Origin: an uncultured virus (IMG/VR IMGVR_UViG_3300048065_001102)
Lineage: Duplodnaviria; Heunggongvirae; Uroviricota; Caudoviricetes
Virus record (IMG/VR): IMGVR_UViG_3300048065_001102
Direction: 5' to 3' (one strand)
DNA length: 64,000 bases
Below, one piece after another: positions 1 to 64,000 of the stretch; position 1 is the first letter of the stretch, and each line of letters opens with the position of its first letter. The position numbers were made by a program, and so were the translations under genes. A model generated the notes under the pieces. That model was given only the letters and a program-made list of their open reading frames with translations. It did not search any database and had not been told where the DNA came from.

Positions 1-203
1 TCGGTACATACCACAATTTCGTTTTCATCAAGTTCACACACTTTTTCATACAACCAAAGATTTTTTCCATTAAATTTGCCACCTTCGTTAACATCTCTTC
101 CTTCACCAATCGTCTCTACATCTATATGTTGAAGTTTTGCCGAATCCAATAATCTTTGTATTTTATCGGATTTGCTATTGTTGCACCATGTATAAAATTT
201 CAT
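1..203 (-). CDS. PLOD/lysyl-hydroxylase-type glycosyltransferase domain protein (N-terminal part; runs off window edge)
   Basis: Manual translation MKFYTWCNNSKSDKIQRLLDSAK...GEGRDVNEGGKFNGKNLWLYEKVC is clearly paralogous to 9592-10341. ATG overlaps the upstream TAA (TAATG). Confidence 0.7.
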   Translation of the reverse strand, partial: MKFYTWCNNSKSDKIQRLLDSAKLQHIDVETIGEGRDVNEGGKFNGKNLWLYEKVCELDENEIVVCT

Positions 204-1024
204 TATTTGGAACTCCTCCTTTTATCTCTTAAATAACGTTTCATTCTACGAGATTTTCGTCCTGGATTTCCAATGGGACGGGGAAAGTGTGAAATAATAT
301 GTCCAATACTTCCCTTCCAAGGATTTGGATTGTTCACTACCTTTCCTTTTAGTGTTTGGTTATCATGAACCCCACCAAGAATTGCATTATACACCAAAAA
401 TGGTTGCTCCGCACATTTTGGTAATAATTTTTTTTGCAAAAGATGTGTTTTTATATGTAAAAGAGTTTTTTTAAAAAGATTTTTTATCATTTCAGAATTT
501 TTAAAAACCATAACACCTGTACTAAAAGCAGTTGTTGTATATGGTACAGGCCACTTTTTACCTTTCGGTGGAAGTAAAGTTCTTCCGAAGTATTCTTGAG
601 AAATTCGTCCTTCTTGCAAACCATACAATTTGTCCTCTGTGCATTCATCAAAAACTTCATCTAAATTTCCATCTATCAATACATCGGTATCAATGTATAA
701 AATCTCCGAGTAATTTTTGATTTCGTTCCATTCAAATAATCGCATTCTCATTTGAGCCGCATCAAGTACATTTGCTTTCTTAACATCTTCTTCACGAATT
801 CCAAAGTTCTCGTACATCAAAGGTAAACTTAATATTTTTACATCTAAATTATGATTTTTAAAAATTTCTAAAGATTCTTTTACAAAATCAGATTGTGTTA
901 TTAAAAGAATATCCGTAGTATCAAAATTAGTTCCTGATGAAGATAATGAATCTACGAGTAAGTTTATCATACCCAAGTATTCTTTTTTAAGATAATTAGT
1001 AAAATATATCAATCGTTTATTCAT
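203..1024 (-). CDS. GT8-like glycosyltransferase
   Basis: LYIDTDVL DxD motif, FSTGVMVF, AEQPFL and late HF motif of GT-A/GT8 enzymes; basic C-terminal tail. Confidence 0.7.
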   Translation of the reverse strand: MNKRLIYFTNYLKKEYLGMINLLVDSLSSSGTNFDTTDILLITQSDFVKESLEIFKNHNLDVKILSLPLMYENFGIREEDVKKANVLDAAQMRMRLFEWNEIKNYSEILYIDTDVLIDGNLDEVFDECTEDKLYGLQEGRISQEYFGRTLLPPKGKKWPVPYTTTAFSTGVMVFKNSEMIKNLFKKTLLHIKTHLLQKKLLPKCAEQPFLVYNAILGGVHDNQTLKGKVVNNPNPWKGSIGHIISHFPRPIGNPGRKSRRMKRYLRDKRRSSK

Positions 1025-1712
1025 TCTCTTCTGATGAAATTCTTAATTTCTTTGCCATTCTTGATTTAGTAATATCACTGGGAATATCATACTGCGTTGT
1101 AACCGTAGGAATTGTAATATAAGTTTTTGGTAAAAATGTTTGTTGATACCACCAATCTAAATACGAATTGTTATTTTCCACGATTTCTTCCCACAAATCT
1201 CCATTGTATCTTTCAACCATATATTCAAATACATTTGAATTTATAGCATATGATTGAGTCCACCCAACAGATTTACACTTCCATAAATAATCAATTGAAT
1301 CATCGTATTCACCTGACCATTTTTGTGTCATGCGATTATATGTAGGACGATGTCTGATTCTACGTTCACATCCTCCTAGATAATAAAATTCCCAATCTGA
1401 TTTCTCAAGAACCTCAATAGATTTGTTTAATTTCTTTTCACACATATTTTTATAGAAGGCAACATCGTCCTCAAATATTAATACATTATTTAACTTTTTT
1501 TCGTATGCAAGTTTTACAATTCTCATGTGACTTTCATAAAAACCTTTTTTGGGATTTTCAGAATCAGCAACTGCATCAAATCTTTGAACTCTGTCTAGGA
1601 TTCCTATTTTTTCAAATTCTTTTTTTGATAGTTCCCATCTATCAGTTCTGTGTTTCATATTCACACAGTATATTTCATCAAAGTAATCAAAATTTATCAT
1701 CATCTTTTCCAT
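1017..1712 (-). CDS. GT25 glycosyltransferase
   Basis: IYCVNMKHRTDR, RFDAV, SH, LIFEDDV, YLG and SYAIN motifs typical of GT25. Confidence 0.8.
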   Translation of the reverse strand: MEKMMINFDYFDEIYCVNMKHRTDRWELSKKEFEKIGILDRVQRFDAVADSENPKKGFYESHMRIVKLAYEKKLNNVLIFEDDVAFYKNMCEKKLNKSIEVLEKSDWEFYYLGGCERRIRHRPTYNRMTQKWSGEYDDSIDYLWKCKSVGWTQSYAINSNVFEYMVERYNGDLWEEIVENNNSYLDWWYQQTFLPKTYITIPTVTTQYDIPSDITKSRMAKKLRISSEENE

Positions 1713-2644
1713 ATTTTAGAATTTAAAATAGATTTTCCAAAATTTTCAAGTGAAAATCTTGATTTGTCCATTTTCTTTAAATAAATATAAGTTTCTTCAA
1801 GTTTATCGTTGTCGTTTAAGAGATCATATACTTCATTTCTATTTTCAAAATAAAGTGGATAATCTTCTCCTAAATATTCAACGACACCATCTAATTTATT
1901 GACTATTAAAGGTGTATTCATCAAAATAGCATCTAGTATCGTATTGTTCGCAGAAACCTCGCACAACTCCATATACAATATATTCTCTGTTAATGTATTT
2001 AGATATTCGTTAAAAGAAAGAGTTGGTATTTTATTAACGGAATTAAACTCATTGTCAGTTGGATATATTCCATCAGTTTTATTAAATAGTTTTAAATACC
2101 ATTTTTGACGATCATCATAAGGTACTATTGCTTTTGAAAAATCTGTGGGTACATTTAATTTAAAAATAGAATAAGGAATACGCAACCAATGTCCTGTTTG
2201 TATGACTTTTTTGTTTTTATTCTGAATAAACTTTTTCCACGAAAATTTATAATCGTGGTTTTGAATAGGATGGTATAAAAAATCACATTCTATGTGTGAC
2301 AATCCAATTTCGTTCAATGCAATTTTCCACTTATTACACTCAGTTTGTGTCAAAAAGAAAAGACCTTGGCAACGATTTAAAGATTTACGAAATCCCTTTC
2401 CATTCAAGTGATTTCTAAACTTTCCATGATTCATATAATAACGATGTGTATTTAAAGGATCGTGAATGATACCAACCCAATCTTCTTTTATTTCATGTGA
2501 ATTTTTTGCAATTCTAAAGTTGTATTCTGCTTCAACAAATGTAATAAACAAAGGTTCTTTGTCGTATTTTTCAAATACCTTTTCAACCATAGACCACGAT
2601 GGACCACAACGACCTTCCTCTGAATATTTTACATTGGCATTCAA
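1700..2644 (-). CDS. putative GT-B-like glycosyltransferase
   Basis: SANNTILDAILMNTPLIVNKLDGVVEYLGEDYPLYF matches the C-terminal domain of 26420-29026; start codon uncertain (TTG). Confidence 0.5.
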   Translation of the reverse strand: MNANVKYSEEGRCGPSWSMVEKVFEKYDKEPLFITFVEAEYNFRIAKNSHEIKEDWVGIIHDPLNTHRYYMNHGKFRNHLNGKGFRKSLNRCQGLFFLTQTECNKWKIALNEIGLSHIECDFLYHPIQNHDYKFSWKKFIQNKNKKVIQTGHWLRIPYSIFKLNVPTDFSKAIVPYDDRQKWYLKLFNKTDGIYPTDNEFNSVNKIPTLSFNEYLNTLTENILYMELCEVSANNTILDAILMNTPLIVNKLDGVVEYLGEDYPLYFENRNEVYDLLNDNDKLEETYIYLKKMDKSRFSLENFGKSILNSKIWKR

Positions 2645-2702
2645 TATTTGAGTTCCTATTTTAAAAATTATTTGTTATCTTTTTCAAAGTAATCCATCTC
2701 CT

Positions 2703-2885
2703 TTAACACTCTCCGTCACACCAACATTTAAATATCCTAAAATAATAAAGAATATCTTCGTCTGATAAAAGTCTACTCTTTTTTGTCCAATGATAATCAT
2801 GCTTACACCTAAAATGTTGCCTTGTAATATTACAATAAGTTGTTGTACCGGTTTTATTAAACCCTATAAAAAATATTTTACTCAT
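2703..2885 (-). pseudogene. truncated sulfotransferase (N-terminal PAPS-binding loop only)
   Basis: MSKIFFIGFNKTGTTT is a 5'-PSB loop; ORF stops after about 60 codons; ATGA overlap with upstream gene. Confidence 0.55.
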
Positions 2886-3514
2886 CTCCATTCCCCAAAT
2901 TCATAACCGAAATACTCAATATCTTTTCTGTATTTTTCCGCAACGATTTGCTTTGTTTCATCATCGTAGTATTCGGTATAGTGTTTGTGTTTGCCTTTGT
3001 TTTTATGTGGAAGTTTTTGTTTTGGAATTCCAATTTTGTCGCAGATTATATTAAAGTCTTCTTGGAGGTTTTCAAATCTTCCGATGAAATTGACTTCAAC
3101 TCCTAACTTATCGTCTTTTAATAGTGGGTACTGATCACAAATGTGCTGAGTATTTGCATCATTAAAAACTTTTTCGGGATTGGTATCTATTCTTCTAAGT
3201 TGCATACAAAAATCTTTGAACGAAACACCCCAATCACTTATATGTGAACCAAACTTCCATGAAGATACAGCTCTATCAAATGGATTTCTAACAAATCCAA
3301 ATGTAAAATAATTATCCAAGCAGAAAAATTTATCAAAGACCGAAATCACCCGTGAAGCATAATAAGAATTTGGATAAATAATCGTATTGTCAGATGCTTC
3401 TGAAAAAATTTTAGCATTTTTATATCTTTTAAATTCAACTACATTTTTTGTAGATAATATGGAAGTAGAACCTGTTTTTGGTACTCTTATAAATAAACCA
3501 TTTTTAAAATTCAT
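2882..3514 (-). CDS. sulfotransferase (Sulfotransfer_2-like)
   Basis: FIRVPKTGSTS (5'-PSB), FVRNPFDRAVS (3'-PB), IGRFENLQEDF and conserved HYTEYYD..KDIEYFGY tail. Confidence 0.85.
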   Translation of the reverse strand: MNFKNGLFIRVPKTGSTSILSTKNVVEFKRYKNAKIFSEASDNTIIYPNSYYASRVISVFDKFFCLDNYFTFGFVRNPFDRAVSSWKFGSHISDWGVSFKDFCMQLRRIDTNPEKVFNDANTQHICDQYPLLKDDKLGVEVNFIGRFENLQEDFNIICDKIGIPKQKLPHKNKGKHKHYTEYYDDETKQIVAEKYRKDIEYFGYEFGEWR

Positions 3515-3535
3515 TTTATGTTTTCCTCAAACTAT

Positions 3536-3545
3536 TATAAATATC
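3536..3545 (-). promoter_or_regulatory. recurrent intergenic motif GATATTTATA (putative phage late promoter)
   Basis: Same motif found upstream of at least 11 gene starts; followed here by GAGG SD and ATG at 3514. Confidence 0.5.
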
Positions 3546-3561
3546 ACTTAATAATCTTAAC

Positions 3562-4143
3562 TTATTCTCCAAACTTATAATTAAAATACTCAATGTCTTT
3601 TGCGTATTTTTCCGCAACGATTTGTTTTGTTTCATCATCGTAGTATTCGGTGTAGTGTTTATGATTTGATTTGTTTTTATGTGGAAGTTTTTTGCATGGA
3701 AGTTTTAGTTTATTATTCATCGTATCAAAATCTTCTTGCAATGACTCTAATCTCAGAACATAATTTACTGACATATTTATATCATATAAATGAAAATGTA
3801 TTGGTTGAGAATGCCATCGTTGCATTCTTCCCATATTTTTATAACTCAGTTTACAAAATTCATTAAATGTTTCTAATTTTTTAAACGATTTGTGCTTCCA
3901 TATAGAAACCATTCTTTCAAATGGATTTCTTACAGTAGAAAATACTATCGGGTTTTTAAATTTTTTTGCATCAATTACATTTTTGAGTTGGTTAATTGCT
4001 TTTTTATCAAAACTACACTTTGCAGACATATCATTTCCCCAATAACCAAGTTGTTTTCCACCGAATGAATGGATGTTTTCTAAACAACTGAGTGAGGTTG
4101 ATCCTGTTCGTGGCATTCTTAAATATACCAAATCAAAATTCAT
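3562..4143 (-). CDS. sulfotransferase (Sulfotransfer_2-like)
   Basis: YLRMPRTGSTS, VRNPFERMVS, conserved C-terminal tail. Confidence 0.85.
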   Translation of the reverse strand: MNFDLVYLRMPRTGSTSLSCLENIHSFGGKQLGYWGNDMSAKCSFDKKAINQLKNVIDAKKFKNPIVFSTVRNPFERMVSIWKHKSFKKLETFNEFCKLSYKNMGRMQRWHSQPIHFHLYDINMSVNYVLRLESLQEDFDTMNNKLKLPCKKLPHKNKSNHKHYTEYYDDETKQIVAEKYAKDIEYFNYKFGE

Positions 4144-4768
4144 TTCTCATTCCCCCAAATTCATAACCGAAATACTCAATGTCCTTTGCATATTTTTCTG
4201 CAACAATTTCCCGTGTCTCGTCATCGTAATATTCAGTATAGTGTTTGTGTTTCGTTTTATTTGTGTGTGGAAGTTCTTGTTGTGGAATTCCGATTTTGTC
4301 ACAGACGATGTTGAAGTCTTCTTGGAGGTTTTCAAAACGACCTACGAAATCAATAGTATATTTCTTAGAAATGAACCAACTAGAAAAATCACCATCACGA
4401 CCTCTTCGCTTTGCATTGACATCAGCTGCCCTAATGGTGGGAAAACGAAATGCCCGGTGAGTAATCCATTCTCTGAAACTATTTTTGGCAAACTTCTTAT
4501 GTGATTTGCGCCATTTTTCTGACCAATTATTATCTCTAGTCCATAAAAAATTGTACATCGAAACGGTCATATCCCACGGATTTCTCACAAAAGTAAACTT
4601 AAAGTATTTATCGTACCTTGGGTTGTTCATTTCTTCGTATTTACTAAGTGTGTGATGTTTATTTCTTACATCTCTCTTAGACGCATTATTTTTAAATACA
4701 CATTCTATGCTAGTGCCACCCGTTTTGGGAATATGAACAAAAATAAATTTATGTTTATCACTTATCAT
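4133..4768 (-). CDS. sulfotransferase (Sulfotransfer_2-like)
   Basis: FVHIPKTGGTS, FVRNPWDMTVS, conserved tail; near-duplicate of 4758-5390. Confidence 0.9.
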   Translation of the reverse strand: MISDKHKFIFVHIPKTGGTSIECVFKNNASKRDVRNKHHTLSKYEEMNNPRYDKYFKFTFVRNPWDMTVSMYNFLWTRDNNWSEKWRKSHKKFAKNSFREWITHRAFRFPTIRAADVNAKRRGRDGDFSSWFISKKYTIDFVGRFENLQEDFNIVCDKIGIPQQELPHTNKTKHKHYTEYYDDETREIVAEKYAKDIEYFGYEFGGMRNEF

Positions 4769-5305
4769 CTCTCATTCCCCCAAATTCATAACCGAAATAC
4801 TCAATGTCCTTTGCATATTTTTCTGCAACAATTTCCCTTGTCTCGTCATCGTAATATTCAGTATAGTGTTTGTGTTTCGTTTTATTTGTGTGTGGAAGTT
4901 CTTGTTGTGGAATTCCGATTTTGTCACAGACGATGTTGAAGTCTTCTTGGAGGTTTTCAAAACGACCTACGAAATCAATAGTATATTTCTTAGAAATGAA
5001 CCAACTAGAAAAATCACCATCACGACCTCTTCGCCTTGCATTGACATCGGTTGTCCTAATAGTTGGCCAACGAAATGAACGATGAGTAATCCATTCTCTA
5101 AAACTTAGTTTGAAAAGATTCTTATGCCCTCTGCGCCATTGCTCTAACCACCGACCATCTTTGTGCCACATATATTCGTACATCGAAACGGTCATATCCC
5201 ACGGATTTCTCACAAAAGTAAACTTAAAGTATTTATCGTACCTTGGGTTGTTCAGTTCTTCGTATTTACTAAGTGTGTGATGTTTATTTCTTAGATGTCT
5301 CTTAG
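4145..5305. repeat. 625-bp-period tandem gene duplication
   Basis: 4145-4423 vs 4770-5048 and 4553-4680 vs 5178-5305 are nearly identical. Confidence 0.9.
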
Positions 5306-5390
5306 AAGTGTTAAATGCACATTCTATACTGGTACCACCCGTTTTGGGAATATGAACAAAAATAAATTTGTGCTTTCTACTTATCATCAA
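4758..5390 (-). CDS. sulfotransferase (Sulfotransfer_2-like)
   Basis: FVHIPKTGGTS, FVRNPWDMTVS, conserved tail. Confidence 0.9.
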   Translation of the reverse strand: MMISRKHKFIFVHIPKTGGTSIECAFNTSKRHLRNKHHTLSKYEELNNPRYDKYFKFTFVRNPWDMTVSMYEYMWHKDGRWLEQWRRGHKNLFKLSFREWITHRSFRWPTIRTTDVNARRRGRDGDFSSWFISKKYTIDFVGRFENLQEDFNIVCDKIGIPQQELPHTNKTKHKHYTEYYDDETREIVAEKYAKDIEYFGYEFGGMRDDK

Positions 5391-5968
5391 TTTTCTCCAA
5401 ATGTATAATTAAAATAATTTATATCGACTTCATAGTGTTTCTCTACCATTTCACGTGTTTCGTCATCGTAATATTCCCAATAAGGTTTGTGATCTGTTTT
5501 AAATTTATGTGGTAACATACTATCTTTAATTTCAAGTTTATCACATATTTGTGTAAAATCTTCTTGCAAATTCTCGAATTTTCCAATGAAATCCAGTTCA
5601 TTTATTGGGTGAAGGAAATAAAAGTAGTGCATTCGGTGTTGCTTCTGACCTAGATTTCCATTTAAAAATAAAGGAACAAAATGCTTAAATGTAGGTGCGT
5701 GTTTACGATAAAATAATTTTACACCAGGACGTGGATATTTGTAAGTAGAGTTCGTGAACCAAAAATATTCAGATACAAGTTTATCCCAAGGATTTCTTAC
5801 AAACGAAAACTTAAAATAAGATTCACAATCCTTCTCATTCTTATATTGTTGCAGTTGTTGATGTGCATCGTAATTTCCTTCACCCACAAATCCAAGATGC
5901 TTCTCAATGCTCGTTCCTGCACATTTTGGAATGTGTATAAAAATGCATTTATGTTCGTGACTTATCAT
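5387..5968 (-). CDS. sulfotransferase (Sulfotransfer_2-like)
   Basis: FIHIPKCAGTS, FVRNPWDKLVS, FIGKFENLQEDF. Confidence 0.9.
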   Translation of the reverse strand: MISHEHKCIFIHIPKCAGTSIEKHLGFVGEGNYDAHQQLQQYKNEKDCESYFKFSFVRNPWDKLVSEYFWFTNSTYKYPRPGVKLFYRKHAPTFKHFVPLFLNGNLGQKQHRMHYFYFLHPINELDFIGKFENLQEDFTQICDKLEIKDSMLPHKFKTDHKPYWEYYDDETREMVEKHYEVDINYFNYTFGEN

Positions 5969-5971
5969 TTA

Positions 5972-6562
5972 TTATTTTCCAAATTTGTATTCAAATATTT
6001 CAATATCTTTTGCATATTTGTCTGCAATTATTTTTTGAGTTGCTTCATCATAAAACTCTGTATAATGCTTGTACACAGATTTATTTTTGTTAGGAAAGTG
6101 ACCCATTGAAATTCCTATACATTTGCACATTGAATTTAAATCATCAATCAAATTTTCTGTTTTTCCTATGAAGTCAAAATTTTTAATATCAGCAACATAC
6201 GAACATAAACTAAAAGGTAGTTGTGATCGTCTATTATTTTTTTCATTCCACATTTGTTCACCAACAAACAAATTAAAATCATCATTTACATACCATCCAG
6301 GTTTAGACCCATTATCTCTTCGTTTTTTAAGATACGAATGCATGGAAACTACTCTTGCCCAAGGATTGCGTACAAATGTAAACTTAAAGTAATCATCAAT
6401 ATTATCAATCCTTCCTTCAAAGTCTTCGAGACGAGAGTGGGTAAACAAACCAATAGACTTATTAGGTTTTGATTTCATTTTATTTTTCATCCACAATGCC
6501 ATGCTACTACCTGCACATTTTGGAATGTGAATAAAAATACATTTTTGTGTATGACTTATCAT
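5972..6562 (-). CDS. sulfotransferase (Sulfotransfer_2-like)
   Basis: FIHIPKCAGSS, FVRNPWARVVS, FIGKTENL. Confidence 0.9.
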   Translation of the reverse strand: MISHTQKCIFIHIPKCAGSSMALWMKNKMKSKPNKSIGLFTHSRLEDFEGRIDNIDDYFKFTFVRNPWARVVSMHSYLKKRRDNGSKPGWYVNDDFNLFVGEQMWNEKNNRRSQLPFSLCSYVADIKNFDFIGKTENLIDDLNSMCKCIGISMGHFPNKNKSVYKHYTEFYDEATQKIIADKYAKDIEIFEYKFGK

Positions 6563-7263
6563 TTAAAAATTTCTTTAACAATTAATTTGAACGGACGGTC
6601 GTAACGCAACCATTTTACATTTGATTTATTTTCACTTATGTTATCAATGTGATGTATGTTATGCAAAACATGATCGAAATCTTTTAAAGGCTTTCTTCTT
6701 TTTCTTTTACACGAAACATAATAATTCGTCGAACTATTAATAAACTTATTTAAATTAAAATATTTTTTCTTAATTTCATTACTATATTGAATTAAATTCA
6801 TTAATCCAGGACGGTCTGCTTCGTTTAATTCACCAACTAAGTCATATTTGTTTTCATGTAAAATCCAATCAATATCAGTTTGTGGATTTTTAGCAACAAC
6901 ACAATTTACTTTACACAAACTTCCATATAATATAGATGCATATGCACCTGCACTATATCCTGTGAACAATACATTCTTATACTCCATTACTTGGTCAGTC
7001 AAAAACTTAATTGTTTCGTTTATTGTAGTTCCGATTCCATTTAAAGTACCAAGATACCAATACCCTCTATTTCGTAAATACAACACATCAAAGTCATTTC
7101 TTTTAGATTTAAGTTCCATCAATGAAGTTTTCATCTCAAATCCATTGTGATTATTACTCGCAAAACTGACTATTAAATTTTTAGAATTATTCCCAACCTT
7201 TACGTACGCAATATCAGTTGCTTCTGCAATTTCTATTTTTTTAATGCTATCTTTATATCCCAC
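6559..7263 (-). CDS. alpha/beta-hydrolase fold protein (esterase or O-acyltransferase)
   Basis: Nucleophile elbow FTGYSAGAYAS (GxSxG), PQT and late D..H; GTG start with GGGAG SD. Confidence 0.6.
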   Translation of the reverse strand: MGYKDSIKKIEIAEATDIAYVKVGNNSKNLIVSFASNNHNGFEMKTSLMELKSKRNDFDVLYLRNRGYWYLGTLNGIGTTINETIKFLTDQVMEYKNVLFTGYSAGAYASILYGSLCKVNCVVAKNPQTDIDWILHENKYDLVGELNEADRPGLMNLIQYSNEIKKKYFNLNKFINSSTNYYVSCKRKRRKPLKDFDHVLHNIHHIDNISENKSNVKWLRYDRPFKLIVKEIFK

Positions 7264-7275
7264 TACACACTCCCA

Positions 7276-7935
7276 TTAATAAATCATATTCAGAACATGA
7301 CCATATCCTTCTTCTTCTCTCCAACCTCTGCGGTAATGTACCATAAAGGTGTATTTATCTACTCTATCAGGTCGTACATTGAAATGTGCTTCTTTTTCTT
7401 CGTAAATTTTTAAATGGTCTAGGTATTTTTCACCATTCAATCCAACAATACTTCTTAAATTAGTTTGCTCCCATGCATCAAATACACTTTTTTGTCCAGC
7501 AAGTTCATTAAAGTGGTCACCGAGTATCATTTCAACTCTACCATGTTTATTGTTACCATATTTTTTGAAGTTCCAAATCTCACCAAGCAACCAAAATGAC
7601 CAATCAGAATTCTTAAACATAAACATTCCTGCATTGATTCCCATATCGTCTTTGCAGAATACACCATCTTTATTATTGTCTATAAAGTCCTCAATTTTTA
7701 TTTCAGAATTTATTACAAAACTATCGGAATCTGCCCAAAATACCCAATCGTAATTCGGAAGAGTTTGTTGCATATAAGGAATTTTGTGCCACGATGGATG
7801 TCTTGGGTGATCTAACTTTTGATCATATGAAATAAAATCATATCCATGTTTTTCGCAATATTTTTGCTTGTTTGGATTTCCGATTTTTCTCCAATTACCA
7901 GGATCACATTCAAATGTCAACATTGCTATTTTCAC
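7276..7935 (-). CDS. GT34 (Gma12/Mnn10-like) glycosyltransferase
   Basis: KQKYCEKHGY, WHKIP, DWVFWADSDS, GINAGMFMFKNSDWS and WEQ motifs. Confidence 0.8.
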   Translation of the reverse strand: MKIAMLTFECDPGNWRKIGNPNKQKYCEKHGYDFISYDQKLDHPRHPSWHKIPYMQQTLPNYDWVFWADSDSFVINSEIKIEDFIDNNKDGVFCKDDMGINAGMFMFKNSDWSFWLLGEIWNFKKYGNNKHGRVEMILGDHFNELAGQKSVFDAWEQTNLRSIVGLNGEKYLDHLKIYEEKEAHFNVRPDRVDKYTFMVHYRRGWREEEGYGHVLNMIY

Positions 7936-7937
7936 TA

Positions 7938-8828
7938 TTAAACCTCAACTCCTTTTTTAACACATTTAAAGGTAATTAAATCACCACAACACAAACGAAG
8001 CATATATTTATCTAAATTTTCTTCCCATCCGATCCATCCTTTATCCCACTTTCCATTCCACTTAGGAGATTCAGGAAGTTCAAATATGTTATCACTAACC
8101 AACCTTACAAACGACTCTAAATTATCAACTATGAAATTAAAAATATACCGGTCGTAAATTCTAAAATAATCAAGTGGACTACATATTACCTGATTTTTAA
8201 ATCGACTTTGATGTATCATATTAATTCTACGAAGTTTACTTACATTTATTTTTAAATCGGGTCTCATTTTGGTCACACAACCGAATTTTATGTCATTCTT
8301 GTTTTCATAGCACACCATCATTTCATTGCATCTTCGCATCAACTTTCTTTGATATGCAAATGAATTATTTGTAAATCCACTTTTAACTCTTGCATTTTTA
8401 ATTGGATTTACATCATCAAAAAAGGTATCATCATAATATTCTACCCTATATTCACAATCCAATTTTTGTATAATGGATTCAAACAATTCTTTGTCTCCAT
8501 CAAATTCAGAATATTTTTTGAAAAGATGCGACTCGGCATCTTTAGTATTTTCTACTATGCCAACATCAATTAAACAACGATGCTTCCATTCTGCTCCCTT
8601 AAAAGATGTTTTGGGGTTGACCAAGAAAAAGCACACTACATGATAGGATGAACTCATCTTCTTTACAAACTCAATAATTGAATTATAAACCTCAGGTTTA
8701 AAAAATGACCTCAATTGTCCCATTATTAAAATAGCAACACATAGATTTTTGTTCTGAAAATCCTCACGGGAGTTGTAATGTTTTTCAAATCCAACCTTAT
8801 AGTAGTTTATTTTATCCGTATGTTCCAT
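7938..8828 (-). CDS. putative glycosyltransferase-like protein
   Basis: VAILIMGQLRSF...KMRPDL pattern recurs in proteins of glycan clusters; genomic context. Confidence 0.4.
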   Translation of the reverse strand: MEHTDKINYYKVGFEKHYNSREDFQNKNLCVAILIMGQLRSFFKPEVYNSIIEFVKKMSSSYHVVCFFLVNPKTSFKGAEWKHRCLIDVGIVENTKDAESHLFKKYSEFDGDKELFESIIQKLDCEYRVEYYDDTFFDDVNPIKNARVKSGFTNNSFAYQRKLMRRCNEMMVCYENKNDIKFGCVTKMRPDLKINVSKLRRINMIHQSRFKNQVICSPLDYFRIYDRYIFNFIVDNLESFVRLVSDNIFELPESPKWNGKWDKGWIGWEENLDKYMLRLCCGDLITFKCVKKGVEV

Positions 8829-8862
8829 TTTTTAGTCCAAATATTTCAAATACCCATAATTT

Positions 8863-9591
8863 TTATTCTTCATGCCCCACTCCAATTCCATACAACGACA
8901 ATATCTTCCTGAGATATTTTTCCGTTTCTTTGTCCACGTCCCATATATCCTTGTTATCTCTTGAAAATATTCGTGTACGTTTTCCCATAAAGTGTCGTTC
9001 GTCCCATGTATTATTTCCATGAATGAAATACAGATATCTACTTGGATGACTATCCATAATCCCAATGTTCAGTTTTTTTTCTTCCTTCAATTTATCAAAA
9101 ATATATTCATAATCTTCTGCTTTTTCATTATTCGAGTATTCCGCATGAATTCCACGAAACATTGCTGAACCGATTGTCTGACCAATATTTTTAGTGATCA
9201 TCGCATGATTGATATTCCAAAAATACCATGTAAATGCACCAAGATACGAAACATCGTGATCACCCTCAACCATAAAGTTGTACAACTCTTCAAGTTGCTT
9301 GGGATGACGATAGTCATCATCATCCCACTGAGTCCATATATCGTCTTTTGACAAATAGTTAAATGCGTAATTACGCAATCCACCGAGACGAAGTTTTCTG
9401 TCTGAATTATTTAATTTAATTTCCTCTACTTCATTGCAATTTAAATCTGATAACGAGTATTCACCGTCATTGATGATTAAAAGTTTCTTGTTGGAATAAG
9501 TTTGGTCAAGAAACGACTTCACAGATAACCTTGCAAAATCTTCATGTTCTGCATCTTTACCCGTTACCATTACTGCTGTTATTTTTTCCAT
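8863..9591 (-). CDS. GT2 glycosyltransferase
   Basis: SFLDQTYSNKKLLIINDG, LGGLRN, QWDDDDYRHP, AED. Confidence 0.8.
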   Translation of the reverse strand: MEKITAVMVTGKDAEHEDFARLSVKSFLDQTYSNKKLLIINDGEYSLSDLNCNEVEEIKLNNSDRKLRLGGLRNYAFNYLSKDDIWTQWDDDDYRHPKQLEELYNFMVEGDHDVSYLGAFTWYFWNINHAMITKNIGQTIGSAMFRGIHAEYSNNEKAEDYEYIFDKLKEEKKLNIGIMDSHPSRYLYFIHGNNTWDERHFMGKRTRIFSRDNKDIWDVDKETEKYLRKILSLYGIGVGHEE

Positions 9592-10341
9592 TTAAATTTT
9601 TAGTAATTGCTTTAATCGTTTTAATATAGGTTTATTATACTTACCTCCAGCAACATGAAGAAAGCATGGATATGATTTAGTAATTGTATTAAAAACTCTA
9701 TTGTCTTTAAAATGATTGAATTCAAGTCTATCCGATGCGTCTTCACTTGATTTTGGTAAATATGAATATTCGAACATTTGGTCTGTCCATACAATTTCAC
9801 AATTATAATCAAGATATGCTTTACTTGGGTTTTCGGCAATATATCTTCCGACACCACCCTGATCACAAGTAAACCTTCTTTGTCTGCGGATTGTGTAACT
9901 TAAGATTGTCTCGTACATCTCTTTTATATTTTCTGCATAACCAATTACAAGTCCTGCATTTAGATATTTAAATACATTATCACCCCCAACCTCTTCGTAA
10001 AAGTTTTTGTACTTTGGCATTTGATGGGCATATGCGAACTCAGATGACCACACGATTGGTTTGTTTAATTTTTTAAATTTATTTAGTATTTCAGTTTCAT
10101 TGGCAAAACAGACTACATCAAATGCGTCCATACACACCACAATTTCTTTTTTGTTTAATTTACAAACCTCCTCATATAGCCACAAATTTTTTCCATTGAA
10201 CCTACCCCCCTCATCCAAATCTCGTCCAGTTCCTATTGGTTTAATTTTTATGCCATGCGTTTTTGCAGAATCATTAAGTAAATCAAATGTCCATTTTTTT
10301 CTTTTAAAGTCAACAACATTACACCATGTATAAAATTTCAT
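9592..10341 (-). CDS. PLOD/lysyl-hydroxylase-type glycosyltransferase domain protein
   Basis: VCMDAFDVV, IVWSSE, YLNAGLVIG, CDQ, LDY..EI, P.FLH..G match the GT domain of procollagen lysyl hydroxylases; start MKFYTW set by paralogue at 1-203. Confidence 0.7.
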   Translation of the reverse strand: MKFYTWCNVVDFKRKKWTFDLLNDSAKTHGIKIKPIGTGRDLDEGGRFNGKNLWLYEEVCKLNKKEIVVCMDAFDVVCFANETEILNKFKKLNKPIVWSSEFAYAHQMPKYKNFYEEVGGDNVFKYLNAGLVIGYAENIKEMYETILSYTIRRQRRFTCDQGGVGRYIAENPSKAYLDYNCEIVWTDQMFEYSYLPKSSEDASDRLEFNHFKDNRVFNTITKSYPCFLHVAGGKYNKPILKRLKQLLKI

Positions 10342-10342
10342 T

Positions 10343-10879
10343 TCAGTTACCTTTGCACAACTCAGATTTCCAATAGTCATAGCATATTTGTTCGTTACAT
10401 CCACCGTAACTATGCTTTAAATAAAAACGACACGCAGGATACACATATTTTAGTGTATCCGACAACTCAGTTGTATTGTTATCATTATCGTCCATCATCT
10501 GACGTATAAATATTGTCGTGTTGGCATTTTGCATTGTTTTTGTAAACTCCAAAGATAACCTTTCATACCTAGATTTTGCTCCATTATATATTGTACTAAG
10601 TTTTTTTCCAATAGGCAATAAATCATAAAATAAATTGCCGGTTCTTTTATCTTTCACAACAGTATAAGGAATACCATCAATCAAATTAACAATACCACCA
10701 TAAATCTGTATTTGATTTTCTGGTGGAAAAAAGTCTTTAAACTGATTATTTAAATTATGCAACAAACTTCTAAACGATAAATCACCAATATTATCAAACA
10801 ACATTTTATTAGAATTCAAAGAACAATCTTTTAACACGGATGAAATAATTGGTTGTGATCCTAGTGATATGTAATTCAT
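10343..10879 (-). CDS. DUF1796-like (putative papain-like) protein
   Basis: MNYISLG...LFD...RY.RL...IFIR pattern; the usual Cys after SLG is absent. Confidence 0.45.
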   Translation of the reverse strand: MNYISLGSQPIISSVLKDCSLNSNKMLFDNIGDLSFRSLLHNLNNQFKDFFPPENQIQIYGGIVNLIDGIPYTVVKDKRTGNLFYDLLPIGKKLSTIYNGAKSRYERLSLEFTKTMQNANTTIFIRQMMDDNDNNTTELSDTLKYVYPACRFYLKHSYGGCNEQICYDYWKSELCKGN

Positions 10880-10893
10880 AATAGTTCTTATCT

Positions 10894-11628
10894 TTAAATA
10901 AACCAATATCCATATTTTTTCATTTTTAAAATTTTTTCAGATTCACCTACTACATGATTAAAATGTATAATCCTACAAATTGTATCTATTTTAGATGAAT
11001 TAGAATAATAATATTTTCCGTTTGGATACTTGTTTCTGCTCAAAAAGTTTATGTTTATCAATTTTTTTCCAACCACTCTTTTTTGAAAGAAAACTTGATT
11101 TCTTTCGTATTCTAAATAATGGTTTTTATTTAAAAAATCTTGAGTAAATAAATCGATTGTTTTGTTTGTAGGCCTCATAATATAAAATCCAGTATTTGCA
11201 TGGCGTCCATTGAATTGAAATATAGCATCTACATTACTTTCATTTATTTGTTTATTTAACTCGGTTCTAAAATCTTTTTTGATTACAATATCGGTATCCA
11301 AGTATATTATAGTTTTATTAAATTTTAACAATTCATTGCCAATTAAAAATCTTTGATAAATTACACTTTTAAATGATTTTGAACCAAACTCATAAAACTT
11401 ATTTGCGTCTACATTAATTTCAGATACATACAATATAACATCACATATATTTTTTAGTTTTTCTGCAATTTTTAAATCAAGAGCAAAAACAATTATTGGT
11501 ATTTCTAATACTTCTGCACTTTTTAATAAATTACGAACTAATTTTTCATTACCAAAAGATGCCACGCAAAAGCAAACAATATTATCTGCATTGTTATTTA
11601 AGTAATCATTAATAGTATTGTATATCAT
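10894..11628 (-). CDS. GT77-like nucleotide-diphospho-sugar transferase
   Basis: FALD, YLDTDIV, NTGFY, YPNG, IHFNHVVG..EKI..MK..G.W; ATGA overlap fixes start. Confidence 0.8.
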   Translation of the reverse strand: MIYNTINDYLNNNADNIVCFCVASFGNEKLVRNLLKSAEVLEIPIIVFALDLKIAEKLKNICDVILYVSEINVDANKFYEFGSKSFKSVIYQRFLIGNELLKFNKTIIYLDTDIVIKKDFRTELNKQINESNVDAIFQFNGRHANTGFYIMRPTNKTIDLFTQDFLNKNHYLEYERNQVFFQKRVVGKKLININFLSRNKYPNGKYYYSNSSKIDTICRIIHFNHVVGESEKILKMKKYGYWFI

Positions 11629-11996
11629 AAAACGGGGCAAAATCCAGTTTTTGTTTTTTTCATATTTAGTTCTTCTGAATAAATATGCATCAAAATCGCA
11701 CATCTATGTTGTCCATCTCGTATAAGCAGTCTTGAAAATCTTTTATCAAGTTGGATATCATTTTTTGAATCAAAGTTCCATCCTTTGTTTTTTATTTCAT
11801 TATACAAGTTAATAAAATGTGTATATGGAATTGTACACCTCGTTCCACGTGTGCGTCTCCATGTTTTTATGTAATTATTGTATATGTCTTTATTTTCACG
11901 GAGCAATGATAAATAGCAATAACTTTGAGATAATGACTTTGTTTCAAATATCTCTCCATTCCACATTTTTACATTAAAATTTTTTATCGGAATCAT
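11625..11996 (-). CDS. ParB/Srx-like fold protein
   Basis: LYNEIKNKGW...LLIRDGQHRCAIL (DGxHR motif). Confidence 0.6.
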   Translation of the reverse strand: MIPIKNFNVKMWNGEIFETKSLSQSYCYLSLLRENKDIYNNYIKTWRRTRGTRCTIPYTHFINLYNEIKNKGWNFDSKNDIQLDKRFSRLLIRDGQHRCAILMHIYSEELNMKKTKTGFCPVL

Positions 11997-12045
11997 TTGC
12001 AATTTACCAATTATGATTCCTGTAATATTAATTTAGGTATCATTA

Positions 12046-12600
12046 TTATTCTCCAAATTTATACCCGAAATACTCAATATCTTTTGCATACTTTTCCGCA
12101 ACGATTTGCTTCGTTTCTTCATCGTAGTATTCAGTGTAGTGTTTGTGTTTGCTTTTGTTTTTATGTGCAAGTTGTTGGTGTGGAACACCGATTCTTTCAC
12201 AGATGATATTAAAGTCTTCTTGAAGATTTTCAAATCTTCCTATGAAATCAATAATTAATTCACCGGTTTCATCGGAAATCCAACTAAGTTGTGTGTGCTT
12301 TGCATTACAACCATCAAACTTATTTTTCACAACCCAATCCTTAAAGGAAATTGATGTTGATTTTCCCCTTCTCTTTCTGAAAAAATAATTAGAAACTAAC
12401 CTATCCCAAGGATTTCTGACAATTGTAAATTTGAAATAATTTTCAAATCCGTGCTCAGTGTTTGCAAGATTACGATATTCTATTATATTATAATGTTTGT
12501 TTCCGTGGTGTTTACCTATTTTTCTGAGTTTTGCTTCAACACTTGTACCACCTGTTTTATTAATGTGGACAAAGATATATTTACGTGTGTGACTTATCAT
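12046..12600 (-). CDS. sulfotransferase (Sulfotransfer_2-like)
   Basis: FVHINKTGGTS, VRNPWDRLVS, conserved tail. Confidence 0.9.
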   Translation of the reverse strand: MISHTRKYIFVHINKTGGTSVEAKLRKIGKHHGNKHYNIIEYRNLANTEHGFENYFKFTIVRNPWDRLVSNYFFRKRRGKSTSISFKDWVVKNKFDGCNAKHTQLSWISDETGELIIDFIGRFENLQEDFNIICERIGVPHQQLAHKNKSKHKHYTEYYDEETKQIVAEKYAKDIEYFGYKFGE

Positions 12601-12603
12601 TTA

Positions 12604-13248
12604 CTATTTTCCAAATTTGTACCCGAAATACTCAACATCTTTTGCATACTTTTCCGCAACGATTTGCTTCGTTTCTTCATCATAGTACTCGGTGTAGTGT
12701 TTGTGTTTTGTGGCATTTTTATGTGAAAGTTGTTGTTTTGGAATTCCAATTTTATCGCAGATTATATTAAAGTCTTCTTGGAGATTTTCAAATTTTCCAA
12801 TGAAGTCTACTGTTTTATTTTCAGTTTTATCTTCCACCCAAAAATGTTGTCCTAAATTTTGATGGTCAACCTCATTTAGTTTATGTGGGTACTTTTTAAC
12901 AAAATCATGAAATGTCATTTCACTTATTTCAGTTGCAATTTTTTTCTTACGATTATGACCACGACCAGTTCTCTTTGACCATTCATACATACCATGCCAC
13001 CATAAAAACGAAGATACTACAATATCCCACGGATTTCTTACAAAGCAAAATTTAAAATAGTTATCAATGCAATTTTTATTTAAATTCTTACTCGGTTGAT
13101 GTCTTGTTGAAATCGTTGTATCACGTGTATAAAAATTAGATACATGACCTTTATGATAAAAACCATTATTTGATAAACAATTTCTTATACTAAGACCTGC
13201 TGTTTTTGGTATATGAATAAAAATTGCTTTGAGGTCATGATTGTACAT
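12604..13248 (-). CDS. sulfotransferase (Sulfotransfer_2-like)
   Basis: FIHIPKTAGLS, FVRNPWDIVVS, conserved tail; likely start MYNHDLK. Confidence 0.9.
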   Translation of the reverse strand: MYNHDLKAIFIHIPKTAGLSIRNCLSNNGFYHKGHVSNFYTRDTTISTRHQPSKNLNKNCIDNYFKFCFVRNPWDIVVSSFLWWHGMYEWSKRTGRGHNRKKKIATEISEMTFHDFVKKYPHKLNEVDHQNLGQHFWVEDKTENKTVDFIGKFENLQEDFNIICDKIGIPKQQLSHKNATKHKHYTEYYDEETKQIVAEKYAKDVEYFGYKFGK

Positions 13249-13258
13249 AAATAAAGAC

Positions 13259-13612
13259 CTATTTTTTTTGAACAGCCCAGTCATTTCCAGACGAACGAAA
13301 TGCAATTTTGAGATTATTTGCTTTTACAAACTCATCAACTGCTTTTTTTATACCATATCTTTTTAAACGGTTCTCTCTGTAATCATTTTTTGACATAATA
13401 CTAACACCGAGGTTAGCAATTTCAGACATTACTTTACTTTCATAGTTTGGATTGAACGAAGGTAGCCAGGGATCTATTAAAAAAATTTTTTTAGGACTTG
13501 ATATATCCATCATGCTAATTGCGTGTTCTCCACTTGCAACACCAATCTCCGCAATTATCCCATTTTTAGGTAATTTTTCTAAAAATTTTTTTCTTGGTAC
13601 AGAATTTCTCAT
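13259..13612 (-). CDS. class I SAM methyltransferase-like, apparently internally deleted
   Basis: IAEIGVASGEHA, LIDPW and DY...YGIKKAVDEF present; the central DxxxIDxxH segment is missing. Confidence 0.55.
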   Translation of the reverse strand: MRNSVPRKKFLEKLPKNGIIAEIGVASGEHAISMMDISSPKKIFLIDPWLPSFNPNYESKVMSEIANLGVSIMSKNDYRENRLKRYGIKKAVDEFVKANNLKIAFRSSGNDWAVQKK

Positions 13613-14287
13613 TTAATTTTCTCCATACTTATATCCAAGAACTTCAATGTCGTTCTTATAAAATTTATTTACTATCACGATAGTTTCATCATCGTAGAAT
13701 TCAGTATAATGTGGACGATTCTTTGCATTATGTTTGTGAGGTAAAATTATATCTTTATCAACACCCAACTTTCCACATAATTTTTCTAGGTCTTCTCTGA
13801 GGTTTTCATAACGTCCTACAAAATCCACCAAAATCTTATCTGTTTTTTCATCGTAAATTTCATCAAATGCCTTTGTCAGTACAACTGCACGATCACGATG
13901 CCCAAGTTGAGGAACACCACGAATGACTTTGCGTGGATTTTCCAACCAATTCAACCAACCATCGTATCTCCACTTTGTCCATTCTTTAAAATCTCGTTTG
14001 GCAACATCATGTTCTCCTTTTGCTATTCTCCATTGATACTGAGATACCAAACGATCCCACGGATTTCTAACAAAGGCAAATGTAAGGTATTCATTCCAAA
14101 CATCCATACCAAACATTTTTTGTGCTTGCTCTACACTAAAATGAATCTTTTTTGATTCTTTTGGATCTCTTTTTGTTTTTTCAAATCGTTCACCGTCCTT
14201 TTTGCGTTGACTCAATGCAGTAGAAATACTAGAACCTGCTGTTCTTGGAATGTGAATGAATATACATTTTAAATCGTGTTCAATCAT
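13613..14287 (-). CDS. sulfotransferase (Sulfotransfer_2-like)
   Basis: FIHIPRTAGSS, FVRNPWDRLVS, FVGRYENL. Confidence 0.9.
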   Translation of the reverse strand: MIEHDLKCIFIHIPRTAGSSISTALSQRKKDGERFEKTKRDPKESKKIHFSVEQAQKMFGMDVWNEYLTFAFVRNPWDRLVSQYQWRIAKGEHDVAKRDFKEWTKWRYDGWLNWLENPRKVIRGVPQLGHRDRAVVLTKAFDEIYDEKTDKILVDFVGRYENLREDLEKLCGKLGVDKDIILPHKHNAKNRPHYTEFYDDETIVIVNKFYKNDIEVLGYKYGEN

Positions 14288-14289
14288 AA

Positions 14290-15906
14290 TTATACCTTTA
14301 TTTTTTTAAAGTTATTCTTATAAAACTCGGACAATATTTCTGAAATCTCAGATGGAGTAACATTTGGATTTTTATATTTCAACAATTCTATTATTACCAG
14401 TTCTGCAATGTGTAATGCAAGTCCTAGTTTATTTTCAGATTTTTCAAGTGAAACAAACTTATAATTTTCTGAATTGATATAAACACAAAAACTCCCTACC
14501 CTCTCACAATCTGACATAGTTTTATATTGTTCAGCTCCAAATGGTTTTATTTCATACCTTATACCACGTCTCTTTTTGGGTGTTGGTTTTGTCAATGTTT
14601 TCTTTAGTTCGGATGCAGCCTTTGCTCTTCGTCTGACTCTACCACGACCACTTGTTTTTCTAATAACCTCGTTACTGATAATTTTATCTACAATTTTTTC
14701 AGAAACATTTTCTTTTTTCATTTGTTCCTTTGCTGACAAATCTCGTTTCTTAGCCTTTGGTTTTAATTCTATTGTCATGGCATCTTCTGTCAAGTTCATG
14801 CTTTCAACGATTGTCTCTATCACATCAATAACAATATTATCTAATGTATGAATAGTCTTTTTCTTTTTATTTAATATGCTATAACTTGTTAATAATTCCA
14901 CGATTAACTCAGATACCTTTTCAAAAAATGGTTTAGTCAAAGCATGATCTTCACGCAAAGAGTGATGAGATAAATCTTTTGCTGGCATTCCTGTGTGATC
15001 AAGAACAGAACTTAAATCTTTGCATACGATAAATCCTCTTAAATTCTGAAATAACTTATGTAATTTACTAGATTGTGATCCAAATACATCAGTTGCCGTT
15101 AATTTACGAATTTTAGTTTCAGATACAATTGTCACTCCATCAAGATTACATGACTTAAAATCAGCAGGAGATTGTAATAAAGTCAAGTTCATGCTTAACT
15201 CTGAATTTAATATCCGATTCTCTATTTGGTATTCAAAAGTTTCAGTGATGCGTGGAAAAGTATATCCTGATAAAGTGTAATCAAATTTTAAAGACTCTCC
15301 GTTTAAAACAATATCTATTTCATTTTTGCCTTGTCGTATAAGATGCCCAAAAAAGTCTTGTAATTCTTTTTTAATAGAATTTATATTCCAACCTTCTTTT
15401 GCAATTGGTAAATCAAGATTATGTATTGTAATAATCGTTCCGTGACTTTTCATACTAGACAAATTTAACTTTTCAACCGAAGGTTGGTAGTCGTCTAGAA
15501 ACTCAGTTTTACCGGGTTTGTATGTCACCAAGAAATTTTTGCCTTTGCTATTTTTTGTTTCAATTGTCCAATGAGCATTTTCTCCATCAGACAATTTATC
15601 GTTTGCAATTTTTCCACCAATGCCCATATGACCAAGTCTTGGTCCGACTCCTCCATTTGAATCATAAGAATTACCAAAAACAAAATACTTTTCAAAAGCA
15701 GACATTCCACTTTCATCTTTTGCATCATCAAATCCAATACCATTATCTTTAATAACAACTGACTTTTCATTCAATTGAATACTTATTAATTTTGCACCGT
15801 TTTGAATAGAATTCTTGACCAATTCTGTAAATGCTTGAGAATATGTAATTGTTGATTGTAAAATATTGCTAATATTTGAACCAGTTCTTATCTTAATTTT
15901 GTCCAT
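14290..15906 (-). CDS. GHKL (Hsp90/MutL/MORC-like) ATPase
   Basis: ELVKNS (N box), IKDNGIGF (G1), GHMGIGGK (G2), HGTIITI; GGAG SD upstream. Confidence 0.8.
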   Translation of the reverse strand: MDKIKIRTGSNISNILQSTITYSQAFTELVKNSIQNGAKLISIQLNEKSVVIKDNGIGFDDAKDESGMSAFEKYFVFGNSYDSNGGVGPRLGHMGIGGKIANDKLSDGENAHWTIETKNSKGKNFLVTYKPGKTEFLDDYQPSVEKLNLSSMKSHGTIITIHNLDLPIAKEGWNINSIKKELQDFFGHLIRQGKNEIDIVLNGESLKFDYTLSGYTFPRITETFEYQIENRILNSELSMNLTLLQSPADFKSCNLDGVTIVSETKIRKLTATDVFGSQSSKLHKLFQNLRGFIVCKDLSSVLDHTGMPAKDLSHHSLREDHALTKPFFEKVSELIVELLTSYSILNKKKKTIHTLDNIVIDVIETIVESMNLTEDAMTIELKPKAKKRDLSAKEQMKKENVSEKIVDKIISNEVIRKTSGRGRVRRRAKAASELKKTLTKPTPKKRRGIRYEIKPFGAEQYKTMSDCERVGSFCVYINSENYKFVSLEKSENKLGLALHIAELVIIELLKYKNPNVTPSEISEILSEFYKNNFKKIKV

Positions 15907-15929
15907 TATCTATCTCCATAAATTATTTA

Positions 15930-16658
15930 TTATAAGTATTTAGAATATTTCTTTTTAATCTCACACAGGCAGTTGTGAAGCATATAAGTTTGAATTGTTT
16001 TATTTTTTAACATTGATGTATATTTATCAAATAATTTTTTATCTTCAATCAAACATTTTGTTTGTATCTTGGGTTTTTTGTACAGATAATTATCATTTTT
16101 TACATCAACTCCACACTCATAAAAAATGCTTTGGGTTGAATTGTGTATAAAATTAAATTGATCAATTATTACTAGTTTTGCACATTTTACATTTTTTATG
16201 AGTTCTATTAAATAAATTATATTATTTTCAAATTCACAAACACACTCCTGATATGTAAAATTTCTGTTTTCCCAACTTTTCATGTGTTTAAATTCATCAA
16301 ATGTAACATTCGCATATTCTTCCGATTCACCTTTTCTCATTTCATACCAACTTTTTAAAAGTTGATTGAATTCACGGATACACACTAAAACCAAAGTTTG
16401 CTTTCCATATTTCTTTATACGATTTACAACTTTATCCAATGCATTTTTATTAAAAATCCATCCAGGAGTCTTACAAAATTTATATTTCCAACCACGTGGA
16501 CTTATTCTAAACATTGCTCCGTAGGCTTCATTTGGAATTTTTGGTGTTTTTTCCACAACAGTAAAATTACTATTGTTAAAAAATTCAGCAATATGCATAG
16601 TTGCACATTTAGGTCCTCCGACAACAACCACATTTTTATATGGCAAGTCTTGTTTCAT
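15930..16658 (-). CDS. divergent sulfotransferase-like protein
   Basis: VVVGGPKCAT (PSB-like loop), KTPGW, CIRE...SWY resemble the Sulfotransfer_1 layout. Confidence 0.55.
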   Translation of the reverse strand: MKQDLPYKNVVVVGGPKCATMHIAEFFNNSNFTVVEKTPKIPNEAYGAMFRISPRGWKYKFCKTPGWIFNKNALDKVVNRIKKYGKQTLVLVCIREFNQLLKSWYEMRKGESEEYANVTFDEFKHMKSWENRNFTYQECVCEFENNIIYLIELIKNVKCAKLVIIDQFNFIHNSTQSIFYECGVDVKNDNYLYKKPKIQTKCLIEDKKLFDKYTSMLKNKTIQTYMLHNCLCEIKKKYSKYL

Positions 16659-17620
16659 TTTTCTTCCTTGCGTTTTCTGCGACCTTCACCTCTTGGTTTT
16701 CTACGACCTCTTCTTGCTCGTTTTTCTGCACGATATGCCTCGGTTAAAGGTCCTGGTTTCATTTCTACGATTTCCTTTGGTACAACCATGCCCTCTGGTA
16801 CATCTCCTTTCCACATATCATGACGAAGCATATTCCACACTTTGCGTTGATGATAATCAAAGTCTTGAAGTCCGTTTGCAGTCATTTCGTCAATGTTGCT
16901 CCAACCCACTGTACAATTAAAGTGAACAATAAATGCATCTTTCTCTGCTCGTTCACGACCACGATTCTTGATGTTACGTTCCCAATGAACTCCTTGAGGA
17001 TATCCATTTGCACTAAGTTGAACATAATTTATATCATCAGGTTCAATAGCACGATGAAGACGTAGATTAAGAAGCATCATATCTTCTTTGAATTTACGTT
17101 GCTTGATTTCTCCATCTTCGTGAGTCTCTATGTAACCTCGTTTAAAATCTTCACGATCAATGTTAAACAAATGAATTGTTTTAGTGTTACTTTTAGCATA
17201 AAAGAAACCAGGACAAATACTTGCACCACCTGCAACTTGAAATGCTACATCATAATTTCCTTCTTCGCAAATTTTTTCAAGGTCTGACAATGGATTTTTT
17301 AGAAAGTTGATGTCGGTGTCAGCATAAAGAACATTGTATCCTTGTGTAAGCAACTGATGGGTTGCTTCCATTTTGTTCCACATCAAAGCATCCCATCCTT
17401 TTTGGTGAAACTCTGAAGTGGTTTCTATATGAAAGTTCGGACTTATCCATCGCACACTTTCAATGTCTTTTTCTTCGGACATACGTTCAAATGATTCGTC
17501 ATCCAAGCAATACATGATAACCATGTTTTGCATATTCAATGCACGAATATACTTTAACCAATTTAAAGCAAAGTCTAAATAACCACCATTTACATAACTT
17601 AGTAATTTTGTTTCTATCAC
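16655..17620 (-). CDS. GT77-like nucleotide-diphospho-sugar transferase
   Basis: YLDFALNW, YCLD, GYNVLYADTDINFLKNP, CPGFFY, YPQG, VHFNCTVG; GTG start with AGGAG SD. Confidence 0.8.
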   Translation of the reverse strand: MIETKLLSYVNGGYLDFALNWLKYIRALNMQNMVIMYCLDDESFERMSEEKDIESVRWISPNFHIETTSEFHQKGWDALMWNKMEATHQLLTQGYNVLYADTDINFLKNPLSDLEKICEEGNYDVAFQVAGGASICPGFFYAKSNTKTIHLFNIDREDFKRGYIETHEDGEIKQRKFKEDMMLLNLRLHRAIEPDDINYVQLSANGYPQGVHWERNIKNRGRERAEKDAFIVHFNCTVGWSNIDEMTANGLQDFDYHQRKVWNMLRHDMWKGDVPEGMVVPKEIVEMKPGPLTEAYRAEKRARRGRRKPRGEGRRKRKEEK

Positions 17621-17632
17621 ACCAATCTCCTT

Positions 17633-19534
17633 TTATTTTTTAATCAAACTAAAATAATCCTTGCATTTGTCGTTATCGTGCAATGGAAGCAATGTAAACA
17701 ACAAACTATTTGTTATAGTAACTATATTTTTCATTGTATTTTCGCAGAAATTGTTATCAATAAACAAAGTGAAATCATCAATCAGTTCTGTTCGGTAAGT
17801 ATCTGATATTGTTTTGTTTTGCATTACTTCATCATATCCAATCAATGACTGATAAATTTTGGCATAATCATAAAATATATCACCATAAATTGAAGTTTGA
17901 TTTCCGAGTGTTCCTCTTGGATCAATTAGTTTTATGTTTCCTATTTTGTCCATTAAAACATTAGAAAACACAGGGTCACCGTGTATTATACCAAATTGAC
18001 CTTGCTTAGTTGATTCGTAATTTGTAAGTTCTTTTTCAAGTTTTTTGTAAATTCTATCAGCATTTTTATAGTCAGAATAATCATAAGAAGCATATCGTTT
18101 TTTCAACTTATTTGTATAATTTTCATAAATATCAATGTTTGTATTTTTGCTTTTATGTGAGTGAATTTGTTTTATTGTATTTAATAGTTTTTTCAATCCA
18201 TCTGTATTGAGACTTTCCGACAAAAACAATTCTTGAAATGTAAGTCCTTGAATTCGTTCAATGCAATACTCTGAGTATTTTTTATCATCATAAGAAATTA
18301 AACTTGGTGCAACATTATACAATTTTCTTGGTAAATTAAGATACCATTCAATTTCACCTTTAAGTTTATTTACATTTTCTGATTTTTTTGTGATCACAGG
18401 TATCGTATCATCTTCAAGTGAATTGAAATCTCGTTCGTCTATTGAAAAATTATTTACTCCAAGTTCTTGTTGGTAATCATCAAATGCATTGATAACTAAA
18501 TCATCAATATATGCGTGTGCATATGGTTTTCCGAAATACAATTCGTCATATGGAATTTCAAAGTTTTCTAAAGTATCAATTGTAATCTTACCCACATCAG
18601 CAGTTATTTTTCCTACATTGCCATTGTGAGTTTTCATTCTTCTTGCAGTATAAATTATAATCGTACACCCAAGTTTTTTAAGAAATCTTGCAAACTCTAT
18701 ATTTTCTGATATAGGTTCAACTGATGTGTAATCCGATGGAATTCTAGGATAAGTAACTAATGTGTTATCAAAGTCAAAGCAGATACGATACTTCTTAAAG
18801 TAATCAAGATTTTTGTTTTGCATAAATTTGTTTTGAAACAACTTATACTGAAATGGAGTTCCCACTACATCAAAATCACTTTCGTTTATTACGTTTGCTA
18901 CAAACTTCTTTTTGTCGTTCATCATTTCTGATATAACACGACTCATATAAAACTCATTACCAAAACGCAAATCGTCATCAATTATTTTTTTGCAGTATTT
19001 ACGCAACTCACTCAATTTAGCAAATGCATAACATCCTGTATTTGCGAATTCAGTTATTCTGTTTTTCTCGGCAATTTTATTGATGATTTTATTTTCATTA
19101 AATCCAACATAAGAATAAACAGGACGATCATCACTTTGTTGAAAGCAAAACACCATATTCTTTTGCTTGCTCATACGATACAAAGCAAGAATATCAATAC
19201 CATAAAAAGTATCACCGTCAAGCAAAATCGTATTTTTATCGTTCTGAATGTTTTGTGTGCCAATGTAAATTGTTTCGGCAGCTCCATGTGTGTCAGTATC
19301 CAAATAGATTATATTGTAATCCGGATACTTCTTTTTGACCTCATCCTCAAAACGATATTTTTTTAAAGACTTGTTGCATATTAAATATACATTATCTTGT
19401 TTACCTACACTCAGATTATCAAGCAACCAAAAAATAATTGGTTTAAAAAACAAACGAATAATTGGTTTTGGTAAACGATAACCGAACTCAGAAAATCTTT
19501 TACCAAGCCCTCCTAGCGGAATAATTATATTCAC
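17633..19534 (-). CDS. trifunctional nucleotidyltransferase / HAD phosphatase / APH-choline-kinase-like protein
   Basis: IIPLGGLGKRF..PKP (NTP transferase); ICFDFDNTL, YTARRM, FGKP, YIDD (EcbF/BcbF-type HAD); IHGDPVFSN, IDPRG, YDYAK (kinase). Confidence 0.85.
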   Translation of the reverse strand: MNIIIPLGGLGKRFSEFGYRLPKPIIRLFFKPIIFWLLDNLSVGKQDNVYLICNKSLKKYRFEDEVKKKYPDYNIIYLDTDTHGAAETIYIGTQNIQNDKNTILLDGDTFYGIDILALYRMSKQKNMVFCFQQSDDRPVYSYVGFNENKIINKIAEKNRITEFANTGCYAFAKLSELRKYCKKIIDDDLRFGNEFYMSRVISEMMNDKKKFVANVINESDFDVVGTPFQYKLFQNKFMQNKNLDYFKKYRICFDFDNTLVTYPRIPSDYTSVEPISENIEFARFLKKLGCTIIIYTARRMKTHNGNVGKITADVGKITIDTLENFEIPYDELYFGKPYAHAYIDDLVINAFDDYQQELGVNNFSIDERDFNSLEDDTIPVITKKSENVNKLKGEIEWYLNLPRKLYNVAPSLISYDDKKYSEYCIERIQGLTFQELFLSESLNTDGLKKLLNTIKQIHSHKSKNTNIDIYENYTNKLKKRYASYDYSDYKNADRIYKKLEKELTNYESTKQGQFGIIHGDPVFSNVLMDKIGNIKLIDPRGTLGNQTSIYGDIFYDYAKIYQSLIGYDEVMQNKTISDTYRTELIDDFTLFIDNNFCENTMKNIVTITNSLLFTLLPLHDNDKCKDYFSLIKK

Positions 19535-19557
19535 TCATTATCTCCATCTTTCTGTTT

Positions 19558-20583
19558 TTATACACCTGCTTCTTTAGAATAATTCAAACTTGCGTCTTGT
19601 TTTCCTTCTTTGATCTCATTGTAAATCCAGGCATATGTTTTTTCCAAACCTTCTTGCAATCCAACACTTGGCTCCCAACCTGTGACTTCTTTGATTAAAG
19701 TGTTGTCAGAATTTCTTCCACGAACACCTTGAGGTTTTGTTAAATCGTATTTTCTATCAACTTCAATACCAGCAATTTTTTCAATCATATCAATAAGTTG
19801 ATTGATGCTGACCATTTCACTGCTTCCAAGATTCAATGGTTTAGTATAATCACTTTCCCACATTTTATCCATTCCTGTGATGCAGTCATCAATGTACATG
19901 AATGAACGAGTTTGTTCTCCGTCACCCCATACTTCAATTTCGTGATTTCCACTTAATTTTGCTTCAATGATTTTACGACACAACGCAGCCGGTGCTTTTT
20001 CACGACCACCTTGCCAAGTACCATAAGGACCATAAACATTGTGATAACGAGGAATGCGAACATTCATATCATAATCTGCTTCGTAAAAGTTGGTAAGAAT
20101 TTCGTTGAATAATTTTTCCCATCCATATCCACTTTCTGGATCAGCAGGATACGCATCAGGTTCTGCTAATGCTTGATCGGCTGCACTTTTAATCTCGGTT
20201 TGTTTGTAAGTAGGATATGCACAAGCACTACTACTATAAAGAAAGTCTTTGATACCATGCTCTTTAGCTGCTACAAGCATATGAACATTAATAAGAACAC
20301 TGAGCATACACAATGCGTGGTTGTTTTCAATGAAACCCATTCCACCCATATTACAAGCAAGATTGTATACCATGTCCATGCCTTCGGCTGCTTTCATGCA
20401 GTTTTCACGCAATTCAAGGTCAAGAACAAGTTGCTCTGTTCCTTCAACTGGTTGATACCACTGCTCTAGTGGTTTTTTGTCAACCACACGCACATTATGA
20501 CCTTGTTCTTGAAGGTCTTTTGCTAAATGTCCAGCGATGAATCCTCCACCACCACATACAAGTATATTTCTTTTATCTGCCAT
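19558..20583 (-). CDS. NAD-dependent epimerase, GDP-mannose 3,5-epimerase-like
   Basis: GGGGFIAG, LACNMGGMGFI, SSSACAYP, YGWEKL, GGREKAPAA, GVRGRNSDN are characteristic of GME-type extended SDRs. Confidence 0.9.
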   Translation of the reverse strand: MADKRNILVCGGGGFIAGHLAKDLQEQGHNVRVVDKKPLEQWYQPVEGTEQLVLDLELRENCMKAAEGMDMVYNLACNMGGMGFIENNHALCMLSVLINVHMLVAAKEHGIKDFLYSSSACAYPTYKQTEIKSAADQALAEPDAYPADPESGYGWEKLFNEILTNFYEADYDMNVRIPRYHNVYGPYGTWQGGREKAPAALCRKIIEAKLSGNHEIEVWGDGEQTRSFMYIDDCITGMDKMWESDYTKPLNLGSSEMVSINQLIDMIEKIAGIEVDRKYDLTKPQGVRGRNSDNTLIKEVTGWEPSVGLQEGLEKTYAWIYNEIKEGKQDASLNYSKEAGV

Positions 20584-20620
20584 GTATATAATTAGTTGTT
20601 ATAATAAGTTTTTGATATAG

Positions 20621-21217
20621 TTATTTCCCAAATTCATACCCGAAATACTCAATGTCTTTTGCGTATTTTTCCGCAACGATTTGTTTTGTTTCTTCATCGT
20701 AATATTCGGTATAGTGTTTGTGTTTTGTTTTATTTTTTATCGGTAAAATCAATTTTTCACAATTGCTTTTTTGCTCAATAAATCTCAATGTATCGTTTAT
20801 ATTTTCAAGTTTTCCTATGTGCTTTAAATAATTTGTTTTATTATTTTCATCACAAATCATATCAAACTGACACTTAAAGTGTTCTTGTTGGTAAATATTG
20901 AATTTATCAATTGAAGTTGTCATAAACTTCTTAAAAGAATAATTGTGCATTTGAGTGTTATTCCAAAAAACACTCGGACATCTTGTAGTGTATCTCCACG
21001 CGGATACTAATCTTTCCCAAGGATTTCTTACTATTGTAAAAAATGTATAATCATTGTTTGAATTTATATCTTTGTATAATTCATCTTTATTTTTGTATGA
21101 AATAGCATTATTTACTTTATGAAAAAAATGATGTATTTTGAATTTGATTTCATTTTTATCAAGACAATTAACCAACGAAGTCGATCCGGTTTTTGTTACT
21201 CTAACATAATATAACAT
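20621..21217 (-). CDS. sulfotransferase (Sulfotransfer_2-like)
   Basis: YVRVTKTGSTS, VRNPWERLVS, conserved tail. Confidence 0.85.
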   Translation of the reverse strand: MLYYVRVTKTGSTSLVNCLDKNEIKFKIHHFFHKVNNAISYKNKDELYKDINSNNDYTFFTIVRNPWERLVSAWRYTTRCPSVFWNNTQMHNYSFKKFMTTSIDKFNIYQQEHFKCQFDMICDENNKTNYLKHIGKLENINDTLRFIEQKSNCEKLILPIKNKTKHKHYTEYYDEETKQIVAEKYAKDIEYFGYEFGK

Positions 21218-21223
21218 TTAAAA

Positions 21224-21877
21224 TTATTTCCCAAATTCATATCCAAAATACTCAATATCTTTTGCGTATTTTTCCGCAACTATTTCACGGGTTTCATTAT
21301 CATAATATTCGGTATAGTGTTTGTGTTTTGTTGGATTTCTATGTGGTAATTTCAAATTTTTAAATCTAAGTTTTTTACAAATGTAATCAAAGTCAGTTTG
21401 CATATCCTCACACCTACCAATAAAATTAATCATTTTATATTTACTTGCATTTAAAACATAATCAATTTGCAAATCCTCATGTCCTGGATAAAAGTATGTT
21501 GAATGGTCTCCTTTAACAAAATCATTAAAAGTAGGAAATTTTTTTTTAAAATTAATAAGTCGTTCTTTTAAACCTCTTTTTTTATATGATTTTTGTAGAT
21601 AAAAATAAGAACTTAGAAATCGTTCATACGGATTTCTAATAAAAGTAAATGTAAAATATTTTTTTTCAGAATCATTTTTAAATTTGTCAATTTTTCTGTG
21701 CTGAGTGTATTCACCTTCATATTTGTACCATATTCTAAACTTTTCTTTTAAGTCTTTTGAAATTTTACCTGAGTCACGTGGATTAACTCCCTCGTTTTTA
21801 AGAAGTGCAAACTCAATACTTGTACCACCACATTTTGGTATATGTACAAAAATATATCTATGTGCATGACTTATCAA
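21224..21877 (-). CDS. sulfotransferase (Sulfotransfer_2-like)
   Basis: FVHIPKCGGTS, IRNPYERFLS, conserved tail; TTG start with GAGGG SD. Confidence 0.9.
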   Translation of the reverse strand: MISHAHRYIFVHIPKCGGTSIEFALLKNEGVNPRDSGKISKDLKEKFRIWYKYEGEYTQHRKIDKFKNDSEKKYFTFTFIRNPYERFLSSYFYLQKSYKKRGLKERLINFKKKFPTFNDFVKGDHSTYFYPGHEDLQIDYVLNASKYKMINFIGRCEDMQTDFDYICKKLRFKNLKLPHRNPTKHKHYTEYYDNETREIVAEKYAKDIEYFGYEFGK

Positions 21878-21880
21878 CCC

Positions 21881-22525
21881 TCAGTCTCCAAATTCATACC
21901 CAAAATACTCAATATCTTTTGCGTATTTTTCCGCAACGATTGAACGAGTTTCGTCATCGTAGTATTCGGTGTAGTGTTGATGTTTTGTTGGATTTCTATG
22001 TGGCAATTCAATTTTTGGTATTTTTAGTTTGCCACAAATATAATCAAAATCATATTGCATATCTTCACATCTTCCAACAAAGTTTGTAAGTTTTCCATGA
22101 TTTGAATTAAATACAAAATCTATTTGAGGAAAATTGTGTGCATAATAACAACATTTAATTCCATTGTTTTTTACAAAATGCTTAAACGTTGGATACTTTT
22201 TATTAAAATCTTCACAATTACATCCACCTACTTTTTTAATATAAAAATATTCACTTAAAAATCTTTCCCACGGATTTCTGACGAATGTAAACGTGAAATA
22301 TTTCTTTTCGTTTTCAGTTTTATATTGATCAATTTTACGATGTTGAACATCAACATTACCATATTTGTACCATAAACGAAATTTCTGTTGTTCATCGTGT
22401 GTAAGATTCCACTTCAATATTCGTTCTTCTGGTATACCCTCGTTTTTCAACAATGTTTGTTCCACACTCGTTCCACCACATTTCGGAATGTGAATAAAAA
22501 TAAATTTATGTTTATGACTTATCAT
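21881..22525 (-). CDS. sulfotransferase (Sulfotransfer_2-like)
   Basis: FIHIPKCGGTS, VRNPWERFLS; close paralogue of 21224-21877. Confidence 0.9.
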   Translation of the reverse strand: MISHKHKFIFIHIPKCGGTSVEQTLLKNEGIPEERILKWNLTHDEQQKFRLWYKYGNVDVQHRKIDQYKTENEKKYFTFTFVRNPWERFLSEYFYIKKVGGCNCEDFNKKYPTFKHFVKNNGIKCCYYAHNFPQIDFVFNSNHGKLTNFVGRCEDMQYDFDYICGKLKIPKIELPHRNPTKHQHYTEYYDDETRSIVAEKYAKDIEYFGYEFGD

Positions 22526-23298
22526 TCTGTGTCACTACATTCGGTGTTAAAATCTGTATTATGCATTTGCTCTCTTGGCAATACATTCAATGATTTAAGT
22601 CTTTGTATTGAATATTCGTCCTCCTTAATATTCTCCGGAATAAGTTCTGTGTGAATATACTCAGATGATGTCAATGTTCTTTCAAATCTTGCATTGTTGC
22701 AATACAAATACATTAATCCAATTTCTGTTTGAGGAAATGCAGTTTGCATCTTATTTATGAACTCGTTTAAATGTTCATCTTGGTTTGTGGAATGAACTCG
22801 TTTTAGTTGTCGTTTTTCATCTGCTCTGAAAAACAATATTTTGTTTTTGCTTTTTAATTGTGAGACAAGACGTTGTTGACGATTACCAAATACTCTTTTC
22901 ATATCTTCCCAAATTGGTTGAATATCAAGTTTGTCCGAAACTTTCCATTCATGTAGTTCATCTTTTGTCATTGTTTCTTTAAACCATACATCTGCAAAGT
23001 GAGGATAATAAACATTCGGTGTGTTTTTATGCCAAACGATTTTATTACGAATCTCGGTGCTTCTTGGTGCAATTTCGTTTTTGATTTCCCAATCATTTAT
23101 GTCATCAAAATAATTTGCGAATTCAGTGGACATCAAATCTGCGGTTTCTGTAAGTCCTTCAACTGTATCCATGTTATCAAATGGACTTGAATAATAACGA
23201 ACTTCTGCGGAACGTGATATTCCTAAAGTATTGCATTTGATGCCTAAATTAACGACAATGTTCCAGTCTATATCAAATATTTTTGATGAATCCCCCAT
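22522..23298 (-). CDS. DUF1796-like (putative papain-like cysteine peptidase) protein
   Basis: VNLGIKC...SSPFD...YPH...R..RL...ILFFR. Confidence 0.55.
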   Translation of the reverse strand: MGDSSKIFDIDWNIVVNLGIKCNTLGISRSAEVRYYSSPFDNMDTVEGLTETADLMSTEFANYFDDINDWEIKNEIAPRSTEIRNKIVWHKNTPNVYYPHFADVWFKETMTKDELHEWKVSDKLDIQPIWEDMKRVFGNRQQRLVSQLKSKNKILFFRADEKRQLKRVHSTNQDEHLNEFINKMQTAFPQTEIGLMYLYCNNARFERTLTSSEYIHTELIPENIKEDEYSIQRLKSLNVLPREQMHNTDFNTECSDTE

Positions 23299-23302
23299 GT
23301 AA

Positions 23303-23311
23303 TATAAATAT
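23303..23311 (-). promoter_or_regulatory. ATATTTATA motif (putative late promoter)
   Basis: 4 nt upstream of ATG 23298, no SD. Confidence 0.5.
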
Positions 23312-23314
23312 TAG

Positions 23315-24208
23315 TTAGTGAGTTTTTATAATACTTATGTTTTTATTAAAACACATTAAATATCCAATGTATCTTTCAATTGCGTGTTCTATCATACAAT
23401 CAGGTAAACCACGAAAACCATGCTCTAAAAGTTCAAAATAATTTTTGGCATTTTTACGTTGACGCATAATTCTTGATTTTCTTGTCATTGGTTGATTGTA
23501 AACATCATTTTTCATTCTGCGAAACTCTGAGTTGTAATAATCAGTATCGTCCATGATGTCGCACCAAAATTTATCGTTTTTATTTTTGTCTGATAATAAC
23601 TCGTAAATTTGATTAAAGTTATTTAACAGAACATCAAAAAATTTGCATTTTGAAACAAAAATCTTTCCTGAATTGTACTTCCATGTTTTCAGATTTTCAT
23701 GCGGAAACAAATGTTGATACATTTTTAATATCTGAAGATTTTTATCATTCTGCTCTATATCCACATACTTGAATTCAGAAATCATCGTGTCGCAATTTCC
23801 TTGCAACACATTGATGTTTCTTATATTAAGTAAATTGTTTCTCCATATATCGTTGCTCTTGGAATGTACACAAAATACGTAGTCGTATTGATTTTTAACA
23901 AAATTTAATCCGATTAAAAACGGACCAATGTCCCATCCTCTGTTTGGTACAATTATTGTTTTGTCACGATAAATACTTTTGTATTTTTCAATTAAATCAT
24001 TTGAACAAGTGCAACCAAATTCATAAATTTCATTTTCGTATTTTTTGTATGAAAAATTTCCATTGAAAATTTGCATTGAATTTAATGTCAATAATACATC
24101 AATTTCGTTTGCATAGATTTGCTTTATTTCATTTACCAAATTTTCATAATATGAAACTTGCTTCTCATCTAAATTTGATAATGAAAGAATTAAAATTATT
24201 TTACTCAT
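23315..24208 (-). CDS. RgpF-like (rhamnan synthesis F) glycosyltransferase
   Basis: VPNRGWDIGPFL, VHSKS, WR, EHAIER. Confidence 0.7.
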   Translation of the reverse strand: MSKIILILSLSNLDEKQVSYYENLVNEIKQIYANEIDVLLTLNSMQIFNGNFSYKKYENEIYEFGCTCSNDLIEKYKSIYRDKTIIVPNRGWDIGPFLIGLNFVKNQYDYVFCVHSKSNDIWRNNLLNIRNINVLQGNCDTMISEFKYVDIEQNDKNLQILKMYQHLFPHENLKTWKYNSGKIFVSKCKFFDVLLNNFNQIYELLSDKNKNDKFWCDIMDDTDYYNSEFRRMKNDVYNQPMTRKSRIMRQRKNAKNYFELLEHGFRGLPDCMIEHAIERYIGYLMCFNKNISIIKTH

Positions 24209-24825
24209 TCTCCAAATTTGTACCCGAAATACTCAATGTCCTTTGCATATTTTTCCGCAACGATTTGTTTCGTTGCATCGTCATAGTATTCGGTGTAGTG
24301 GTTGTGTTTTGTTGAATTTTTGTGTGGAAGTTTTTGCTGTGGAATTCCAATTTTATCACAAACGATGTTGAAGTCTTCTTGAAGGTTTTCAAGTTTGCCT
24401 ATAAAATTGACTGCAATAGTTCCATTAACCATATAGTATTTTTCATATGAGCTCGGAATAAATTTGTCTATGTTACCTATAAAATCATTAAATGAATTTA
24501 TATTTGCTATTTGTTTACAATAAGTGTCTTCGTGAAGTGCATCTCGTTCTAATAACCTTTTGTATCGTTTATTTAGGTAATGATAGAAAGAAACAGTATG
24601 ATCCCACGGATTTCTTACGAAAGCAAATTTAAAATAATCACTATAATTCCAATTCTGTGAAACAAAGTATTCATGTGTTTCTGTTGCAGTTTTGTGAAAA
24701 TAATAAGGAGAGGTTCTATCCTCCATTGGTAGTATTTCACAAAAAACCTCTAAACTGCTCGTTATAGTTGTCCCGGCAGTTTTAGGAATGTGCACAAATA
24801 TAAATTTATGTTTATGACTTATCAT
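24205..24825 (-). CDS. sulfotransferase (Sulfotransfer_2-like)
   Basis: FVHIPKTAGTT, FVRNPWDHTVS, conserved tail. Confidence 0.9.
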   Translation of the reverse strand: MISHKHKFIFVHIPKTAGTTITSSLEVFCEILPMEDRTSPYYFHKTATETHEYFVSQNWNYSDYFKFAFVRNPWDHTVSFYHYLNKRYKRLLERDALHEDTYCKQIANINSFNDFIGNIDKFIPSSYEKYYMVNGTIAVNFIGKLENLQEDFNIVCDKIGIPQQKLPHKNSTKHNHYTEYYDDATKQIVAEKYAKDIEYFGYKFGE

Positions 24826-25652
24826 TCTTCTTCCTCTGATCCATTTACATATAAAAGATTCATTGCATAATTGAAACAGGCAAATGCGTGTCTATTTTTA
24901 AAGAATACACAATCGGTTTCTATTACAAACGGATTGCCGGCTTTTCCAAGTTTCAGTTTCTCATATATCCACATATTATTTGCATAATCTGACAAATATT
25001 TACTTATACAAAACTTTTTAACCCATTTAGTTTTAAATATAAAAAAATTATTTGGGCCAGAGGAAAACTTTTCCATGTCCATCACCCCACTTTCTTTGAT
25101 AATTTTGTCATGCTTTTCGAACCATCGAACAATCCATCTACCTTGACCTATGTTCCGATCTAGCAACGGTAGACCTGGAACAAAGTTGGGAGCCTTTCGA
25201 GTATTGTGTTTTGTCTCAATAGACGCACTTTTGGTGTGACAAAAAATACACATATCATACTCCAACAACATATTTCGTATAGTTGAATCGCACATCATCT
25301 CAATTATACTCTCTACTTCACCAAGTTTATGTGATTGTGGTTTCAACTTACATAGAGATTTTTTTTGTTTAAAATATTGCTTTGAAACTCCATAATAACC
25401 AGATTCATTATGATCGACTGAAACAATATGAACTTTTGAATACGAATTAAGCAATTTTAAAGTATCATTTAATTTTGATGAATCTGCATATCTAATTCTA
25501 ACCAATATTAAACCACATTTATCGTATACACCAGTTTCTACAAATAAATCAAAATAGTCTTTAACAATTTCTGACGTTTCATTACATAAAAATATATGAA
25601 AAACCATTGCAATTGAATTATCAACCTTAGTATCTGTCTTTCCGTTATACAT
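24822..25652 (-). CDS. hypothetical protein, possibly glycosyltransferase-like
   Basis: 276-aa ORF with GGGG SD; IFCHTKS motif resembles RgpF-type HxK; context only. Confidence 0.45.
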   Translation of the reverse strand: MYNGKTDTKVDNSIAMVFHIFLCNETSEIVKDYFDLFVETGVYDKCGLILVRIRYADSSKLNDTLKLLNSYSKVHIVSVDHNESGYYGVSKQYFKQKKSLCKLKPQSHKLGEVESIIEMMCDSTIRNMLLEYDMCIFCHTKSASIETKHNTRKAPNFVPGLPLLDRNIGQGRWIVRWFEKHDKIIKESGVMDMEKFSSGPNNFFIFKTKWVKKFCISKYLSDYANNMWIYEKLKLGKAGNPFVIETDCVFFKNRHAFACFNYAMNLLYVNGSEEEE

Positions 25653-25686
25653 TTTATACCCCCTTACTATTTATTTTTATTACCTA

Positions 25687-26418
25687 TTAAATTATATTTT
25701 CTACTTTTAATTGATTGTATAGTTTTTGATCCAAACTATCTGATATAATTTCACTAACTTTCTTTATCAGTTTTTTATCAACAATTTTATTTTCATTGGT
25801 GTTGCGTATGATTACATCTTCTTCATACGAAAGCATATCAAATTTTTCACAATAAAATTTAGTTATTTGTTTAGTAAAATCATTTATATTTGAAACATCT
25901 CCTACAAAATCTATTTTGTGAATATTATCAAGTGCTTCGGAAACATCACCGTTTCTTGATAAAAAACTTGTCATCAAAGTTGACATTCTCTTACAATATT
26001 CTTCTAACTGATGGTTTGGTAATTCAATCATATGAACTTTTGTTTCAGGATAATCAAAAAATTCATAATGACTTATTACTCTCGAAGTAGGATCTCTTAA
26101 AATAATGGACGATTTATGTTCACCGAATTTATCCGAGATATTGGGTGAATCGTATTTTACATGACATAATAGTATCTTAATATGACTTAATTGTTTTATG
26201 GTTTTGTGGTCTACAAACTCACGAATCTCGGATTCTGTATAAAGATTATATTTTCTTTCAAAGTAGTCTAGGCACTCTGGACAATGTATTTCTGTTTTTT
26301 TATAGAAACTAGAAAATAAATCGTTCAAAGTTTTTTGAACCGTACTTCCTCCACATTTTGGTATATGATAAAAGCAGAAGTCGGGTTTTAATAATAATCT
26401 TTTTTCTTGAAAGTTCAT
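25687..26418 (-). CDS. divergent sulfotransferase
   Basis: FYHIPKCGGST, LRDPTSRVISHY, DFVG, D..LY. Confidence 0.8.
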   Translation of the reverse strand: MNFQEKRLLLKPDFCFYHIPKCGGSTVQKTLNDLFSSFYKKTEIHCPECLDYFERKYNLYTESEIREFVDHKTIKQLSHIKILLCHVKYDSPNISDKFGEHKSSIILRDPTSRVISHYEFFDYPETKVHMIELPNHQLEEYCKRMSTLMTSFLSRNGDVSEALDNIHKIDFVGDVSNINDFTKQITKFYCEKFDMLSYEEDVIIRNTNENKIVDKKLIKKVSEIISDSLDQKLYNQLKVENII

Positions 26419-26419
26419 T

Positions 26420-29026
26420 TTAGTTTATCAACTCCAATAATTTTTTACTAAAATAATCGTAGTCCAAATCAGACTTATCAAAATTTAATAAGTATTCGTG
26501 TGTTTCAGCATATAACTCTTTAAGTTTTTCTTCATCTTTAAGTTTTTCCTCTACTTCTGATAAATCTGTAAAAAACATAGGATAATCATTTCCAACATAC
26601 TCAATAACCGCAGGAATTTTTTTCACAAAAAACGGAGTGTTTGACGACATCAACTCAAGAACTGAATTGTTTGCGGACGCATCTATTAAATCAATTAAAA
26701 CAATATTTGTTGTAATTAGTTTATCATACTTTTTAAAACTCTTGGTAAACACCATTTCCACCGAATTTATATCTACATCCAAATCCAACATCTTAATTTC
26801 TTCGTCACGTCTGGTATGCATCAATTTCAAATCTGGATGTCCATACATCCACATCTTATCATACGGAGACTTTAATTTGTATATAGATGATATGCTTCTC
26901 ATTTGTTGACCAAGTGCAATTACTTTTTTGTTTGGATTTTCAAGAAATTTATTCATTTCAAACTTTTTTATGTTGCCAATGACAGGATGTTTCAATGTTA
27001 TTATATTAACTCTATCATCAAGTTTACTTTCTATATATGCTTTCATATAATCACTTAAAACTACTAATGCTTTACAATATTTTAAACTATTTAAAAAGTT
27101 TTCACTTTCGAGCAATTTATCTATGTGGCATATTTGTAAGTGTGGAGGTGTATTTGGAGTCATGTGTGAAATTCCAACCCACTCACGTTCAATTGCATTT
27201 CCGTTGTCCCAAACAAAATATTTTTCTAATATATCAAGAAGTGCAGTTCCACAATCTCTTCTTAGATATTTATTTTTAAGCATATATTGTAGCAAAGATC
27301 TCCAACCACCACGATGTGCCGATGATTCACCGTTAAAATATGCCCAATCATAAAGTTCATACGCATTAAATAATCTAAACATTGCATCGCAGTTTGCCAA
27401 CCAATACTGATGACCACCAAGTGAGTCTGGACTATAAACTCGTTCCTCAGAAAACTTTTTTGCAGTTTCCGCATTGGCAACTTTTCCAATATTAAAATCT
27501 AACATTACCTTACTGAAATAAACATCCTCAGGTGGATTTTCAAGTTTTACATTTTCCACATATCGTTTTGTGTCTTCACTTAATTCCAACTCACTTGGTG
27601 TTACAGTTTCAAGGCACTTAATAAGTTTGCTTTTTTTTCTAAAAGAGAATCCACCATTTCCCACACCAACTGAATTGTCTGTTTGATTTGGTAACCAAGG
27701 TGCTCCGATATAATCATAATCTAAAAATTCGTTTATTTGATCATGAAATAACATAGCATCTTGTTGATAAATTAGTATATTTTCTTCATCAAAACTATTC
27801 CAAAAATCTTTACTTAAAAATAAATTGTTATATGAATTTTGAGTAAATTTTTCCAAGTCCACACTAACCACTTGTATACTTTCATTTATTGTATTGCAGA
27901 ATTCTTGCATAGATTTTAAAGAAGTTGATGTGCATACTATCTTTATTGCAAATTGTGGAAGTTTATTCATTACATTTCTTATAATGAACTCAAGGTGTGG
28001 CAAAATTCTATCTTCCGGAATAATTACAACAGAATCGGTTTTTATTGGGATTGTTTGATTTTTTGTTTTTTCTCTTAACTCATCAGTTTGAAGAAAGCAT
28101 ACAAATGAATGCATCAATTTTGGGTTGTTAGAAATTTCTTCGTATTTTGTTGCTAAATTTATACTTAGTTTCTCACACAATTTGTCTAACTTTTCATCAG
28201 AGAATAATGTGTATTTTATATTATGTCTATCAGCAAAATTACAAAATATTTGGTCAAATCTTCTTCTTGATTTATTAAAATGTTTTTTGTATCTGCGTTT
28301 ATTTTTGTCAACATACCAAATTTTTTTGTCAGTAAAATGTTCTCTGTGATCATGTTGTTCTTGAACATGGTAATTTACAGATAATAAATTATGCGACAAA
28401 TTTTCTTTGTGAGTATTATAAAACCAATTTAAATGACCTTCGTCCCACCAAGTTGAGATAAAATCATTTTCAAGATCTTTTTCCACATTTTTTTCTAATG
28501 TCAAAAACATTTCTTTGAACTTGTTTGGTTTTGCTCCGAAAAATCTACCACCAACATATTCAGGATCTACCCACGAATCAGAAAAACAAGCAGTGGAAAT
28601 TTCATTTCTTTCAAATGGTTTTTCGTCAACCGATTCATCAAGATGATTGTCGTGTAGTGTAAATGTATAATCATTTTCTAAATTTATATCACTGCAAGTT
28701 ATTTGTGTAAAACAACGAGCATTACTATTTAGAAAAAATACGTAATCGTAATCGTTTATAGCATTGTTTATTTGTTCGTTAAAAATTTTGTATCTTAGCA
28801 AAGTGATATATGGAAATGGCATATCATCAATAACATATTCTGTCACTTTACCTTCTACACATCTGACATTCTCTAATTTTTTGTCGGCACAAATAAAAAA
28901 ATGTTTATCACAATCAGGAAGAAAATCAAATTCTATGCTTTTTGCAAACTGCTTGTAAAACACAGAGTAATTTCCTGTGAATATTGAAAATATTGCAATT
29001 CGTTTTTTTATATCATCTTCCATCAT
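26420..29026 (-). CDS. three-domain glycosyltransferase (GT6 + DUF5672-like + GT-B-like)
   Basis: IFSIFTGNY, LLRY, DYVFFLNSN, WWDEGHLN (GT6); YDYIGAPW, VGNGGFSFR, PEDVYF (DUF5672-like); C-domain paralogous to 1700-2644. Confidence 0.8.
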   Translation of the reverse strand: MMEDDIKKRIAIFSIFTGNYSVFYKQFAKSIEFDFLPDCDKHFFICADKKLENVRCVEGKVTEYVIDDMPFPYITLLRYKIFNEQINNAINDYDYVFFLNSNARCFTQITCSDINLENDYTFTLHDNHLDESVDEKPFERNEISTACFSDSWVDPEYVGGRFFGAKPNKFKEMFLTLEKNVEKDLENDFISTWWDEGHLNWFYNTHKENLSHNLLSVNYHVQEQHDHREHFTDKKIWYVDKNKRRYKKHFNKSRRRFDQIFCNFADRHNIKYTLFSDEKLDKLCEKLSINLATKYEEISNNPKLMHSFVCFLQTDELREKTKNQTIPIKTDSVVIIPEDRILPHLEFIIRNVMNKLPQFAIKIVCTSTSLKSMQEFCNTINESIQVVSVDLEKFTQNSYNNLFLSKDFWNSFDEENILIYQQDAMLFHDQINEFLDYDYIGAPWLPNQTDNSVGVGNGGFSFRKKSKLIKCLETVTPSELELSEDTKRYVENVKLENPPEDVYFSKVMLDFNIGKVANAETAKKFSEERVYSPDSLGGHQYWLANCDAMFRLFNAYELYDWAYFNGESSAHRGGWRSLLQYMLKNKYLRRDCGTALLDILEKYFVWDNGNAIEREWVGISHMTPNTPPHLQICHIDKLLESENFLNSLKYCKALVVLSDYMKAYIESKLDDRVNIITLKHPVIGNIKKFEMNKFLENPNKKVIALGQQMRSISSIYKLKSPYDKMWMYGHPDLKLMHTRRDEEIKMLDLDVDINSVEMVFTKSFKKYDKLITTNIVLIDLIDASANNSVLELMSSNTPFFVKKIPAVIEYVGNDYPMFFTDLSEVEEKLKDEEKLKELYAETHEYLLNFDKSDLDYDYFSKKLLELIN

Positions 29027-29027
29027 C

Positions 29028-29036
29028 TATAAATAT
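29028..29036 (-). promoter_or_regulatory. ATATTTATA motif (putative late promoter)
   Basis: Directly upstream of ATG ATG of the 868-aa GT, no SD. Confidence 0.5.
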
Positions 29037-29069
29037 AAATCCAAGTAGATTTAAAAAGTCTATACAGAA

Positions 29070-29747
29070 CTATTTTAACTTATACCTCTCTAAATATTTT
29101 TCGTGCAATTGAAAATGTTCTTTTATAAACCAATTTTCAAGTTGTTCTTTAGTTTCTTGATCCATTTCAGATTGATGGAATTTAAAGTCTGCTTTTCCCT
29201 TCGTCAACGAAGGTGCTCCACGTGTCTGAGAACCTACTTTATTACTCCCCCCACTTTCATACAATTTTACTGAAATGTCACGATGCTCTTTAACATCAAT
29301 ATCACCCCATTCGTTGCGAACTTCAAGAAAGTCCAAGAATTGCTTCATATACGTTGCAGGATCACTTACAAAGTCCTCGTAATACATAATCATCTTATCA
29401 CCTTGAAACGCATCATAAACATATAGATTGTCCGTGAAGTCACTCATTCTGCTTACTTTCTTATCAAATGTTCTTCCACGACAATGACGAACGAAACATT
29501 CACGATAATCTCTCAATACACAAACCAATTTCTGAATGTCTCTTCCCTGTATATCTTCCTCTGATAATTTATGACGTTTGTATAAAGTTGCGTTGGTTTT
29601 CTCGGTGCGTTGTTCACCCCAATGGTTCGTTTCCACCAAAATGTTTCGTTCACTTGTATTTTCATTTGAAAAATATTCAAACCAATAACGAACCCAATTT
29701 GATCCAGTTCTTGGCAATGATAATAAACAATTTTTAAACTTTTTCAT
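29070..29747 (-). CDS. divergent sulfotransferase
   Basis: LLSLPRTGSNWVR, K.H, LRDYRECFV, YYEDFVSDP. Confidence 0.7.
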   Translation of the reverse strand: MKKFKNCLLSLPRTGSNWVRYWFEYFSNENTSERNILVETNHWGEQRTEKTNATLYKRHKLSEEDIQGRDIQKLVCVLRDYRECFVRHCRGRTFDKKVSRMSDFTDNLYVYDAFQGDKMIMYYEDFVSDPATYMKQFLDFLEVRNEWGDIDVKEHRDISVKLYESGGSNKVGSQTRGAPSLTKGKADFKFHQSEMDQETKEQLENWFIKEHFQLHEKYLERYKLK

Positions 29748-30577
29748 TTCTCTATCTCAGGCAATATAAAAGGTTTATCTCCATACCATGCACCAAATCT
29801 ACCAAAACTACTTCCGTGGCATCCGTATACTTTCTGAGTGCATGATAATAATAGCATATCTATTAATCCTTGTTCAGTCGGAGAATGACGTTTTCTATGC
29901 CCACCTGGATAAATTTCTCCTCCATCTACATCATCAAATTCTCTTTCTGTTTTTACCATTACATCTTCATATTTGGTCATGAACTTTTCTTCTGTCCATT
30001 TGTTGTCAGTAGCAAGAAAAAATCTTGCATCAGGATTTTGTTTAAGTTCACTCTGAATACTTTGATCGAACCATGTATCAGGAGTTTTATCTTGTTCTTT
30101 AAGATCAGTTCGTCTGATATGCAGTCCGATTGAATTTTTAATATTCAGTGTTTCTGTGTATTCTTTTAATTTTTGTTCAATGTTAGGTAATAAAATAATA
30201 TTCTGTCTTTGATTATTCACAAATTTTTGAAATTCTTTTTTACTTAAATCAAAATTATTTTCAATAATAACATCGTGAAATTTATTATTTGGATAATTTT
30301 TACGAATCCATAATGTTTTTTTATCAATTTTAAATTTTTTATGTTCAACTAAATTCATATTATCAGGAACTTCAAACAGGTCGGTAAAGTGTTTTTTTCC
30401 ACACGCATCATCCGGTCTCCAACTCATTGTATAAGAAACATTTAAATATTCTGCAAATGCTGATGTTGTGATCCATGCTCTCATACGATTTGCAAGACCA
30501 CTCATAAACGATTCATAATAAACTTTGCTTATCTTATTAGGCAAATATTCTGACTTTATATCATTTCCCATACGCAT
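29744..30577 (-). CDS. fucosyltransferase-like GT-B (GT11/GT23/O-FucT-type)
   Basis: SGLANRMR, IGLHIRRTD, FFLATDN, DMLLLS..GSSFG are GDP-sugar binding motifs of this clan. Confidence 0.75.
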   Translation of the reverse strand: MRMGNDIKSEYLPNKISKVYYESFMSGLANRMRAWITTSAFAEYLNVSYTMSWRPDDACGKKHFTDLFEVPDNMNLVEHKKFKIDKKTLWIRKNYPNNKFHDVIIENNFDLSKKEFQKFVNNQRQNIILLPNIEQKLKEYTETLNIKNSIGLHIRRTDLKEQDKTPDTWFDQSIQSELKQNPDARFFLATDNKWTEEKFMTKYEDVMVKTEREFDDVDGGEIYPGGHRKRHSPTEQGLIDMLLLSCTQKVYGCHGSSFGRFGAWYGDKPFILPEIEK

Positions 30578-30586
30578 TATAAATAT
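30578..30586 (-). promoter_or_regulatory. ATATTTATA motif (putative late promoter)
   Basis: Abuts ATG 30577; 6 nt from the alternative ATG 30571. Confidence 0.5.
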
Positions 30587-30603
30587 AATATATATAATAG
30601 TTT

Positions 30604-32529
30604 TTATAACGCATAATCTAAATTTTCAACACCAATGTAAACATCATCGAAGTCATCTGAATCATATCCAATTAATTCATATTCAAGTGGTGGTAATGTA
30701 GTATCTGTGTATATTCCTTTTATTATTTTCCACGGCAATGAATATAAAGTTTTTCCGTCACTCAATTCTGTAAATCTAAATAAATCTAAATTGGGTCTTT
30801 TTCCGTATAATTCAATTTCAAATAAACCAAAATATTCTTCGTCTTGGTCATGCACATCCTCAAATACAAATTTGTAGTGTTTATATTCACCTGGATTTTT
30901 TATTTCATAAACCTCATCTGTTCCACGTGGCCAGTCTACTAATGTTTTCTCTCCAGTTCCTTCACCATACAATTCTATTTCACCAAGCATAATATATTCA
31001 CCACTAAATGTAGTTGTTTGAATCACAATACGATAATATTGATAATAATCTGGATTTTTTATATAAAATCTTCTTCGTTCACCAGCAGACCAATTTATTT
31101 GATTTTGTACTTCATCGAGGTCAACCCACGTTCCTTCTTCTAACACAGACGGATTATTATTACCTTGAAGTTTCCAGGAAGAAATCATATTGTTCTCGTA
31201 TTCTTCTAGTGGTGCAAATATATCATACTCCACAACTTTTTGTTGAGAACTAAATTGATAAGAAATAAATGCATTTGGCAAATCAGATTGCAATCCTTTA
31301 AAATAAGTTCCTACATCATCGTCTATTATGTTATCAGGTCCATACTCTGAATAAGTTGAACTTGTAACAATTACATCAATTTCATTATTTGTAATTAAAT
31401 TTGTTTTAATATATTCATATTCAGGATAAACCTCATCTAATAATTCCCAATTTTCTAGAATATTAATATCAACTAGTTCGGTAGCTCCATATAATTTCCA
31501 CTGAGAAGGTGGAGATACAAAAGCTGATGTCATTTTATATTTTGTACAATGTCGTGAGATTTCATTAAATTCATATTGAATATAAGCACTTCCCAAATTT
31601 GATTGTTTTACTAACCACGCACCAAAATTTGAACCTGATTCATGTCCAACTTCAAACGGCCGTGGAAAACGATTATCAAATGCATTTTTTGGTGGGAATG
31701 CTCTATGAGAAATTGTTCCATTAATTATACCTCTGTCTAATCCACTTACTTTGTCATGGTAATTTAAAATATTATTTTCTTGATACGCAATTCTAACTCT
31801 GATTTTGTATCCCGCACTTCTTTCCAAAACTAAATACGCAGCTCTTATAGCAGAAAATGGTTCATTAAGTTTTATTGGTACAAGTGATCCATCCAACAAA
31901 AATAACCATGCTTTGATACTATTATCACCAAACCAATCCATTCCATCGATACTATTTTCATTAAATTCGTTAAAGTTATCTGGTTTATCTTGACGAATCC
32001 ATTCATTGAATATTACCAAATCATTCCAATCAATTTTGTCTTCATTTTCATAATCATATTTTGCATTTAGAAAATTAGGTAAAATTTCAACCTTTGGGTA
32101 ATTATCAATCACTCGATTGTACTCATCCTTGCTTTTTGGTTGAGATAATATAAATTTAGCAAGAATTTGTGATTCAGTTTCATCAACTATTTTATCATTA
32201 TCCCAGTCGGATGTAATTTCAAGATTTTCGTTTTTATTTGTAGAATACACTACCGAAGATAAAGGTATAGATGAAGCATCTGGTGTTGATTTGGAATTTT
32301 TTACAAATTCTTCAATTGAACTTGGTTTTCCTTGCATTACCCAATTGTATGCAATTAAATAATCGTCAATAGATATAAAACCGTCGTCATCAAAGTCACG
32401 AAAAAAAATATTATCTAATATTGACTGAGAATAATTTAATTTTTTAATATTCTCAACTGCTATTTTATCATCTTTTACAATTTCATGTAACTGATTTAAA
32501 TAATAAAAGTCTGCATTATTTGTTTTCAT
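30604..32529 (-). CDS. probable structural protein with EF-hand/dockerin-like repeats and discoidin (F5/8-like) domains
   Basis: DFDDDGFISIDDYL plus two related repeats; NAFD..W..YIQYEF..P.QWKLYG and SWKLQG..WVDLD..YQYYRIVI..LGEIELYG. Confidence 0.65.
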   Translation of the reverse strand: MKTNNADFYYLNQLHEIVKDDKIAVENIKKLNYSQSILDNIFFRDFDDDGFISIDDYLIAYNWVMQGKPSSIEEFVKNSKSTPDASSIPLSSVVYSTNKNENLEITSDWDNDKIVDETESQILAKFILSQPKSKDEYNRVIDNYPKVEILPNFLNAKYDYENEDKIDWNDLVIFNEWIRQDKPDNFNEFNENSIDGMDWFGDNSIKAWLFLLDGSLVPIKLNEPFSAIRAAYLVLERSAGYKIRVRIAYQENNILNYHDKVSGLDRGIINGTISHRAFPPKNAFDNRFPRPFEVGHESGSNFGAWLVKQSNLGSAYIQYEFNEISRHCTKYKMTSAFVSPPSQWKLYGATELVDINILENWELLDEVYPEYEYIKTNLITNNEIDVIVTSSTYSEYGPDNIIDDDVGTYFKGLQSDLPNAFISYQFSSQQKVVEYDIFAPLEEYENNMISSWKLQGNNNPSVLEEGTWVDLDEVQNQINWSAGERRRFYIKNPDYYQYYRIVIQTTTFSGEYIMLGEIELYGEGTGEKTLVDWPRGTDEVYEIKNPGEYKHYKFVFEDVHDQDEEYFGLFEIELYGKRPNLDLFRFTELSDGKTLYSLPWKIIKGIYTDTTLPPLEYELIGYDSDDFDDVYIGVENLDYAL

Positions 32530-32549
32530 TGTTTCTTCGTATATTTGAA

Positions 32550-33614
32550 TTAAATTCCATATTTAAATATCGAAGACGAATAAAATTCTATATAAGAAAC
32601 TTTTTCATTTTTTCTACCATTTGGTTTTACATCAGGTGTGTATGTCAACCATAGATTGTGAGTTTTTGGATTAGCTTTTGCTACATTGTAATATGATAAA
32701 TTTGTTTCATATCCAAATTCCACAACAGAGTTTGCTTCCTCTAAAAAATGACTTACAATAAATTTTTTACAATTTTTATTTAAAATACAATCTACATGAA
32801 AATAAACACCAAATGAATCTTTTCTAATTGCATCAATAATATAGGACTTTCCTTTTCCGTTTGCGTAATCAAAAACTACTCTGTCACCCACATTCACCGA
32901 TGATACATTGCAATAAACTTTTGTACCAGTGTGTGATATAAAATTAGGAGGTGGTATTATAGAATTTTCTGTGGCATTTTCGTGGGATACCTTGAAAATA
33001 TAATCATTGCAATAAATTACATCATACAATCCTGTAAAAATTGAATCTTTAAATTCTACCAATGAGTTTTGTTTTAAACCATGCTTTTGTTCACATACTA
33101 TATTAACAAAACCATCGGTATCACACCAACAATGCTTTGTTTGAATTAGACTTGAATCGTGACTTATTCTGTCGATAGATTGATAATTCTTATCTGAGTT
33201 ATATCCTATTTTTATTCCGTGTTTTTCAATTTTATTATGTTGAGTAACTTCTGTTATGAAATATCCAGGACTTGAGTTTCGCACCATACCTTGTTTTACA
33301 TCTTCGTCAATATAAGCACGATATTTACCGTTACCAATATATTCAATAGAATTTGATACATCACTTATTTTACCCTTGCAAACTACGACACTCGTTCCAG
33401 CCTCCACAAGAGAAAAATTTGTAAATAAATTTTCCAAAGGAAGTTTTTCTTCAATTTCTTCTTTGGTATTATCTACAACTGAAATATGATCTTCTAATAA
33501 ATCAGCACCATATACGGATGAACTTAAATCTGCATATGGTTTACTTTCTATAAAGCTTATCTTATTTTCTTCAGAAATTATTAAAGACGAAAGTGAGTCT
33601 TTATCATTATTCAT
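32550..33614 (-). CDS. hypothetical beta-rich protein
   Basis: 354-aa ORF in co-directional block; HGL....V.F....G.Y.V repeat-like segment. Confidence 0.5.
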   Translation of the reverse strand: MNNDKDSLSSLIISEENKISFIESKPYADLSSSVYGADLLEDHISVVDNTKEEIEEKLPLENLFTNFSLVEAGTSVVVCKGKISDVSNSIEYIGNGKYRAYIDEDVKQGMVRNSSPGYFITEVTQHNKIEKHGIKIGYNSDKNYQSIDRISHDSSLIQTKHCWCDTDGFVNIVCEQKHGLKQNSLVEFKDSIFTGLYDVIYCNDYIFKVSHENATENSIIPPPNFISHTGTKVYCNVSSVNVGDRVVFDYANGKGKSYIIDAIRKDSFGVYFHVDCILNKNCKKFIVSHFLEEANSVVEFGYETNLSYYNVAKANPKTHNLWLTYTPDVKPNGRKNEKVSYIEFYSSSIFKYGI

Positions 33615-33618
33615 TTGC

Positions 33619-35856
33619 TCAACCTTCTTTTTCTGAAATAATAATTTTTCCGTTCTTACTCTCTACAATTTTAATTACATTTTTAAATGCGTTTACATTT
33701 CTTTTGAAATCAACCGAAACGTTGATGTTTTCACCTGTAATGTTTAGATCTATTTGATCAGGTCCATCAATAAATGTATCATTTACCTTCCACGATGCCA
33801 TTTTATTGTTAGGTGTATTTGCATTTAATCGCATGACAAATTTAGTTGAACCCTTATATAATAAAGGATTTCCATATTCTGCAATTAAATGACCATGTGG
33901 ACAATATACATCAATTACATTTCCAATTGTAGAAGTCCAAGGAGATATTTTTATAGTTGGACTCCCAGTTTTTGCCAACTCTTCATAATTTTGAGATGAT
34001 AAATCTGACTCGGATTCTATTTGATTTTTTACATAATTATTCAATCTTGCATCACCGGTAGAATTATCCGTGATCCAGTCTGCAAGTTTTGGTGAACCGA
34101 CTCCAAAACCAAATGGTAACACACATAGATTTTCGGAATCTGTTAAGGGTGGTTTACCCCACTCAGATGGAAAATCTTTGTTTAGTTTTTCAACAAGAAA
34201 TAATGTTTCTTCTTGTTCTGAATGTGGAGAATCATTTGATTTTAATATCGTAACACTTCCCTCACTTTGAAAGACTTTAATTATATTGTTTGCAGTACCA
34301 CATACAACATCTTCACGATTTGTTGATAATACACCACCACCTCTTTCAGATGTAATTAAATAACTTTCTTCAAAATTCCATGTTTGTGTATCCGATTCTA
34401 AACTATTACTAATTACACCGTATCTCAACACAGTTGACCCCTGAGTTGGTTCAGTTGAAATCCAAGCATTATCTTGATTATCTAAAACAACTGATCTACC
34501 CAATTCGTATAGACCTATATCATCAACCGCAGTATTAGTCTCAGACTCAGGGAAATTTATCGTAGTTTCGTAGACGAAATTCTCACTATTATCAAGACGA
34601 TATCCAAAAACTACTCCTTCTCGTCTTAGAGGAGGAATTTGTTTGTAAAATTTAGGAGCACCTATTAGTAATATACCTTTACTTCTATTTTCAAAACCGT
34701 GTGGCCTAAAAACAAAATCAAAAGAATGACCAAATTTTATGGCAAGTTTCTCAAAACCATATCCATCTTCAACAGGTATATTTTCCCAATTATATGGAAG
34801 AATTTGTTGTTTAAATTCCCACGATGAAGTTGAATCGTTAAATTTGTATACATAAACTGCACCAAGTTCAAAATCACCATCTTTTTCCGCATCATTTACA
34901 AATAATGTATAATGAGGAGCCCCTATAATTAAAAATTTATCAACACCATTAGAATATGCTTTTATACTAAAACCAAACATAGAAGGATGATGAACAGATG
35001 GTTGATCAATATTACTTATTTGAAGTTCAGTCAAAACTTGAATAGGTTTAATTAAACTTGTTCCTTTTAGCATTTGGTTTTTTTCTAAATCAGAAAGTTT
35101 ATATATAAAAACTGATACATTACTTGGATTTCCAACAAACAAAAAGTCATCTAATATTTCAACTGTTGGTGCTCTTGTAATATTTTCAATTTCAATTAAA
35201 TGACGAAATAAAAATTTTCCATTTGGAAATTTTTGATAGATATTAACATAACCTGTTTGTGGATTGGCATCGTTACCTCCATATAAGTAAGAACTTACTG
35301 CTATGAAATTTTCACTTATTGCTGTCGATTTTAAACCAAAATCTGTATGTGTGAAATCTTGTTTTTTTAAGAATTCCGACGAAGGAACTATATTTGCATA
35401 TTGAATATATTCTCCATTTTTTGTGTAAACTTTTGCCCATCCACATTCTTTTGGTATATCAGTTTCTCCATCCCAAGAACGATAATCAATTGTCGTTGGA
35501 AATGATGCTACAAACGCATTATTATTCATATCAACATTTGCTCCTTTGGAAGATACTGACCAATCATAATCTGCATCATTATATTCTTCGACTGGTAAAT
35601 TTCCATTTGCAATGTGATTTACCTTTAAAAGTTCTTTTGCCGAAGGACCAGAGAAAGCATAATCTTTATTTACATTTAGTTTAAAGAAGTCATTTACAGA
35701 ATCACTTACTACTTTTGCTTGTTCAATTGTTTCATCTATAAGTTCCTCTGTAAAACTTAAATTTAATTCAGTTTTACCTCTTAATATATTTTGTATATTT
35801 GTAACATCCGTGTTATTTACCGAATTTTTATTTTCTGTATCTCCGTATTTACTCAT
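33619..35856 (-). CDS. FG-GAP-like beta-propeller protein
   Basis: FGFSI..LIIGAP..GAVYVY, FGHSF..LLIGAP..GVVF, LGRSV repeats. Confidence 0.65.
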   Translation of the reverse strand: MSKYGDTENKNSVNNTDVTNIQNILRGKTELNLSFTEELIDETIEQAKVVSDSVNDFFKLNVNKDYAFSGPSAKELLKVNHIANGNLPVEEYNDADYDWSVSSKGANVDMNNNAFVASFPTTIDYRSWDGETDIPKECGWAKVYTKNGEYIQYANIVPSSEFLKKQDFTHTDFGLKSTAISENFIAVSSYLYGGNDANPQTGYVNIYQKFPNGKFLFRHLIEIENITRAPTVEILDDFLFVGNPSNVSVFIYKLSDLEKNQMLKGTSLIKPIQVLTELQISNIDQPSVHHPSMFGFSIKAYSNGVDKFLIIGAPHYTLFVNDAEKDGDFELGAVYVYKFNDSTSSWEFKQQILPYNWENIPVEDGYGFEKLAIKFGHSFDFVFRPHGFENRSKGILLIGAPKFYKQIPPLRREGVVFGYRLDNSENFVYETTINFPESETNTAVDDIGLYELGRSVVLDNQDNAWISTEPTQGSTVLRYGVISNSLESDTQTWNFEESYLITSERGGGVLSTNREDVVCGTANNIIKVFQSEGSVTILKSNDSPHSEQEETLFLVEKLNKDFPSEWGKPPLTDSENLCVLPFGFGVGSPKLADWITDNSTGDARLNNYVKNQIESESDLSSQNYEELAKTGSPTIKISPWTSTIGNVIDVYCPHGHLIAEYGNPLLYKGSTKFVMRLNANTPNNKMASWKVNDTFIDGPDQIDLNITGENINVSVDFKRNVNAFKNVIKIVESKNGKIIISEKEG

Positions 35857-35858
35857 TG

Positions 35859-37169
35859 TTATACCTTTACTAAAATGTTACCTTCTGTTCCGATGTTTAT
35901 TAGTTGTCCAGCATAGCATTCACCGGAATTATCCATATATCTAATGTTGTTATTAGTGTCGTCTACTAACGCATTTATTCCAACGGTGATTGCTTTTCCG
36001 TTTTCATCACCAATTCTTAATGTAAATGTTGTTGTATTTTGTGGTGTGGTATAATCTTGAAAGCAAATTGTTCCGTTTAAACTTTGATCTCCGATGCCGG
36101 AAAATCCACTTTCATGATCTTCGACCATTCCATTTACTATACTTGTATGATTGTCCATACCAACACAACAATGTGGAGTAATTGGATCATCAATACATGA
36201 AATTGTATTAAACTTATTTATTGCCGTACTTGAATCGTATGCACGTATTTCCGAAATTATTGGTTCAGAACCTGATAATGTTACAAATGGTACATCAAAC
36301 AAGAATTTTTGACCTGCAAAATCAGATAATGTAAGTGATGTAGTTAATGACAATAATGTAAATGTTGTATGCTTTTGAGTTGGAAGAGATCCATTATCAC
36401 GTATTGCATGATCAACCATTACTCCAGTTGAATCCATGAAACCAGAAATTTCAGAATGATTTACATCCCAATATGTTGTAATTCCTGGATCACCTAATTG
36501 TATATCACTTATATTTGTGGTTGCAGACGGAGCAAATTCTAGATTATCAAAAACAATTTCCAACGCAGAAAGTTTTCCATTCGTTATACCCACAGGATCT
36601 GTGATTGTATCTAAGTCGATTGTAATACTTGCAACTGAACCTGATATACTAACTAAAGCAGTACAGATTTCTGGAATTGGTGTTGGTGTTGGAGTTGGTG
36701 TTGGATCACATTTTTCAACTAATCCGTTGCTTGTAATTACATGAGTGTCATCTGCAAGGGTAGGAAGGTGTTTAATTTCTTTGCTTCCCAATCCTGCAAC
36801 TGCTCCTGACCCTACTTTGCCTTCATAGAATGTCAAAAAAGTTGCTACATCATTCGGTTTTTGATTTCCTGTTGATTGCATATATTGCACATAAGCATTC
36901 AATATATTTACATCAAGGGGATCAATTGTTCCAGTTTCAATGAAATTAGCACAATCCATTTGAGGAAGCACACCAATTGTTTTGTTACCTAGATCGGCAA
37001 CTGCTCCTGATCCTACTTTGCCTTCATAGAATGTCAAAAAAGTTGGTATGTCAGATGGTGGGACATTTCCTGTTGATTGCAAATACTGAACATATGCATT
37101 CAGAATGTTGACATCCAATGGATCATGAGATCCAGTTAATGTATAATTATCATGACAACAATAGTTCAT
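35859..37169 (-). CDS. modular protein: paired dockerin-like repeats, PT linker, cohesin-like domain, CC..CY module
   Basis: Two copies of DPLDVNILNAYVQY.QSTGN...[26 protein letters not shown]-terminal CC...GECYAGQL. Confidence 0.6.
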   Translation of the reverse strand: MNYCCHDNYTLTGSHDPLDVNILNAYVQYLQSTGNVPPSDIPTFLTFYEGKVGSGAVADLGNKTIGVLPQMDCANFIETGTIDPLDVNILNAYVQYMQSTGNQKPNDVATFLTFYEGKVGSGAVAGLGSKEIKHLPTLADDTHVITSNGLVEKCDPTPTPTPTPIPEICTALVSISGSVASITIDLDTITDPVGITNGKLSALEIVFDNLEFAPSATTNISDIQLGDPGITTYWDVNHSEISGFMDSTGVMVDHAIRDNGSLPTQKHTTFTLLSLTTSLTLSDFAGQKFLFDVPFVTLSGSEPIISEIRAYDSSTAINKFNTISCIDDPITPHCCVGMDNHTSIVNGMVEDHESGFSGIGDQSLNGTICFQDYTTPQNTTTFTLRIGDENGKAITVGINALVDDTNNNIRYMDNSGECYAGQLINIGTEGNILVKV

Positions 37170-37190
37170 ATATTCAGTTCCTTTTTATTA

Positions 37191-39416
37191 TTATGCACAA
37201 TCTGGTAACTTTCCGTTGTTAAGTTTTATCTTTGTTCCGTCTGTGAGTTCAAAATATAACTCAGAAATTACAACCGGAGCATCACCTGACAATCTTCTTA
37301 ACGAAGCAGTTTCACCTGAGAACCCACCTGCGTAATATAAATTGGATCCTGCCCAATTTCCGTTGGCCGCACCATTGTGATTACAGACATTTGAATCATA
37401 ATTAGCAATTCTCAATGTTCCACTTTCATCTTGTACAATCTTCAGTAGTACCCCCATTCCATTGCTTATAGGTCCTACACCCTCTGTACAACCTCCACAG
37501 AAAACATTGCATAAATCAGTATTAAATGTTGAGTCTTGTTGAGCAGTTGTTAATTCACCAGATGGTCTTGTTGGTGATCCTGTTATCATCACACCCGCAT
37601 AAAACGATTTATCTGCTCCTCCGTTTGCAGAAATTACAGAAGCAAGTTCAGTTGCATAAGTTCCTGCATCCCCACTTGCTATCACGAATTTAGTATATGG
37701 AAGTGGAGCAATAAAACTTACTAACCACGATGTTACAGTGCTTCGTCCTACAACAGTAGTTACTTCACGGAACTCTACACCCGTTCCATCTCCACTAACA
37801 TTTCCTGTGTGCATTGCATTTGCCATTTCCTCGTAGGAAGAAAAGAACTCATCTAAGAAACCAAACCCTAAAGATGAAAATGGATTATACCCGTCCCCAT
37901 CTACGTGTATTGTTTTGTCGTATTTTGTACCATTTGAAATTCCTTTAACTGGGTCTGATCCGTAGTAATCATTCCAACCAAATCCACCCATCATGAAACT
38001 TGTTATATCGTAGTCAATGACTTCCTGAGTTGAAACTGCTTCTAATTCATACCAATCGGAATAAGCCGCATTGCTTCCGTCTTGTAATCCAATCCACAAC
38101 TTATCAGGTCCTGCTATAGGGGTAGGAGTAGGTGTTGGAGTTGGAGTAGGTGTTGGAGTAGGTGTTGGTGTTGGAGTAGGTGTTGGAGTAGGTGTCGGAG
38201 TTGGAGTAGGTGTTGGGGTTGGAGTTGGAATCTTAATGATTGTTGGCCATACAGCACTTTTATTGTTAGCCGCATTTTCAGCATTAATATTACCCACATA
38301 CACAAACAATTCATTTGTAAGAGTAGTTGCATCATCTGACCATCCCATATTTGCTCCAAAATTATCAACAATAATTGTCATATAATTACCACGCACAGCA
38401 TCATTTTTAACTTCTGAGAATTTAAATGTAATTCCGTCAAAACTAAAAATTGGTGCATACTGAGTAGTATATCCTACTTCTACAGCTGCATCTGGCCATT
38501 CGCCATGATCCAAATCATAATTACTTGGATCAAACTTAAATCCATAAACGGTTGACCACAAAGCAGTATTCATTTCAATAAAGTTATCACTACTTGGTTT
38601 TAGAATATTTCTCACTTGAAGAGTTTCTTCTCCGTTTATATTGTTCCATCTCCATTGTAATTCGTTTATTATCGGAAACGGAGTCGGTGTTGGAGTCGGT
38701 GTTGGAGTCGGAGTAGGTGTTGGAGTAGGAGTAGGTGTTTGAGTTGGAGTAGGTGTTGGAGTAGGTGTCACGATAATATTATATTCTATTACATAAACAT
38801 AAGTTCCCCACATATATCCAACAATATCATTGCGAATATACGCAATAGTAACTTCTATTGTACGACCTACATTTTGAGCTAATTCATTTTGAATATTAAT
38901 AGGTAAATATTCTGTTATATTTCCACCAGATAATATTGAATTTTCAAGTCTTACACCATAAAACCCACCTTCCAAATCAACAAACTCTATAACACCCGTA
39001 AATGAAACAGGAACACGTGCATCTGGATCAGAGTTTTCAAAGTCAGTAATCAATTGATTTAAATTAAATTCAATCGGTGTTGGTGTTGGAGTTACTACAA
39101 CACAAGTGTCAACTATTCTTCCTTGGTCACCAGCACCCACATAAGATACGGTTGCTTCAGGTATTGACAAACTAAGATTACCTTGCTTTAAGGTAATTAA
39201 ATAAGCATGACCACATACCAACTCGGTTATGTCTTGAGTATTTCCACTTCCACTTTTATATACACGTGGATAACCATCTGTATTAAATTCATATACACTA
39301 TCAATGATAGCATCGTGAGGTGCGAGTGAAAAGTTTGTACACTCGGGATCTTCACAATTTCCAAACCAAATTAAATAATTTGCGTTGTCCGTATTTTTTT
39401 GCTGTAGTTCTGCCAT
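37191..39416 (-). CDS. modular PT-rich protein (WYG/LECG module, three PT tracts, C-domain shared with 49438-51501)
   Basis: WFGNC..C...ELVCGHAYLITLK; long PT repeats; KLW.G..YSDW.EL...[10 protein letters not shown] domain. Confidence 0.65.
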   Translation of the reverse strand: MAELQQKNTDNANYLIWFGNCEDPECTNFSLAPHDAIIDSVYEFNTDGYPRVYKSGSGNTQDITELVCGHAYLITLKQGNLSLSIPEATVSYVGAGDQGRIVDTCVVVTPTPTPIEFNLNQLITDFENSDPDARVPVSFTGVIEFVDLEGGFYGVRLENSILSGGNITEYLPINIQNELAQNVGRTIEVTIAYIRNDIVGYMWGTYVYVIEYNIIVTPTPTPTPTQTPTPTPTPTPTPTPTPTPTPFPIINELQWRWNNINGEETLQVRNILKPSSDNFIEMNTALWSTVYGFKFDPSNYDLDHGEWPDAAVEVGYTTQYAPIFSFDGITFKFSEVKNDAVRGNYMTIIVDNFGANMGWSDDATTLTNELFVYVGNINAENAANNKSAVWPTIIKIPTPTPTPTPTPTPTPTPTPTPTPTPTPTPTPTPTPTPIAGPDKLWIGLQDGSNAAYSDWYELEAVSTQEVIDYDITSFMMGGFGWNDYYGSDPVKGISNGTKYDKTIHVDGDGYNPFSSLGFGFLDEFFSSYEEMANAMHTGNVSGDGTGVEFREVTTVVGRSTVTSWLVSFIAPLPYTKFVIASGDAGTYATELASVISANGGADKSFYAGVMITGSPTRPSGELTTAQQDSTFNTDLCNVFCGGCTEGVGPISNGMGVLLKIVQDESGTLRIANYDSNVCNHNGAANGNWAGSNLYYAGGFSGETASLRRLSGDAPVVISELYFELTDGTKIKLNNGKLPDCA
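38119..38229. repeat. (Pro-Thr)n coding tandem repeat
   Basis: GGAGTAGGTGTT-type 12-bp units. Confidence 0.95.
38680..38768. repeat. (Pro-Thr)n coding tandem repeat
   Basis: GGAGTC/GGTGTT units. Confidence 0.9.
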
Positions 39417-39426
39417 TTTTTATACC

Positions 39427-40809
39427 TCAGTTTACTTTTGTAAATATGTTTTGATTCGCATCATTTATGTCTGTTAAATTTCCTTCGTAACAAGAACCAT
39501 CTGCCGATTCCCATTTAAACAAGTTGTTTGTTTCGTTTATTAATGAAGTTGTAGTTATTCGTAATGTCCCAGTTTCATCTGATAAAGGACATTCAAATGT
39601 TTTAGGGGCATCTGTTTCTGTTAATGCACTCCAACATAGTTTTCCGTTTGTTGTTGATTTAAGTGTCACCATGTTTGTACTAATTACAGTATTTGCAGTT
39701 GCGACTAAGTTTGTATCAAGTCCGTCACAACAATCTTTTGGTGTTGGGGTAGGTGTTGGAGTTGGTGTTGGAGTAGGTGTTGGAGTAGGTGTTGGTGTTG
39801 GTGTTGGAGTAGGTGTTGGAGTAGGTGTTGGAGTAGGTGTTGGAGTAGGTGTTGGAGTAGGAGTAGGTGTTGGAGTAGGTGTTGGAGTAGGTGTTGGAGT
39901 AGGTGTTGGAGTAGGTGTTGGAGTAGGTGTTGGAGTAGGTGTTGGAGTAGGTGTTGGAGTAGGTGTTGGAGTAGGTGTAGCCATACAATCAACTGAAATA
40001 AGTTTATCTCTTCCTGAATTATTAGGTGCAAATGGACTTGTAGTTGCATTTGGTATAGTGATACTTGCATCTGCTAAAATTCCATCGGAAGACTTTAATT
40101 TTACATAATACGCATAACCACACTCTAATTGAGAAAAAGGTTGTTGTAATAAAATATCGTGTGACCAAACTCTTACGGCATTTCCTGTAACTTGATATAC
40201 TTTGTCTATCGCAGAATTTGCTTCAAGTGCATATGGTTCACATGGAATATTTTCACAATCTCCATACCAAATAAAGTTATATAAACCAGCTAAAATATTT
40301 GTGTTTGTATCATGTGAAGTTTGTATATTTAAATCATTTTTATGAATCGAACTGAATCCGAACGCATCTGCTGAATTATTTGGATCGTGATTATCTCCAC
40401 TATAGATGTACATTTTTTTGTACGCACGACTATCTGATGGCAATGACCATGATGATGTATTATTAGATGGACGAACTTGAATAAGTCCTACGGTTCTATT
40501 ATTTGTTAAAGTAATATTACTTATGTAAAAATCGACACCTTCCCATGAAAATGACACATCATGGGTTGCATTACACAATACTCTTGCATAAAAAGGAGAA
40601 CCAAGTTCATTACCAGCATCAAACGCATCTTCAATATCTGAATGTGCATATAAGGTAGACCAATTACTATAAGTGTCTCTTCCTACAAAATTTTCACCAG
40701 ACGAACCTAAAATATTTTTTATTTGTAATACTTTATTTCCGTTTATTGTATTCCATCTAAGTTGAATACCTGTTTGTGTGTCTTGATAAATGTTTGAGTT
40801 GTTTTCCAT
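39427..40809 (-). CDS. modular PT-rich protein
   Basis: N-domain shared with the middle of 37191-39416; internal WYGDC..LECGYAY module; about 80-aa PT tract; CC..CYEG module. Confidence 0.65.
   Translation of the reverse strand: MENNSNIYQDTQTGIQLRWNTINGNKVLQIKNILGSSGENFVGRDTYSNWSTLYAHSDIEDAFDAGNELGSPFYARVLCNATHDVSFSWEGVDFYISNITLTNNRTVGLIQVRPSNNTSSWSLPSDSRAYKKMYIYSGDNHDPNNSADAFGFSSIHKNDLNIQTSHDTNTNILAGLYNFIWYGDCENIPCEPYALEANSAIDKVYQVTGNAVRVWSHDILLQQPFSQLECGYAYYVKLKSSDGILADASITIPNATTSPFAPNNSGRDKLISVDCMATPTPTPTPTPTPTPTPTPTPTPTPTPTPTPTPTPTPTPTPTPTPTPTPTPTPTPTPTPTPTPTPTPTPTPTPTPTPTPTPKDCCDGLDTNLVATANTVISTNMVTLKSTTNGKLCWSALTETDAPKTFECPLSDETGTLRITTTSLINETNNLFKWESADGSCYEGNLTDINDANQNIFTKVN
39741..39979. 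repeat. (Pro-Thr)n coding tandem repeat
   Basis: Near-perfect (GGAGTAGGTGTT)n. Confidence 0.95.
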
Positions 40810-40824
40810 TTTTACATCTTCCTA

Positions 40825-40833
40825 TATAAATAC
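40825..40833 (-). promoter_or_regulatory. GTATTTATA motif (putative late promoter)
   Basis: Intergenic, followed by AGGA SD and ATG 40809. Confidence 0.45.
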
Positions 40834-42041
40834 TATCTTATTTGCAAATTACATATACCATTTTCAATTATTCCAACTAAACATTTACCTGCCATAAGTG
40901 GAACACCTTGAGCATTAAATAAATCGTCAACAACTTCCATATAAATTTCGTTTGAATCTAAGTTTCCATGAAACGATAAAATACCAACAGAGAACGCATA
41001 ATTTGGTACATATAAACTTACAGAATTTGCAATTCCTACACCTGCATTACCACAACAAATATTAACATCGTAACTGAATGAAGATGCTGTTATGATTGGG
41101 TTGCCAAATTCTTTTAATGTATTTCCTGGTATAAATATTGACTGCAATCCGTCTGCACAACAGGGTACAGGTGTTGGTGTTGGAGTCGGTGTTGGAGTCG
41201 GAGTTGGGGTGGGAGTTGGAGTAGGAGTTGGTGTTGGAGTAGGTGTCGGAGTAGGAGTTGGTGTTGGAGTTGGTGTTGGGGTTGGTGTTGGAGTAGGTGT
41301 CGGAGTAGGTGTTGGAGTAAATGGATTACAAGTTCCCTCTGTTGCCAAGAAATTAAATGAACTCCAATCATTGCACGAAGGATGATCATCATCAGCATTT
41401 GCAAGATTGCTTGTAAATTTGACAGGATCTGCTGAGTCTACTCCGATAACAAGTTCCCATTTACCATCATCATTAATATGAATAGTCCATTGTGGCTTTG
41501 ATGCACTTAACCAAGGTGAATCAGTGTGAACGTAAATTGATTTTTCATCAATTACAAAATAATTAAATGTATTATATTCAGTTCCTGTTAATAGTTTAAG
41601 TGAACTGGAAATTGTTTGATCCTCGGTTATACAAACAGGAACTTCAGGGTTAACTTTGCATTCATCAATCGGAGTCGGTGTTGGAGATGGTGGGTTACAG
41701 GAGTCAGTTACTCGTCCTGCATCTGAAATTGTTTTATCAGACAATACAAAACCAGGAATATCAATTGATAATAAATTTGACGGAGTTCCTTTTTTAAGAG
41801 TAATCCAATAAATGTGGCCACACTCAAGAGTTTCTAATGATTGAACATTGCTGGTTGATTCTGCAATACTCGATTTAAATACATTTGGTTTAGAAGCATC
41901 AGAAGAAATTTCAAAAACTGAATCAATTACATCATAAACTGATTGTTGTTTCAGTGAAAATGGTACACACTCACTATCACAGGTACCCAACCAGCCCATT
42001 ATTATTCTATGATTATCTTGTATTTGTTCTAAAAGTGCCAT
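40833..42041 (-). CDS. modular PT-rich protein
   Basis: GWLGTC..C...LECGHIYWITLKKG; PT tract; CC..GKCL module; AGGAG SD. Confidence 0.65.
   Translation of the reverse strand: MALLEQIQDNHRIIMGWLGTCDSECVPFSLKQQSVYDVIDSVFEISSDASKPNVFKSSIAESTSNVQSLETLECGHIYWITLKKGTPSNLLSIDIPGFVLSDKTISDAGRVTDSCNPPSPTPTPIDECKVNPEVPVCITEDQTISSSLKLLTGTEYNTFNYFVIDEKSIYVHTDSPWLSASKPQWTIHINDDGKWELVIGVDSADPVKFTSNLANADDDHPSCNDWSSFNFLATEGTCNPFTPTPTPTPTPTPTPTPTPTPTPTPTPTPTPTPTPTPTPTPTPTPTPTPTPVPCCADGLQSIFIPGNTLKEFGNPIITASSFSYDVNICCGNAGVGIANSVSLYVPNYAFSVGILSFHGNLDSNEIYMEVVDDLFNAQGVPLMAGKCLVGIIENGICNLQIR
41170..41318. repeat. (Pro-Thr)n coding tandem repeat
   Basis: Degenerate GGWGTW units. Confidence 0.95.
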
Positions 42042-42056
42042 TTTTTGCTCCTAATC

Positions 42057-42066
42057 TATAAATATC
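42057..42066 (-). promoter_or_regulatory. GATATTTATA motif (putative late promoter)
   Basis: Intergenic, followed by AGGAG SD and ATG 42041. Confidence 0.55.
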
Positions 42067-42109
42067 ATTTTAGTATTTAAATTTTCCTAAATATTTTAAT
42101 TGTGTTTTT

Positions 42110-45100
42110 TTAGCAAGGTTGTCCCCAATTTGGATGAGTATTTAATCCACTGTTGAATGAGAAATTTGCTGGTTCATTTGGAATATTTTCAACGCACCAT
42201 TTTGTAAAATCTAAATTTGACAATAAATTACAGGAAGCAAACATACCATCCATATTTGTCACATTTTTGGTATCCCAATTACTAATATTCAGTGATGATA
42301 AAGAAGAGTCACCACTAAATAAAACACGCATATTTGTGACATTACCTGTATTCCAATTTTCTATATTCAACGAATTTAAAGAACTACACAGTGCAAACAT
42401 TGCATTTATATTTATTAAATTTTCAGTATTCCAATTATTCAAATCTAAAGAAGTTAATGCCTGACAATTATAGAACATACTAGGTGCATGAGTTAAACTT
42501 CTGGTGTCAAAATTAGTATTTAATGAAACTAAATTGTATGAGCTATCAAACATATTATTCATACTAATTACATTCGTAGTATTCCAGTTGCTTATATCCA
42601 ACGATTGTAAATTACTACACTGGCTAAATGTTCTATTCATGCTTCTTACATTTTGTGTATTGAACATATTAACATTTAATGATGTCAACTTTTCACATCC
42701 ATTAAAAAATGAATCCATACTTACTATTTTATCTGTATTTATATTTTCATTAAATGTTATTGAAGATAACCTGATTGCAAAATTAAACATATTAGAAACA
42801 TTGGTTACACTACTAAAATCAAAATTACTTAAATCTAAATCACTCAGCATACTCATTTGTCTAAACATTCTAGACATATCAGTTACATTACTGGTATCAA
42901 AGTTACTTACATCCAACGAAGTAAGGGACCTACACAAACCAAACATATCACTCATACTGGTTACACGTGATGTATTAAAATTACTTACATTTAAAGATTC
43001 CAATTTATTACAATTATAAAACATTTCTGATGTATTACTAAGATTCGCATTCCATTGACTTAAATCTACGGTCTGCAAAGAAGTACAATCTTTGAACATT
43101 TGTACTGCATTTTCAAGATAAGGCATTTTACTAATACTTGCGTGTATTAGATTACTTTTACTTGCATTTAAAGAACCACCAGCATTAAGTGCTTTTATAT
43201 GTCCCCTAATTGTTACGGTATACGTATGTGACAACCCGTCATTGCTTGTTTTACTAATTGATTGATAATATGAACCATATTCTAAATTTCTTGTTTCTGT
43301 ATCATTGTTTCCTTCGAATTCAACAGAACCACCACCTTCTCCAACGATAACACGAACTGAAATTTGTGAAACATCAGAATAATTTAAAACTATATCTCCT
43401 TCAAATGTACAATTACCGAAGTCACCCCATATTGGTCGTTCTGTAAATAAACTATTAGCTGCAAAGTTACTTGGTTCTGAATCTATATTTGCAACACACC
43501 ATCCTGTAAAATCAACTGCACTTAACGACGTACATCCATCAAACATATTTTCCATAGATGTTACACTATTTACATTAAAGTTACTTAAATTTAATTCGGA
43601 CAACGATGTACAATCTTTAAACATAGAATTCATATTTGTAATGTTACTTGTATCAAATTCAGATAAATCAAGATTTTCTTTTGTAAGATTTGTACATCCC
43701 TCTAACATAGATTCAACATTTGTTAAAGAACTCATTCTTTTTATTTTAAAATGAGTAATACATTGATTGTTATTTAAATTATATGTTTTATTCCAATTTT
43801 GTTGTATTTTATCTTCTTGTATTCCAAATGTCTTTACATCTCCGTGTACTTTTATTGTAACTTGACTTGGTAATTTCTCTGCTTCGTTACCTAAAAACAT
43901 TTTTAATAAAGTATCTTCATATTCATTTATATTATGAATTTTAAAGAACTGACCACTGTGCTCCAAGGTAATTCCGTTTGATCCAATTTCAATCATAGGT
44001 AGCGATAAATTTCGGTCAAAGTTTTCATATGTAATTTCAATTGTACCGAGTAGAGAATCTGAATTTCTAAAACGATATACTTCGTTATCATTTTCAATGG
44101 TAGGAACGGCAGATATACAAAATCCTTCTGCATCTGTGTAATAAATTTGAGGATCAGCAACAAAGTCACCTGTGAGATTTATTGTTCCAACCGGTTCTTG
44201 TGCATCTTGGACAAATGCTAAATAAGATTTAGGTGTACCCTCTGAAATATTGTTGTAGCAAAGTTTTCCACCAAAATTATCAAACCACTCGGCACTCAGA
44301 GAATCAACAGCTGAATTCGTGTTGCCAGAAACTATTTCGTATGTATTTGTTGTAAGATCGCAACACGGTTTTGGTAAAGTGTAAAATTCAAGATATGCAA
44401 TAGATGTAATGTCAGCATAATTTTGCTTCAACAGTCCTGCATAACATCCATCCTGTAAACCTATTCTGACTCTGTATACCGCATTTGCAATTGGTGGTTC
44501 TGTAAATATTAAATTATCATTTTCATCTAGTTTTAAACCTGCTACCTCTTTTACAGATTTCCATTGAAATGGTGCGTATGAAGAGGCATCGTTACTCCAA
44601 TTAAACAGAGTGACAAATGCATTTCCGATTTGTAAATCAGGTCTTTCTGGATTATATCTTTTTATACTTACACTTTGTATTGTTAATTCAGCAGTTCTGG
44701 TTGGAATGGTGTTTGTTATATTATATGTCGCAATTATATTAGCATCGTCATAAAATGCATAAACATTAGTTTCTAGTGTAGTTTGTATTGGAAGTGGCAA
44801 CCTTTCACCATTATGAGTATCAGTTGACGTCAATCCTTTCTCAACCGTAAAAGTATATTCCGTTGAAAAGTTAACCACAACATTATCGTATGGATCACCT
44901 CTATAAACTGCTTCTATATTTATTACGACAGTATATGTTTTTCCTATATTTTCGTCTGCATTCCAATCTGATGTATTATCAAAATATAAACGGTGTGTAT
45001 CTTTATCCATACCACCTAAATTTAGTTTATCTGCATCCGGTCCACTTAATGTAGCGGTGCTGGATTTTACTGGACTACTAGTACCATTTAGTGTTATTGT

Positions 45101-48100
45101 AAACTCCCTAAATTTTTCTTTACCAGGATTTGGATACGAACCTGGAGTGGTGTGCCATATTCCATCTGCACAATCACTATGCCAACGTATTTCACCGACT
45201 ATATTAGGAGTAGGTGTTGGAGTAGGTGTTGGAGTAGGTGTTGAAGTAGGTGTTGGAGTAGGTGTTGGAGTTGGACACGCATTCTCTGAAACTTGCAACG
45301 CACCATTATTCACATATTCACCCTCAAAAGGATGAAAATCATACCAATATCCACCGAAACGATCAGAATCTCCGTATTTTAAATCTATTTCAAATCTTTC
45401 ATCAGATGTATTAGTTGGCCATATTGCGTTCCAAGGATAAAAAGCACACTCATCTGACAAACTATGATACCAATAAGGACCGTTTGGATCATCAACTACA
45501 ATCAACCAAACTTTTTTGATACCAGGCTCTAAATTTTGAGTTTGTGGGACTTCGTTTTCATAATAAACTGACATTGTAACACCGTCTGTGGTTGTGCTTA
45601 TATATCTTGGTCTATCGTTGAACATTTCCTCATACACCAAAGTAGTTGGTGATAAAATTGTTCCATCGGTGAAGTCACTTACACATATTGTTGTATCTTC
45701 TACTCCAGTATAATCTTCTGAACAAAATGGTAGTAGAGGAGACGGTGTTGGTGTAGGTGTTCCACACACATGATAGTGCATCGGTGGAACAAAGCATCCT
45801 GTATAAACTACTTTTTTGGAAATGCGGAAATCTTGAATGTATGCATTTATCGGGTAATTCGTCACACCCATATCGTGTGGTGTGTAACCAATAGTTAAAG
45901 GATAAGTTGCATTAGCACCAACAGGAGTTACTCGCTCTTCATCACTTGATTTAACAAGATTTCCATTTAAATACATCTTTGTTTCTGTTTTGTCATAAAC
46001 AACCGCAATGTGCATCCAATTGTTTAATATCTCTGCATCTGTCATTGGATGCTCTACAGAAGTTACAACTTGTCCGGATGATCCGTTTCCATCGGAAGTC
46101 CAAAATATCAATCCAGTTTCACCAAAATAAATGCTAAATCCTTTAGTTTGTGATGGTCCATTGTTTCCAGTTATGTTTATGCTTCTGCGATCTAATGAAT
46201 CTTTGGTAATAGCATTTACATAAACCCAACACTCAATTGTATATTCTGATGTAAGATTGTGAATATATTTAAATGTACTTGTATCTCCAACACTTAAATA
46301 ATCTCCAGTTCCATCAAAATACAAACTACTGCTTCCGATAAGTGGATTATTAGTTTCATGGTGGACATCACCATTTTTTGTTATAGAAAAATTATTATCT
46401 GAAATATCAACTATTTCATCTGTTTCGTTTGTTGTATCACTTTGAATGCTTAATGCAAGTTCAGAACAATATGGTTCATTTGGTATTGTAACAACACTTT
46501 CATGTAAAGTTGATGGAACAATAAAACATTCACCTGTATAAACTGCCTTTTTGGATACACGAAAATCTTGAATATAAGCATTTGAAAAAGGGAAATTACC
46601 AAAAGTTTCTGAATGCGAACCAATATTTAGACCATTTTGATCGTAATTACCACCTAAATTTCCACTTGCAATTTCACCACCATTGTAATAAATTTTAAGT
46701 TCTCCATTCTTTCTGACGAATACGATATGATTCCATGTATTTAATGATTCTGACATACTTTGGTTACCAATTGTGTCACCACTAGTATGCGTAATAAATC
46801 TTATTGATGTTGGATTTGCAACAATTAACCAACGACTTGATTCCTCTCCCGTTGTCAGTTCTTTATTATTTTGCAAATAAAAACTTGAAGATGTTGTTGG
46901 AAAATTAATCCAAAATTCTATTGTAAAATCATCAATTCCAAAATGTAAATTAGGAGAAGATTCTACTTGAAGATACTGACCATCTCCATTAAAATACAAA
47001 CTACTTTTGCCATAATATGGTTTACTTGTGGTGTGACTTACATCTCCATTTTTCGTTATAGAAATATTATTCTGAGAAATATCTATAATTTCATCTGCAT
47101 TGTTTGTTGTGTCACTTTGAATGCTTAATGCAAGTTCTGTACAAGTAGGTTGATTTGGTTTTGTTGGGAAATTTGTAAACAACGTTGGTGGTAAATCATG
47201 ACATCCGTCATAAACTGCTTTTGATGAAATTCGTAAATCTTGGATGTATCCATTTAACGGAAGAGGATGAACATAATTGCTTACTGCTTGGGCGGCAATT
47301 GAGTATGCGTTATTAAGATAGTTTGTTGTGTATGTACGTGTTGCAATTACTTTTCCGTTTATGCAGAATGTTTCTACATTGCTTTTTCTTGTTTGCGAAA
47401 AATGAATCCATTCATTAAAATCAATGTCATGTTCAAGAAGTACATTATCGTTGATACTTCCTATTGCAATTTGATATTTTGATGATGTTTTTGATGGAAC
47501 AACTTTGATTAAACTATGAGTTCCTTTTATTGTTTCACTTGATTTTGATCGTCCATCTAAAACTACTGCTGAGTTTTTCCAAAAGTGGTGAGCAAGACCA
47601 TAATCTGTTTTTAATCCAACTTGAAATCCGTTATATGCAATTACTCCGTTTCCACCATTTCCTGACGTGTTTCCCCATCCACTGGATCCTCCTGTTCCGT
47701 TTGCAACTTGTCTTGCACCAAATTTAGTACGAATAGTTCCTTTGTTGTGTACATTACCTGTAAATAAAATACTTCCTCCTGCACCACCACCTCCGTGTCC
47801 TGGTTCTGCATTTCCTGGATCAAGTGCTTTGCCTCCAAATTCTCCTTTTGACTGAATAAAACCATTTTTAGAAATTTCACAATGAATTGCATCAATAATA
47901 ACTATACCACCACCGTCACCTCCACGACCTCCCGTTGAATTTTGAGAATCATGTGGACTTGCATTATCAGATGCTCCTTGTCCTCCACCAGGACCCATAA
48001 ATAATTTTTCTTTTATTGTATTGTTATCAGCTGCAAATGCAGTTCCACCCTTTGCACTTCCTATACTTTGTCCCAGTGTTCCGTGTCCAGCACCAGCTCC

Positions 48101-49423
48101 TCCTTCTCCCCAGTCACCATATGAAGATTTTCTATATTTTCCTCCTCCACCAGAACCAAACATACCCGTGACTTGTTGTTTATTCCAATTACCAGGAACA
48201 TAACTTTCTCCAATTCCACCTTGTAAAGTTGAAGAATTGCCTATATTACCACCACGAAATCCCATATTATCAGCACGAACAGTTCCATTTACCACTATTT
48301 CATTTGCTGATAACAATGTTAATCCTTGAATTTCAGTTTCAGAACCGGTCCATCCATAACTGTCAACAATTATATTAGAATTTACAACTATTTTATTGTA
48401 TCGTTTAGGAGCAACTACGAATGTATTATTACTTACATTATATTGTTTTTTAATATTAGTTTTAAAAGTTAAAACATTATTATTGATTTCCGAAATTTCT
48501 ACAAATTCATAATTACCAACAGTTGATGCATCTAATCCTGAGTTGGTGATTAGTAATAATCTTTGATTAAGTTTAAAGTCTGTACCAGTTAAAGTTGATA
48601 GTGTAATTGTATTTTCTGTGATCGCAGAGATTCTATCGTTGGTATATGACAATTTTGTATATTCATTTATTTCAAGCAACTCCCCATCTAATGCTGAATC
48701 TTTGACTTCATTTATTAAAGTAAATTCAGGTGCAACTGGAATATCTTTTACATTTAACCACGATTCAATTGTAAAATCACCTACAAGAGTTTGATCTGAA
48801 TCTGTGTATAAATAATCTCCGTCTCCGTCAAATTCGACTGAACTATTTCCGAGAATTTTTACATCAAGATCATGATGTGCGTTTCCTGCGGTAACTAATT
48901 CATGACGAGTAGAAGCATCAACGATTTCTTCGTTTTCAGATGAAGCATCACTTTGTACTGCTAAAATTACATCTTCACAAATAGGTTCGTCTGGAGCAAT
49001 ACAACAAACTGCTTCACTTGCTAATCGTGGAAGATGATCAATTCCACCTTCAAGTGTTGGTTTTATTCCAGTTGTTACATAATTGTCATATGCAGTAAGT
49101 AATTCTTGAACAGTTTGTGGTTTATTTCCGTTCAATGTCTCACTTACAAAAACATCGTAAATGTGTATATCAAATAAATCAAATAATCCATTTAAATTAA
49201 AATCAGAGCAATCAAATTCTGGCAAATGATCAATTCCACCTTCAAGTGTTGGTTTTATTCCAGTTGTTACATAATTGTCATATGCAGTAAGTAATTCTTG
49301 AACAGTTTGTGGTTTATTTCCGTTCAATGTCTCACTTACAAAAACATCGTAAATGTGTATATCAAATAAATCAAATAAATTATTTAAATTAAAATCGTCG
49401 TTACAACAAAAATTTTTGCTCAT
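42110..49423 (-). CDS. giant adhesin/fibre-like protein: dockerin-like pair, three LamG-like domains, Gly-rich region, PT linkers, BspA/DUF285 LRRs
   Basis: SSLYFDG.GDYL..DFTIE.W..W.H.A.V..YIQDFRISKK (LamG); GGGGAGG segments; many LDVSNFDTSNVTDMS.MF repeats; likely start MSKNFCC. Confidence 0.8.
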   Translation of the reverse strand: MSKNFCCNDDFNLNNLFDLFDIHIYDVFVSETLNGNKPQTVQELLTAYDNYVTTGIKPTLEGGIDHLPEFDCSDFNLNGLFDLFDIHIYDVFVSETLNGNKPQTVQELLTAYDNYVTTGIKPTLEGGIDHLPRLASEAVCCIAPDEPICEDVILAVQSDASSENEEIVDASTRHELVTAGNAHHDLDVKILGNSSVEFDGDGDYLYTDSDQTLVGDFTIESWLNVKDIPVAPEFTLINEVKDSALDGELLEINEYTKLSYTNDRISAITENTITLSTLTGTDFKLNQRLLLITNSGLDASTVGNYEFVEISEINNNVLTFKTNIKKQYNVSNNTFVVAPKRYNKIVVNSNIIVDSYGWTGSETEIQGLTLLSANEIVVNGTVRADNMGFRGGNIGNSSTLQGGIGESYVPGNWNKQQVTGMFGSGGGGKYRKSSYGDWGEGGAGAGHGTLGQSIGSAKGGTAFAADNNTIKEKLFMGPGGGQGASDNASPHDSQNSTGGRGGDGGGIVIIDAIHCEISKNGFIQSKGEFGGKALDPGNAEPGHGGGGAGGSILFTGNVHNKGTIRTKFGARQVANGTGGSSGWGNTSGNGGNGVIAYNGFQVGLKTDYGLAHHFWKNSAVVLDGRSKSSETIKGTHSLIKVVPSKTSSKYQIAIGSINDNVLLEHDIDFNEWIHFSQTRKSNVETFCINGKVIATRTYTTNYLNNAYSIAAQAVSNYVHPLPLNGYIQDLRISSKAVYDGCHDLPPTLFTNFPTKPNQPTCTELALSIQSDTTNNADEIIDISQNNISITKNGDVSHTTSKPYYGKSSLYFNGDGQYLQVESSPNLHFGIDDFTIEFWINFPTTSSSFYLQNNKELTTGEESSRWLIVANPTSIRFITHTSGDTIGNQSMSESLNTWNHIVFVRKNGELKIYYNGGEIASGNLGGNYDQNGLNIGSHSETFGNFPFSNAYIQDFRVSKKAVYTGECFIVPSTLHESVVTIPNEPYCSELALSIQSDTTNETDEIVDISDNNFSITKNGDVHHETNNPLIGSSSLYFDGTGDYLSVGDTSTFKYIHNLTSEYTIECWVYVNAITKDSLDRRSINITGNNGPSQTKGFSIYFGETGLIFWTSDGNGSSGQVVTSVEHPMTDAEILNNWMHIAVVYDKTETKMYLNGNLVKSSDEERVTPVGANATYPLTIGYTPHDMGVTNYPINAYIQDFRISKKVVYTGCFVPPMHYHVCGTPTPTPSPLLPFCSEDYTGVEDTTICVSDFTDGTILSPTTLVYEEMFNDRPRYISTTTDGVTMSVYYENEVPQTQNLEPGIKKVWLIVVDDPNGPYWYHSLSDECAFYPWNAIWPTNTSDERFEIDLKYGDSDRFGGYWYDFHPFEGEYVNNGALQVSENACPTPTPTPTPTSTPTPTPTPTPTPNIVGEIRWHSDCADGIWHTTPGSYPNPGKEKFREFTITLNGTSSPVKSSTATLSGPDADKLNLGGMDKDTHRLYFDNTSDWNADENIGKTYTVVINIEAVYRGDPYDNVVVNFSTEYTFTVEKGLTSTDTHNGERLPLPIQTTLETNVYAFYDDANIIATYNITNTIPTRTAELTIQSVSIKRYNPERPDLQIGNAFVTLFNWSNDASSYAPFQWKSVKEVAGLKLDENDNLIFTEPPIANAVYRVRIGLQDGCYAGLLKQNYADITSIAYLEFYTLPKPCCDLTTNTYEIVSGNTNSAVDSLSAEWFDNFGGKLCYNNISEGTPKSYLAFVQDAQEPVGTINLTGDFVADPQIYYTDAEGFCISAVPTIENDNEVYRFRNSDSLLGTIEITYENFDRNLSLPMIEIGSNGITLEHSGQFFKIHNINEYEDTLLKMFLGNEAEKLPSQVTIKVHGDVKTFGIQEDKIQQNWNKTYNLNNNQCITHFKIKRMSSLTNVESMLEGCTNLTKENLDLSEFDTSNITNMNSMFKDCTSLSELNLSNFNVNSVTSMENMFDGCTSLSAVDFTGWCVANIDSEPSNFAANSLFTERPIWGDFGNCTFEGDIVLNYSDVSQISVRVIVGEGGGSVEFEGNNDTETRNLEYGSYYQSISKTSNDGLSHTYTVTIRGHIKALNAGGSLNASKSNLIHASISKMPYLENAVQMFKDCTSLQTVDLSQWNANLSNTSEMFYNCNKLESLNVSNFNTSRVTSMSDMFGLCRSLTSLDVSNFDTSNVTDMSRMFRQMSMLSDLDLSNFDFSSVTNVSNMFNFAIRLSSITFNENINTDKIVSMDSFFNGCEKLTSLNVNMFNTQNVRSMNRTFSQCSNLQSLDISNWNTTNVISMNNMFDSSYNLVSLNTNFDTRSLTHAPSMFYNCQALTSLDLNNWNTENLININAMFALCSSLNSLNIENWNTGNVTNMRVLFSGDSSLSSLNISNWDTKNVTNMDGMFASCNLLSNLDFTKWCVENIPNEPANFSFNSGLNTHPNWGQPC
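49034..49378. repeat. exact 153-bp direct repeat (192-bp period)
   Basis: 49034-49186 identical to 49226-49378 by eye. Confidence 0.9.
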
Positions 49424-49437
49424 TTTTAATAATCCAA

Positions 49438-51501
49438 TTAACAACCCATATTGTCTAACTTTATTTTATTTCCGTCTTCATCATCAAAATAAATTTCACT
49501 AAACTGATGTTGCTTTAAAGGAGCCGAAGCATTTGAAGTTGCATATACATTATTTGCCTGAAACCAATTCTCGTTTGAATCACTTGATGCTCTATGTGGT
49601 TTGGTACATGACAAGTCTTGTTTAAAAATATTTGCCATGTAACTATGAGTCACATTTTGACTTGAATTAACTAGTTTAAGCACAGGAAATAGACTTCCGC
49701 ATTCCTTGCATGACAGATCTACCCTACCACCTGCTCCAAATATTTTTGTGCCTTCTCCAGTTGCATTTGGTTTTGTTGGGGAATCGATGATTGCCACATA
49801 TGGAAGTCCACCACCACCAAAATTTTCTAATGATGATGTCATCGCAGGATGATCTACGAATGTAAGTTTTGTGTAAGGTAATGGAGCAATAAAACTTATT
49901 ACAATTGCAGTAGATCTTCCGGATGGAACGATATTAAATACAGCAGGAGTTCCATTTCCACTTATATTACCTACCATAAGTGCATTTTCCAATTCCTCGT
50001 ATGTGCTGAAGTACGGTGCTAGAAGTGAACCATCCATGCGGACTCCGGTTGCAAACGGATTAAATCCATCAGGATCTGTGTGCAGGTTCTTATCATACCG
50101 TGTTCCGTCTTTAATTTCACGTGTAGTTCCTGTATAAAATGAATTCCACCCAGCCACCGCATTTGCAGTTGTATGTATATTAAGATTTGGAACTTCGTTG
50201 TTATCAATTACATTTAGTTCAAACCAATCTGAATAATGAAGGTCTGTGTTAATATCGGTTCCAGAGAAACCTAACCATAATTTACTTGTATCCATAGGAG
50301 TTGGGGTTGGAGTTGGAGTTGGAGTAGGTGTTGGGGTTGGTGTAGGTGTTGGAGTGGGTGTTGGAGTTGGTGTTGGAGTAGGTGTTGGAGTCGGAGTAGG
50401 TGTTGGAGTAGGTGTTGGAGTAGGTGTTGGAGTAGGTGTTGGAGTAGGTGTTGGAGTCGGAGTAGGTGTTGGAGTAGGTGTTGGAGTGGGTGTTGGAGTA
50501 GGTGTTGGAGTAGGTGTTGGAGTAGGTGTTGGGGTTGGGGTTGGAGTAGGTGTTGGGGTTGGAGTAGGTGTTGGAGTAGGTGTTGGAGTAGGTGTTGGAG
50601 TAGGTGTCGGTGTTGGAATAGGTGTTGGAGTAGGTGTTGGGGTTGGAGTAGGTGTTGGAGTAGGTGTCGGTGTAGGAGTCGGTGTAGGTTTAGGAGCACA
50701 ATCTGATGGACCTAAAAGTTTTAATTCACAGTATTCATCTCCAACTTTTTCTTCAAGAAATGCCTCATAGCAATTACAATTTGCATCAATATAACGAATC
50801 TTATTATTTACAATTTTAAATTCTGTATTGATTTGTCCAACAATACCCAATGTAGGAGTTGCTACAATGAATATTCTATCCGATTCAGTAATGCTTGTAT
50901 TTAAATCATCCCAACATAACTGACCTTCTCCATTGAATCCACTTAAAGTAAATCCATTTCGTGCAAACGGATCAAACGATGTAATTACATATGTATTATC
51001 AAAGTCTGGACAACAAATTATTTCAGTCGGTGTTGGTGTTGGTGTCGGAGTTGGTGTAGGAGTTGGTGTAGGTGTAGGTGTTGGAGTAGGTGTTGGAGTA
51101 GGTGTTGGAGTAGGTGTTGGGGTGGGTGTTGGAGTAGGTGTTGGACTCTTAACTTCACAATCTTTAAAAGTAATTCTGCCGTCTGGATTCTGATTATAGT
51201 AAGAAGCAACGAAATGAGGTATATCAATTGTCGATGTTCCTTTTTTAAGATAAATCAAATAAGCCGCACCACATTCAAGTTCTGTAAAGTCTTGTAAATT
51301 TGCATCGGCATCACCATTAAATGAACGAACAATTAAATCATCTTGAATCCAATATACCGCACGAACTTTATCTTTAACTGAATTTAAATCAAATGGTTTG
51401 CAATCTTCAAGTGGAACAATATCACCGGAATCGTTAGAGCATATTCCATACCACCCGTTTACTATCATATATTGATCACTTATTTGTTTTAAAATTGCCA
51501 T
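49438..51501 (-). CDS. modular PT-rich protein with about 130-aa PT stalk
   Basis: GWYGIC...[17 protein letters not shown] tract; CC..CY module; long PT tract; C-domain shared with 37191-39416. Confidence 0.65.
50297..50689. repeat. (Pro-Thr)n coding tandem repeat, longest in window
   Basis: About 390 bp of (GGAGTAGGTGTT)-type units. Confidence 0.95.
51025..51144. repeat. (Pro-Thr)n coding tandem repeat
   Basis: Same 12-bp unit. Confidence 0.95.
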
Positions 51502-51511
51502 TACTTTTACC

Positions 51512-53032
51512 TCAATTAATTCTCATAAATATGTTTTTACCATCATTATCTTCTAAAATAAGTTCAGTTTCATAACATATTCCATCATCTGTTATAAATC
51601 TAAATGTATTATCCGTTCTGTTTGCGGTTATATTAATCTTAATTGCACCATTTGAATTATCATTGCTTTCAAAATAGCACAAATAAGTTTTAGGTAAATT
51701 TATTCCATCCAGTTCCTTCCAACACAAAGTTCCTTCTTTGTTACCTGTGATAGTAAGATTGTTGACAGATGGTCCGTTTGTACGTGCTTGTATGTCGGTA
51801 TCTTCACAACACACAAACGGAGTTGGAGAAGGTGTTGGTGTAGGAGTTTCATCTAAACACAACTCAACTCCATACAAATTTCTTTGAGGGATGGTATTAT
51901 CTTCTACTTTTACCAAGTTTACTTCATAATTCTCTGTACCATTTATTTTTTTTAGTTCACCAGTATAACATACACCATTACAAAATATAGAAGCACAATC
52001 AAAATATACGGTGGATGAATTTTTTGGAAATACATTAGAAAGAATTTGTAAAACTTCTCTGCCTGTGTCATCTTTAATAGAAAATGTAGATTGTGTTTTA
52101 AGTTCCGTAAAGTCGTCTGAATTAAAACCAAATGCCCCATCTTCATTAAACAGTAATGTCATTGATCCCTGCACACTATCATTATTTACTTCAATCACTT
52201 TTGAGGTAGATGAATATTGAATTTTTCTAAAATAGTTTGGTACACACTCACTACCTGTAATACTATTTGTATCATAAACATTTATACTCTTTATAATAGG
52301 TGTTCCTGTAAGTTCTTTATACTTTACTTTAAATTTTAATCGTTTTGTGATGTTATATTCTATGCCCGTTGCATCATCTCGTAAATCTGCCCATCCGAAA
52401 CGATTAGATGTTTTTTCTTCCTCACAATCAGTTTCAACAAAATATTTTGTTCTGTTTATTAATTCAGTATAAAGTTCGTTTGCTTTACTTCCGTTGTTTG
52501 TGCGATTTTTTATATTTACAAAGGAAATTGGTTCAATTGTATGATCTGTATCAAATAATACATTATCAAATTCAAACTCTGCACCTTGTATCATACGGTT
52601 TGTATTTGTTGGATCTAAATTGTCGGTATAAACCGTGACCATAAATGTTTTATTTTCCTGGTCAATATCTGTAACCTGAATTGTACATGGAGTGTAAAAG
52701 CAACTATCAGTAACACGTAACTCTGTACCATCTGAAGAGTCTTGAGCATAATCTCCCACAACCAATCCTGGTATATCAATCACTTGGTCTGGAAAAATAT
52801 TATCTGTTGATTTGAGTTTTATTAAATATGGAACTCCACACACAAGTGTATCAAAGTCAGAAACATTGATACAATCGGTTGTAGATGACCAATGCTTCCA
52901 CCCAGAATTTACATCAGAAACCTGAAATACAAAATCAATTGCATCTTTATATTCTGTTAAATTTAAATCAACGCAGTCCTCTTCACAAGTTCCATACCAT
53001 ACTAAATTATATATCTTATTTAATGTACTCAT
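51512..53032 (-). CDS. modular protein (WYG/LECG module, cohesin-like domain, CC..CY module)
   Basis: [10 protein letters not shown]...[28 protein letters not shown] domain homologous to that in 35859-37169. Confidence 0.6.
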
Positions 53033-54450
53033 TAAATTATTTCCTCCAAGTCAAATCTTCCATCTTTGGCCTCGGCACGATAGCATTTTCCGGTAAGATC
53101 AGGATAACCATATGTTTTTGCGTGTTCAGAGTCCATAATAGATAAATATAACACAGGATCGGCATTTATTCCTCCATTGAAAATAATAGTACCAATTGGA
53201 TTGTCATTTGGAAGATAAACTGTATATTCTTCAACCAAACCTTCACAATGATCTCCTGTACCAGAATCTATGCAAAGTTTACCACCATACAATTGTTTTC
53301 CAACTGTAATTTGATTTTGTCCGTCAACTATTGTTTCATCAGGTCCTGTATTAAATACATTCAAGTGATCACGACAACATACAAACGGAATCGGTGTACC
53401 ATCGGTACAATCACATACCCATAACCAGTGATTAGATTTTCCAGGAACATCTGCAATAGAGTTTTGAGCATCACCTTCTGTTCCTTGATAATCGTGTGCC
53501 ATATACAAACTTCCGTTGTAAGATACAACCGTTTCATGCTTGTAGTAATTCGTTGGAATCCATGTTTCGTGTTCTGAACACAGACATTGTGGTGTAGGTG
53601 TGGGTGTAGGTTCTATATACGGTGTTGGTGTTGGTGTAGGTGGTACATACGGAGTTGGAGTAGGAGTAGGTGTTGGAAATATAATATCCTCACATGAACA
53701 CACCCAAAGCCAGTGAATAGATTTACCTGGTTCATCATCTGCATCATTTATTTTACCGAGTGCTTCATATAAATGACCATTGTGAATAGCAAGTTCACCA
53801 GTTGTGAATAAACGATATGCACCACTAAAATCTAAAGAAATTTTTGTATCGTCATCATCTGAATAAAAATCAAATTCTACTGATTTAATATTTTTGAATA
53901 ATATTGGTTCTTCTATATCAATATAAATTTCCCCACCAAACGGATACTGTCCATCAACTTGAATTCCAGTCGTTCCGCCTGAGAATAATCCCTCACGGTT
54001 TCCTATAATTGAACCTATCAATGAATTTTTTTCTTCTGTTTTGTATGCACCTCCATATATTTTTTTTATTTTTGGATTGATACAATCTCGTTCTCCTTTT
54101 TGTTTTATACAAATAGATTTTACTAAAAAGTTTGCATCTTGTTTTCCAGAACCTTTGAATTTTATTTTTAATGTATCAAAAATAGCACTATCATTTGTTT
54201 GCCATGTTTTGAATACATTATAGTTATTTAAATCAGTTTCATCATCGTAACACGATGACTTTGGTTTACTTCGCAAAACATCTCGGTCTGTTTCATGTTC
54301 ACTTAGTATATTGTAGTACCTCGTTGAGTCTGTGCGAATCCACCCACCGTTCCAATCTGAATGATCCGAACAATCACATAAGTGTTGTGGATGACCCTTA
54401 CTTGCTAAAGCCATATATAGCTTTTGTGTTATTTCACTTAACCAACTCAT
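53032..54450 (-). CDS. modular protein with two CBM5/12-like repeats, PT linker and CC..CY module
   Basis: GELAIHNGHLYEA..PGKSIHWLWVC and W....Y....VVSYNGSLYMA..PGKSNHWLWVC. Confidence 0.6.
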   Translation of the reverse strand: MSWLSEITQKLYMALASKGHPQHLCDCSDHSDWNGGWIRTDSTRYYNILSEHETDRDVLRSKPKSSCYDDETDLNNYNVFKTWQTNDSAIFDTLKIKFKGSGKQDANFLVKSICIKQKGERDCINPKIKKIYGGAYKTEEKNSLIGSIIGNREGLFSGGTTGIQVDGQYPFGGEIYIDIEEPILFKNIKSVEFDFYSDDDDTKISLDFSGAYRLFTTGELAIHNGHLYEALGKINDADDEPGKSIHWLWVCSCEDIIFPTPTPTPTPYVPPTPTPTPYIEPTPTPTPQCLCSEHETWIPTNYYKHETVVSYNGSLYMAHDYQGTEGDAQNSIADVPGKSNHWLWVCDCTDGTPIPFVCCRDHLNVFNTGPDETIVDGQNQITVGKQLYGGKLCIDSGTGDHCEGLVEEYTVYLPNDNPIGTIIFNGGINADPVLYLSIMDSEHAKTYGYPDLTGKCYRAEAKDGRFDLEEII

Positions 54451-54467
54451 AAAACAATAATATAATG

Positions 54468-54475
54468 ATAAATAT
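54468..54475 (-). promoter_or_regulatory. ATATTTAT motif (putative late promoter)
   Basis: Just downstream of the terminator, upstream of ATG 54450. Confidence 0.45.
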
Positions 54476-54505
54476 ATACAATTTTAAATATCTTGTTAGA
54501 TAAAC

Positions 54506-54536
54506 AAAAAAAGGAGGGTTTTACCCTCCTTTTTTT
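54506..54536 (-). terminator. intrinsic (probably bidirectional) terminator
   Basis: A7-GGAGGGT-TTT-ACCCTCC-T7 perfect inverted repeat about 20 nt after the stop of 54558-55511. Confidence 0.85.
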
Positions 54537-54557
54537 CAAAACTATTATTTTTACTTA

Positions 54558-55511
54558 TTAAATGTTTTCTTCAGTCGTAACCACTGCTTCGGCATTTTCA
54601 ACTACAATTAATGTTGAATCTTCTGAGTCAGATTCAGTTTTCAAACCACCACTTATTATAGCACCTTCAATTTCACCTGATTTATTAACAAAATGAGAAC
54701 TTGATGGTGGGGATGTAAAAGTTACTGGTGTTTGACCAGAACCATTTGCTATCCACTTCGTTCCTTCTAATATATTATACGGAGAATTTGTTAGCACCCA
54801 TCTTGCTTTTGTAGTTGATCCATCCGGTACTGCTGGATGCCAGAAAATATACCATTCACCATCTTTGTGACGATACGCAGATCTTTCATTAATTGTTCCA
54901 ACCACACAATAAGGACCATTTGCCGATTCTATGTCAGCTCCTTCAAATCCTGCAACTACGATACAATTCTCATCTACAACCACATTTTCAGGATTACTTA
55001 AATAAGGACCGTGATTAACAAGTGGACTATTATTTAAATAATGAGTTCCGTTTCTATTCATTTTGGGTGTGGAGATAACCCATGATAAAATAGAAGAATC
55101 AAACCATAAAAACCAATCTCCATTCTTATAGGTAGGTTTATTATTTTTAAATATACTTGTTAATTTATATACACCCGCACCTTCACCACCTGATAATGTA
55201 ACACTCATAGGATAGTTCATTGCTATCCTACCAAAATCTGTTAAGTAGTCAGTTTCAACTGCATAACTAATATCGTAAGTTTCACCTTCAGTTAAAGTAG
55301 AATAAACTATCGCACCCGCACCACAATCTATATTTTGAAAAGAAAAACCAAGTTCCGCTCTTTCCGGGTCTGTGTTTAATACTCGTTCACCAGTATGTTC
55401 AATTTTAAAAGTAATCAACATTTTGTCTTTATGATCCATTACTTTTATATGCTCACATAGGGAGGAAGTAGAACCCACCCATACATATGAATTATTATAT
55501 TCTATTGTCAT
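54558..55511 (-). CDS. modular protein (divergent WYG/LECG module plus two G.Y..N.KP.Y..W repeats)
   Basis: VWVGS..C...FQNIDCGAGAIVY; N-terminal region homologous to 56076-59258. Confidence 0.55.
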   Translation of the reverse strand: MTIEYNNSYVWVGSTSSLCEHIKVMDHKDKMLITFKIEHTGERVLNTDPERAELGFSFQNIDCGAGAIVYSTLTEGETYDISYAVETDYLTDFGRIAMNYPMSVTLSGGEGAGVYKLTSIFKNNKPTYKNGDWFLWFDSSILSWVISTPKMNRNGTHYLNNSPLVNHGPYLSNPENVVVDENCIVVAGFEGADIESANGPYCVVGTINERSAYRHKDGEWYIFWHPAVPDGSTTKARWVLTNSPYNILEGTKWIANGSGQTPVTFTSPPSSSHFVNKSGEIEGAIISGGLKTESDSEDSTLIVVENAEAVVTTEENI

Positions 55512-55525
55512 ATCACCGATTCCAG

Positions 55526-55930
55526 TTATACCGGTACTACTCTTCCCATATCAACTCCTTGTGCAGTTGGTACAAAATTTGGAATTTCAAATTCCATTAT
55601 TCCTGGATTTTTGATTAAATACATTCTACCACATTCCAATTTATCAAATTTAATAAAGAATCTTGTTTGAGAACCAGGACCTGACCATGTATTTGATTCA
55701 GCAGGAAGCGACCAAACACTGGAACCACCTTTACTAAAAGATGAAATACGAATTAGACTTGCACTTGTAAAGTCTTGAGTTCCCTCTGCATAAGGACCTA
55801 CATATTGTGGTCCACTTGCACCTTCTGGCCATGTATATGTACCAATTTTCGTTTGTAAGTCAAACGCAGTGCAATCTTCCCCAGATACTCCGTACCAACC
55901 AAGTGTGTAATAAGTTGTTATTAATGCCAT
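55526..55930 (-). CDS. stand-alone WYG/LECG module protein
   Basis: GWYGVSGEDC..FDL...KLECGRMYLIK...EIPNFV...GRV; AGGAG SD. Confidence 0.65.
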   Translation of the reverse strand: MALITTYYTLGWYGVSGEDCTAFDLQTKIGTYTWPEGASGPQYVGPYAEGTQDFTSASLIRISSFSKGGSSVWSLPAESNTWSGPGSQTRFFIKFDKLECGRMYLIKNPGIMEFEIPNFVPTAQGVDMGRVVPV

Positions 55931-55962
55931 TTTTTTTCTCCTATAATAGTTTTGTTATAGTA

Positions 55963-56047
55963 ATAAATATATTATTATAATTTTTTTTTGATTGAATTAT
56001 TGTGTTAATGGCCGTGTTTCATTGATACCATTCACTTAGATAAATAT
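55963..56047 (-). promoter_or_regulatory. two ATATTTAT motifs (55963-55970, 56040-56047)
   Basis: Both lie in the largest intergenic gap of the window, upstream of 55526-55930. Confidence 0.45.
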
Positions 56048-56075
56048 ATAACAAAAATTTTAAATTGTTTATTTA

Positions 56076-59000
56076 TTATCTGCATACATTATCATTCAAA
56101 ATAAAATATCTAAATGATCGTTTAAACTCATTTATACGAGTAGATTCGTTTACATCATAATTATATATTCTAATATCATCTACAAGTATCTGAGCACTTA
56201 CAGGAAATATTTGCACCATATTTAATATATTTTCTAAAAAACTTCCATTTACATTTTTTTTACTTGAAATTAAATAGTTGTTTTTAAATACTTCAATTTT
56301 ACTTGTTTCCAACCCATCATCTATTGTTTTGCTTTTTATGACTGCTAAACAAACCCAATCATTTTTAGATGAAGTTTCCTGTGCAAATAAATAACCACTT
56401 CCGTACTTTACATCTCCGTTTGAATAAATAACAAATTCATTATTTTCATTGTTAGAAATCTCAGAATTATCCGAAATTCTAAAAATTGGTATTTTATTCA
56501 TTTCAATGTTTTTAAACCAAATAAAAATACTAAAATTATCCAAAAATATTTTTTTATCAAGTGGTGTTTGCAAATCCAAATCTGAAATTTTCGAGATGTC
56601 ATATATTGGATCATCGTTGAAAGCACCCGTTATATCTGTTGTGATGGTGTCATATCCAATCGTTGCACCAAGGTGATTGTATTTTCCACTTTTATCGAAA
56701 ATAATATGTGACTTCTCACTTAACTTACCATACTCTTTTCCAAAATCCCACCAAGCCTCCATTTCAGTTTCTATATCATCAAATGAATCATGCACTCTTT
56801 GTAAATCAGTTTTTGAATCAAAGTGAAATAATGAAACATCTGTTAAATTATTTTGGTCTGTTTTATATGAACCGTGGTGTACCACACAGTAATCGTCTGT
56901 AACCAAACACGTAGGAGTCGGACTGTTTGTCGGTAAAACTAAATGAGTAACAAACTCAAATGAATCTTCTCCCATATACTCAAACAAATAAACAAAATTC
57001 GCATTATCAGATGATACTGCCAAATATTTTCCTCCAAATGAAATTTTCTTTCCGAAACTAACTATATTAGAATATTTTAAACCAGACTTTCTATAAGGTG
57101 GTGTAATGCTTGGTATAATTTCATTTTCATTATTTTTAATTTTTCTTATGCTATATCCCTCTGTTGTTTTATCAATTCTATAAACTTCAATTATCGATGG
57201 ACTTGCTTTACTTAGATAATTATCGTTTGGATCAAATTTAAATTTTTCAGAATATGAATTACTAAAAGATGCTAATAAAAAATGGTCTTCATTAAATTCA
57301 ACCTGTGTAAATCCGAATGTTGTCGAATCAAATGAACCATAATAGGTATCAGCATCTTCTAATTTAATTGTTTCTCCTATTCTATATAATAAAATATCAT
57401 AACTATCAAACGCAGATGGATCACTTTCAAGCAATAACAATAGGTCATCTTTTAAAGAAAAGTTTTTTATATTTTCAAATACCTTAAATATACTCCATAA
57501 TCCAGCAAAATTCTTTCTGTATAACAAAAGATCATTCTTAGATAATATAAATAAAATATCATACGAACTAACTAAAGAATTTATCTGTCGTGAATCTTTA
57601 GTAGAAAATTGGAATTTGCTTTTTCCATATTCATACCCACTTGATATATTTTGAGATTTCCATTCCGAATTATCTTTTTCAAAAATATAGAAATCATTCG
57701 TGCTTAACCAAATTAGTAAAATATTTTGATTGTTTGGTGAATCAATGTAATCAAAATCAACGATGAAATCTTTAAATGATGGAAAATTTCCAATTGTTTC
57801 CTCTGATGAAATTGCAAGACCACTTTGCACTAATATATAATAAACTAACTTTAAATTACCAGTTTCATCTACATCCAAACTTAAAATTCTATCATCACTC
57901 AATTTTTTTATAGCATTTGATTTTAATATATTATTAAACACTCTAACATCTTCACTAATTGGTAAATTAGTCTCTACATCTTCAGCCAGAGGAATTGAAA
58001 ATGGTTCTAAGTCTGATATAGAGTCAGTTCCGTCGTATATTTGAGAAATTTCGTAAGGTGATAATGGTTTTTCATAAATTCTTATGTCATCCATTAACCC
58101 CCAATATGAAGAATCTCCTTCCGAATTTGTAAGTTGAATATTTCCAATCACCAAATCATCGTTTGATGAAAAATAATTATTTTGTAAATTTGAAGTTTTG
58201 ACCAACTCTGCGTTATGGTAAATTTTTAATAAACCATCTTCAACCACATAAACTAAATGATTCCAATTACCTGTATTAACATTTAATTTTGATTGGGGTA
58301 TGAAAACACGTTCTTTTGAGTTCGATAGTGAACCATCTGCCCAAACTATAAAAGAATCATTATCAAGTACCTGATATGATGATGATTTAGATAAAATTGC
58401 TCCCATTTTACAATTATTCATATCATCACATTCTCCGTTACCCGTTGTACGAAAACAACATTCAGAATTTTCTAATGAATAAATTGACTTAGGGTTAGTC
58501 CACACCGAAATAGTAAAATTGTTAGAACTAAATGTGCTATTTAATATATTTCCAAGATTTTTTTGTCTTTTTGAATATTGAAAGTTAAATACTTTACCGT
58601 ATTTGTTTTCACTTTCATCTAAGTTTAATATAAATGTAGAATTTACTTTAAAATTAAACTTACTATACAATTCCTCAACCACACCATCACTTCGTAAATA
58701 ATCCGCATCCCATCTTGCAATAATTTTTTGCTCGTTGCATAATGCGTAACTTTGAAAAATATCTTCTGAACAATTACAGAAGATTACTTTATTAACTGGA
58801 TGCGTTATATACCACTTTCTTAAAGATTTATTAAAATGTATTTTCCAATTATCTTTATTTTTATATACAGGTTTATCATCTTTAAATTCAGATGTCAGCT
58901 CATATATACCACCCGCAGATGATACAATTGTATTTATACTTCTTGGTTCTATTTGCGTTGGATAATTTAATAAAAATCTTAAATTAGAATCTACTGAATA

Positions 59001-59258
59001 ATCTGTATTTATTAAATTTTCTAATTTAGAAAACTCGTTTATATTTTTTAAATATATTACCGCACCTGACCCACACCCTATATTAGTAAAATTTAAATTC
59101 AATTCAGCACTCTCTGGATCACTTCTAACCATTAAGGATCCTGATTGTTCTACTAAAAAACAAAACTCAATTAAGTCTTTGTGATCAGCTAATACTACAG
59201 GATCACAATTTTCTGTGCTTGATACTAAACCTAAATTTACATCATATAGATTTTCCAT
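56076..59258 (-). CDS. large modular protein with two LamG-like domains and a propeller-like middle
   Basis: FTISVW..WNHLVYV..YWGLMDDIRIYEKPLS; FSIFIWFK..VDDIRIYN; FGKKISFGGKYLAVSS. Confidence 0.65.
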   Translation of the reverse strand: MENLYDVNLGLVSSTENCDPVVLADHKDLIEFCFLVEQSGSLMVRSDPESAELNLNFTNIGCGSGAVIYLKNINEFSKLENLINTDYSVDSNLRFLLNYPTQIEPRSINTIVSSAGGIYELTSEFKDDKPVYKNKDNWKIHFNKSLRKWYITHPVNKVIFCNCSEDIFQSYALCNEQKIIARWDADYLRSDGVVEELYSKFNFKVNSTFILNLDESENKYGKVFNFQYSKRQKNLGNILNSTFSSNNFTISVWTNPKSIYSLENSECCFRTTGNGECDDMNNCKMGAILSKSSSYQVLDNDSFIVWADGSLSNSKERVFIPQSKLNVNTGNWNHLVYVVEDGLLKIYHNAELVKTSNLQNNYFSSNDDLVIGNIQLTNSEGDSSYWGLMDDIRIYEKPLSPYEISQIYDGTDSISDLEPFSIPLAEDVETNLPISEDVRVFNNILKSNAIKKLSDDRILSLDVDETGNLKLVYYILVQSGLAISSEETIGNFPSFKDFIVDFDYIDSPNNQNILLIWLSTNDFYIFEKDNSEWKSQNISSGYEYGKSKFQFSTKDSRQINSLVSSYDILFILSKNDLLLYRKNFAGLWSIFKVFENIKNFSLKDDLLLLLESDPSAFDSYDILLYRIGETIKLEDADTYYGSFDSTTFGFTQVEFNEDHFLLASFSNSYSEKFKFDPNDNYLSKASPSIIEVYRIDKTTEGYSIRKIKNNENEIIPSITPPYRKSGLKYSNIVSFGKKISFGGKYLAVSSDNANFVYLFEYMGEDSFEFVTHLVLPTNSPTPTCLVTDDYCVVHHGSYKTDQNNLTDVSLFHFDSKTDLQRVHDSFDDIETEMEAWWDFGKEYGKLSEKSHIIFDKSGKYNHLGATIGYDTITTDITGAFNDDPIYDISKISDLDLQTPLDKKIFLDNFSIFIWFKNIEMNKIPIFRISDNSEISNNENNEFVIYSNGDVKYGSGYLFAQETSSKNDWVCLAVIKSKTIDDGLETSKIEVFKNNYLISSKKNVNGSFLENILNMVQIFPVSAQILVDDIRIYNYDVNESTRINEFKRSFRYFILNDNVCR

Positions 59259-59262
59259 ATGA

Positions 59263-59271
59263 TATAAATAT
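59263..59271 (-). promoter_or_regulatory. ATATTTATA motif (putative late promoter)
   Basis: 4 nt upstream of ATG 59258, no SD. Confidence 0.5.
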
Positions 59272-59284
59272 GGTGCTTTCTAAA

Positions 59285-60616
59285 TTAAACTTTTTTAAGT
59301 ATAATCAAAAATGATGTCTCACCGATAAAATTAAAGTCATCAACCCAACTACCAAATTTGTCATGATCGGTAGTTACATTAAGTTCACCTGTGTAACAAT
59401 CACCATCTATATGCAAGAATATGGTATTATCGTTATTGCCACCAGCATTCTTAACACCCTTTACAACTTGAAATCTACATAGTTTTGTCATTTCAGCTGC
59501 TGATGTCGGTAATGTATCTCCTTCAAAGTAACAATAACTTTCTTTACTACCGATACCAGTCCAATCTAGTTTTTCGGAAGGTTCAAACGGATGTAAGTTT
59601 CTTTGATAAATAAGTTCACCTCTCATTTCACCAAAAAGATCAGCAGGTGAAAACGACAAATATCCGTAATTATTTGGAGGTACTGGTATATTAAAATTAG
59701 GTAACACATCTAAAATATTATCAGTATACACATGAGTAGGTAATCCTTTCCACGAAAGAACTCCTGCGTCGGTTGTTGTGTGACTACCAGCAATATCAGA
59801 TTCTCCGACAGACACCTTCCCAACTTCTTCTAAATCAAAAGCACTAAATGTATTGTCAGCTGGTTTACCACATTCAAGTGCAATCAAACTTGGTGAAGGT
59901 GTTGGTGACGGTGTTGAAATTGTACCTATCAATTCTAAATTTACAACATAATCACCTTGCTGTGTTCCTGATTCTATTTTTACAACCTTTCCTGAATAAC
60001 AATTTCCGTCTGCACGTTCATAGTATACCGTAGGTTCACCTGACGAAGGTATTGCCGACAAATTCATATTAATCGTGGGAACTCCCGTTTGGTTTGGAAG
60101 GTAAACATTCATACCAATAGTTGTAGTCGGTACATCATAATCCGATGGTAAATACGCAAAATTTCCTATAATTGTAGGATTAAAATTAATTGTAAAAAAG
60201 TTTGGTACTACAACTTGATTCTCCGTGTGGTTAATTGTCGTATATGATTGTGGTATACATCCTTGCATAACAGTTGGACTTGGAGTTGGACTTGGAGTTG
60301 GACTAGGTGTGCTTATATCAACCTCTGCTACAAAAAGTCCTCTTGGATTATCTCCATTGGGACTTGAATTTGCGTGTGGTATATCAATAGAAGCACCATC
60401 CTCTAACTCAATAATATATCCATACCCACATTCAAGTGTATTAAATACATTAGATGGAGCACCTTTTCTATATGTTGGGTACAAATTACCATCAACTCTA
60501 TATACTCTTTTTATTTCGGCATGGTCTTCTAATTTTATAGATTCACACTTGTTGGTTTGGTGAAGTTCGAAATCTCCATACCATATTAAATTTAATTTAT
60601 CACTCAATACACTCAT
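59285..60616 (-). CDS. modular protein (WYG/LECG module, PS/PT linkers, two ..CY.G modules)
   Basis: LIWYGD...TLECGYGYIIEL..IDIP; DGNCYSG and DGDCYTG. Confidence 0.6.
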   Translation of the reverse strand: MSVLSDKLNLIWYGDFELHQTNKCESIKLEDHAEIKRVYRVDGNLYPTYRKGAPSNVFNTLECGYGYIIELEDGASIDIPHANSSPNGDNPRGLFVAEVDISTPSPTPSPTPSPTVMQGCIPQSYTTINHTENQVVVPNFFTINFNPTIIGNFAYLPSDYDVPTTTIGMNVYLPNQTGVPTINMNLSAIPSSGEPTVYYERADGNCYSGKVVKIESGTQQGDYVVNLELIGTISTPSPTPSPSLIALECGKPADNTFSAFDLEEVGKVSVGESDIAGSHTTTDAGVLSWKGLPTHVYTDNILDVLPNFNIPVPPNNYGYLSFSPADLFGEMRGELIYQRNLHPFEPSEKLDWTGIGSKESYCYFEGDTLPTSAAEMTKLCRFQVVKGVKNAGGNNDNTIFLHIDGDCYTGELNVTTDHDKFGSWVDDFNFIGETSFLIILKKV

Positions 60617-60620
60617 TTTT

Positions 60621-61334
60621 TTACTCCTTCAATATACACACATTGTTTGAAATTTCTCCGGATAAACATTTATCTACAAATTGTCCTGTTGTAACATTAA
60701 GATATATCATTGACCCAGAATCTATATTACCTGTAAAAGTAATATGTCCTATTAGTTGATTATTATGCAACAAATCGACTGCAATTGGTGTACTTGAACT
60801 TGTTGCAGATGGTGTTGGCACTGATAATTTACCAACATATGCAATTCCGGATGAAATTACACCATTTTCTTGATCAGAAACATTTGATTGTGGTGATACA
60901 TCATATATAAGATTTCCAAGTTGTGTACAATATAACTGATCTGCACACGTACTTGAGATATATCCGTCTTGACCAGAAATATGAAAATCTTTTATATCAA
61001 AGTCTTGAACAGCACCACGACTAACAACTATATAACCACGACCACAATCGAGTTCTTGAAAGTTATTATTAAAAAAATGATCAAATGATTTACCTGAAGA
61101 AATTATTTTATTAAAAAGACCTTCTTTATTTTTATTATATGGTGTAAATTTTTCAAAAACATTACCAACATGACCTTGAACATTTGAAACTCTTACAATT
61201 GCACTTAATTTACTACGATCATCTCCTGAATCAGATGTTGATAGAGTTCCGTCTAATAAAAGTCCTGAACAATTTTTCATTGTTTCACAACTTCCGTACC
61301 ATCCAAATTGAACTTTTTTGCTAATTATTCCCAT
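60621..61334 (-). CDS. modular protein (WYG/LECG module plus C-terminal module)
   Basis: FGWYGSC..C...ELDCGRGYIVV; C-domain resembles that of 40833-42041. Confidence 0.6.
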   Translation of the reverse strand: MGIISKKVQFGWYGSCETMKNCSGLLLDGTLSTSDSGDDRSKLSAIVRVSNVQGHVGNVFEKFTPYNKNKEGLFNKIISSGKSFDHFFNNNFQELDCGRGYIVVSRGAVQDFDIKDFHISGQDGYISSTCADQLYCTQLGNLIYDVSPQSNVSDQENGVISSGIAYVGKLSVPTPSATSSSTPIAVDLLHNNQLIGHITFTGNIDSGSMIYLNVTTGQFVDKCLSGEISNNVCILKE

Positions 61335-61337
61335 TGG

Positions 61338-61346
61338 TATAAATAT
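61338..61346 (-). promoter_or_regulatory. ATATTTATA motif (putative late promoter)
   Basis: 3 nt upstream of ATG 61334, no SD. Confidence 0.5.
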
Positions 61347-62512
61347 TATGCATCAGTTAAAATTACCGAGTAATCCCCCCCTTCATCTCGCACTACATTA
61401 CCTTTGTAGCAATTTCCGTCACATGACTCATTATCACCAGTATTACATTTGTAGTATATTACAGGTTGTTCTCCATCTTTTGGTAACATACTCAAATTAA
61501 TAACTGCTATTAATTTTCCATTTTTCTTTACAAATGTAGAGATAGGTTCAGCCGAAGGAATGGGAAAGTCTTCTGCTAAATTAAACGCAAATGTAGAATC
61601 CCCATCAATTGAAAATATAGTACCTAGATCAGTTACAGTACCATCTGCGTTTGCCTCTTCAACCGTAGCATCCTCAATTGTATGTCCGTCTGGTTTACAA
61701 ATATCAACAACCGGAGATGGTGTTGGAACTATTGGGGTAGGTGTAGGCACAATAGGAGTAGGTGTAGGTATGATTGGAGTAGGTGTAGGTATGATTGGAG
61801 TAGGTGTCGGTGTTGGGTCTTCTCCAAAACAAGGTTTAAACCAAATTCCACCCACCTCTTGTCCGTTTATTGTCTGAGAACGAATCTCGAACTCAAATCT
61901 TTCAGCTGTATATACTTTACCATCACAATCAACATATTCAAAGTTTCTAAAATATGGAGATATATTACCATTCATCCACTCAGTATATCTTGGATGTGTA
62001 GTTAAATTGGTTAGTTCTGCTTCTATAAAATCATCAAAGCATTGCTCTGTTGTTACACTCGTATCAATTTCTTCAGGACTTTTTCTCGGTGGACGTACTA
62101 ACCATGTGTTGTTATTATCTCGCACCTCCCATGAAATTGCAGGACACACAGGTGTTGGTGTAGGAGTAGGTGTAGCACCAATACAATCATCAGTAACTCC
62201 AAAATTATTAAGTGATTGAAGTGATGAAGCAAGTGAATTAGGTAAAACAATACCACCACTATTTACAGCATCGTCAGTTAGAGTAACTAAATACATTCTT
62301 CCACATTCAAATTTTGTAATTTGTGTTTTGTTTTCAGATGGATTGTAATTTAAAAAGTCACCAGTAATCTGATTTCCTTCTGAAAAAGTGCTAATTGAAT
62401 GTATAGATGACAACACAGATGAACCTAATTCATCAAAACTTATTTCTGTACAAGTAGACTCTTGACACGTTCCATACCAGACATATTGAAATTTTTTGTT
62501 GATAATACCCAT
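61346..62512 (-). CDS. modular PT-rich protein (WYG/LECG module)
   Basis: VWYGTCQESTC...KFECGRMYLVTL; (IIPTPTP)n repeat at 61720-61817; DGNCYKG. Confidence 0.6.
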   Translation of the reverse strand: MGIINKKFQYVWYGTCQESTCTEISFDELGSSVLSSIHSISTFSEGNQITGDFLNYNPSENKTQITKFECGRMYLVTLTDDAVNSGGIVLPNSLASSLQSLNNFGVTDDCIGATPTPTPTPVCPAISWEVRDNNNTWLVRPPRKSPEEIDTSVTTEQCFDDFIEAELTNLTTHPRYTEWMNGNISPYFRNFEYVDCDGKVYTAERFEFEIRSQTINGQEVGGIWFKPCFGEDPTPTPTPIIPTPTPIIPTPTPIVPTPTPIVPTPSPVVDICKPDGHTIEDATVEEANADGTVTDLGTIFSIDGDSTFAFNLAEDFPIPSAEPISTFVKKNGKLIAVINLSMLPKDGEQPVIYYKCNTGDNESCDGNCYKGNVVRDEGGDYSVILTDA

Positions 62513-62517
62513 TAGAA

Positions 62518-62525
62518 ATAAATAT
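62518..62525 (-). promoter_or_regulatory. ATATTTAT motif (putative late promoter)
   Basis: 5 nt upstream of ATG 62512 at the head of the structural block. Confidence 0.45.
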
Positions 62526-62555
62526 TGACGAATATTTTTTTATAACTTAAACAAA

Positions 62556-62861
62556 TCAAGAAAATGAAATTAATTGTTTAGTAACTCTATTTAGTTCTTC
62601 ATTTCGTAGAAATTTGACAATAATATTAGCATTTTTTGATGCCATTGTAATTCCTGTTTCTTGATTTTTTTCCACAAAATCATCTACAAAATCAAATGCT
62701 CCACGATTTTTTAACCAATACCAATATAAATCTTTTACATCTCGTTCACATTGAATTAAAATTTCATAATTCAAAAAAATACTAGAATATAAGGTAATAT
62801 CACGAAATGCCGAAGTTTCAGAAGGTGGTTCTGTTAATTCAGCATCTATAATTAGTCTCAC
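62556..62861 (-). CDS. hypothetical protein
   Basis: 101-aa ORF, GTGA overlap with upstream gene. Confidence 0.55.
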   Translation of the reverse strand: MRLIIDAELTEPPSETSAFRDITLYSSIFLNYEILIQCERDVKDLYWYWLKNRGAFDFVDDFVEKNQETGITMASKNANIIVKFLRNEELNRVTKQLISFS

Positions 62862-63241
62862 AAATCGTCTCCCACATCATCCTCTTCGTTGAACTCAAGT
62901 CCCATTTTATTAATTACATTCGTCAGAATATATGCCCAGTCATTAGGTTCGGTTGTTTTTTTCATTATAAACTCTATCAAAGCATATACGACTTTATCTA
63001 ATTCTGGGTTATTTTTTTGTACAGAGTTTCCTCCCTTAAAAACAAAGCCAGGTATTTCATTTGATTTCTTTTTAAGTAAAGCAGATACTTCTGAAATTTT
63101 TGTAATATCATCAGGTGAATTTGCTACCTTTGAATATACATCCATAAAATCCTCAAGAGAAGTAACACTTATTATTTCGAACTCAGGTAATATACCGTAT
63201 CTCTGAAGTAAATGTTCTTTTTCATTGTTCGGTTCTTTCAT
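62858..63241 (-). CDS. hypothetical protein
   Basis: Likely start MKEPNN, preceded by motif variant ATACTTATA. Confidence 0.55.
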   Translation of the reverse strand: MKEPNNEKEHLLQRYGILPEFEIISVTSLEDFMDVYSKVANSPDDITKISEVSALLKKKSNEIPGFVFKGGNSVQKNNPELDKVVYALIEFIMKKTTEPNDWAYILTNVINKMGLEFNEEDDVGDDL

Positions 63242-63263
63242 GTCTATAAGTATTATGTATAAA

Positions 63264-63740
63264 TCATTCTTTTGTGATACCAAACAAATTTCCGTGGGTA
63301 TTATGGTAGCAATTATAGCAAACAATTTCTAAGTTTTCTAATAAATGATTACTTCTATCACCATCTTTAAAAGCAAGAACCAGTGGAATTTTGCCATCAG
63401 TAATTCTTGGTTCTGAAAATCCACATACTTCACATTGTTCTTGCTTTAATTTACTTTTTAGTAACTTGATTCGCAATCTGCTCGGTGAATACCCTGGATG
63501 CATTCCCATTAATATTTCTTCAAGTGGATACTTTCCTTTATATGGATTGTGAACCTTTGAAATACCACTTGCATCAACACATTTACACCTTTCCATTATG
63601 TCGTACATCTTTGCATACTTTTTGTATGTATTATAACTTACATTCAGTTTTCTAGCTGCCTCTGCAGCTGAATGACTATTATCTTGTGCAGATTTTATCT
63701 CACTTTCGAGCAAAGGTCTATTTTTTCCTGTATGGGACAT
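63264..63740 (-). CDS. HTH + HNH-like zinc-finger protein
   Basis: SAAEAARKLNVSYNTYKKYA (HTH); CEVCG...DGDRSNH.LENL..VCYNC. Confidence 0.7.
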   Translation of the reverse strand: MSHTGKNRPLLESEIKSAQDNSHSAAEAARKLNVSYNTYKKYAKMYDIMERCKCVDASGISKVHNPYKGKYPLEEILMGMHPGYSPSRLRIKLLKSKLKQEQCEVCGFSEPRITDGKIPLVLAFKDGDRSNHLLENLEIVCYNCYHNTHGNLFGITKE

Positions 63741-63765
63741 AGTTTATAGATATATATTCTAAATG

Positions 63766-63999
63766 TTACTTTTTATTGTAACTCAAATTTTTAAGTTTAC
63801 TTCCTACATTTCTTTTTTGAAATTTAGAAATATCCATATCTAAATTATTACCAAGGAAATCACAAATAAAATACATAACCTCTCTTAGCATTTCAACATC
63901 CCCATTTGCTGTGTGCCAATTTGTTGAATTTATTCCAAGGGAATTTGCGATATTACCAAGTTTTGAACTCAGTGAAATTCTACTTGCATTTTTATATAG
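63766..63999 (-). CDS. DEDDh 3'-5' exonuclease, C-terminal part (runs off window edge)
   Basis: Manual translation ...SSKLGNIANSLGINSTNWHTANGDVEML contains the ExoIII HxAxxD motif. Confidence 0.65.
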   Translation of the reverse strand, partial: LYKNASRISLSSKLGNIANSLGINSTNWHTANGDVEMLREVMYFICDFLGNNLDMDISKFQKRNVGSKLKNLSYNKK

Positions 64000-64000
64000 C

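What the first reader, a model, noticed from the sequence alone, without database searches (positions are those of the whole stretch)
1..62512. Candidate virus-encoded sulfated glycocalyx system: 30 kb of glycosylation/sulfation genes joined to 32 kb of Pro-Thr-rich fibre genes
Seen: one co-directional run places about 17 sulfotransferase-like and about 13 glycosyltransferase-like genes directly next to 17 probable structural genes, about ten of which carry (PT)n tracts, and both halves share an upstream motif. I see no Wzx/Wzy/ABC exporter, no initiating phosphoglycosyl transferase, no membrane anchors on the GTs and no signal peptides on the PT proteins. Established: Pro/Thr-rich linkers are O-glycosylation targets (cellulase and scaffoldin linkers, mucins); Sulfotransfer_2 enzymes sulfate carbohydrates using PAPS; chloroviruses and mimiviruses glycosylate their own virion proteins. 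Inference: a large phage builds heavily sulfated O-glycans on its own surface fibres in the host cytoplasm, giving a mucin- or proteoglycan-like coat for adhesion, shielding or mimicry of sulfated polysaccharides. I know of no described phage system with sulfation on this scale.
Basis: partly seen in the sequence, partly recalled or inferred. Interest (0 to 1): 0.92.

Follow-up and report, generated by a model that had tools for sequence, protein, structure and literature searches.

The report
Marine giant phage sulfated-glycan island
A very large uncultured marine virus of bacteria carries about 14 sulfate-adding and about 10 sugar-adding enzyme genes right beside 17 genes for modular, proline/threonine-rich surface proteins, and probably coats its own particle with strain-specific sulfated sugars, although no sugar has been measured.

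Summary
ATATTTAT precedes 11 starts across both halves. The DNA is most likely a marine phage of about 570 kb; this is inferred, since no terminase or capsid gene was reachable. Thirteen close relatives keep a conserved core (GT77-like enzyme, one sulfotransferase, GDP-mannose 3,5-epimerase) inside a shuffled GT/sulfotransferase set, and one keeps the junction to the PT block. The PT proteins are built from two unnamed domains (WYG, CC; 11 copies each) plus dockerin-like loops. In four T4-like phage fragments the same domains follow the baseplate genes, supporting a virion role. Against a single system: six other phage records with a relative of the island ATPase (0-11 sulfotransferases) have no PT-rich proteins, and no initiating enzyme was identified. 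Best reading (0.5): sulfated O-glycans on the phage's own appendages. It is a new variant of known virus self-glycosylation; this scan noted smaller versions on other phage DNA.

The parts
203..30577 (-). Glycan/sulfation island, g1-g37
   Evidence: Pfam, NCBIfam, PHROG scans
203..2644 (-). g1 GT8, g2 GT25, g3 weak GT4-like
2645..2881 (-). Truncated sulfotransferase-like remnant (short frame with K-T-G-T-T loop)
   Evidence: read by eye; not scanned
2882..6562 (-). Six tandem Sulfotransfer_2 genes g4-g9 (g6/g7 a recent pair)
6559..12002 (-). g10 XcbB/CpsF-like (weak), g11 GT34, g12 unassigned, g13 GT2, g14 PLOD-type GT, g15 DUF1796 papain-like (core), g16 GT77-like, g17 unassigned
12046..13612 (-). 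g18, g19 Sulfotransfer_2; g20 shortened methyltransferase-like gene (relatives about 190 aa)
13613..14287 (-). g21, the conserved core sulfotransferase (83-92% in 13 of 13 close loci)
14290..15906 (-). g22 GHKL (MutL/MORC/Hsp90-type) ATPase, marker of this island type in several phage lineages; role unknown
15930..16658 (-). g23 possible P-loop sulfotransferase, no family hit
16655..17620 (-). g24 Nucleotid_trans (GT77-like) core glycosyltransferase (84-96% in 13 of 13 close loci)
17633..19534 (-). g25 nucleotidyltransferase + EcbF/BcbF HAD phosphatase + APH-type kinase fusion
19558..20583 (-). g26 GDP-mannose 3,5-epimerase (93-97% in 11 of 13 close loci)
   Evidence: PDB 2c59 E 4e-96
20621..22525 (-). 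g27-g29 Sulfotransfer_2
22522..26418 (-). g30 DUF1796 (weak hit; core), g31 RgpF-like, g32 Sulfotransfer_2, g33 unassigned, g34 divergent Sulfotransfer_2
26420..30577 (-). g35 GT6 + DUF5672 multidomain, g36 sulfotransferase-like (weak), g37 NodZ/FUT8-like (weak)
30578..30603 (-). Junction of the two blocks, holding an ATATTTAT motif 1 nt before the g37 start
30604..62512 (-). Block of 17 acidic modular ORFs g38-g54, probable virion appendage proteins
30604..32529 (-). g38: three dockerin-like EF-hand repeats + F5/8-type domain (PHROG tail protein E 1e-12)
35859..37169 (-). g41: two dockerin-like repeats, PT, beta-sandwich related to the g47 middle domain, C-terminal CC domain
37191..42041 (-). 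g42 (WYG, two PT tracts), g43 (WYG, 80-aa PT, CC), g44 (WYG, PT, CC)
42110..49444 (-). g45, 2444 aa: two dockerin-like repeats, three LamG, glycine-rich region, PT, CC, DUF285/PARCEL repeats
49438..54450 (-). g46 (WYG, PT, CC, 130-aa PT), g47 (WYG, two CC), g48 (PT, CBM5/12-like weak, CC)
54558..62512 (-). g49, g51 (divergent WYG; g51 LamG), g50 (WYG alone), g52, g53, g54 (WYG + CC; g52 and g54 with PT)
62556..63740 (-). Flank outside the finding: g55 (homologues in terminase-bearing phages), g56, g57 phage HNH protein

Best explanation
This is a late module of a marine giant phage (about 570 kb, inferred) that builds a sulfated glycan coat on its own particle, with the Pro/Thr tracts of its modular appendage proteins among the acceptors. 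Shown: gene content, intact PAPS-binding motifs, a GME, a conserved core with a variable periphery, shared upstream motif, fibre-locus position of WYG/CC/PT homologues. Inferred: (1) both blocks are transcribed from the ATATTTAT element late in infection; (2) g26 makes GDP-L-galactose/L-gulose and g25 activates a further unit; (3) soluble enzymes work stepwise in the cytoplasm without a lipid carrier or export, the conserved g24 and g21 making an invariant inner glycan and the swappable GTs and sulfotransferases adding strain-specific caps; (4) PAPS comes from the host or from an APS kinase elsewhere in the genome; (5) the coat gives a polyanionic, variable surface for adhesion, shielding or decoy mimicry. 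The peptide-initiating enzyme is unidentified.
For: No membrane or export proteins in the island. All 13 aligned sulfotransferases keep both PAPS-binding motifs. Core g24/g21/g15 in 13 of 13 close loci, g24 and g26 more conserved than the ATPase beside them. L029 has a g38/g41-like PT protein directly upstream of g37-g36. WYG proteins share contig lengths with island genes (44,907; 142,434; 569,543). Motif before 11 starts in both halves and before island genes in 10 close loci. In 4 of 4 T4-like fragments the order is baseplate wedge genes, a 1481-1610 aa PT+CC protein, then WYG genes. Five of 5 near-complete sulfotransferase-bearing phage records carry an APS-kinase match (model positions 5-93 of 152). 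Megavirinae fibril-glycan clusters likewise join GTs, a sulfotransferase and two papain-like genes (PMC10117803 passages); mycobacteriophages glycosylate capsid and tail tube (cited in PMC12363180).
Against: Six island-ATPase phage records fetched whole (three rated 100% complete; 11, 7, 2, 1, 5 and 0 sulfotransferases) have no WYG, CC or Pro/Thr/Ser-rich tract; the WYG profile found 0 of 19 such records. LR756508.1 has a GT29/GT25/sulfotransferase island with no PT-rich protein in the 100 kb read. The four T4-like WYG/PT fragments hold no sulfotransferase (9-29% complete), and in the complete G024 the 3 copies lie 85 kb or more from the WYG genes. In G011 the island sits between replication genes. 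GC3 differs between the halves (0.238 vs 0.175). No known polypeptide-initiating GT family was hit. Published work reads cyanophage GT clusters as host-surface modifiers (PMC7824862 section 3.4.10).
Confidence: 0.5

Rival explanations
1. Host-surface remodelling: the island rebuilds the infected cell's LPS or exopolysaccharide with sulfated L-sugars to block rival phages or grazers, using host carriers and exporters; the PT block is merely a neighbour in a variable region.
For: This is the published reading of cyanophage GT clusters (PMC7824862; PMC12801897 passages). GT8, GT25, RgpF, EcbF and XcbB-like hits are LPS/capsule families in bacteria. Islands exist without PT proteins.
Against: Those papers offer inference in the passages I saw. 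The motif is shared with the structural block. A core 84-97% conserved across the clade fits a phage-encoded acceptor better than varied host polymers (inference). No membrane anchors.
Confidence: 0.2
2. Virion glycosylation, but on other proteins (capsid, tail tube or sheath, as in mycobacteriophages); the PT tracts are bare rigid spacers.
For: Explains why PT-less tailed phages carry the same island type; in G016 and G018 the ATPase and a sugar enzyme follow structural genes directly.
Against: 237 clustered Thr/Ser in PT tracts next to the island; junction kept in L029; Pro/Thr linkers are known O-glycan sites (recalled).
Confidence: 0.18
3. Not a phage: a cellular chromosome island or a eukaryotic giant virus.
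For: No terminase, capsid or portal gene in the window and no genome held. One g22 relative lies among cellular genes in a cyanobacterial MAG contig (L022). DUF285, LamG and dockerin-like parts occur in cellular surface proteins.
Against: g22 relatives in only 2 contigs of 185,579 species genomes, at 38% and 46%, against 21 IMG/VR loci. g57 best GenBank phage match is a 484-kb phage, 47%. No signal peptides, prokaryotic start signals. WYG loci found were phage records with baseplate or terminase genes or syntenic to them.
Confidence: 0.07
4. DNA hypermodification: the enzymes glycosylate and sulfate phage DNA bases, with the GHKL ATPase as a DNA-acting partner.
For: g22 has weak MutL/PMS2 likeness; phage GTs on DNA are known (cited in PMC12619734).
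Against: No base hydroxymethylase or TET/JBP hit among 58 proteins; the families resemble surface-glycan enzymes; the variable periphery is hard to reconcile with DNA replication (inference).
Confidence: 0.05

Closest known systems
Megavirinae fibril glycosylation clusters (Moumouvirus australiensis, Cotonvirus japonicus; PMC10117803, passages seen)
   Same: Virus-encoded cluster of nucleotide-sugar enzymes and GTs with a sulfotransferase and two papain-like genes; proposed to glycosylate the particle's own fibrils in the cytoplasm; 6-33 genes.
   Different: Eukaryotic giant viruses; one sulfotransferase and an in-cluster APS kinase versus 14 and none; amino-sugar pathways versus GME; sulfation there is also unvalidated.
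Mycobacteriophage virion glycosylation (Che8, Corndog, Myrna; Freeman 2023, seen only as cited in PMC12363180 and PMC12619734)
   Same: Phage GTs O-glycosylate the phage's own particle.
   Different: Few GTs, acceptors are capsid and tail tube, no sulfation reported in the passages seen, no modular PT appendages.
Cyanophage LPS-type clusters (P-SSM2, S-SCSM2R with 13 GTs; PMC7824862, PMC12801897)
   Same: Large variable GT clusters with epimerases in marine jumbo phages; g26 has 42-44% matches in such phages.
   Different: Read as host-surface modifiers; the word sulfotransferase is absent from both main texts; no adjacent PT block described.
Uncultured phage LR756508.1 (484,177 bp, unannotated record)
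   Same: About 22-kb island of soluble GTs with paralog expansion (5 GT29, 2 GT25, GT10, 2 Sulfotransfer_2, GMD, NeuB) some 35 kb from the g57 orthologue.
   Different: Sialic-acid-centred, no WYG/CC, no PT-rich protein or ATATTTAT enrichment in the 100 kb read.
Cellulosome (dockerin/cohesin modules with Pro/Thr linkers)
   Same: PT linkers between modules; repeats in g38, g41, g45 match dockerin calcium loop-helix (best E 2e-5).
   Different: Match covers about 24 positions per repeat with extra helices between; a cohesin partner is not shown; no hydrolases; no secretion signal.

Membership tests
Tailed phage (Caudoviricetes) | Terminase, portal and HK97 capsid genes in the same genome | not testable with these tools
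   No genome held; none in the window; metagenome records not searchable.
Tailed phage (Caudoviricetes) | Gene families found in phages and rare in cells; prokaryotic translation signals | tested here: met
Megaphage (>540 kb as defined in PMC9723777) | Genome length | tested here: inconclusive
   Cluster members of g22 and g47 (90% identity) each list a 569,543-bp contig; sameness of the contig is inferred from length.
Sulfotransfer_2 (PF03567) | Score over cut-off and both PAPS-binding motifs | tested here: met
   14 over cut-off; motifs kept in the 13 aligned.
Sulfotransfer_2 (PF03567) | Sulfate transfer to a carbohydrate | not testable with these tools
   Needs an assay.
GDP-mannose 3,5-epimerase | Full-length match with the catalytic Cys, Tyr/Lys and Lys motifs | tested here: met
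   2c59 E 4e-96 over residues 6-330; SSAC, YGxEK and REK motifs aligned (residue roles recalled).
Wzx/Wzy or ABC-type cellular polysaccharide locus | Flippase/polymerase/ABC exporter and initiating phosphoglycosyl transferase in the locus | tested here: not met
   None among hits, no polytopic protein in 57 ORFs; holds for the window only.
Megavirinae-type fibril glycosylation cluster | GTs, nucleotide-sugar enzymes, sulfotransferase and papain-like genes clustered | tested here: met
   (works-like, not membership).
Megavirinae-type fibril glycosylation cluster | APS kinase inside the cluster | tested here: not met
   None in the window; present elsewhere in 5 of 5 other records.
Phage virion glycosylation system | Glycan detected on particle proteins | not testable with these tools
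   No isolate or proteome.
Cohesin-dockerin system | Duplicated calcium loop-helix dockerin | tested here: inconclusive
   Top PDB hits are dockerins but Pfam Dockerin_1 is sub-threshold (18.3 vs 22.9 bits, L029).
Cohesin-dockerin system | Cohesin partner | tested here: inconclusive
   g41 model unusable (pLDDT 33); Atlas gives only beta-sandwich leads at TM about 0.6 on a low-confidence model.
Phage DNA hypermodification | Base-priming enzyme beside the transferases | tested here: not met
   No such hit in the window; rest of genome unseen.

The most novel reading that the evidence does not exclude
The phage assembles a branched bottle-brush appendage by domain docking: each C-terminal CC domain binds the N-terminal WYG domain of the next protein (11 CC and 11 WYG here; CC-only roots g41, g45, g48; two-CC branch point g47; WYG-only tips g42, g49, g50, g51), anchored through dockerin-like repeats, and its PT spacers carry sulfated L-galactose-type glycans whose sulfation pattern is reshuffled between strains. 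That would be a phage-made proteoglycan-like coat mimicking algal sulfated galactans, with a new cohesin/dockerin-like module pair. The docking is inferred only from domain counts and gene order.
Probability: 0.17. Interest if true: 0.92.

Novelty: new variant of a known kind. Interest (0 to 1): 0.72.

Why it matters
If true, abundant marine giant phages make their own sulfated glycoproteins, a chemistry usually assigned to algae and animals, and vary it like an O-antigen. It would also reopen the standing assumption that phage GT clusters modify the host: here candidate acceptors, a conserved core enzyme pair and small soluble enzymes make the virion-versus-host question directly testable in vitro. 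The 14 soluble CHST-like enzymes and the WYG/CC modules are also candidate tools for glycan sulfation and protein assembly. Only 3 of 50,697 GenBank phage records matched one of these sulfotransferases, with at most 2 places.

Tried and rejected
Genome and rest of contig: not held; 16 metagenome records could not be searched by handle; g50, the g52 family and g24 found nothing in IMG/VR; g54, g22, g47 and g55 found nothing in GenBank phages. WYG fold: good model (pLDDT 84) but no clear match (best Z 4.2, rmsd 2.9, 68 aligned; none at E 0.001 in BFVD or PDB); this shows neither a new fold nor a function. Atlas rows for WYG and the g41 middle domain were under its naming bar. g41 single-sequence model failed. 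The g47-family and CC profiles found no solved relative; CC and WYG are not detectably related. No complex prediction was obtained, so WYG oligomers and CC-WYG binding remain untested. The idea of one recent sulfotransferase expansion is rejected: the largest window-only clade has 3 of 13 members and 7 of 13 have their nearest neighbour in another phage (79 sequences; L033 and L022 left out). Homogenised 3' ends are only a hint: tails 75-87% identical in DNA among six copies versus 33-45% in the middle (g6/g7 pair apart), synonymous identity 0.68 vs 0.57, pairs not independent. RNA run X22 gave identical pieces in both halves but is contigs only, share 0.08, DNA carry-over not excluded; joints between sulfotransferase tails there may be repeat artefacts. 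Literature searches listed no paper on a phage sulfotransferase array or phage dockerins; most hits were seen as listings only; the library lacks most subscription papers, Freeman 2023 was not held, and I read no supplements, where annotation tables of huge phages could list such genes.


Full report
Observation. The window is one minus-strand run of 57 ORFs at about 31% GC with no tRNA. Pfam gives 14 Sulfotransfer_2 genes over cut-off and 9 firm glycosyltransferase ORFs among g1-g37, plus a nucleotidyltransferase/phosphatase/kinase fusion, two DUF1796 genes and a GHKL ATPase. g26 is a GDP-mannose 3,5-epimerase. Ten of the 17 ORFs g38-g54 have (T/S-P)n tracts holding 237 Thr/Ser. ATATTTAT lies within 60 nt of 11 starts, 4 in the glycan half and 7 in the PT half. 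Hydropathy shows no real membrane segment or signal (a crude scan). Two other seawater runs bridge the junction without differences; all 24 listed runs are marine or seawater.

What it is. No genome is held, so phage status is indirect. Proteins within 90% identity of g22 and of g47 each list a 569,543-bp contig, and relatives list 495,094, 528,892 and 566,177 bp. g22 relatives occur in 21 IMG/VR loci but only 2 contigs of the species-genome set. g57 matches phage HNH families and best a 484-kb phage record; its close relatives share contig lengths 142,434, 171,500 and 528,892 with g22 relatives. g55 has homologues in terminase-bearing records G011 and G024. I put a phage at about 0.93. The host is unknown.

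The island has a core and a periphery. In 13 close metagenome loci (chosen through g22, at most 10 kb each side; L026 and L033 look like one strain) g24, g21 and g15 are always present, g26 in 11, g25 in 9, g30 in 8; g24 is 84-96% and g26 93-97% identical even where g22 is near 50%. Around this core the genes differ: GT64, GT32, GT92, GT10, SGNH, a 2OG oxygenase and others (35 cluster representatives from 10 of the loci). These loci hold 1-7 sulfotransferases each; the same span here holds 10, so this strain is at the high end. The copies are an old shuffled pool rather than one expansion. All 13 aligned keep both PAPS motifs and differ in the middle, which fits different acceptor positions (inference).

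The PT block is modular. An N-terminal WYG...CG..Y domain occurs in 11 ORFs and a cysteine-bracketed CC domain 11 times in 10 ORFs. The WYG profile finds 394 representatives at 50% identity; in 139 of 149 examined it starts within 25 residues of the N-terminus, fused to LamG, Ig-like, FN3, DUF285 or Reeler domains in some of the 37 scanned. Only 55 of the 150 listed have a PT tract of 3 or more units and 3 of the 95 longer than 300 aa have 6 or more, so very long tracts are a feature of this strain or are under-represented in that library. g38, g41 and g45 carry seven repeats whose best PDB matches are dockerin calcium loops. A DNA pattern scan of IMG/VR gave 17 loci, 5 with true WYG genes. 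G025 is a T4-like myovirus fragment with terminase, sheath, tube and baseplate genes, and in it and three syntenic fragments a 1481-1610 aa PT+CC protein and then WYG genes follow the baseplate wedge, with ATAAATA in two of the four upstream regions. This is the best evidence for a virion role; 'fibre' itself is unproven.

Are the two blocks one system? Against: 18 of 19 IMG/VR records with a g22 relative have sulfotransferases (1-11 copies) yet 0 of 19 have WYG, and the 6 fetched whole have no Pro/Thr/Ser-rich tract. LR756508.1 has a sialyl/sulfo island with no PT-rich neighbour. The T4-like WYG fragments have no sulfotransferase, and G024 has 3 far away. So the coupling is real within this clade but the island type does not need PT proteins.

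Mechanism. With no carrier, exporter or anchor, the simplest acceptor is a cytoplasmic protein, and the particle is the product that leaves the cell. Megavirinae clusters proposed for fibril glycans show the same mix of GTs, sulfotransferase and two papain-like genes (PMC10117803, passages). Mycobacteriophages glycosylate their particles (seen only as cited in PMC12363180 and PMC12619734, passages). Several families here (PLOD, GT25, GT77, and GT90 in G011) include protein-directed enzymes in eukaryotes (recalled), but they do not name an initiator. PAPS supply is outside the window; 5 of 5 near-complete records tested have an APS-kinase match. The main published alternative is host-surface change (PMC7824862, section 3.4.10 read; PMC12801897, passages). 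I give 0.5 to glycans on the PT appendages, 0.18 to other virion proteins, 0.2 to host surface, 0.07 to non-phage and 0.05 to DNA.

Other papers seen: PMC12619734 part 1 of 8 and passages; PMC9723777 part 1 of 2, used for the megaphage definition; PMC12660748 passages, not used as support. Earlier notes of this scan describe smaller GT/sulfotransferase islands beside Pro/Thr-rich phage fibres on other DNA; I did not check them and do not count them as support.

Verdict. Real, well organised and unusual in scale; a new variant of virus self-glycosylation rather than a new category, with the acceptor unproven. Interest 0.72.

Noticed in passing
L180:10432-31845 (LR756508.1): A 484-kb phage record carries five GT29 sialyltransferase genes with NeuB, a cytidylyltransferase, GT10, GT25, GMD and sulfotransferases: a possible phage sialylation island.
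   Followed up: partly
L022:10001-11677: A g22 ATPase relative (38%) sits in a cyanobacterial MAG contig among genes that I recognise from memory as carboxysome and CO2-uptake genes; transfer or mis-assembly not resolved.
   Followed up: no
L023: A 210,818-bp contig filed in a Cellvibrionales MAG carries the G011-type island; probably a binned phage, possibly a host hint for that other lineage.
   Followed up: no
L109-L110 (G011 111-131 kb): Island of a roughly 200-kb myovirus with GT90, GT17, GT31, GT7-like, NodZ, pyruvyltransferase and methyltransferases around the same ATPase, and a second sulfotransferase cluster at 179-186 kb.
   Followed up: partly
L020:9168-13501 (G018): ATPase relative lies between a GT-like gene and a gene that I recognise from memory as a T4-type portal, right after baseplate genes.
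   Followed up: partly
window 63264-63740: g57 HNH is conserved at 71-94% across about 59 clusters, unusual for a mobile homing endonuclease; perhaps a core function and a good clade marker.
   Followed up: partly
window 13259-13612 and 2645-2881: Shortened methyltransferase-like gene and a truncated sulfotransferase-like remnant: signs of gene turnover in the island.
   Followed up: no
window 54451-54557: GC-rich inverted repeat followed by a T run between g49 and g48, a likely terminator just upstream of an ATATTTAT motif (seen; not folded).
   Followed up: no
window 49034-49396: 192-bp tandem duplication at 98% identity makes the two dockerin-like repeats of g45.
   Followed up: partly
G024 117852-142409: Two giant (2982 and 4048 aa) Pro/Thr/Ser-rich proteins in a 206-kb phage with few sugar genes.
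   Followed up: no

What the first reader, a model, noticed from the sequence alone, without database searches (positions are those of the whole stretch)
2882..24825. Sulfotransferase paralogues have DNA-level constant ends and variable middles, like a recombining cassette array
Seen: ten paralogues (2882, 3562, 4133, 4758, 12046, 12604, 20621, 21224, 21881, 24205) end in nearly the same ~100 bp encoding HYTEYYD.ET..IVAEKYAKD.EYF.Y.FG, although their central regions barely align. Synonymous positions are shared too: GTT GCG GAA AA in eight copies and GAG TAT TT in all ten, GC-ending codons unexpected in so AT-rich a sequence. Eight paralogues also begin (A/T)TG ATA AGT. Inference: gene conversion or unequal crossover through these constant ends expands, contracts and reshuffles the array, and may move the GT genes lying between copies, generating new sulfation patterns without a dedicated recombinase.
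Basis: partly seen in the sequence, partly recalled or inferred. Interest (0 to 1): 0.8.

Follow-up and report, generated by a model that had tools for sequence, protein, structure and literature searches.

The report
Shared gene tail shuffles phage cassettes
Many different large ocean phages end their sulfate-adding enzyme genes in nearly the same 100-base stretch of DNA, which appears to act as a common splice point through which they swap, gain and lose these genes and unrelated neighbours without a dedicated cut-and-paste enzyme.

Summary
Confirmed and extended. The window, probably from a large marine phage, holds 13 Sulfotransfer_2 genes; ten share a 3' tail 75-99% identical in DNA. The tail is not special to this genome: 280 distinct copies lie in 264 fetched loci, on 182 different gene bodies, including in a T4-like phage whose RecA-like protein gives no BLAST match to those of four other carriers. 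Protein constraint does not explain it: synonymous excess is 0.24-0.32 in the tail, 0.03 in the catalytic motif and about 0 in untailed paralogues. Linkage decays within about 20 nt. Neighbours change behind tailed genes in 11 of 11 clusters, against 25 of 68 for other genes. Close relatives show body swaps bounded by the 5' motif and the tail. Fifteen bodiless tails follow unrelated genes, in any frame. Best reading: a PeSL-like recombination anchor hidden in coding sequence and shared across phage lineages. Many island indels do not use it. No integrase and no covarying hairpin were found. Chimeric assembly is not excluded for single contigs. The scan noted the same idea on other DNA (e1-7994017); two other earlier notes put the ends down to enzyme function, which my tests contradict for the tail.

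The parts
2882..3514 (-). Sulfotransfer_2 gene; shared tail 2882-2983, similarity reaches about 107 nt further 5'
3562..4143 (-). Sulfotransfer_2 gene with divergent body; shared tail 3562-3657, similarity starts only about 32 nt further 5'
4133..4768 (-). Sulfotransfer_2 gene, recent tandem duplicate of 4758; tail 4133-4243
4758..5390 (-). Sulfotransfer_2 gene, duplicate partner; 3' third nearly identical to that of 4133, divergent patches in the middle; tail 4758-4868
5387..5968 (-).
5916..5935 (-). 20-nt block in the 5' motif, identical to 6510-6529; crossover point of the 594-nt skip in a contig of run X9
5972..6562 (-).
12046..12600 (-). Sulfotransfer_2 gene; tail 12046-12141, 94% identical to its neighbour's; AlphaFold model pLDDT 93, sulfotransferase fold
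12604..13305 (-). Sulfotransfer_2 gene (true start probably about 57 nt inside the ORF, inferred); tail 12604-12699
13613..14287 (-).
19558..20583 (-). NAD-dependent epimerase; fixed downstream anchor behind three different sulfotransferase bodies (window, L181, L182)
20621..21217 (-). Sulfotransfer_2 gene with very divergent body; shared tail 20621-20716; match to L181 and L182 ends at 20735-20737
21224..21877 (-). Sulfotransfer_2 gene; tail 21224-21319; match to L181 resumes at 21848, in its 5' motif
21881..22525 (-). Sulfotransfer_2 gene; tail 21881-21976; orthologues in L181 (same context) and L170 (unrelated context)
24205..24825 (-). Sulfotransfer_2 gene; tail 24205-24300; a 79%-identical copy lies in an unrelated context in L204
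203..30577 (-). Glycan-modification island holding the array: GT8, GT25, GT34, GT2, PLOD-GT, two Nucleotid_trans, GT6, NTP transferase, epimerase, two distant sulfotransferase-like genes (25687, 29070)

Best explanation
The last 100 nt or so of these sulfotransferase genes (up to about 220 nt in many copies) is a recombination anchor shared by a community of large marine phages. SHOWN: the tail is younger than the genes that carry it, is internally recombined, joins unrelated bodies, marks changes of neighbour, and occurs without a body behind unrelated genes. INFERRED: protein constraint first kept this C-terminal stretch alike. General homologous recombination (the carriers' RecA/UvsX-like protein or the host's) between tails of co-infecting phages, or of copies in one genome, then swaps, duplicates or deletes the DNA between two tails. 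A weaker second anchor in the 5' motif allows body-only swaps. A crossover in the tail always rebuilds a working C-terminus and hands its GGAG ribosome site and stop/start overlap to the next gene, so recombinants are viable. Repeated exchange keeps homogenising the tail. Illegitimate joins into a tail create bodiless tails that bracket other genes and make them movable. The outcome is turnover of the enzyme set for a sulfated glycan; the target of that glycan is not shown.
For: Codon test on protein-found loci only (61 tailed genes with unrelated bodies): synonymous excess over context-matched usage is 0.24 and 0.32 in the tail halves, 0.21 linker, 0.15 DFIG, 0.09 5' motif, 0.03 PB motif; 45 untailed genes give -0.04 to 0.00 everywhere (same pattern in 177 vs 101 genes). 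Linkage decays with distance inside the tail, permutation p 5e-4 in both sets. The downstream neighbour changes in 11 of 11 tailed clusters vs 2 of 8 untailed and 25 of 68 non-ST; the body changes in front of a shared neighbour in 9 of 11 vs 0 of 8 and 15 of 59 (Fisher p 7e-5 to 1e-3). L170/L197 share upstream gene, 5' motif, tail and downstream gene but have unrelated middles. Window vs L181: the replaced block is bounded by a 5' motif (21848) and a tail (20735). The X9 contig skips 594 nt through a 20-nt identity in the 5' motifs. L016 vs L024: synonymous identity 95 of 98 in the body, 21 of 30 in the tail. Fifteen bodiless tails lie behind non-ST genes, in frame, out of frame or past the stop; 13 of 15 have a full tail 1-3 genes upstream; 0 hits in reversed-sequence control. 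RecA-like gene in 5 of 5 carriers, integrase in 0 of 5. Tails 79-92% identical to the window's in a gp23-positive genome whose RecA-like protein has no blastp hit to the other four.
Against: Not the only route: 3 of 4 internal joints in the X9 contig, 3 of 4 differences between window and L181, and the loss of one gene behind the tail in L014/L018/L026 involve no second constant end. Non-ST clusters also change neighbours in 25 of 68. In 14 same-downstream pairs the tail was mostly no closer than random pairs (only 4 above the 88th percentile). The drop in identity over the last 100 nt of orthologue pairs is -5.8 for tailed genes but also -4.9 for non-ST genes. In the window, tail data do not reject the core tree (p-AU 0.097). 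Most alternative neighbours rest on one contig each. Bodiless tails could be passive deletion scars. No crossover was seen in raw reads: only contigs were available.
Confidence: 0.72

Rival explanations
1. Passive marker: the tail spread once by a sweep, island genes come and go by illegitimate recombination at gene junctions, and bodiless tails are deletion scars kept only because they carry the next gene's ribosome site.
For: Frequent tail-independent indels. 'Empty' mini-genes joining the 5' motif to the tail (L092/L144, L175, L196). A 34-nt remnant also exists (G004). Only 3' parts are orphaned.
Against: Linkage decay inside the tail. Enrichment of neighbour change over non-ST controls. 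Swaps bounded at both sides by constant ends. All 15 remnants keep 50-170 nt, more than a ribosome site needs, and none of 211 tested tails had a longer mid-gene remnant.
Confidence: 0.12
2. The tail is a dedicated site (attC-like hairpin or recombinase binding site) used by an unidentified enzyme.
For: Window tails fold into a recurring imperfect hairpin with an inner TTGCG-N8-CGCAA repeat; mean folding z about -0.76 in 72 tails. Left edges of half-tails cluster in about 30 nt.
Against: No covariation: pairing observed 0.74/0.90/0.41/0.98 vs 0.71/0.92/0.39/0.97 expected from independence. Long-range r2 is at background and the alignment consensus fold is -0.66 kcal/mol. Left limits of similarity spread from about -135 to +15 nt. 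No PF00589 in 5 of 5 genomes. Serine and HUH recombinases were not searched.
Confidence: 0.07
3. Protein constraint plus codon bias alone; no special recombination.
For: The region is conserved family-wide (Y155, Y159, D174, I175, F178, Y180, F182 nearly invariant in 88 sequences) and forms confident helices. The window-only synonymous excess is similar in tail and PB motif.
Against: The catalytic motif is saturated while the tail is not. The same amino acid uses different fixed codons at different positions (first Ala GCG in 37 of 57, second Ala GCA in 47 of 57). Untailed members do without it. Tail DNA persists out of frame and beyond stops.
Confidence: 0.04
4. Concerted evolution confined to this array.
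For: 4133/4758 tails 99%, 12046/12604 tails 94%, matched by at most 1 of 200 outside tails. Window-window 0.851 vs window-other 0.820.
Against: For 5 of 10 window tails the best match sits on an unrelated body in another contig. The same codons occur in distant phages.
Confidence: 0.03
5. The changed neighbours are chimeras made by assemblers at near-identical tails.
For: Contigs often end in tails. 10% of 1500 unrelated pairs share an exact run of 31 nt or more. Most alternative joints are single contigs.
Against: It cannot give the codon signal, linkage decay under 20 nt, or half-tails joined to unrelated genes. Only 0.1% of pairs share 55 nt or more. Two alternative neighbours recur in three records each. 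The window stretch is held at 87-99% of words in five runs (one may be its source).
Confidence: 0.04

Closest known systems
PeSL (promoter-early stem-loop) cassettes of T4-type phage hyperplastic regions (Arbiol et al. 2010, PMC2839356; abstract and section 16 read)
   Same: A repeat of about 100 bp flanks variable genes; general recombination between copies deletes, inserts or replaces them and tends to give viable recombinants; no integrase.
   Different: PeSLs are intergenic promoter-terminator elements. This anchor is protein-coding (the C-terminus of an enzyme), shows no promoter or terminator in the scan, supplies a ribosome site and stop/start overlap, and is shared by very distant phage lineages.
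T4-superfamily gp38 adhesins: conserved glycine-rich motifs separating hypervariable segments (Trojet et al. 2011, PMC3157838; abstract read)
   Same: Conserved coding motifs bracket interchangeable variable segments.
   Different: There one gene per genome is mosaic. Here a multi-copy enzyme family exchanges whole bodies, and the anchor also brackets unrelated genes.
Relaxed homologous recombination producing phage mosaics (De Paepe et al. 2014, PMC3945230; abstract read)
   Same: Homology-driven exchange that tolerates divergence and leaves traces at mosaic borders.
   Different: Shown for Rad52-like recombinases of temperate coliphages. The carriers tested here have RecA/UvsX-like genes, and one recurring anchor is used.
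Integron cassette arrays (recalled, not read)
   Same: Gene plus 3' element in tandem arrays; unrelated cargo genes; empty units.
   Different: No tyrosine integrase in 5 of 5 carriers, no covarying hairpin, no fixed crossover point.
Sulfotransfer_2 (PF03567) / PHROG 3347 'galactose-3-O-sulfotransferase'
   Same: All 13 are members by HMM; sulfotransferase fold.
   Different: Short forms (184-233 aa) in arrays; acceptor unknown.

Membership tests
Sulfotransfer_2 (PF03567) | HMM score above the curated cut-off | tested here: met
   13 of 13 paralogues, 47.7-77.4 bits vs 22; PHROG 3347 E 9e-26 for 24205
Sulfotransfer_2 (PF03567) | PAPS-binding motifs (5' PK/RxxxT/S, 3' RxPxxRxxS; motif names recalled) and sulfotransferase fold | tested here: met
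   Motifs in the alignment; the second Arg is replaced in 4133, 4758, 12604 and 24205. Model of 12046 pLDDT 93; top Foldseek hits are sulfotransferases, best E 9e-4
Sulfotransfer_2 (PF03567) | PAPS-dependent sulfation of a carbohydrate | not testable with these tools
   needs an assay
PeSL cassette | About 100-bp conserved direct repeat flanking variable genes | tested here: met
PeSL cassette | Gain, loss or replacement of genes bounded by the repeats in close relatives | tested here: met
   (some, not all, events)
PeSL cassette | Intergenic sigma70-like promoter plus terminator stem-loop | tested here: not met
   The element is coding; no promoter-like site inside the two tails scanned, 0 terminators in 11900-13400 (2 of 10 tails scanned)
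PeSL cassette | Excised mini-circles | not testable with these tools
   only contigs were available
Integron (IntI/attC) | Tyrosine integrase in the replicon | tested here: not met
   PF00589 in 0 of 5 near-complete carriers; none among 46 window ORFs scanned; the window's own genome is not held
Integron (IntI/attC) | Structure-conserved, sequence-variable hairpin with covarying pairs | tested here: not met
Integron (IntI/attC) | Fixed crossover point | tested here: not met
   left limits of tail similarity spread over about 150 nt in 182 genes
Silent-cassette antigenic variation (vlsE/msp2 type; recalled) | One expression locus plus truncated silent donors | tested here: not met
   200 of 211 testable tails scored as intact by the script, and 5 of the 11 flagged are long ORFs with sulfotransferase-like sequence; expression not tested

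The most novel reading that the evidence does not exclude
The tail is a selected, cross-lineage 'cassette standard' of marine large phages: an integrase-free integron analogue written inside a coding sequence. T4-like and unrelated phages keep it because it gives access to a common pool of glycan-tailoring genes. Bodiless tails are retained because they make captured methyltransferases, hydrolases and glycosyltransferases mobile, perhaps as excised circles.
Probability: 0.3. Interest if true: 0.82.

Novelty: new variant of a known kind. Interest (0 to 1): 0.64.

Why it matters
It would identify a concrete, testable route of gene flow between very distant marine phage lineages, and explain how glycan-modification islands turn over without a dedicated recombinase. 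It extends PeSL-type shuffling from intergenic regulatory repeats to a coding anchor that guarantees viable, translationally coupled recombinants. In practice the tail is a ready-made primer or probe site for harvesting the cassette pool from seawater viromes, and a warning that metagenome assemblies break, or may mis-join, there.

Tried and rejected
No whole genome is held for the window, so its own recombinase genes could not be checked. A search for relatives with the ATPase 14290 found none. Hairpin or attC reading: single-sequence folds recur but there is no covariation; rejected as the main cause. Internal promoter or terminator: 12 promoter-like sites vs 8.3 +/- 3.1 in shuffles, none in the two tails scanned. 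Window-only synonymous identity and window-only segment trees (core data reject the tail tree, p-AU 3e-5; tail data do not reject the core tree, 0.097) were not decisive. The test that the tail travels with the downstream gene gave mixed results. The last-100-nt drop test did not separate tailed from non-ST genes. include loci fetched with tail DNA patterns, which biases codon counts; one search repeats the codon, identity and linkage tests on the 71 protein-found loci plus the window. The 7-of-10 vs 84-of-637 binomial test (p 6e-5) is affected by loci being centred on tails and was run before five further bodiless tails were added. Cultured or annotated phages hold only distant relatives (5 records, 28-33% aa). 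The tail pattern hit 3 contigs among 185,579 prokaryote genomes, all MAGs; I read these as probably phage contigs but did not test that. No orphan tail remnant exists in the window. A diversity-generating retroelement was considered and dropped (the tail is the conserved part; no reverse transcriptase among 46 ORFs scanned). Literature searches found no paper on this element; the library lacks most subscription papers, and no supplements were read.
Full report
SETTING. The window is AT-rich (about 0.3 GC), with nearly all long ORFs on the minus strand. Positions 203-30577 form a glycan-modification island (GT8, GT25, GT34, GT2, PLOD-GT, two Nucleotid_trans, GT6, NTP transferase, epimerase). 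The rest holds large Pro-Thr-repeat and LamG proteins and an HNH gene. The stretch 12000-21900 is held at 87-99% of sampled words in five seawater runs, one of which may be its source. No whole genome is held. That the source is a large phage is inferred from PHROG hits, GGAG sites with stop/start overlaps, and a syntenic relative on a 358,699-nt contig (L181).

THE OBSERVATION. Thirteen genes pass PF03567. Ten share the tail at 75-99% DNA identity; the variable regions are 14-15% identical in aa. The two codon strings are in 8 of 10 and 10 of 10 copies. The 5' string is in 6 of the 10 listed genes and 8 of 13. In some copies the shared DNA begins about 100-115 nt upstream of the HYTE codons, in others only 20-30 nt; among 182 genes this limit is bimodal.

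NOT GENOME-SPECIFIC. They hold 408 tails (at least 22 of 30 residues), 280 distinct. The 210 with both flanks fall into 182 body clusters; unrelated pairs average 82% identity. In the unbiased subset (protein-found loci plus window, 61 genes), same-locus pairs average 0.83 (74 pairs) and others 0.81; window-window 0.851 vs window-other 0.820. For 5 of 10 window tails the best match is on an unrelated body elsewhere; the adjacent pairs 4133/4758 and 12046/12604 show local copying. Five near-complete carriers of 195-222 kb hold 1-8 matches each. One has T4 gp23, and its RecA-like protein gives no blastp hit to the other four, which are 42-77% identical among themselves. The tail thus crosses distant lineages.

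PROTEIN CONSTRAINT IS NOT ENOUGH. For each column I compared the chance that two genes with the same residue use the same codon with that expected from neighbour-base-matched usage in non-ST genes. In 61 tailed genes the excess is 0.09 (5' motif), 0.03 (PB motif), 0.15 (DFIG), 0.21 (linker), 0.24 and 0.32 (tail halves); in 45 untailed genes it is -0.04 to 0.00. The larger, pattern-biased set gives 0.09, 0.04, 0.12, 0.30, 0.27, 0.38 against at most 0.07. Linkage between variable tail sites falls from 0.061 at 1-9 nt to about 0.02 beyond, near 1/n (permutation p 5e-4; likewise), as expected from repeated crossovers inside the tail. Part of the short-range signal comes from linked amino-acid pairs. 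On the window alone this contrast was not evident.

BREAKPOINTS. Among genes with the same body (at least 80%) and distinct 3' ends, the downstream neighbour differs in 11 of 11 tailed clusters, 2 of 8 untailed ST clusters and 25 of 68 non-ST clusters. In front of a shared neighbour the body differs in 9 of 11, 0 of 8 and 15 of 59 (Fisher p 7e-5 to 1e-3). L170 and L197 share upstream gene, 5' motif, tail and downstream gene (93%) around unrelated middles, and the L170 body is an orthologue of window gene 21881. L181 matches the window at 21848-23347 (84%) and 19538-20735 (91%); between these it has one unrelated sulfotransferase where the window has two. L182 puts a third body in front of the same epimerase. 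A contig of run X9, 95-98% identical to the window, skips 5916-6509, with 20 letters fitting either side; these are an exact repeat in the 5' motifs of 5387 and 5972. L016 and L024 share 95 of 98 synonymous codons in the body but 21 of 30 in the tail.

AGAINST OVER-READING. The same X9 contig has three further joints away from ST ends. Three of four differences from L181 are of that kind. L014/L018/L026 lost one gene behind the tail without a second tail. In 14 same-downstream pairs the tails were mostly no closer than random. The identity drop at gene ends was similar for non-ST genes. Tail data from the window do not reject the core tree. Most alternative neighbours are single contigs, contigs often break in tails, and 10% of unrelated pairs share 31 nt or more exactly; two alternatives recur in three records each.

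BODILESS TAILS. A profile scan found 19 hits (14 distinct) for the 3' half without the 5' half, against 421 complete hits and 0 in reversed sequence. Nine distinct ones follow non-ST genes (the other five end divergent ST genes or have no host ORF called), and L133 has an internally deleted tail. Five further full tails lack a body (L151, L163, L193, L196, L205). They are in frame on a methyltransferase (L171; Methyltransf_23, E 1e-5, below cut-off) and on alpha/beta-hydrolases (L109, L139), out of frame (L017, L133, L166), or past the stop (L112, L176). L092/L144, L175 and L196 are 'empty' units joining the 5' motif to the tail. In 10 of 15 a full ST tail directly precedes the non-ST gene, in 3 more it lies 2-3 genes upstream, and 2 are near contig ends; loci were centred on tails, so this count is inflated. 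It does not prove that the remnants are selected rather than scars. The window itself has none.

NO DEDICATED SITE FOUND. Tails fold into a recurring imperfect hairpin (z about -0.76), but four candidate pairs are paired no more often than independence predicts and long-range linkage is at background. PF00589 is absent from 5 of 5 carriers, PF00154 present in 5 of 5. No promoter- or terminator-like site lies in the two tails scanned.

MECHANISM. Shown: a young, recombined, widely shared tail; enriched neighbour change; swaps bounded by constant ends; bodiless tails. Inferred: general homologous recombination as the engine; viability of recombinants because the crossover restores the C-terminal helices (residues 155-178 of the model) and passes on the ribosome site; feedback that keeps the commonest haplotype common; diversifying selection on a sulfated glycan. 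Since the exchanged unit includes both catalytic motifs, the data show reassortment of enzymes, not new chimeric specificities.

COMPARISON AND NOVELTY. It works like PeSL-mediated shuffling (PMC2839356: abstract and section 16 read; PMC4122927: search listing only) but fails the PeSL definition, being coding and without promoter or terminator. gp38 (PMC3157838, abstract) and relaxed recombination (PMC3945230, abstract) are partial parallels. It is not an integron by three tested features. PMC12619734 (passages) reports glycosyltransferases and islands in large aquatic phages and has no hit for 'sulfo'. Nine literature searches found no description of this element; supplements were not read. 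Earlier scan notes: e1-7994017 reached the same reading on another genome; e1-5354487 and e1-5363798 attributed the ends to enzyme function, which contradict for the tail and support for the PB motif. Verdict: new variant of a known kind; interest 0.64.

Noticed in passing
window 4133-5390: The tandem duplicates differ in dense, mostly amino-acid-changing patches after the PB motif while their 3' thirds are nearly identical; possibly a patch from a third allele or selection on acceptor binding.
   Followed up: partly
window 12206-12233 and 12764-12791 (-): The same 9-of-12 sigma70-like match (TTGAAA-16-TAATAT) lies in the DFIG part of both 12046 and 12604; the total count is within chance.
   Followed up: no
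window 2878-3033, 4147-4335, 4772-4960, 12033-12233, 12597-12749, 24201-24392 (-): A shifted reading frame stays open for 50-66 codons across six tails and some such ORFs run into the next gene; probably a by-product of the shared codons.
   Followed up: no
L196 minus strand near 3964: The 5' motif (SHKHK) and the tail start (KHKHY) share a microhomology through which the whole body appears deleted, leaving an empty unit.
   Followed up: partly
L139:3389-4060, L051:10610-11269, L008:7394-8092: One alpha/beta-hydrolase family carries tail-derived C-termini in three states (frameshifted, in frame, interrupted) and sits right behind a sulfotransferase gene in all three.
   Followed up: partly
L277 (G004:71528-71561) and L176: Homologous cargo genes sit behind a 34-nt tail remnant in one phage and between a full tail and a half-tail in another.
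   Followed up: partly
window 35859-62512: A run of large proteins with long Pro-Thr repeats, LamG domains and degenerate repeats; likely virion fibres and plausible glycan acceptors for the island (inference).
   Followed up: no
window 14290-15906: A GHKL-type ATPase inside the glycan island; no relative found in viral contigs, but a homologue is at the same place in L181.
   Followed up: partly
G002 (L275, L268, L271): Tail matches occur at three separate places and on both strands of one 222-kb genome, so inversions or long deletions through tails are possible.
   Followed up: no
window 17443-18776: Runs X4, X6 and X9 carry a roughly 89%-identical allele of the NTP-transferase gene region, a sign of allele exchange outside the sulfotransferases.
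   Followed up: no
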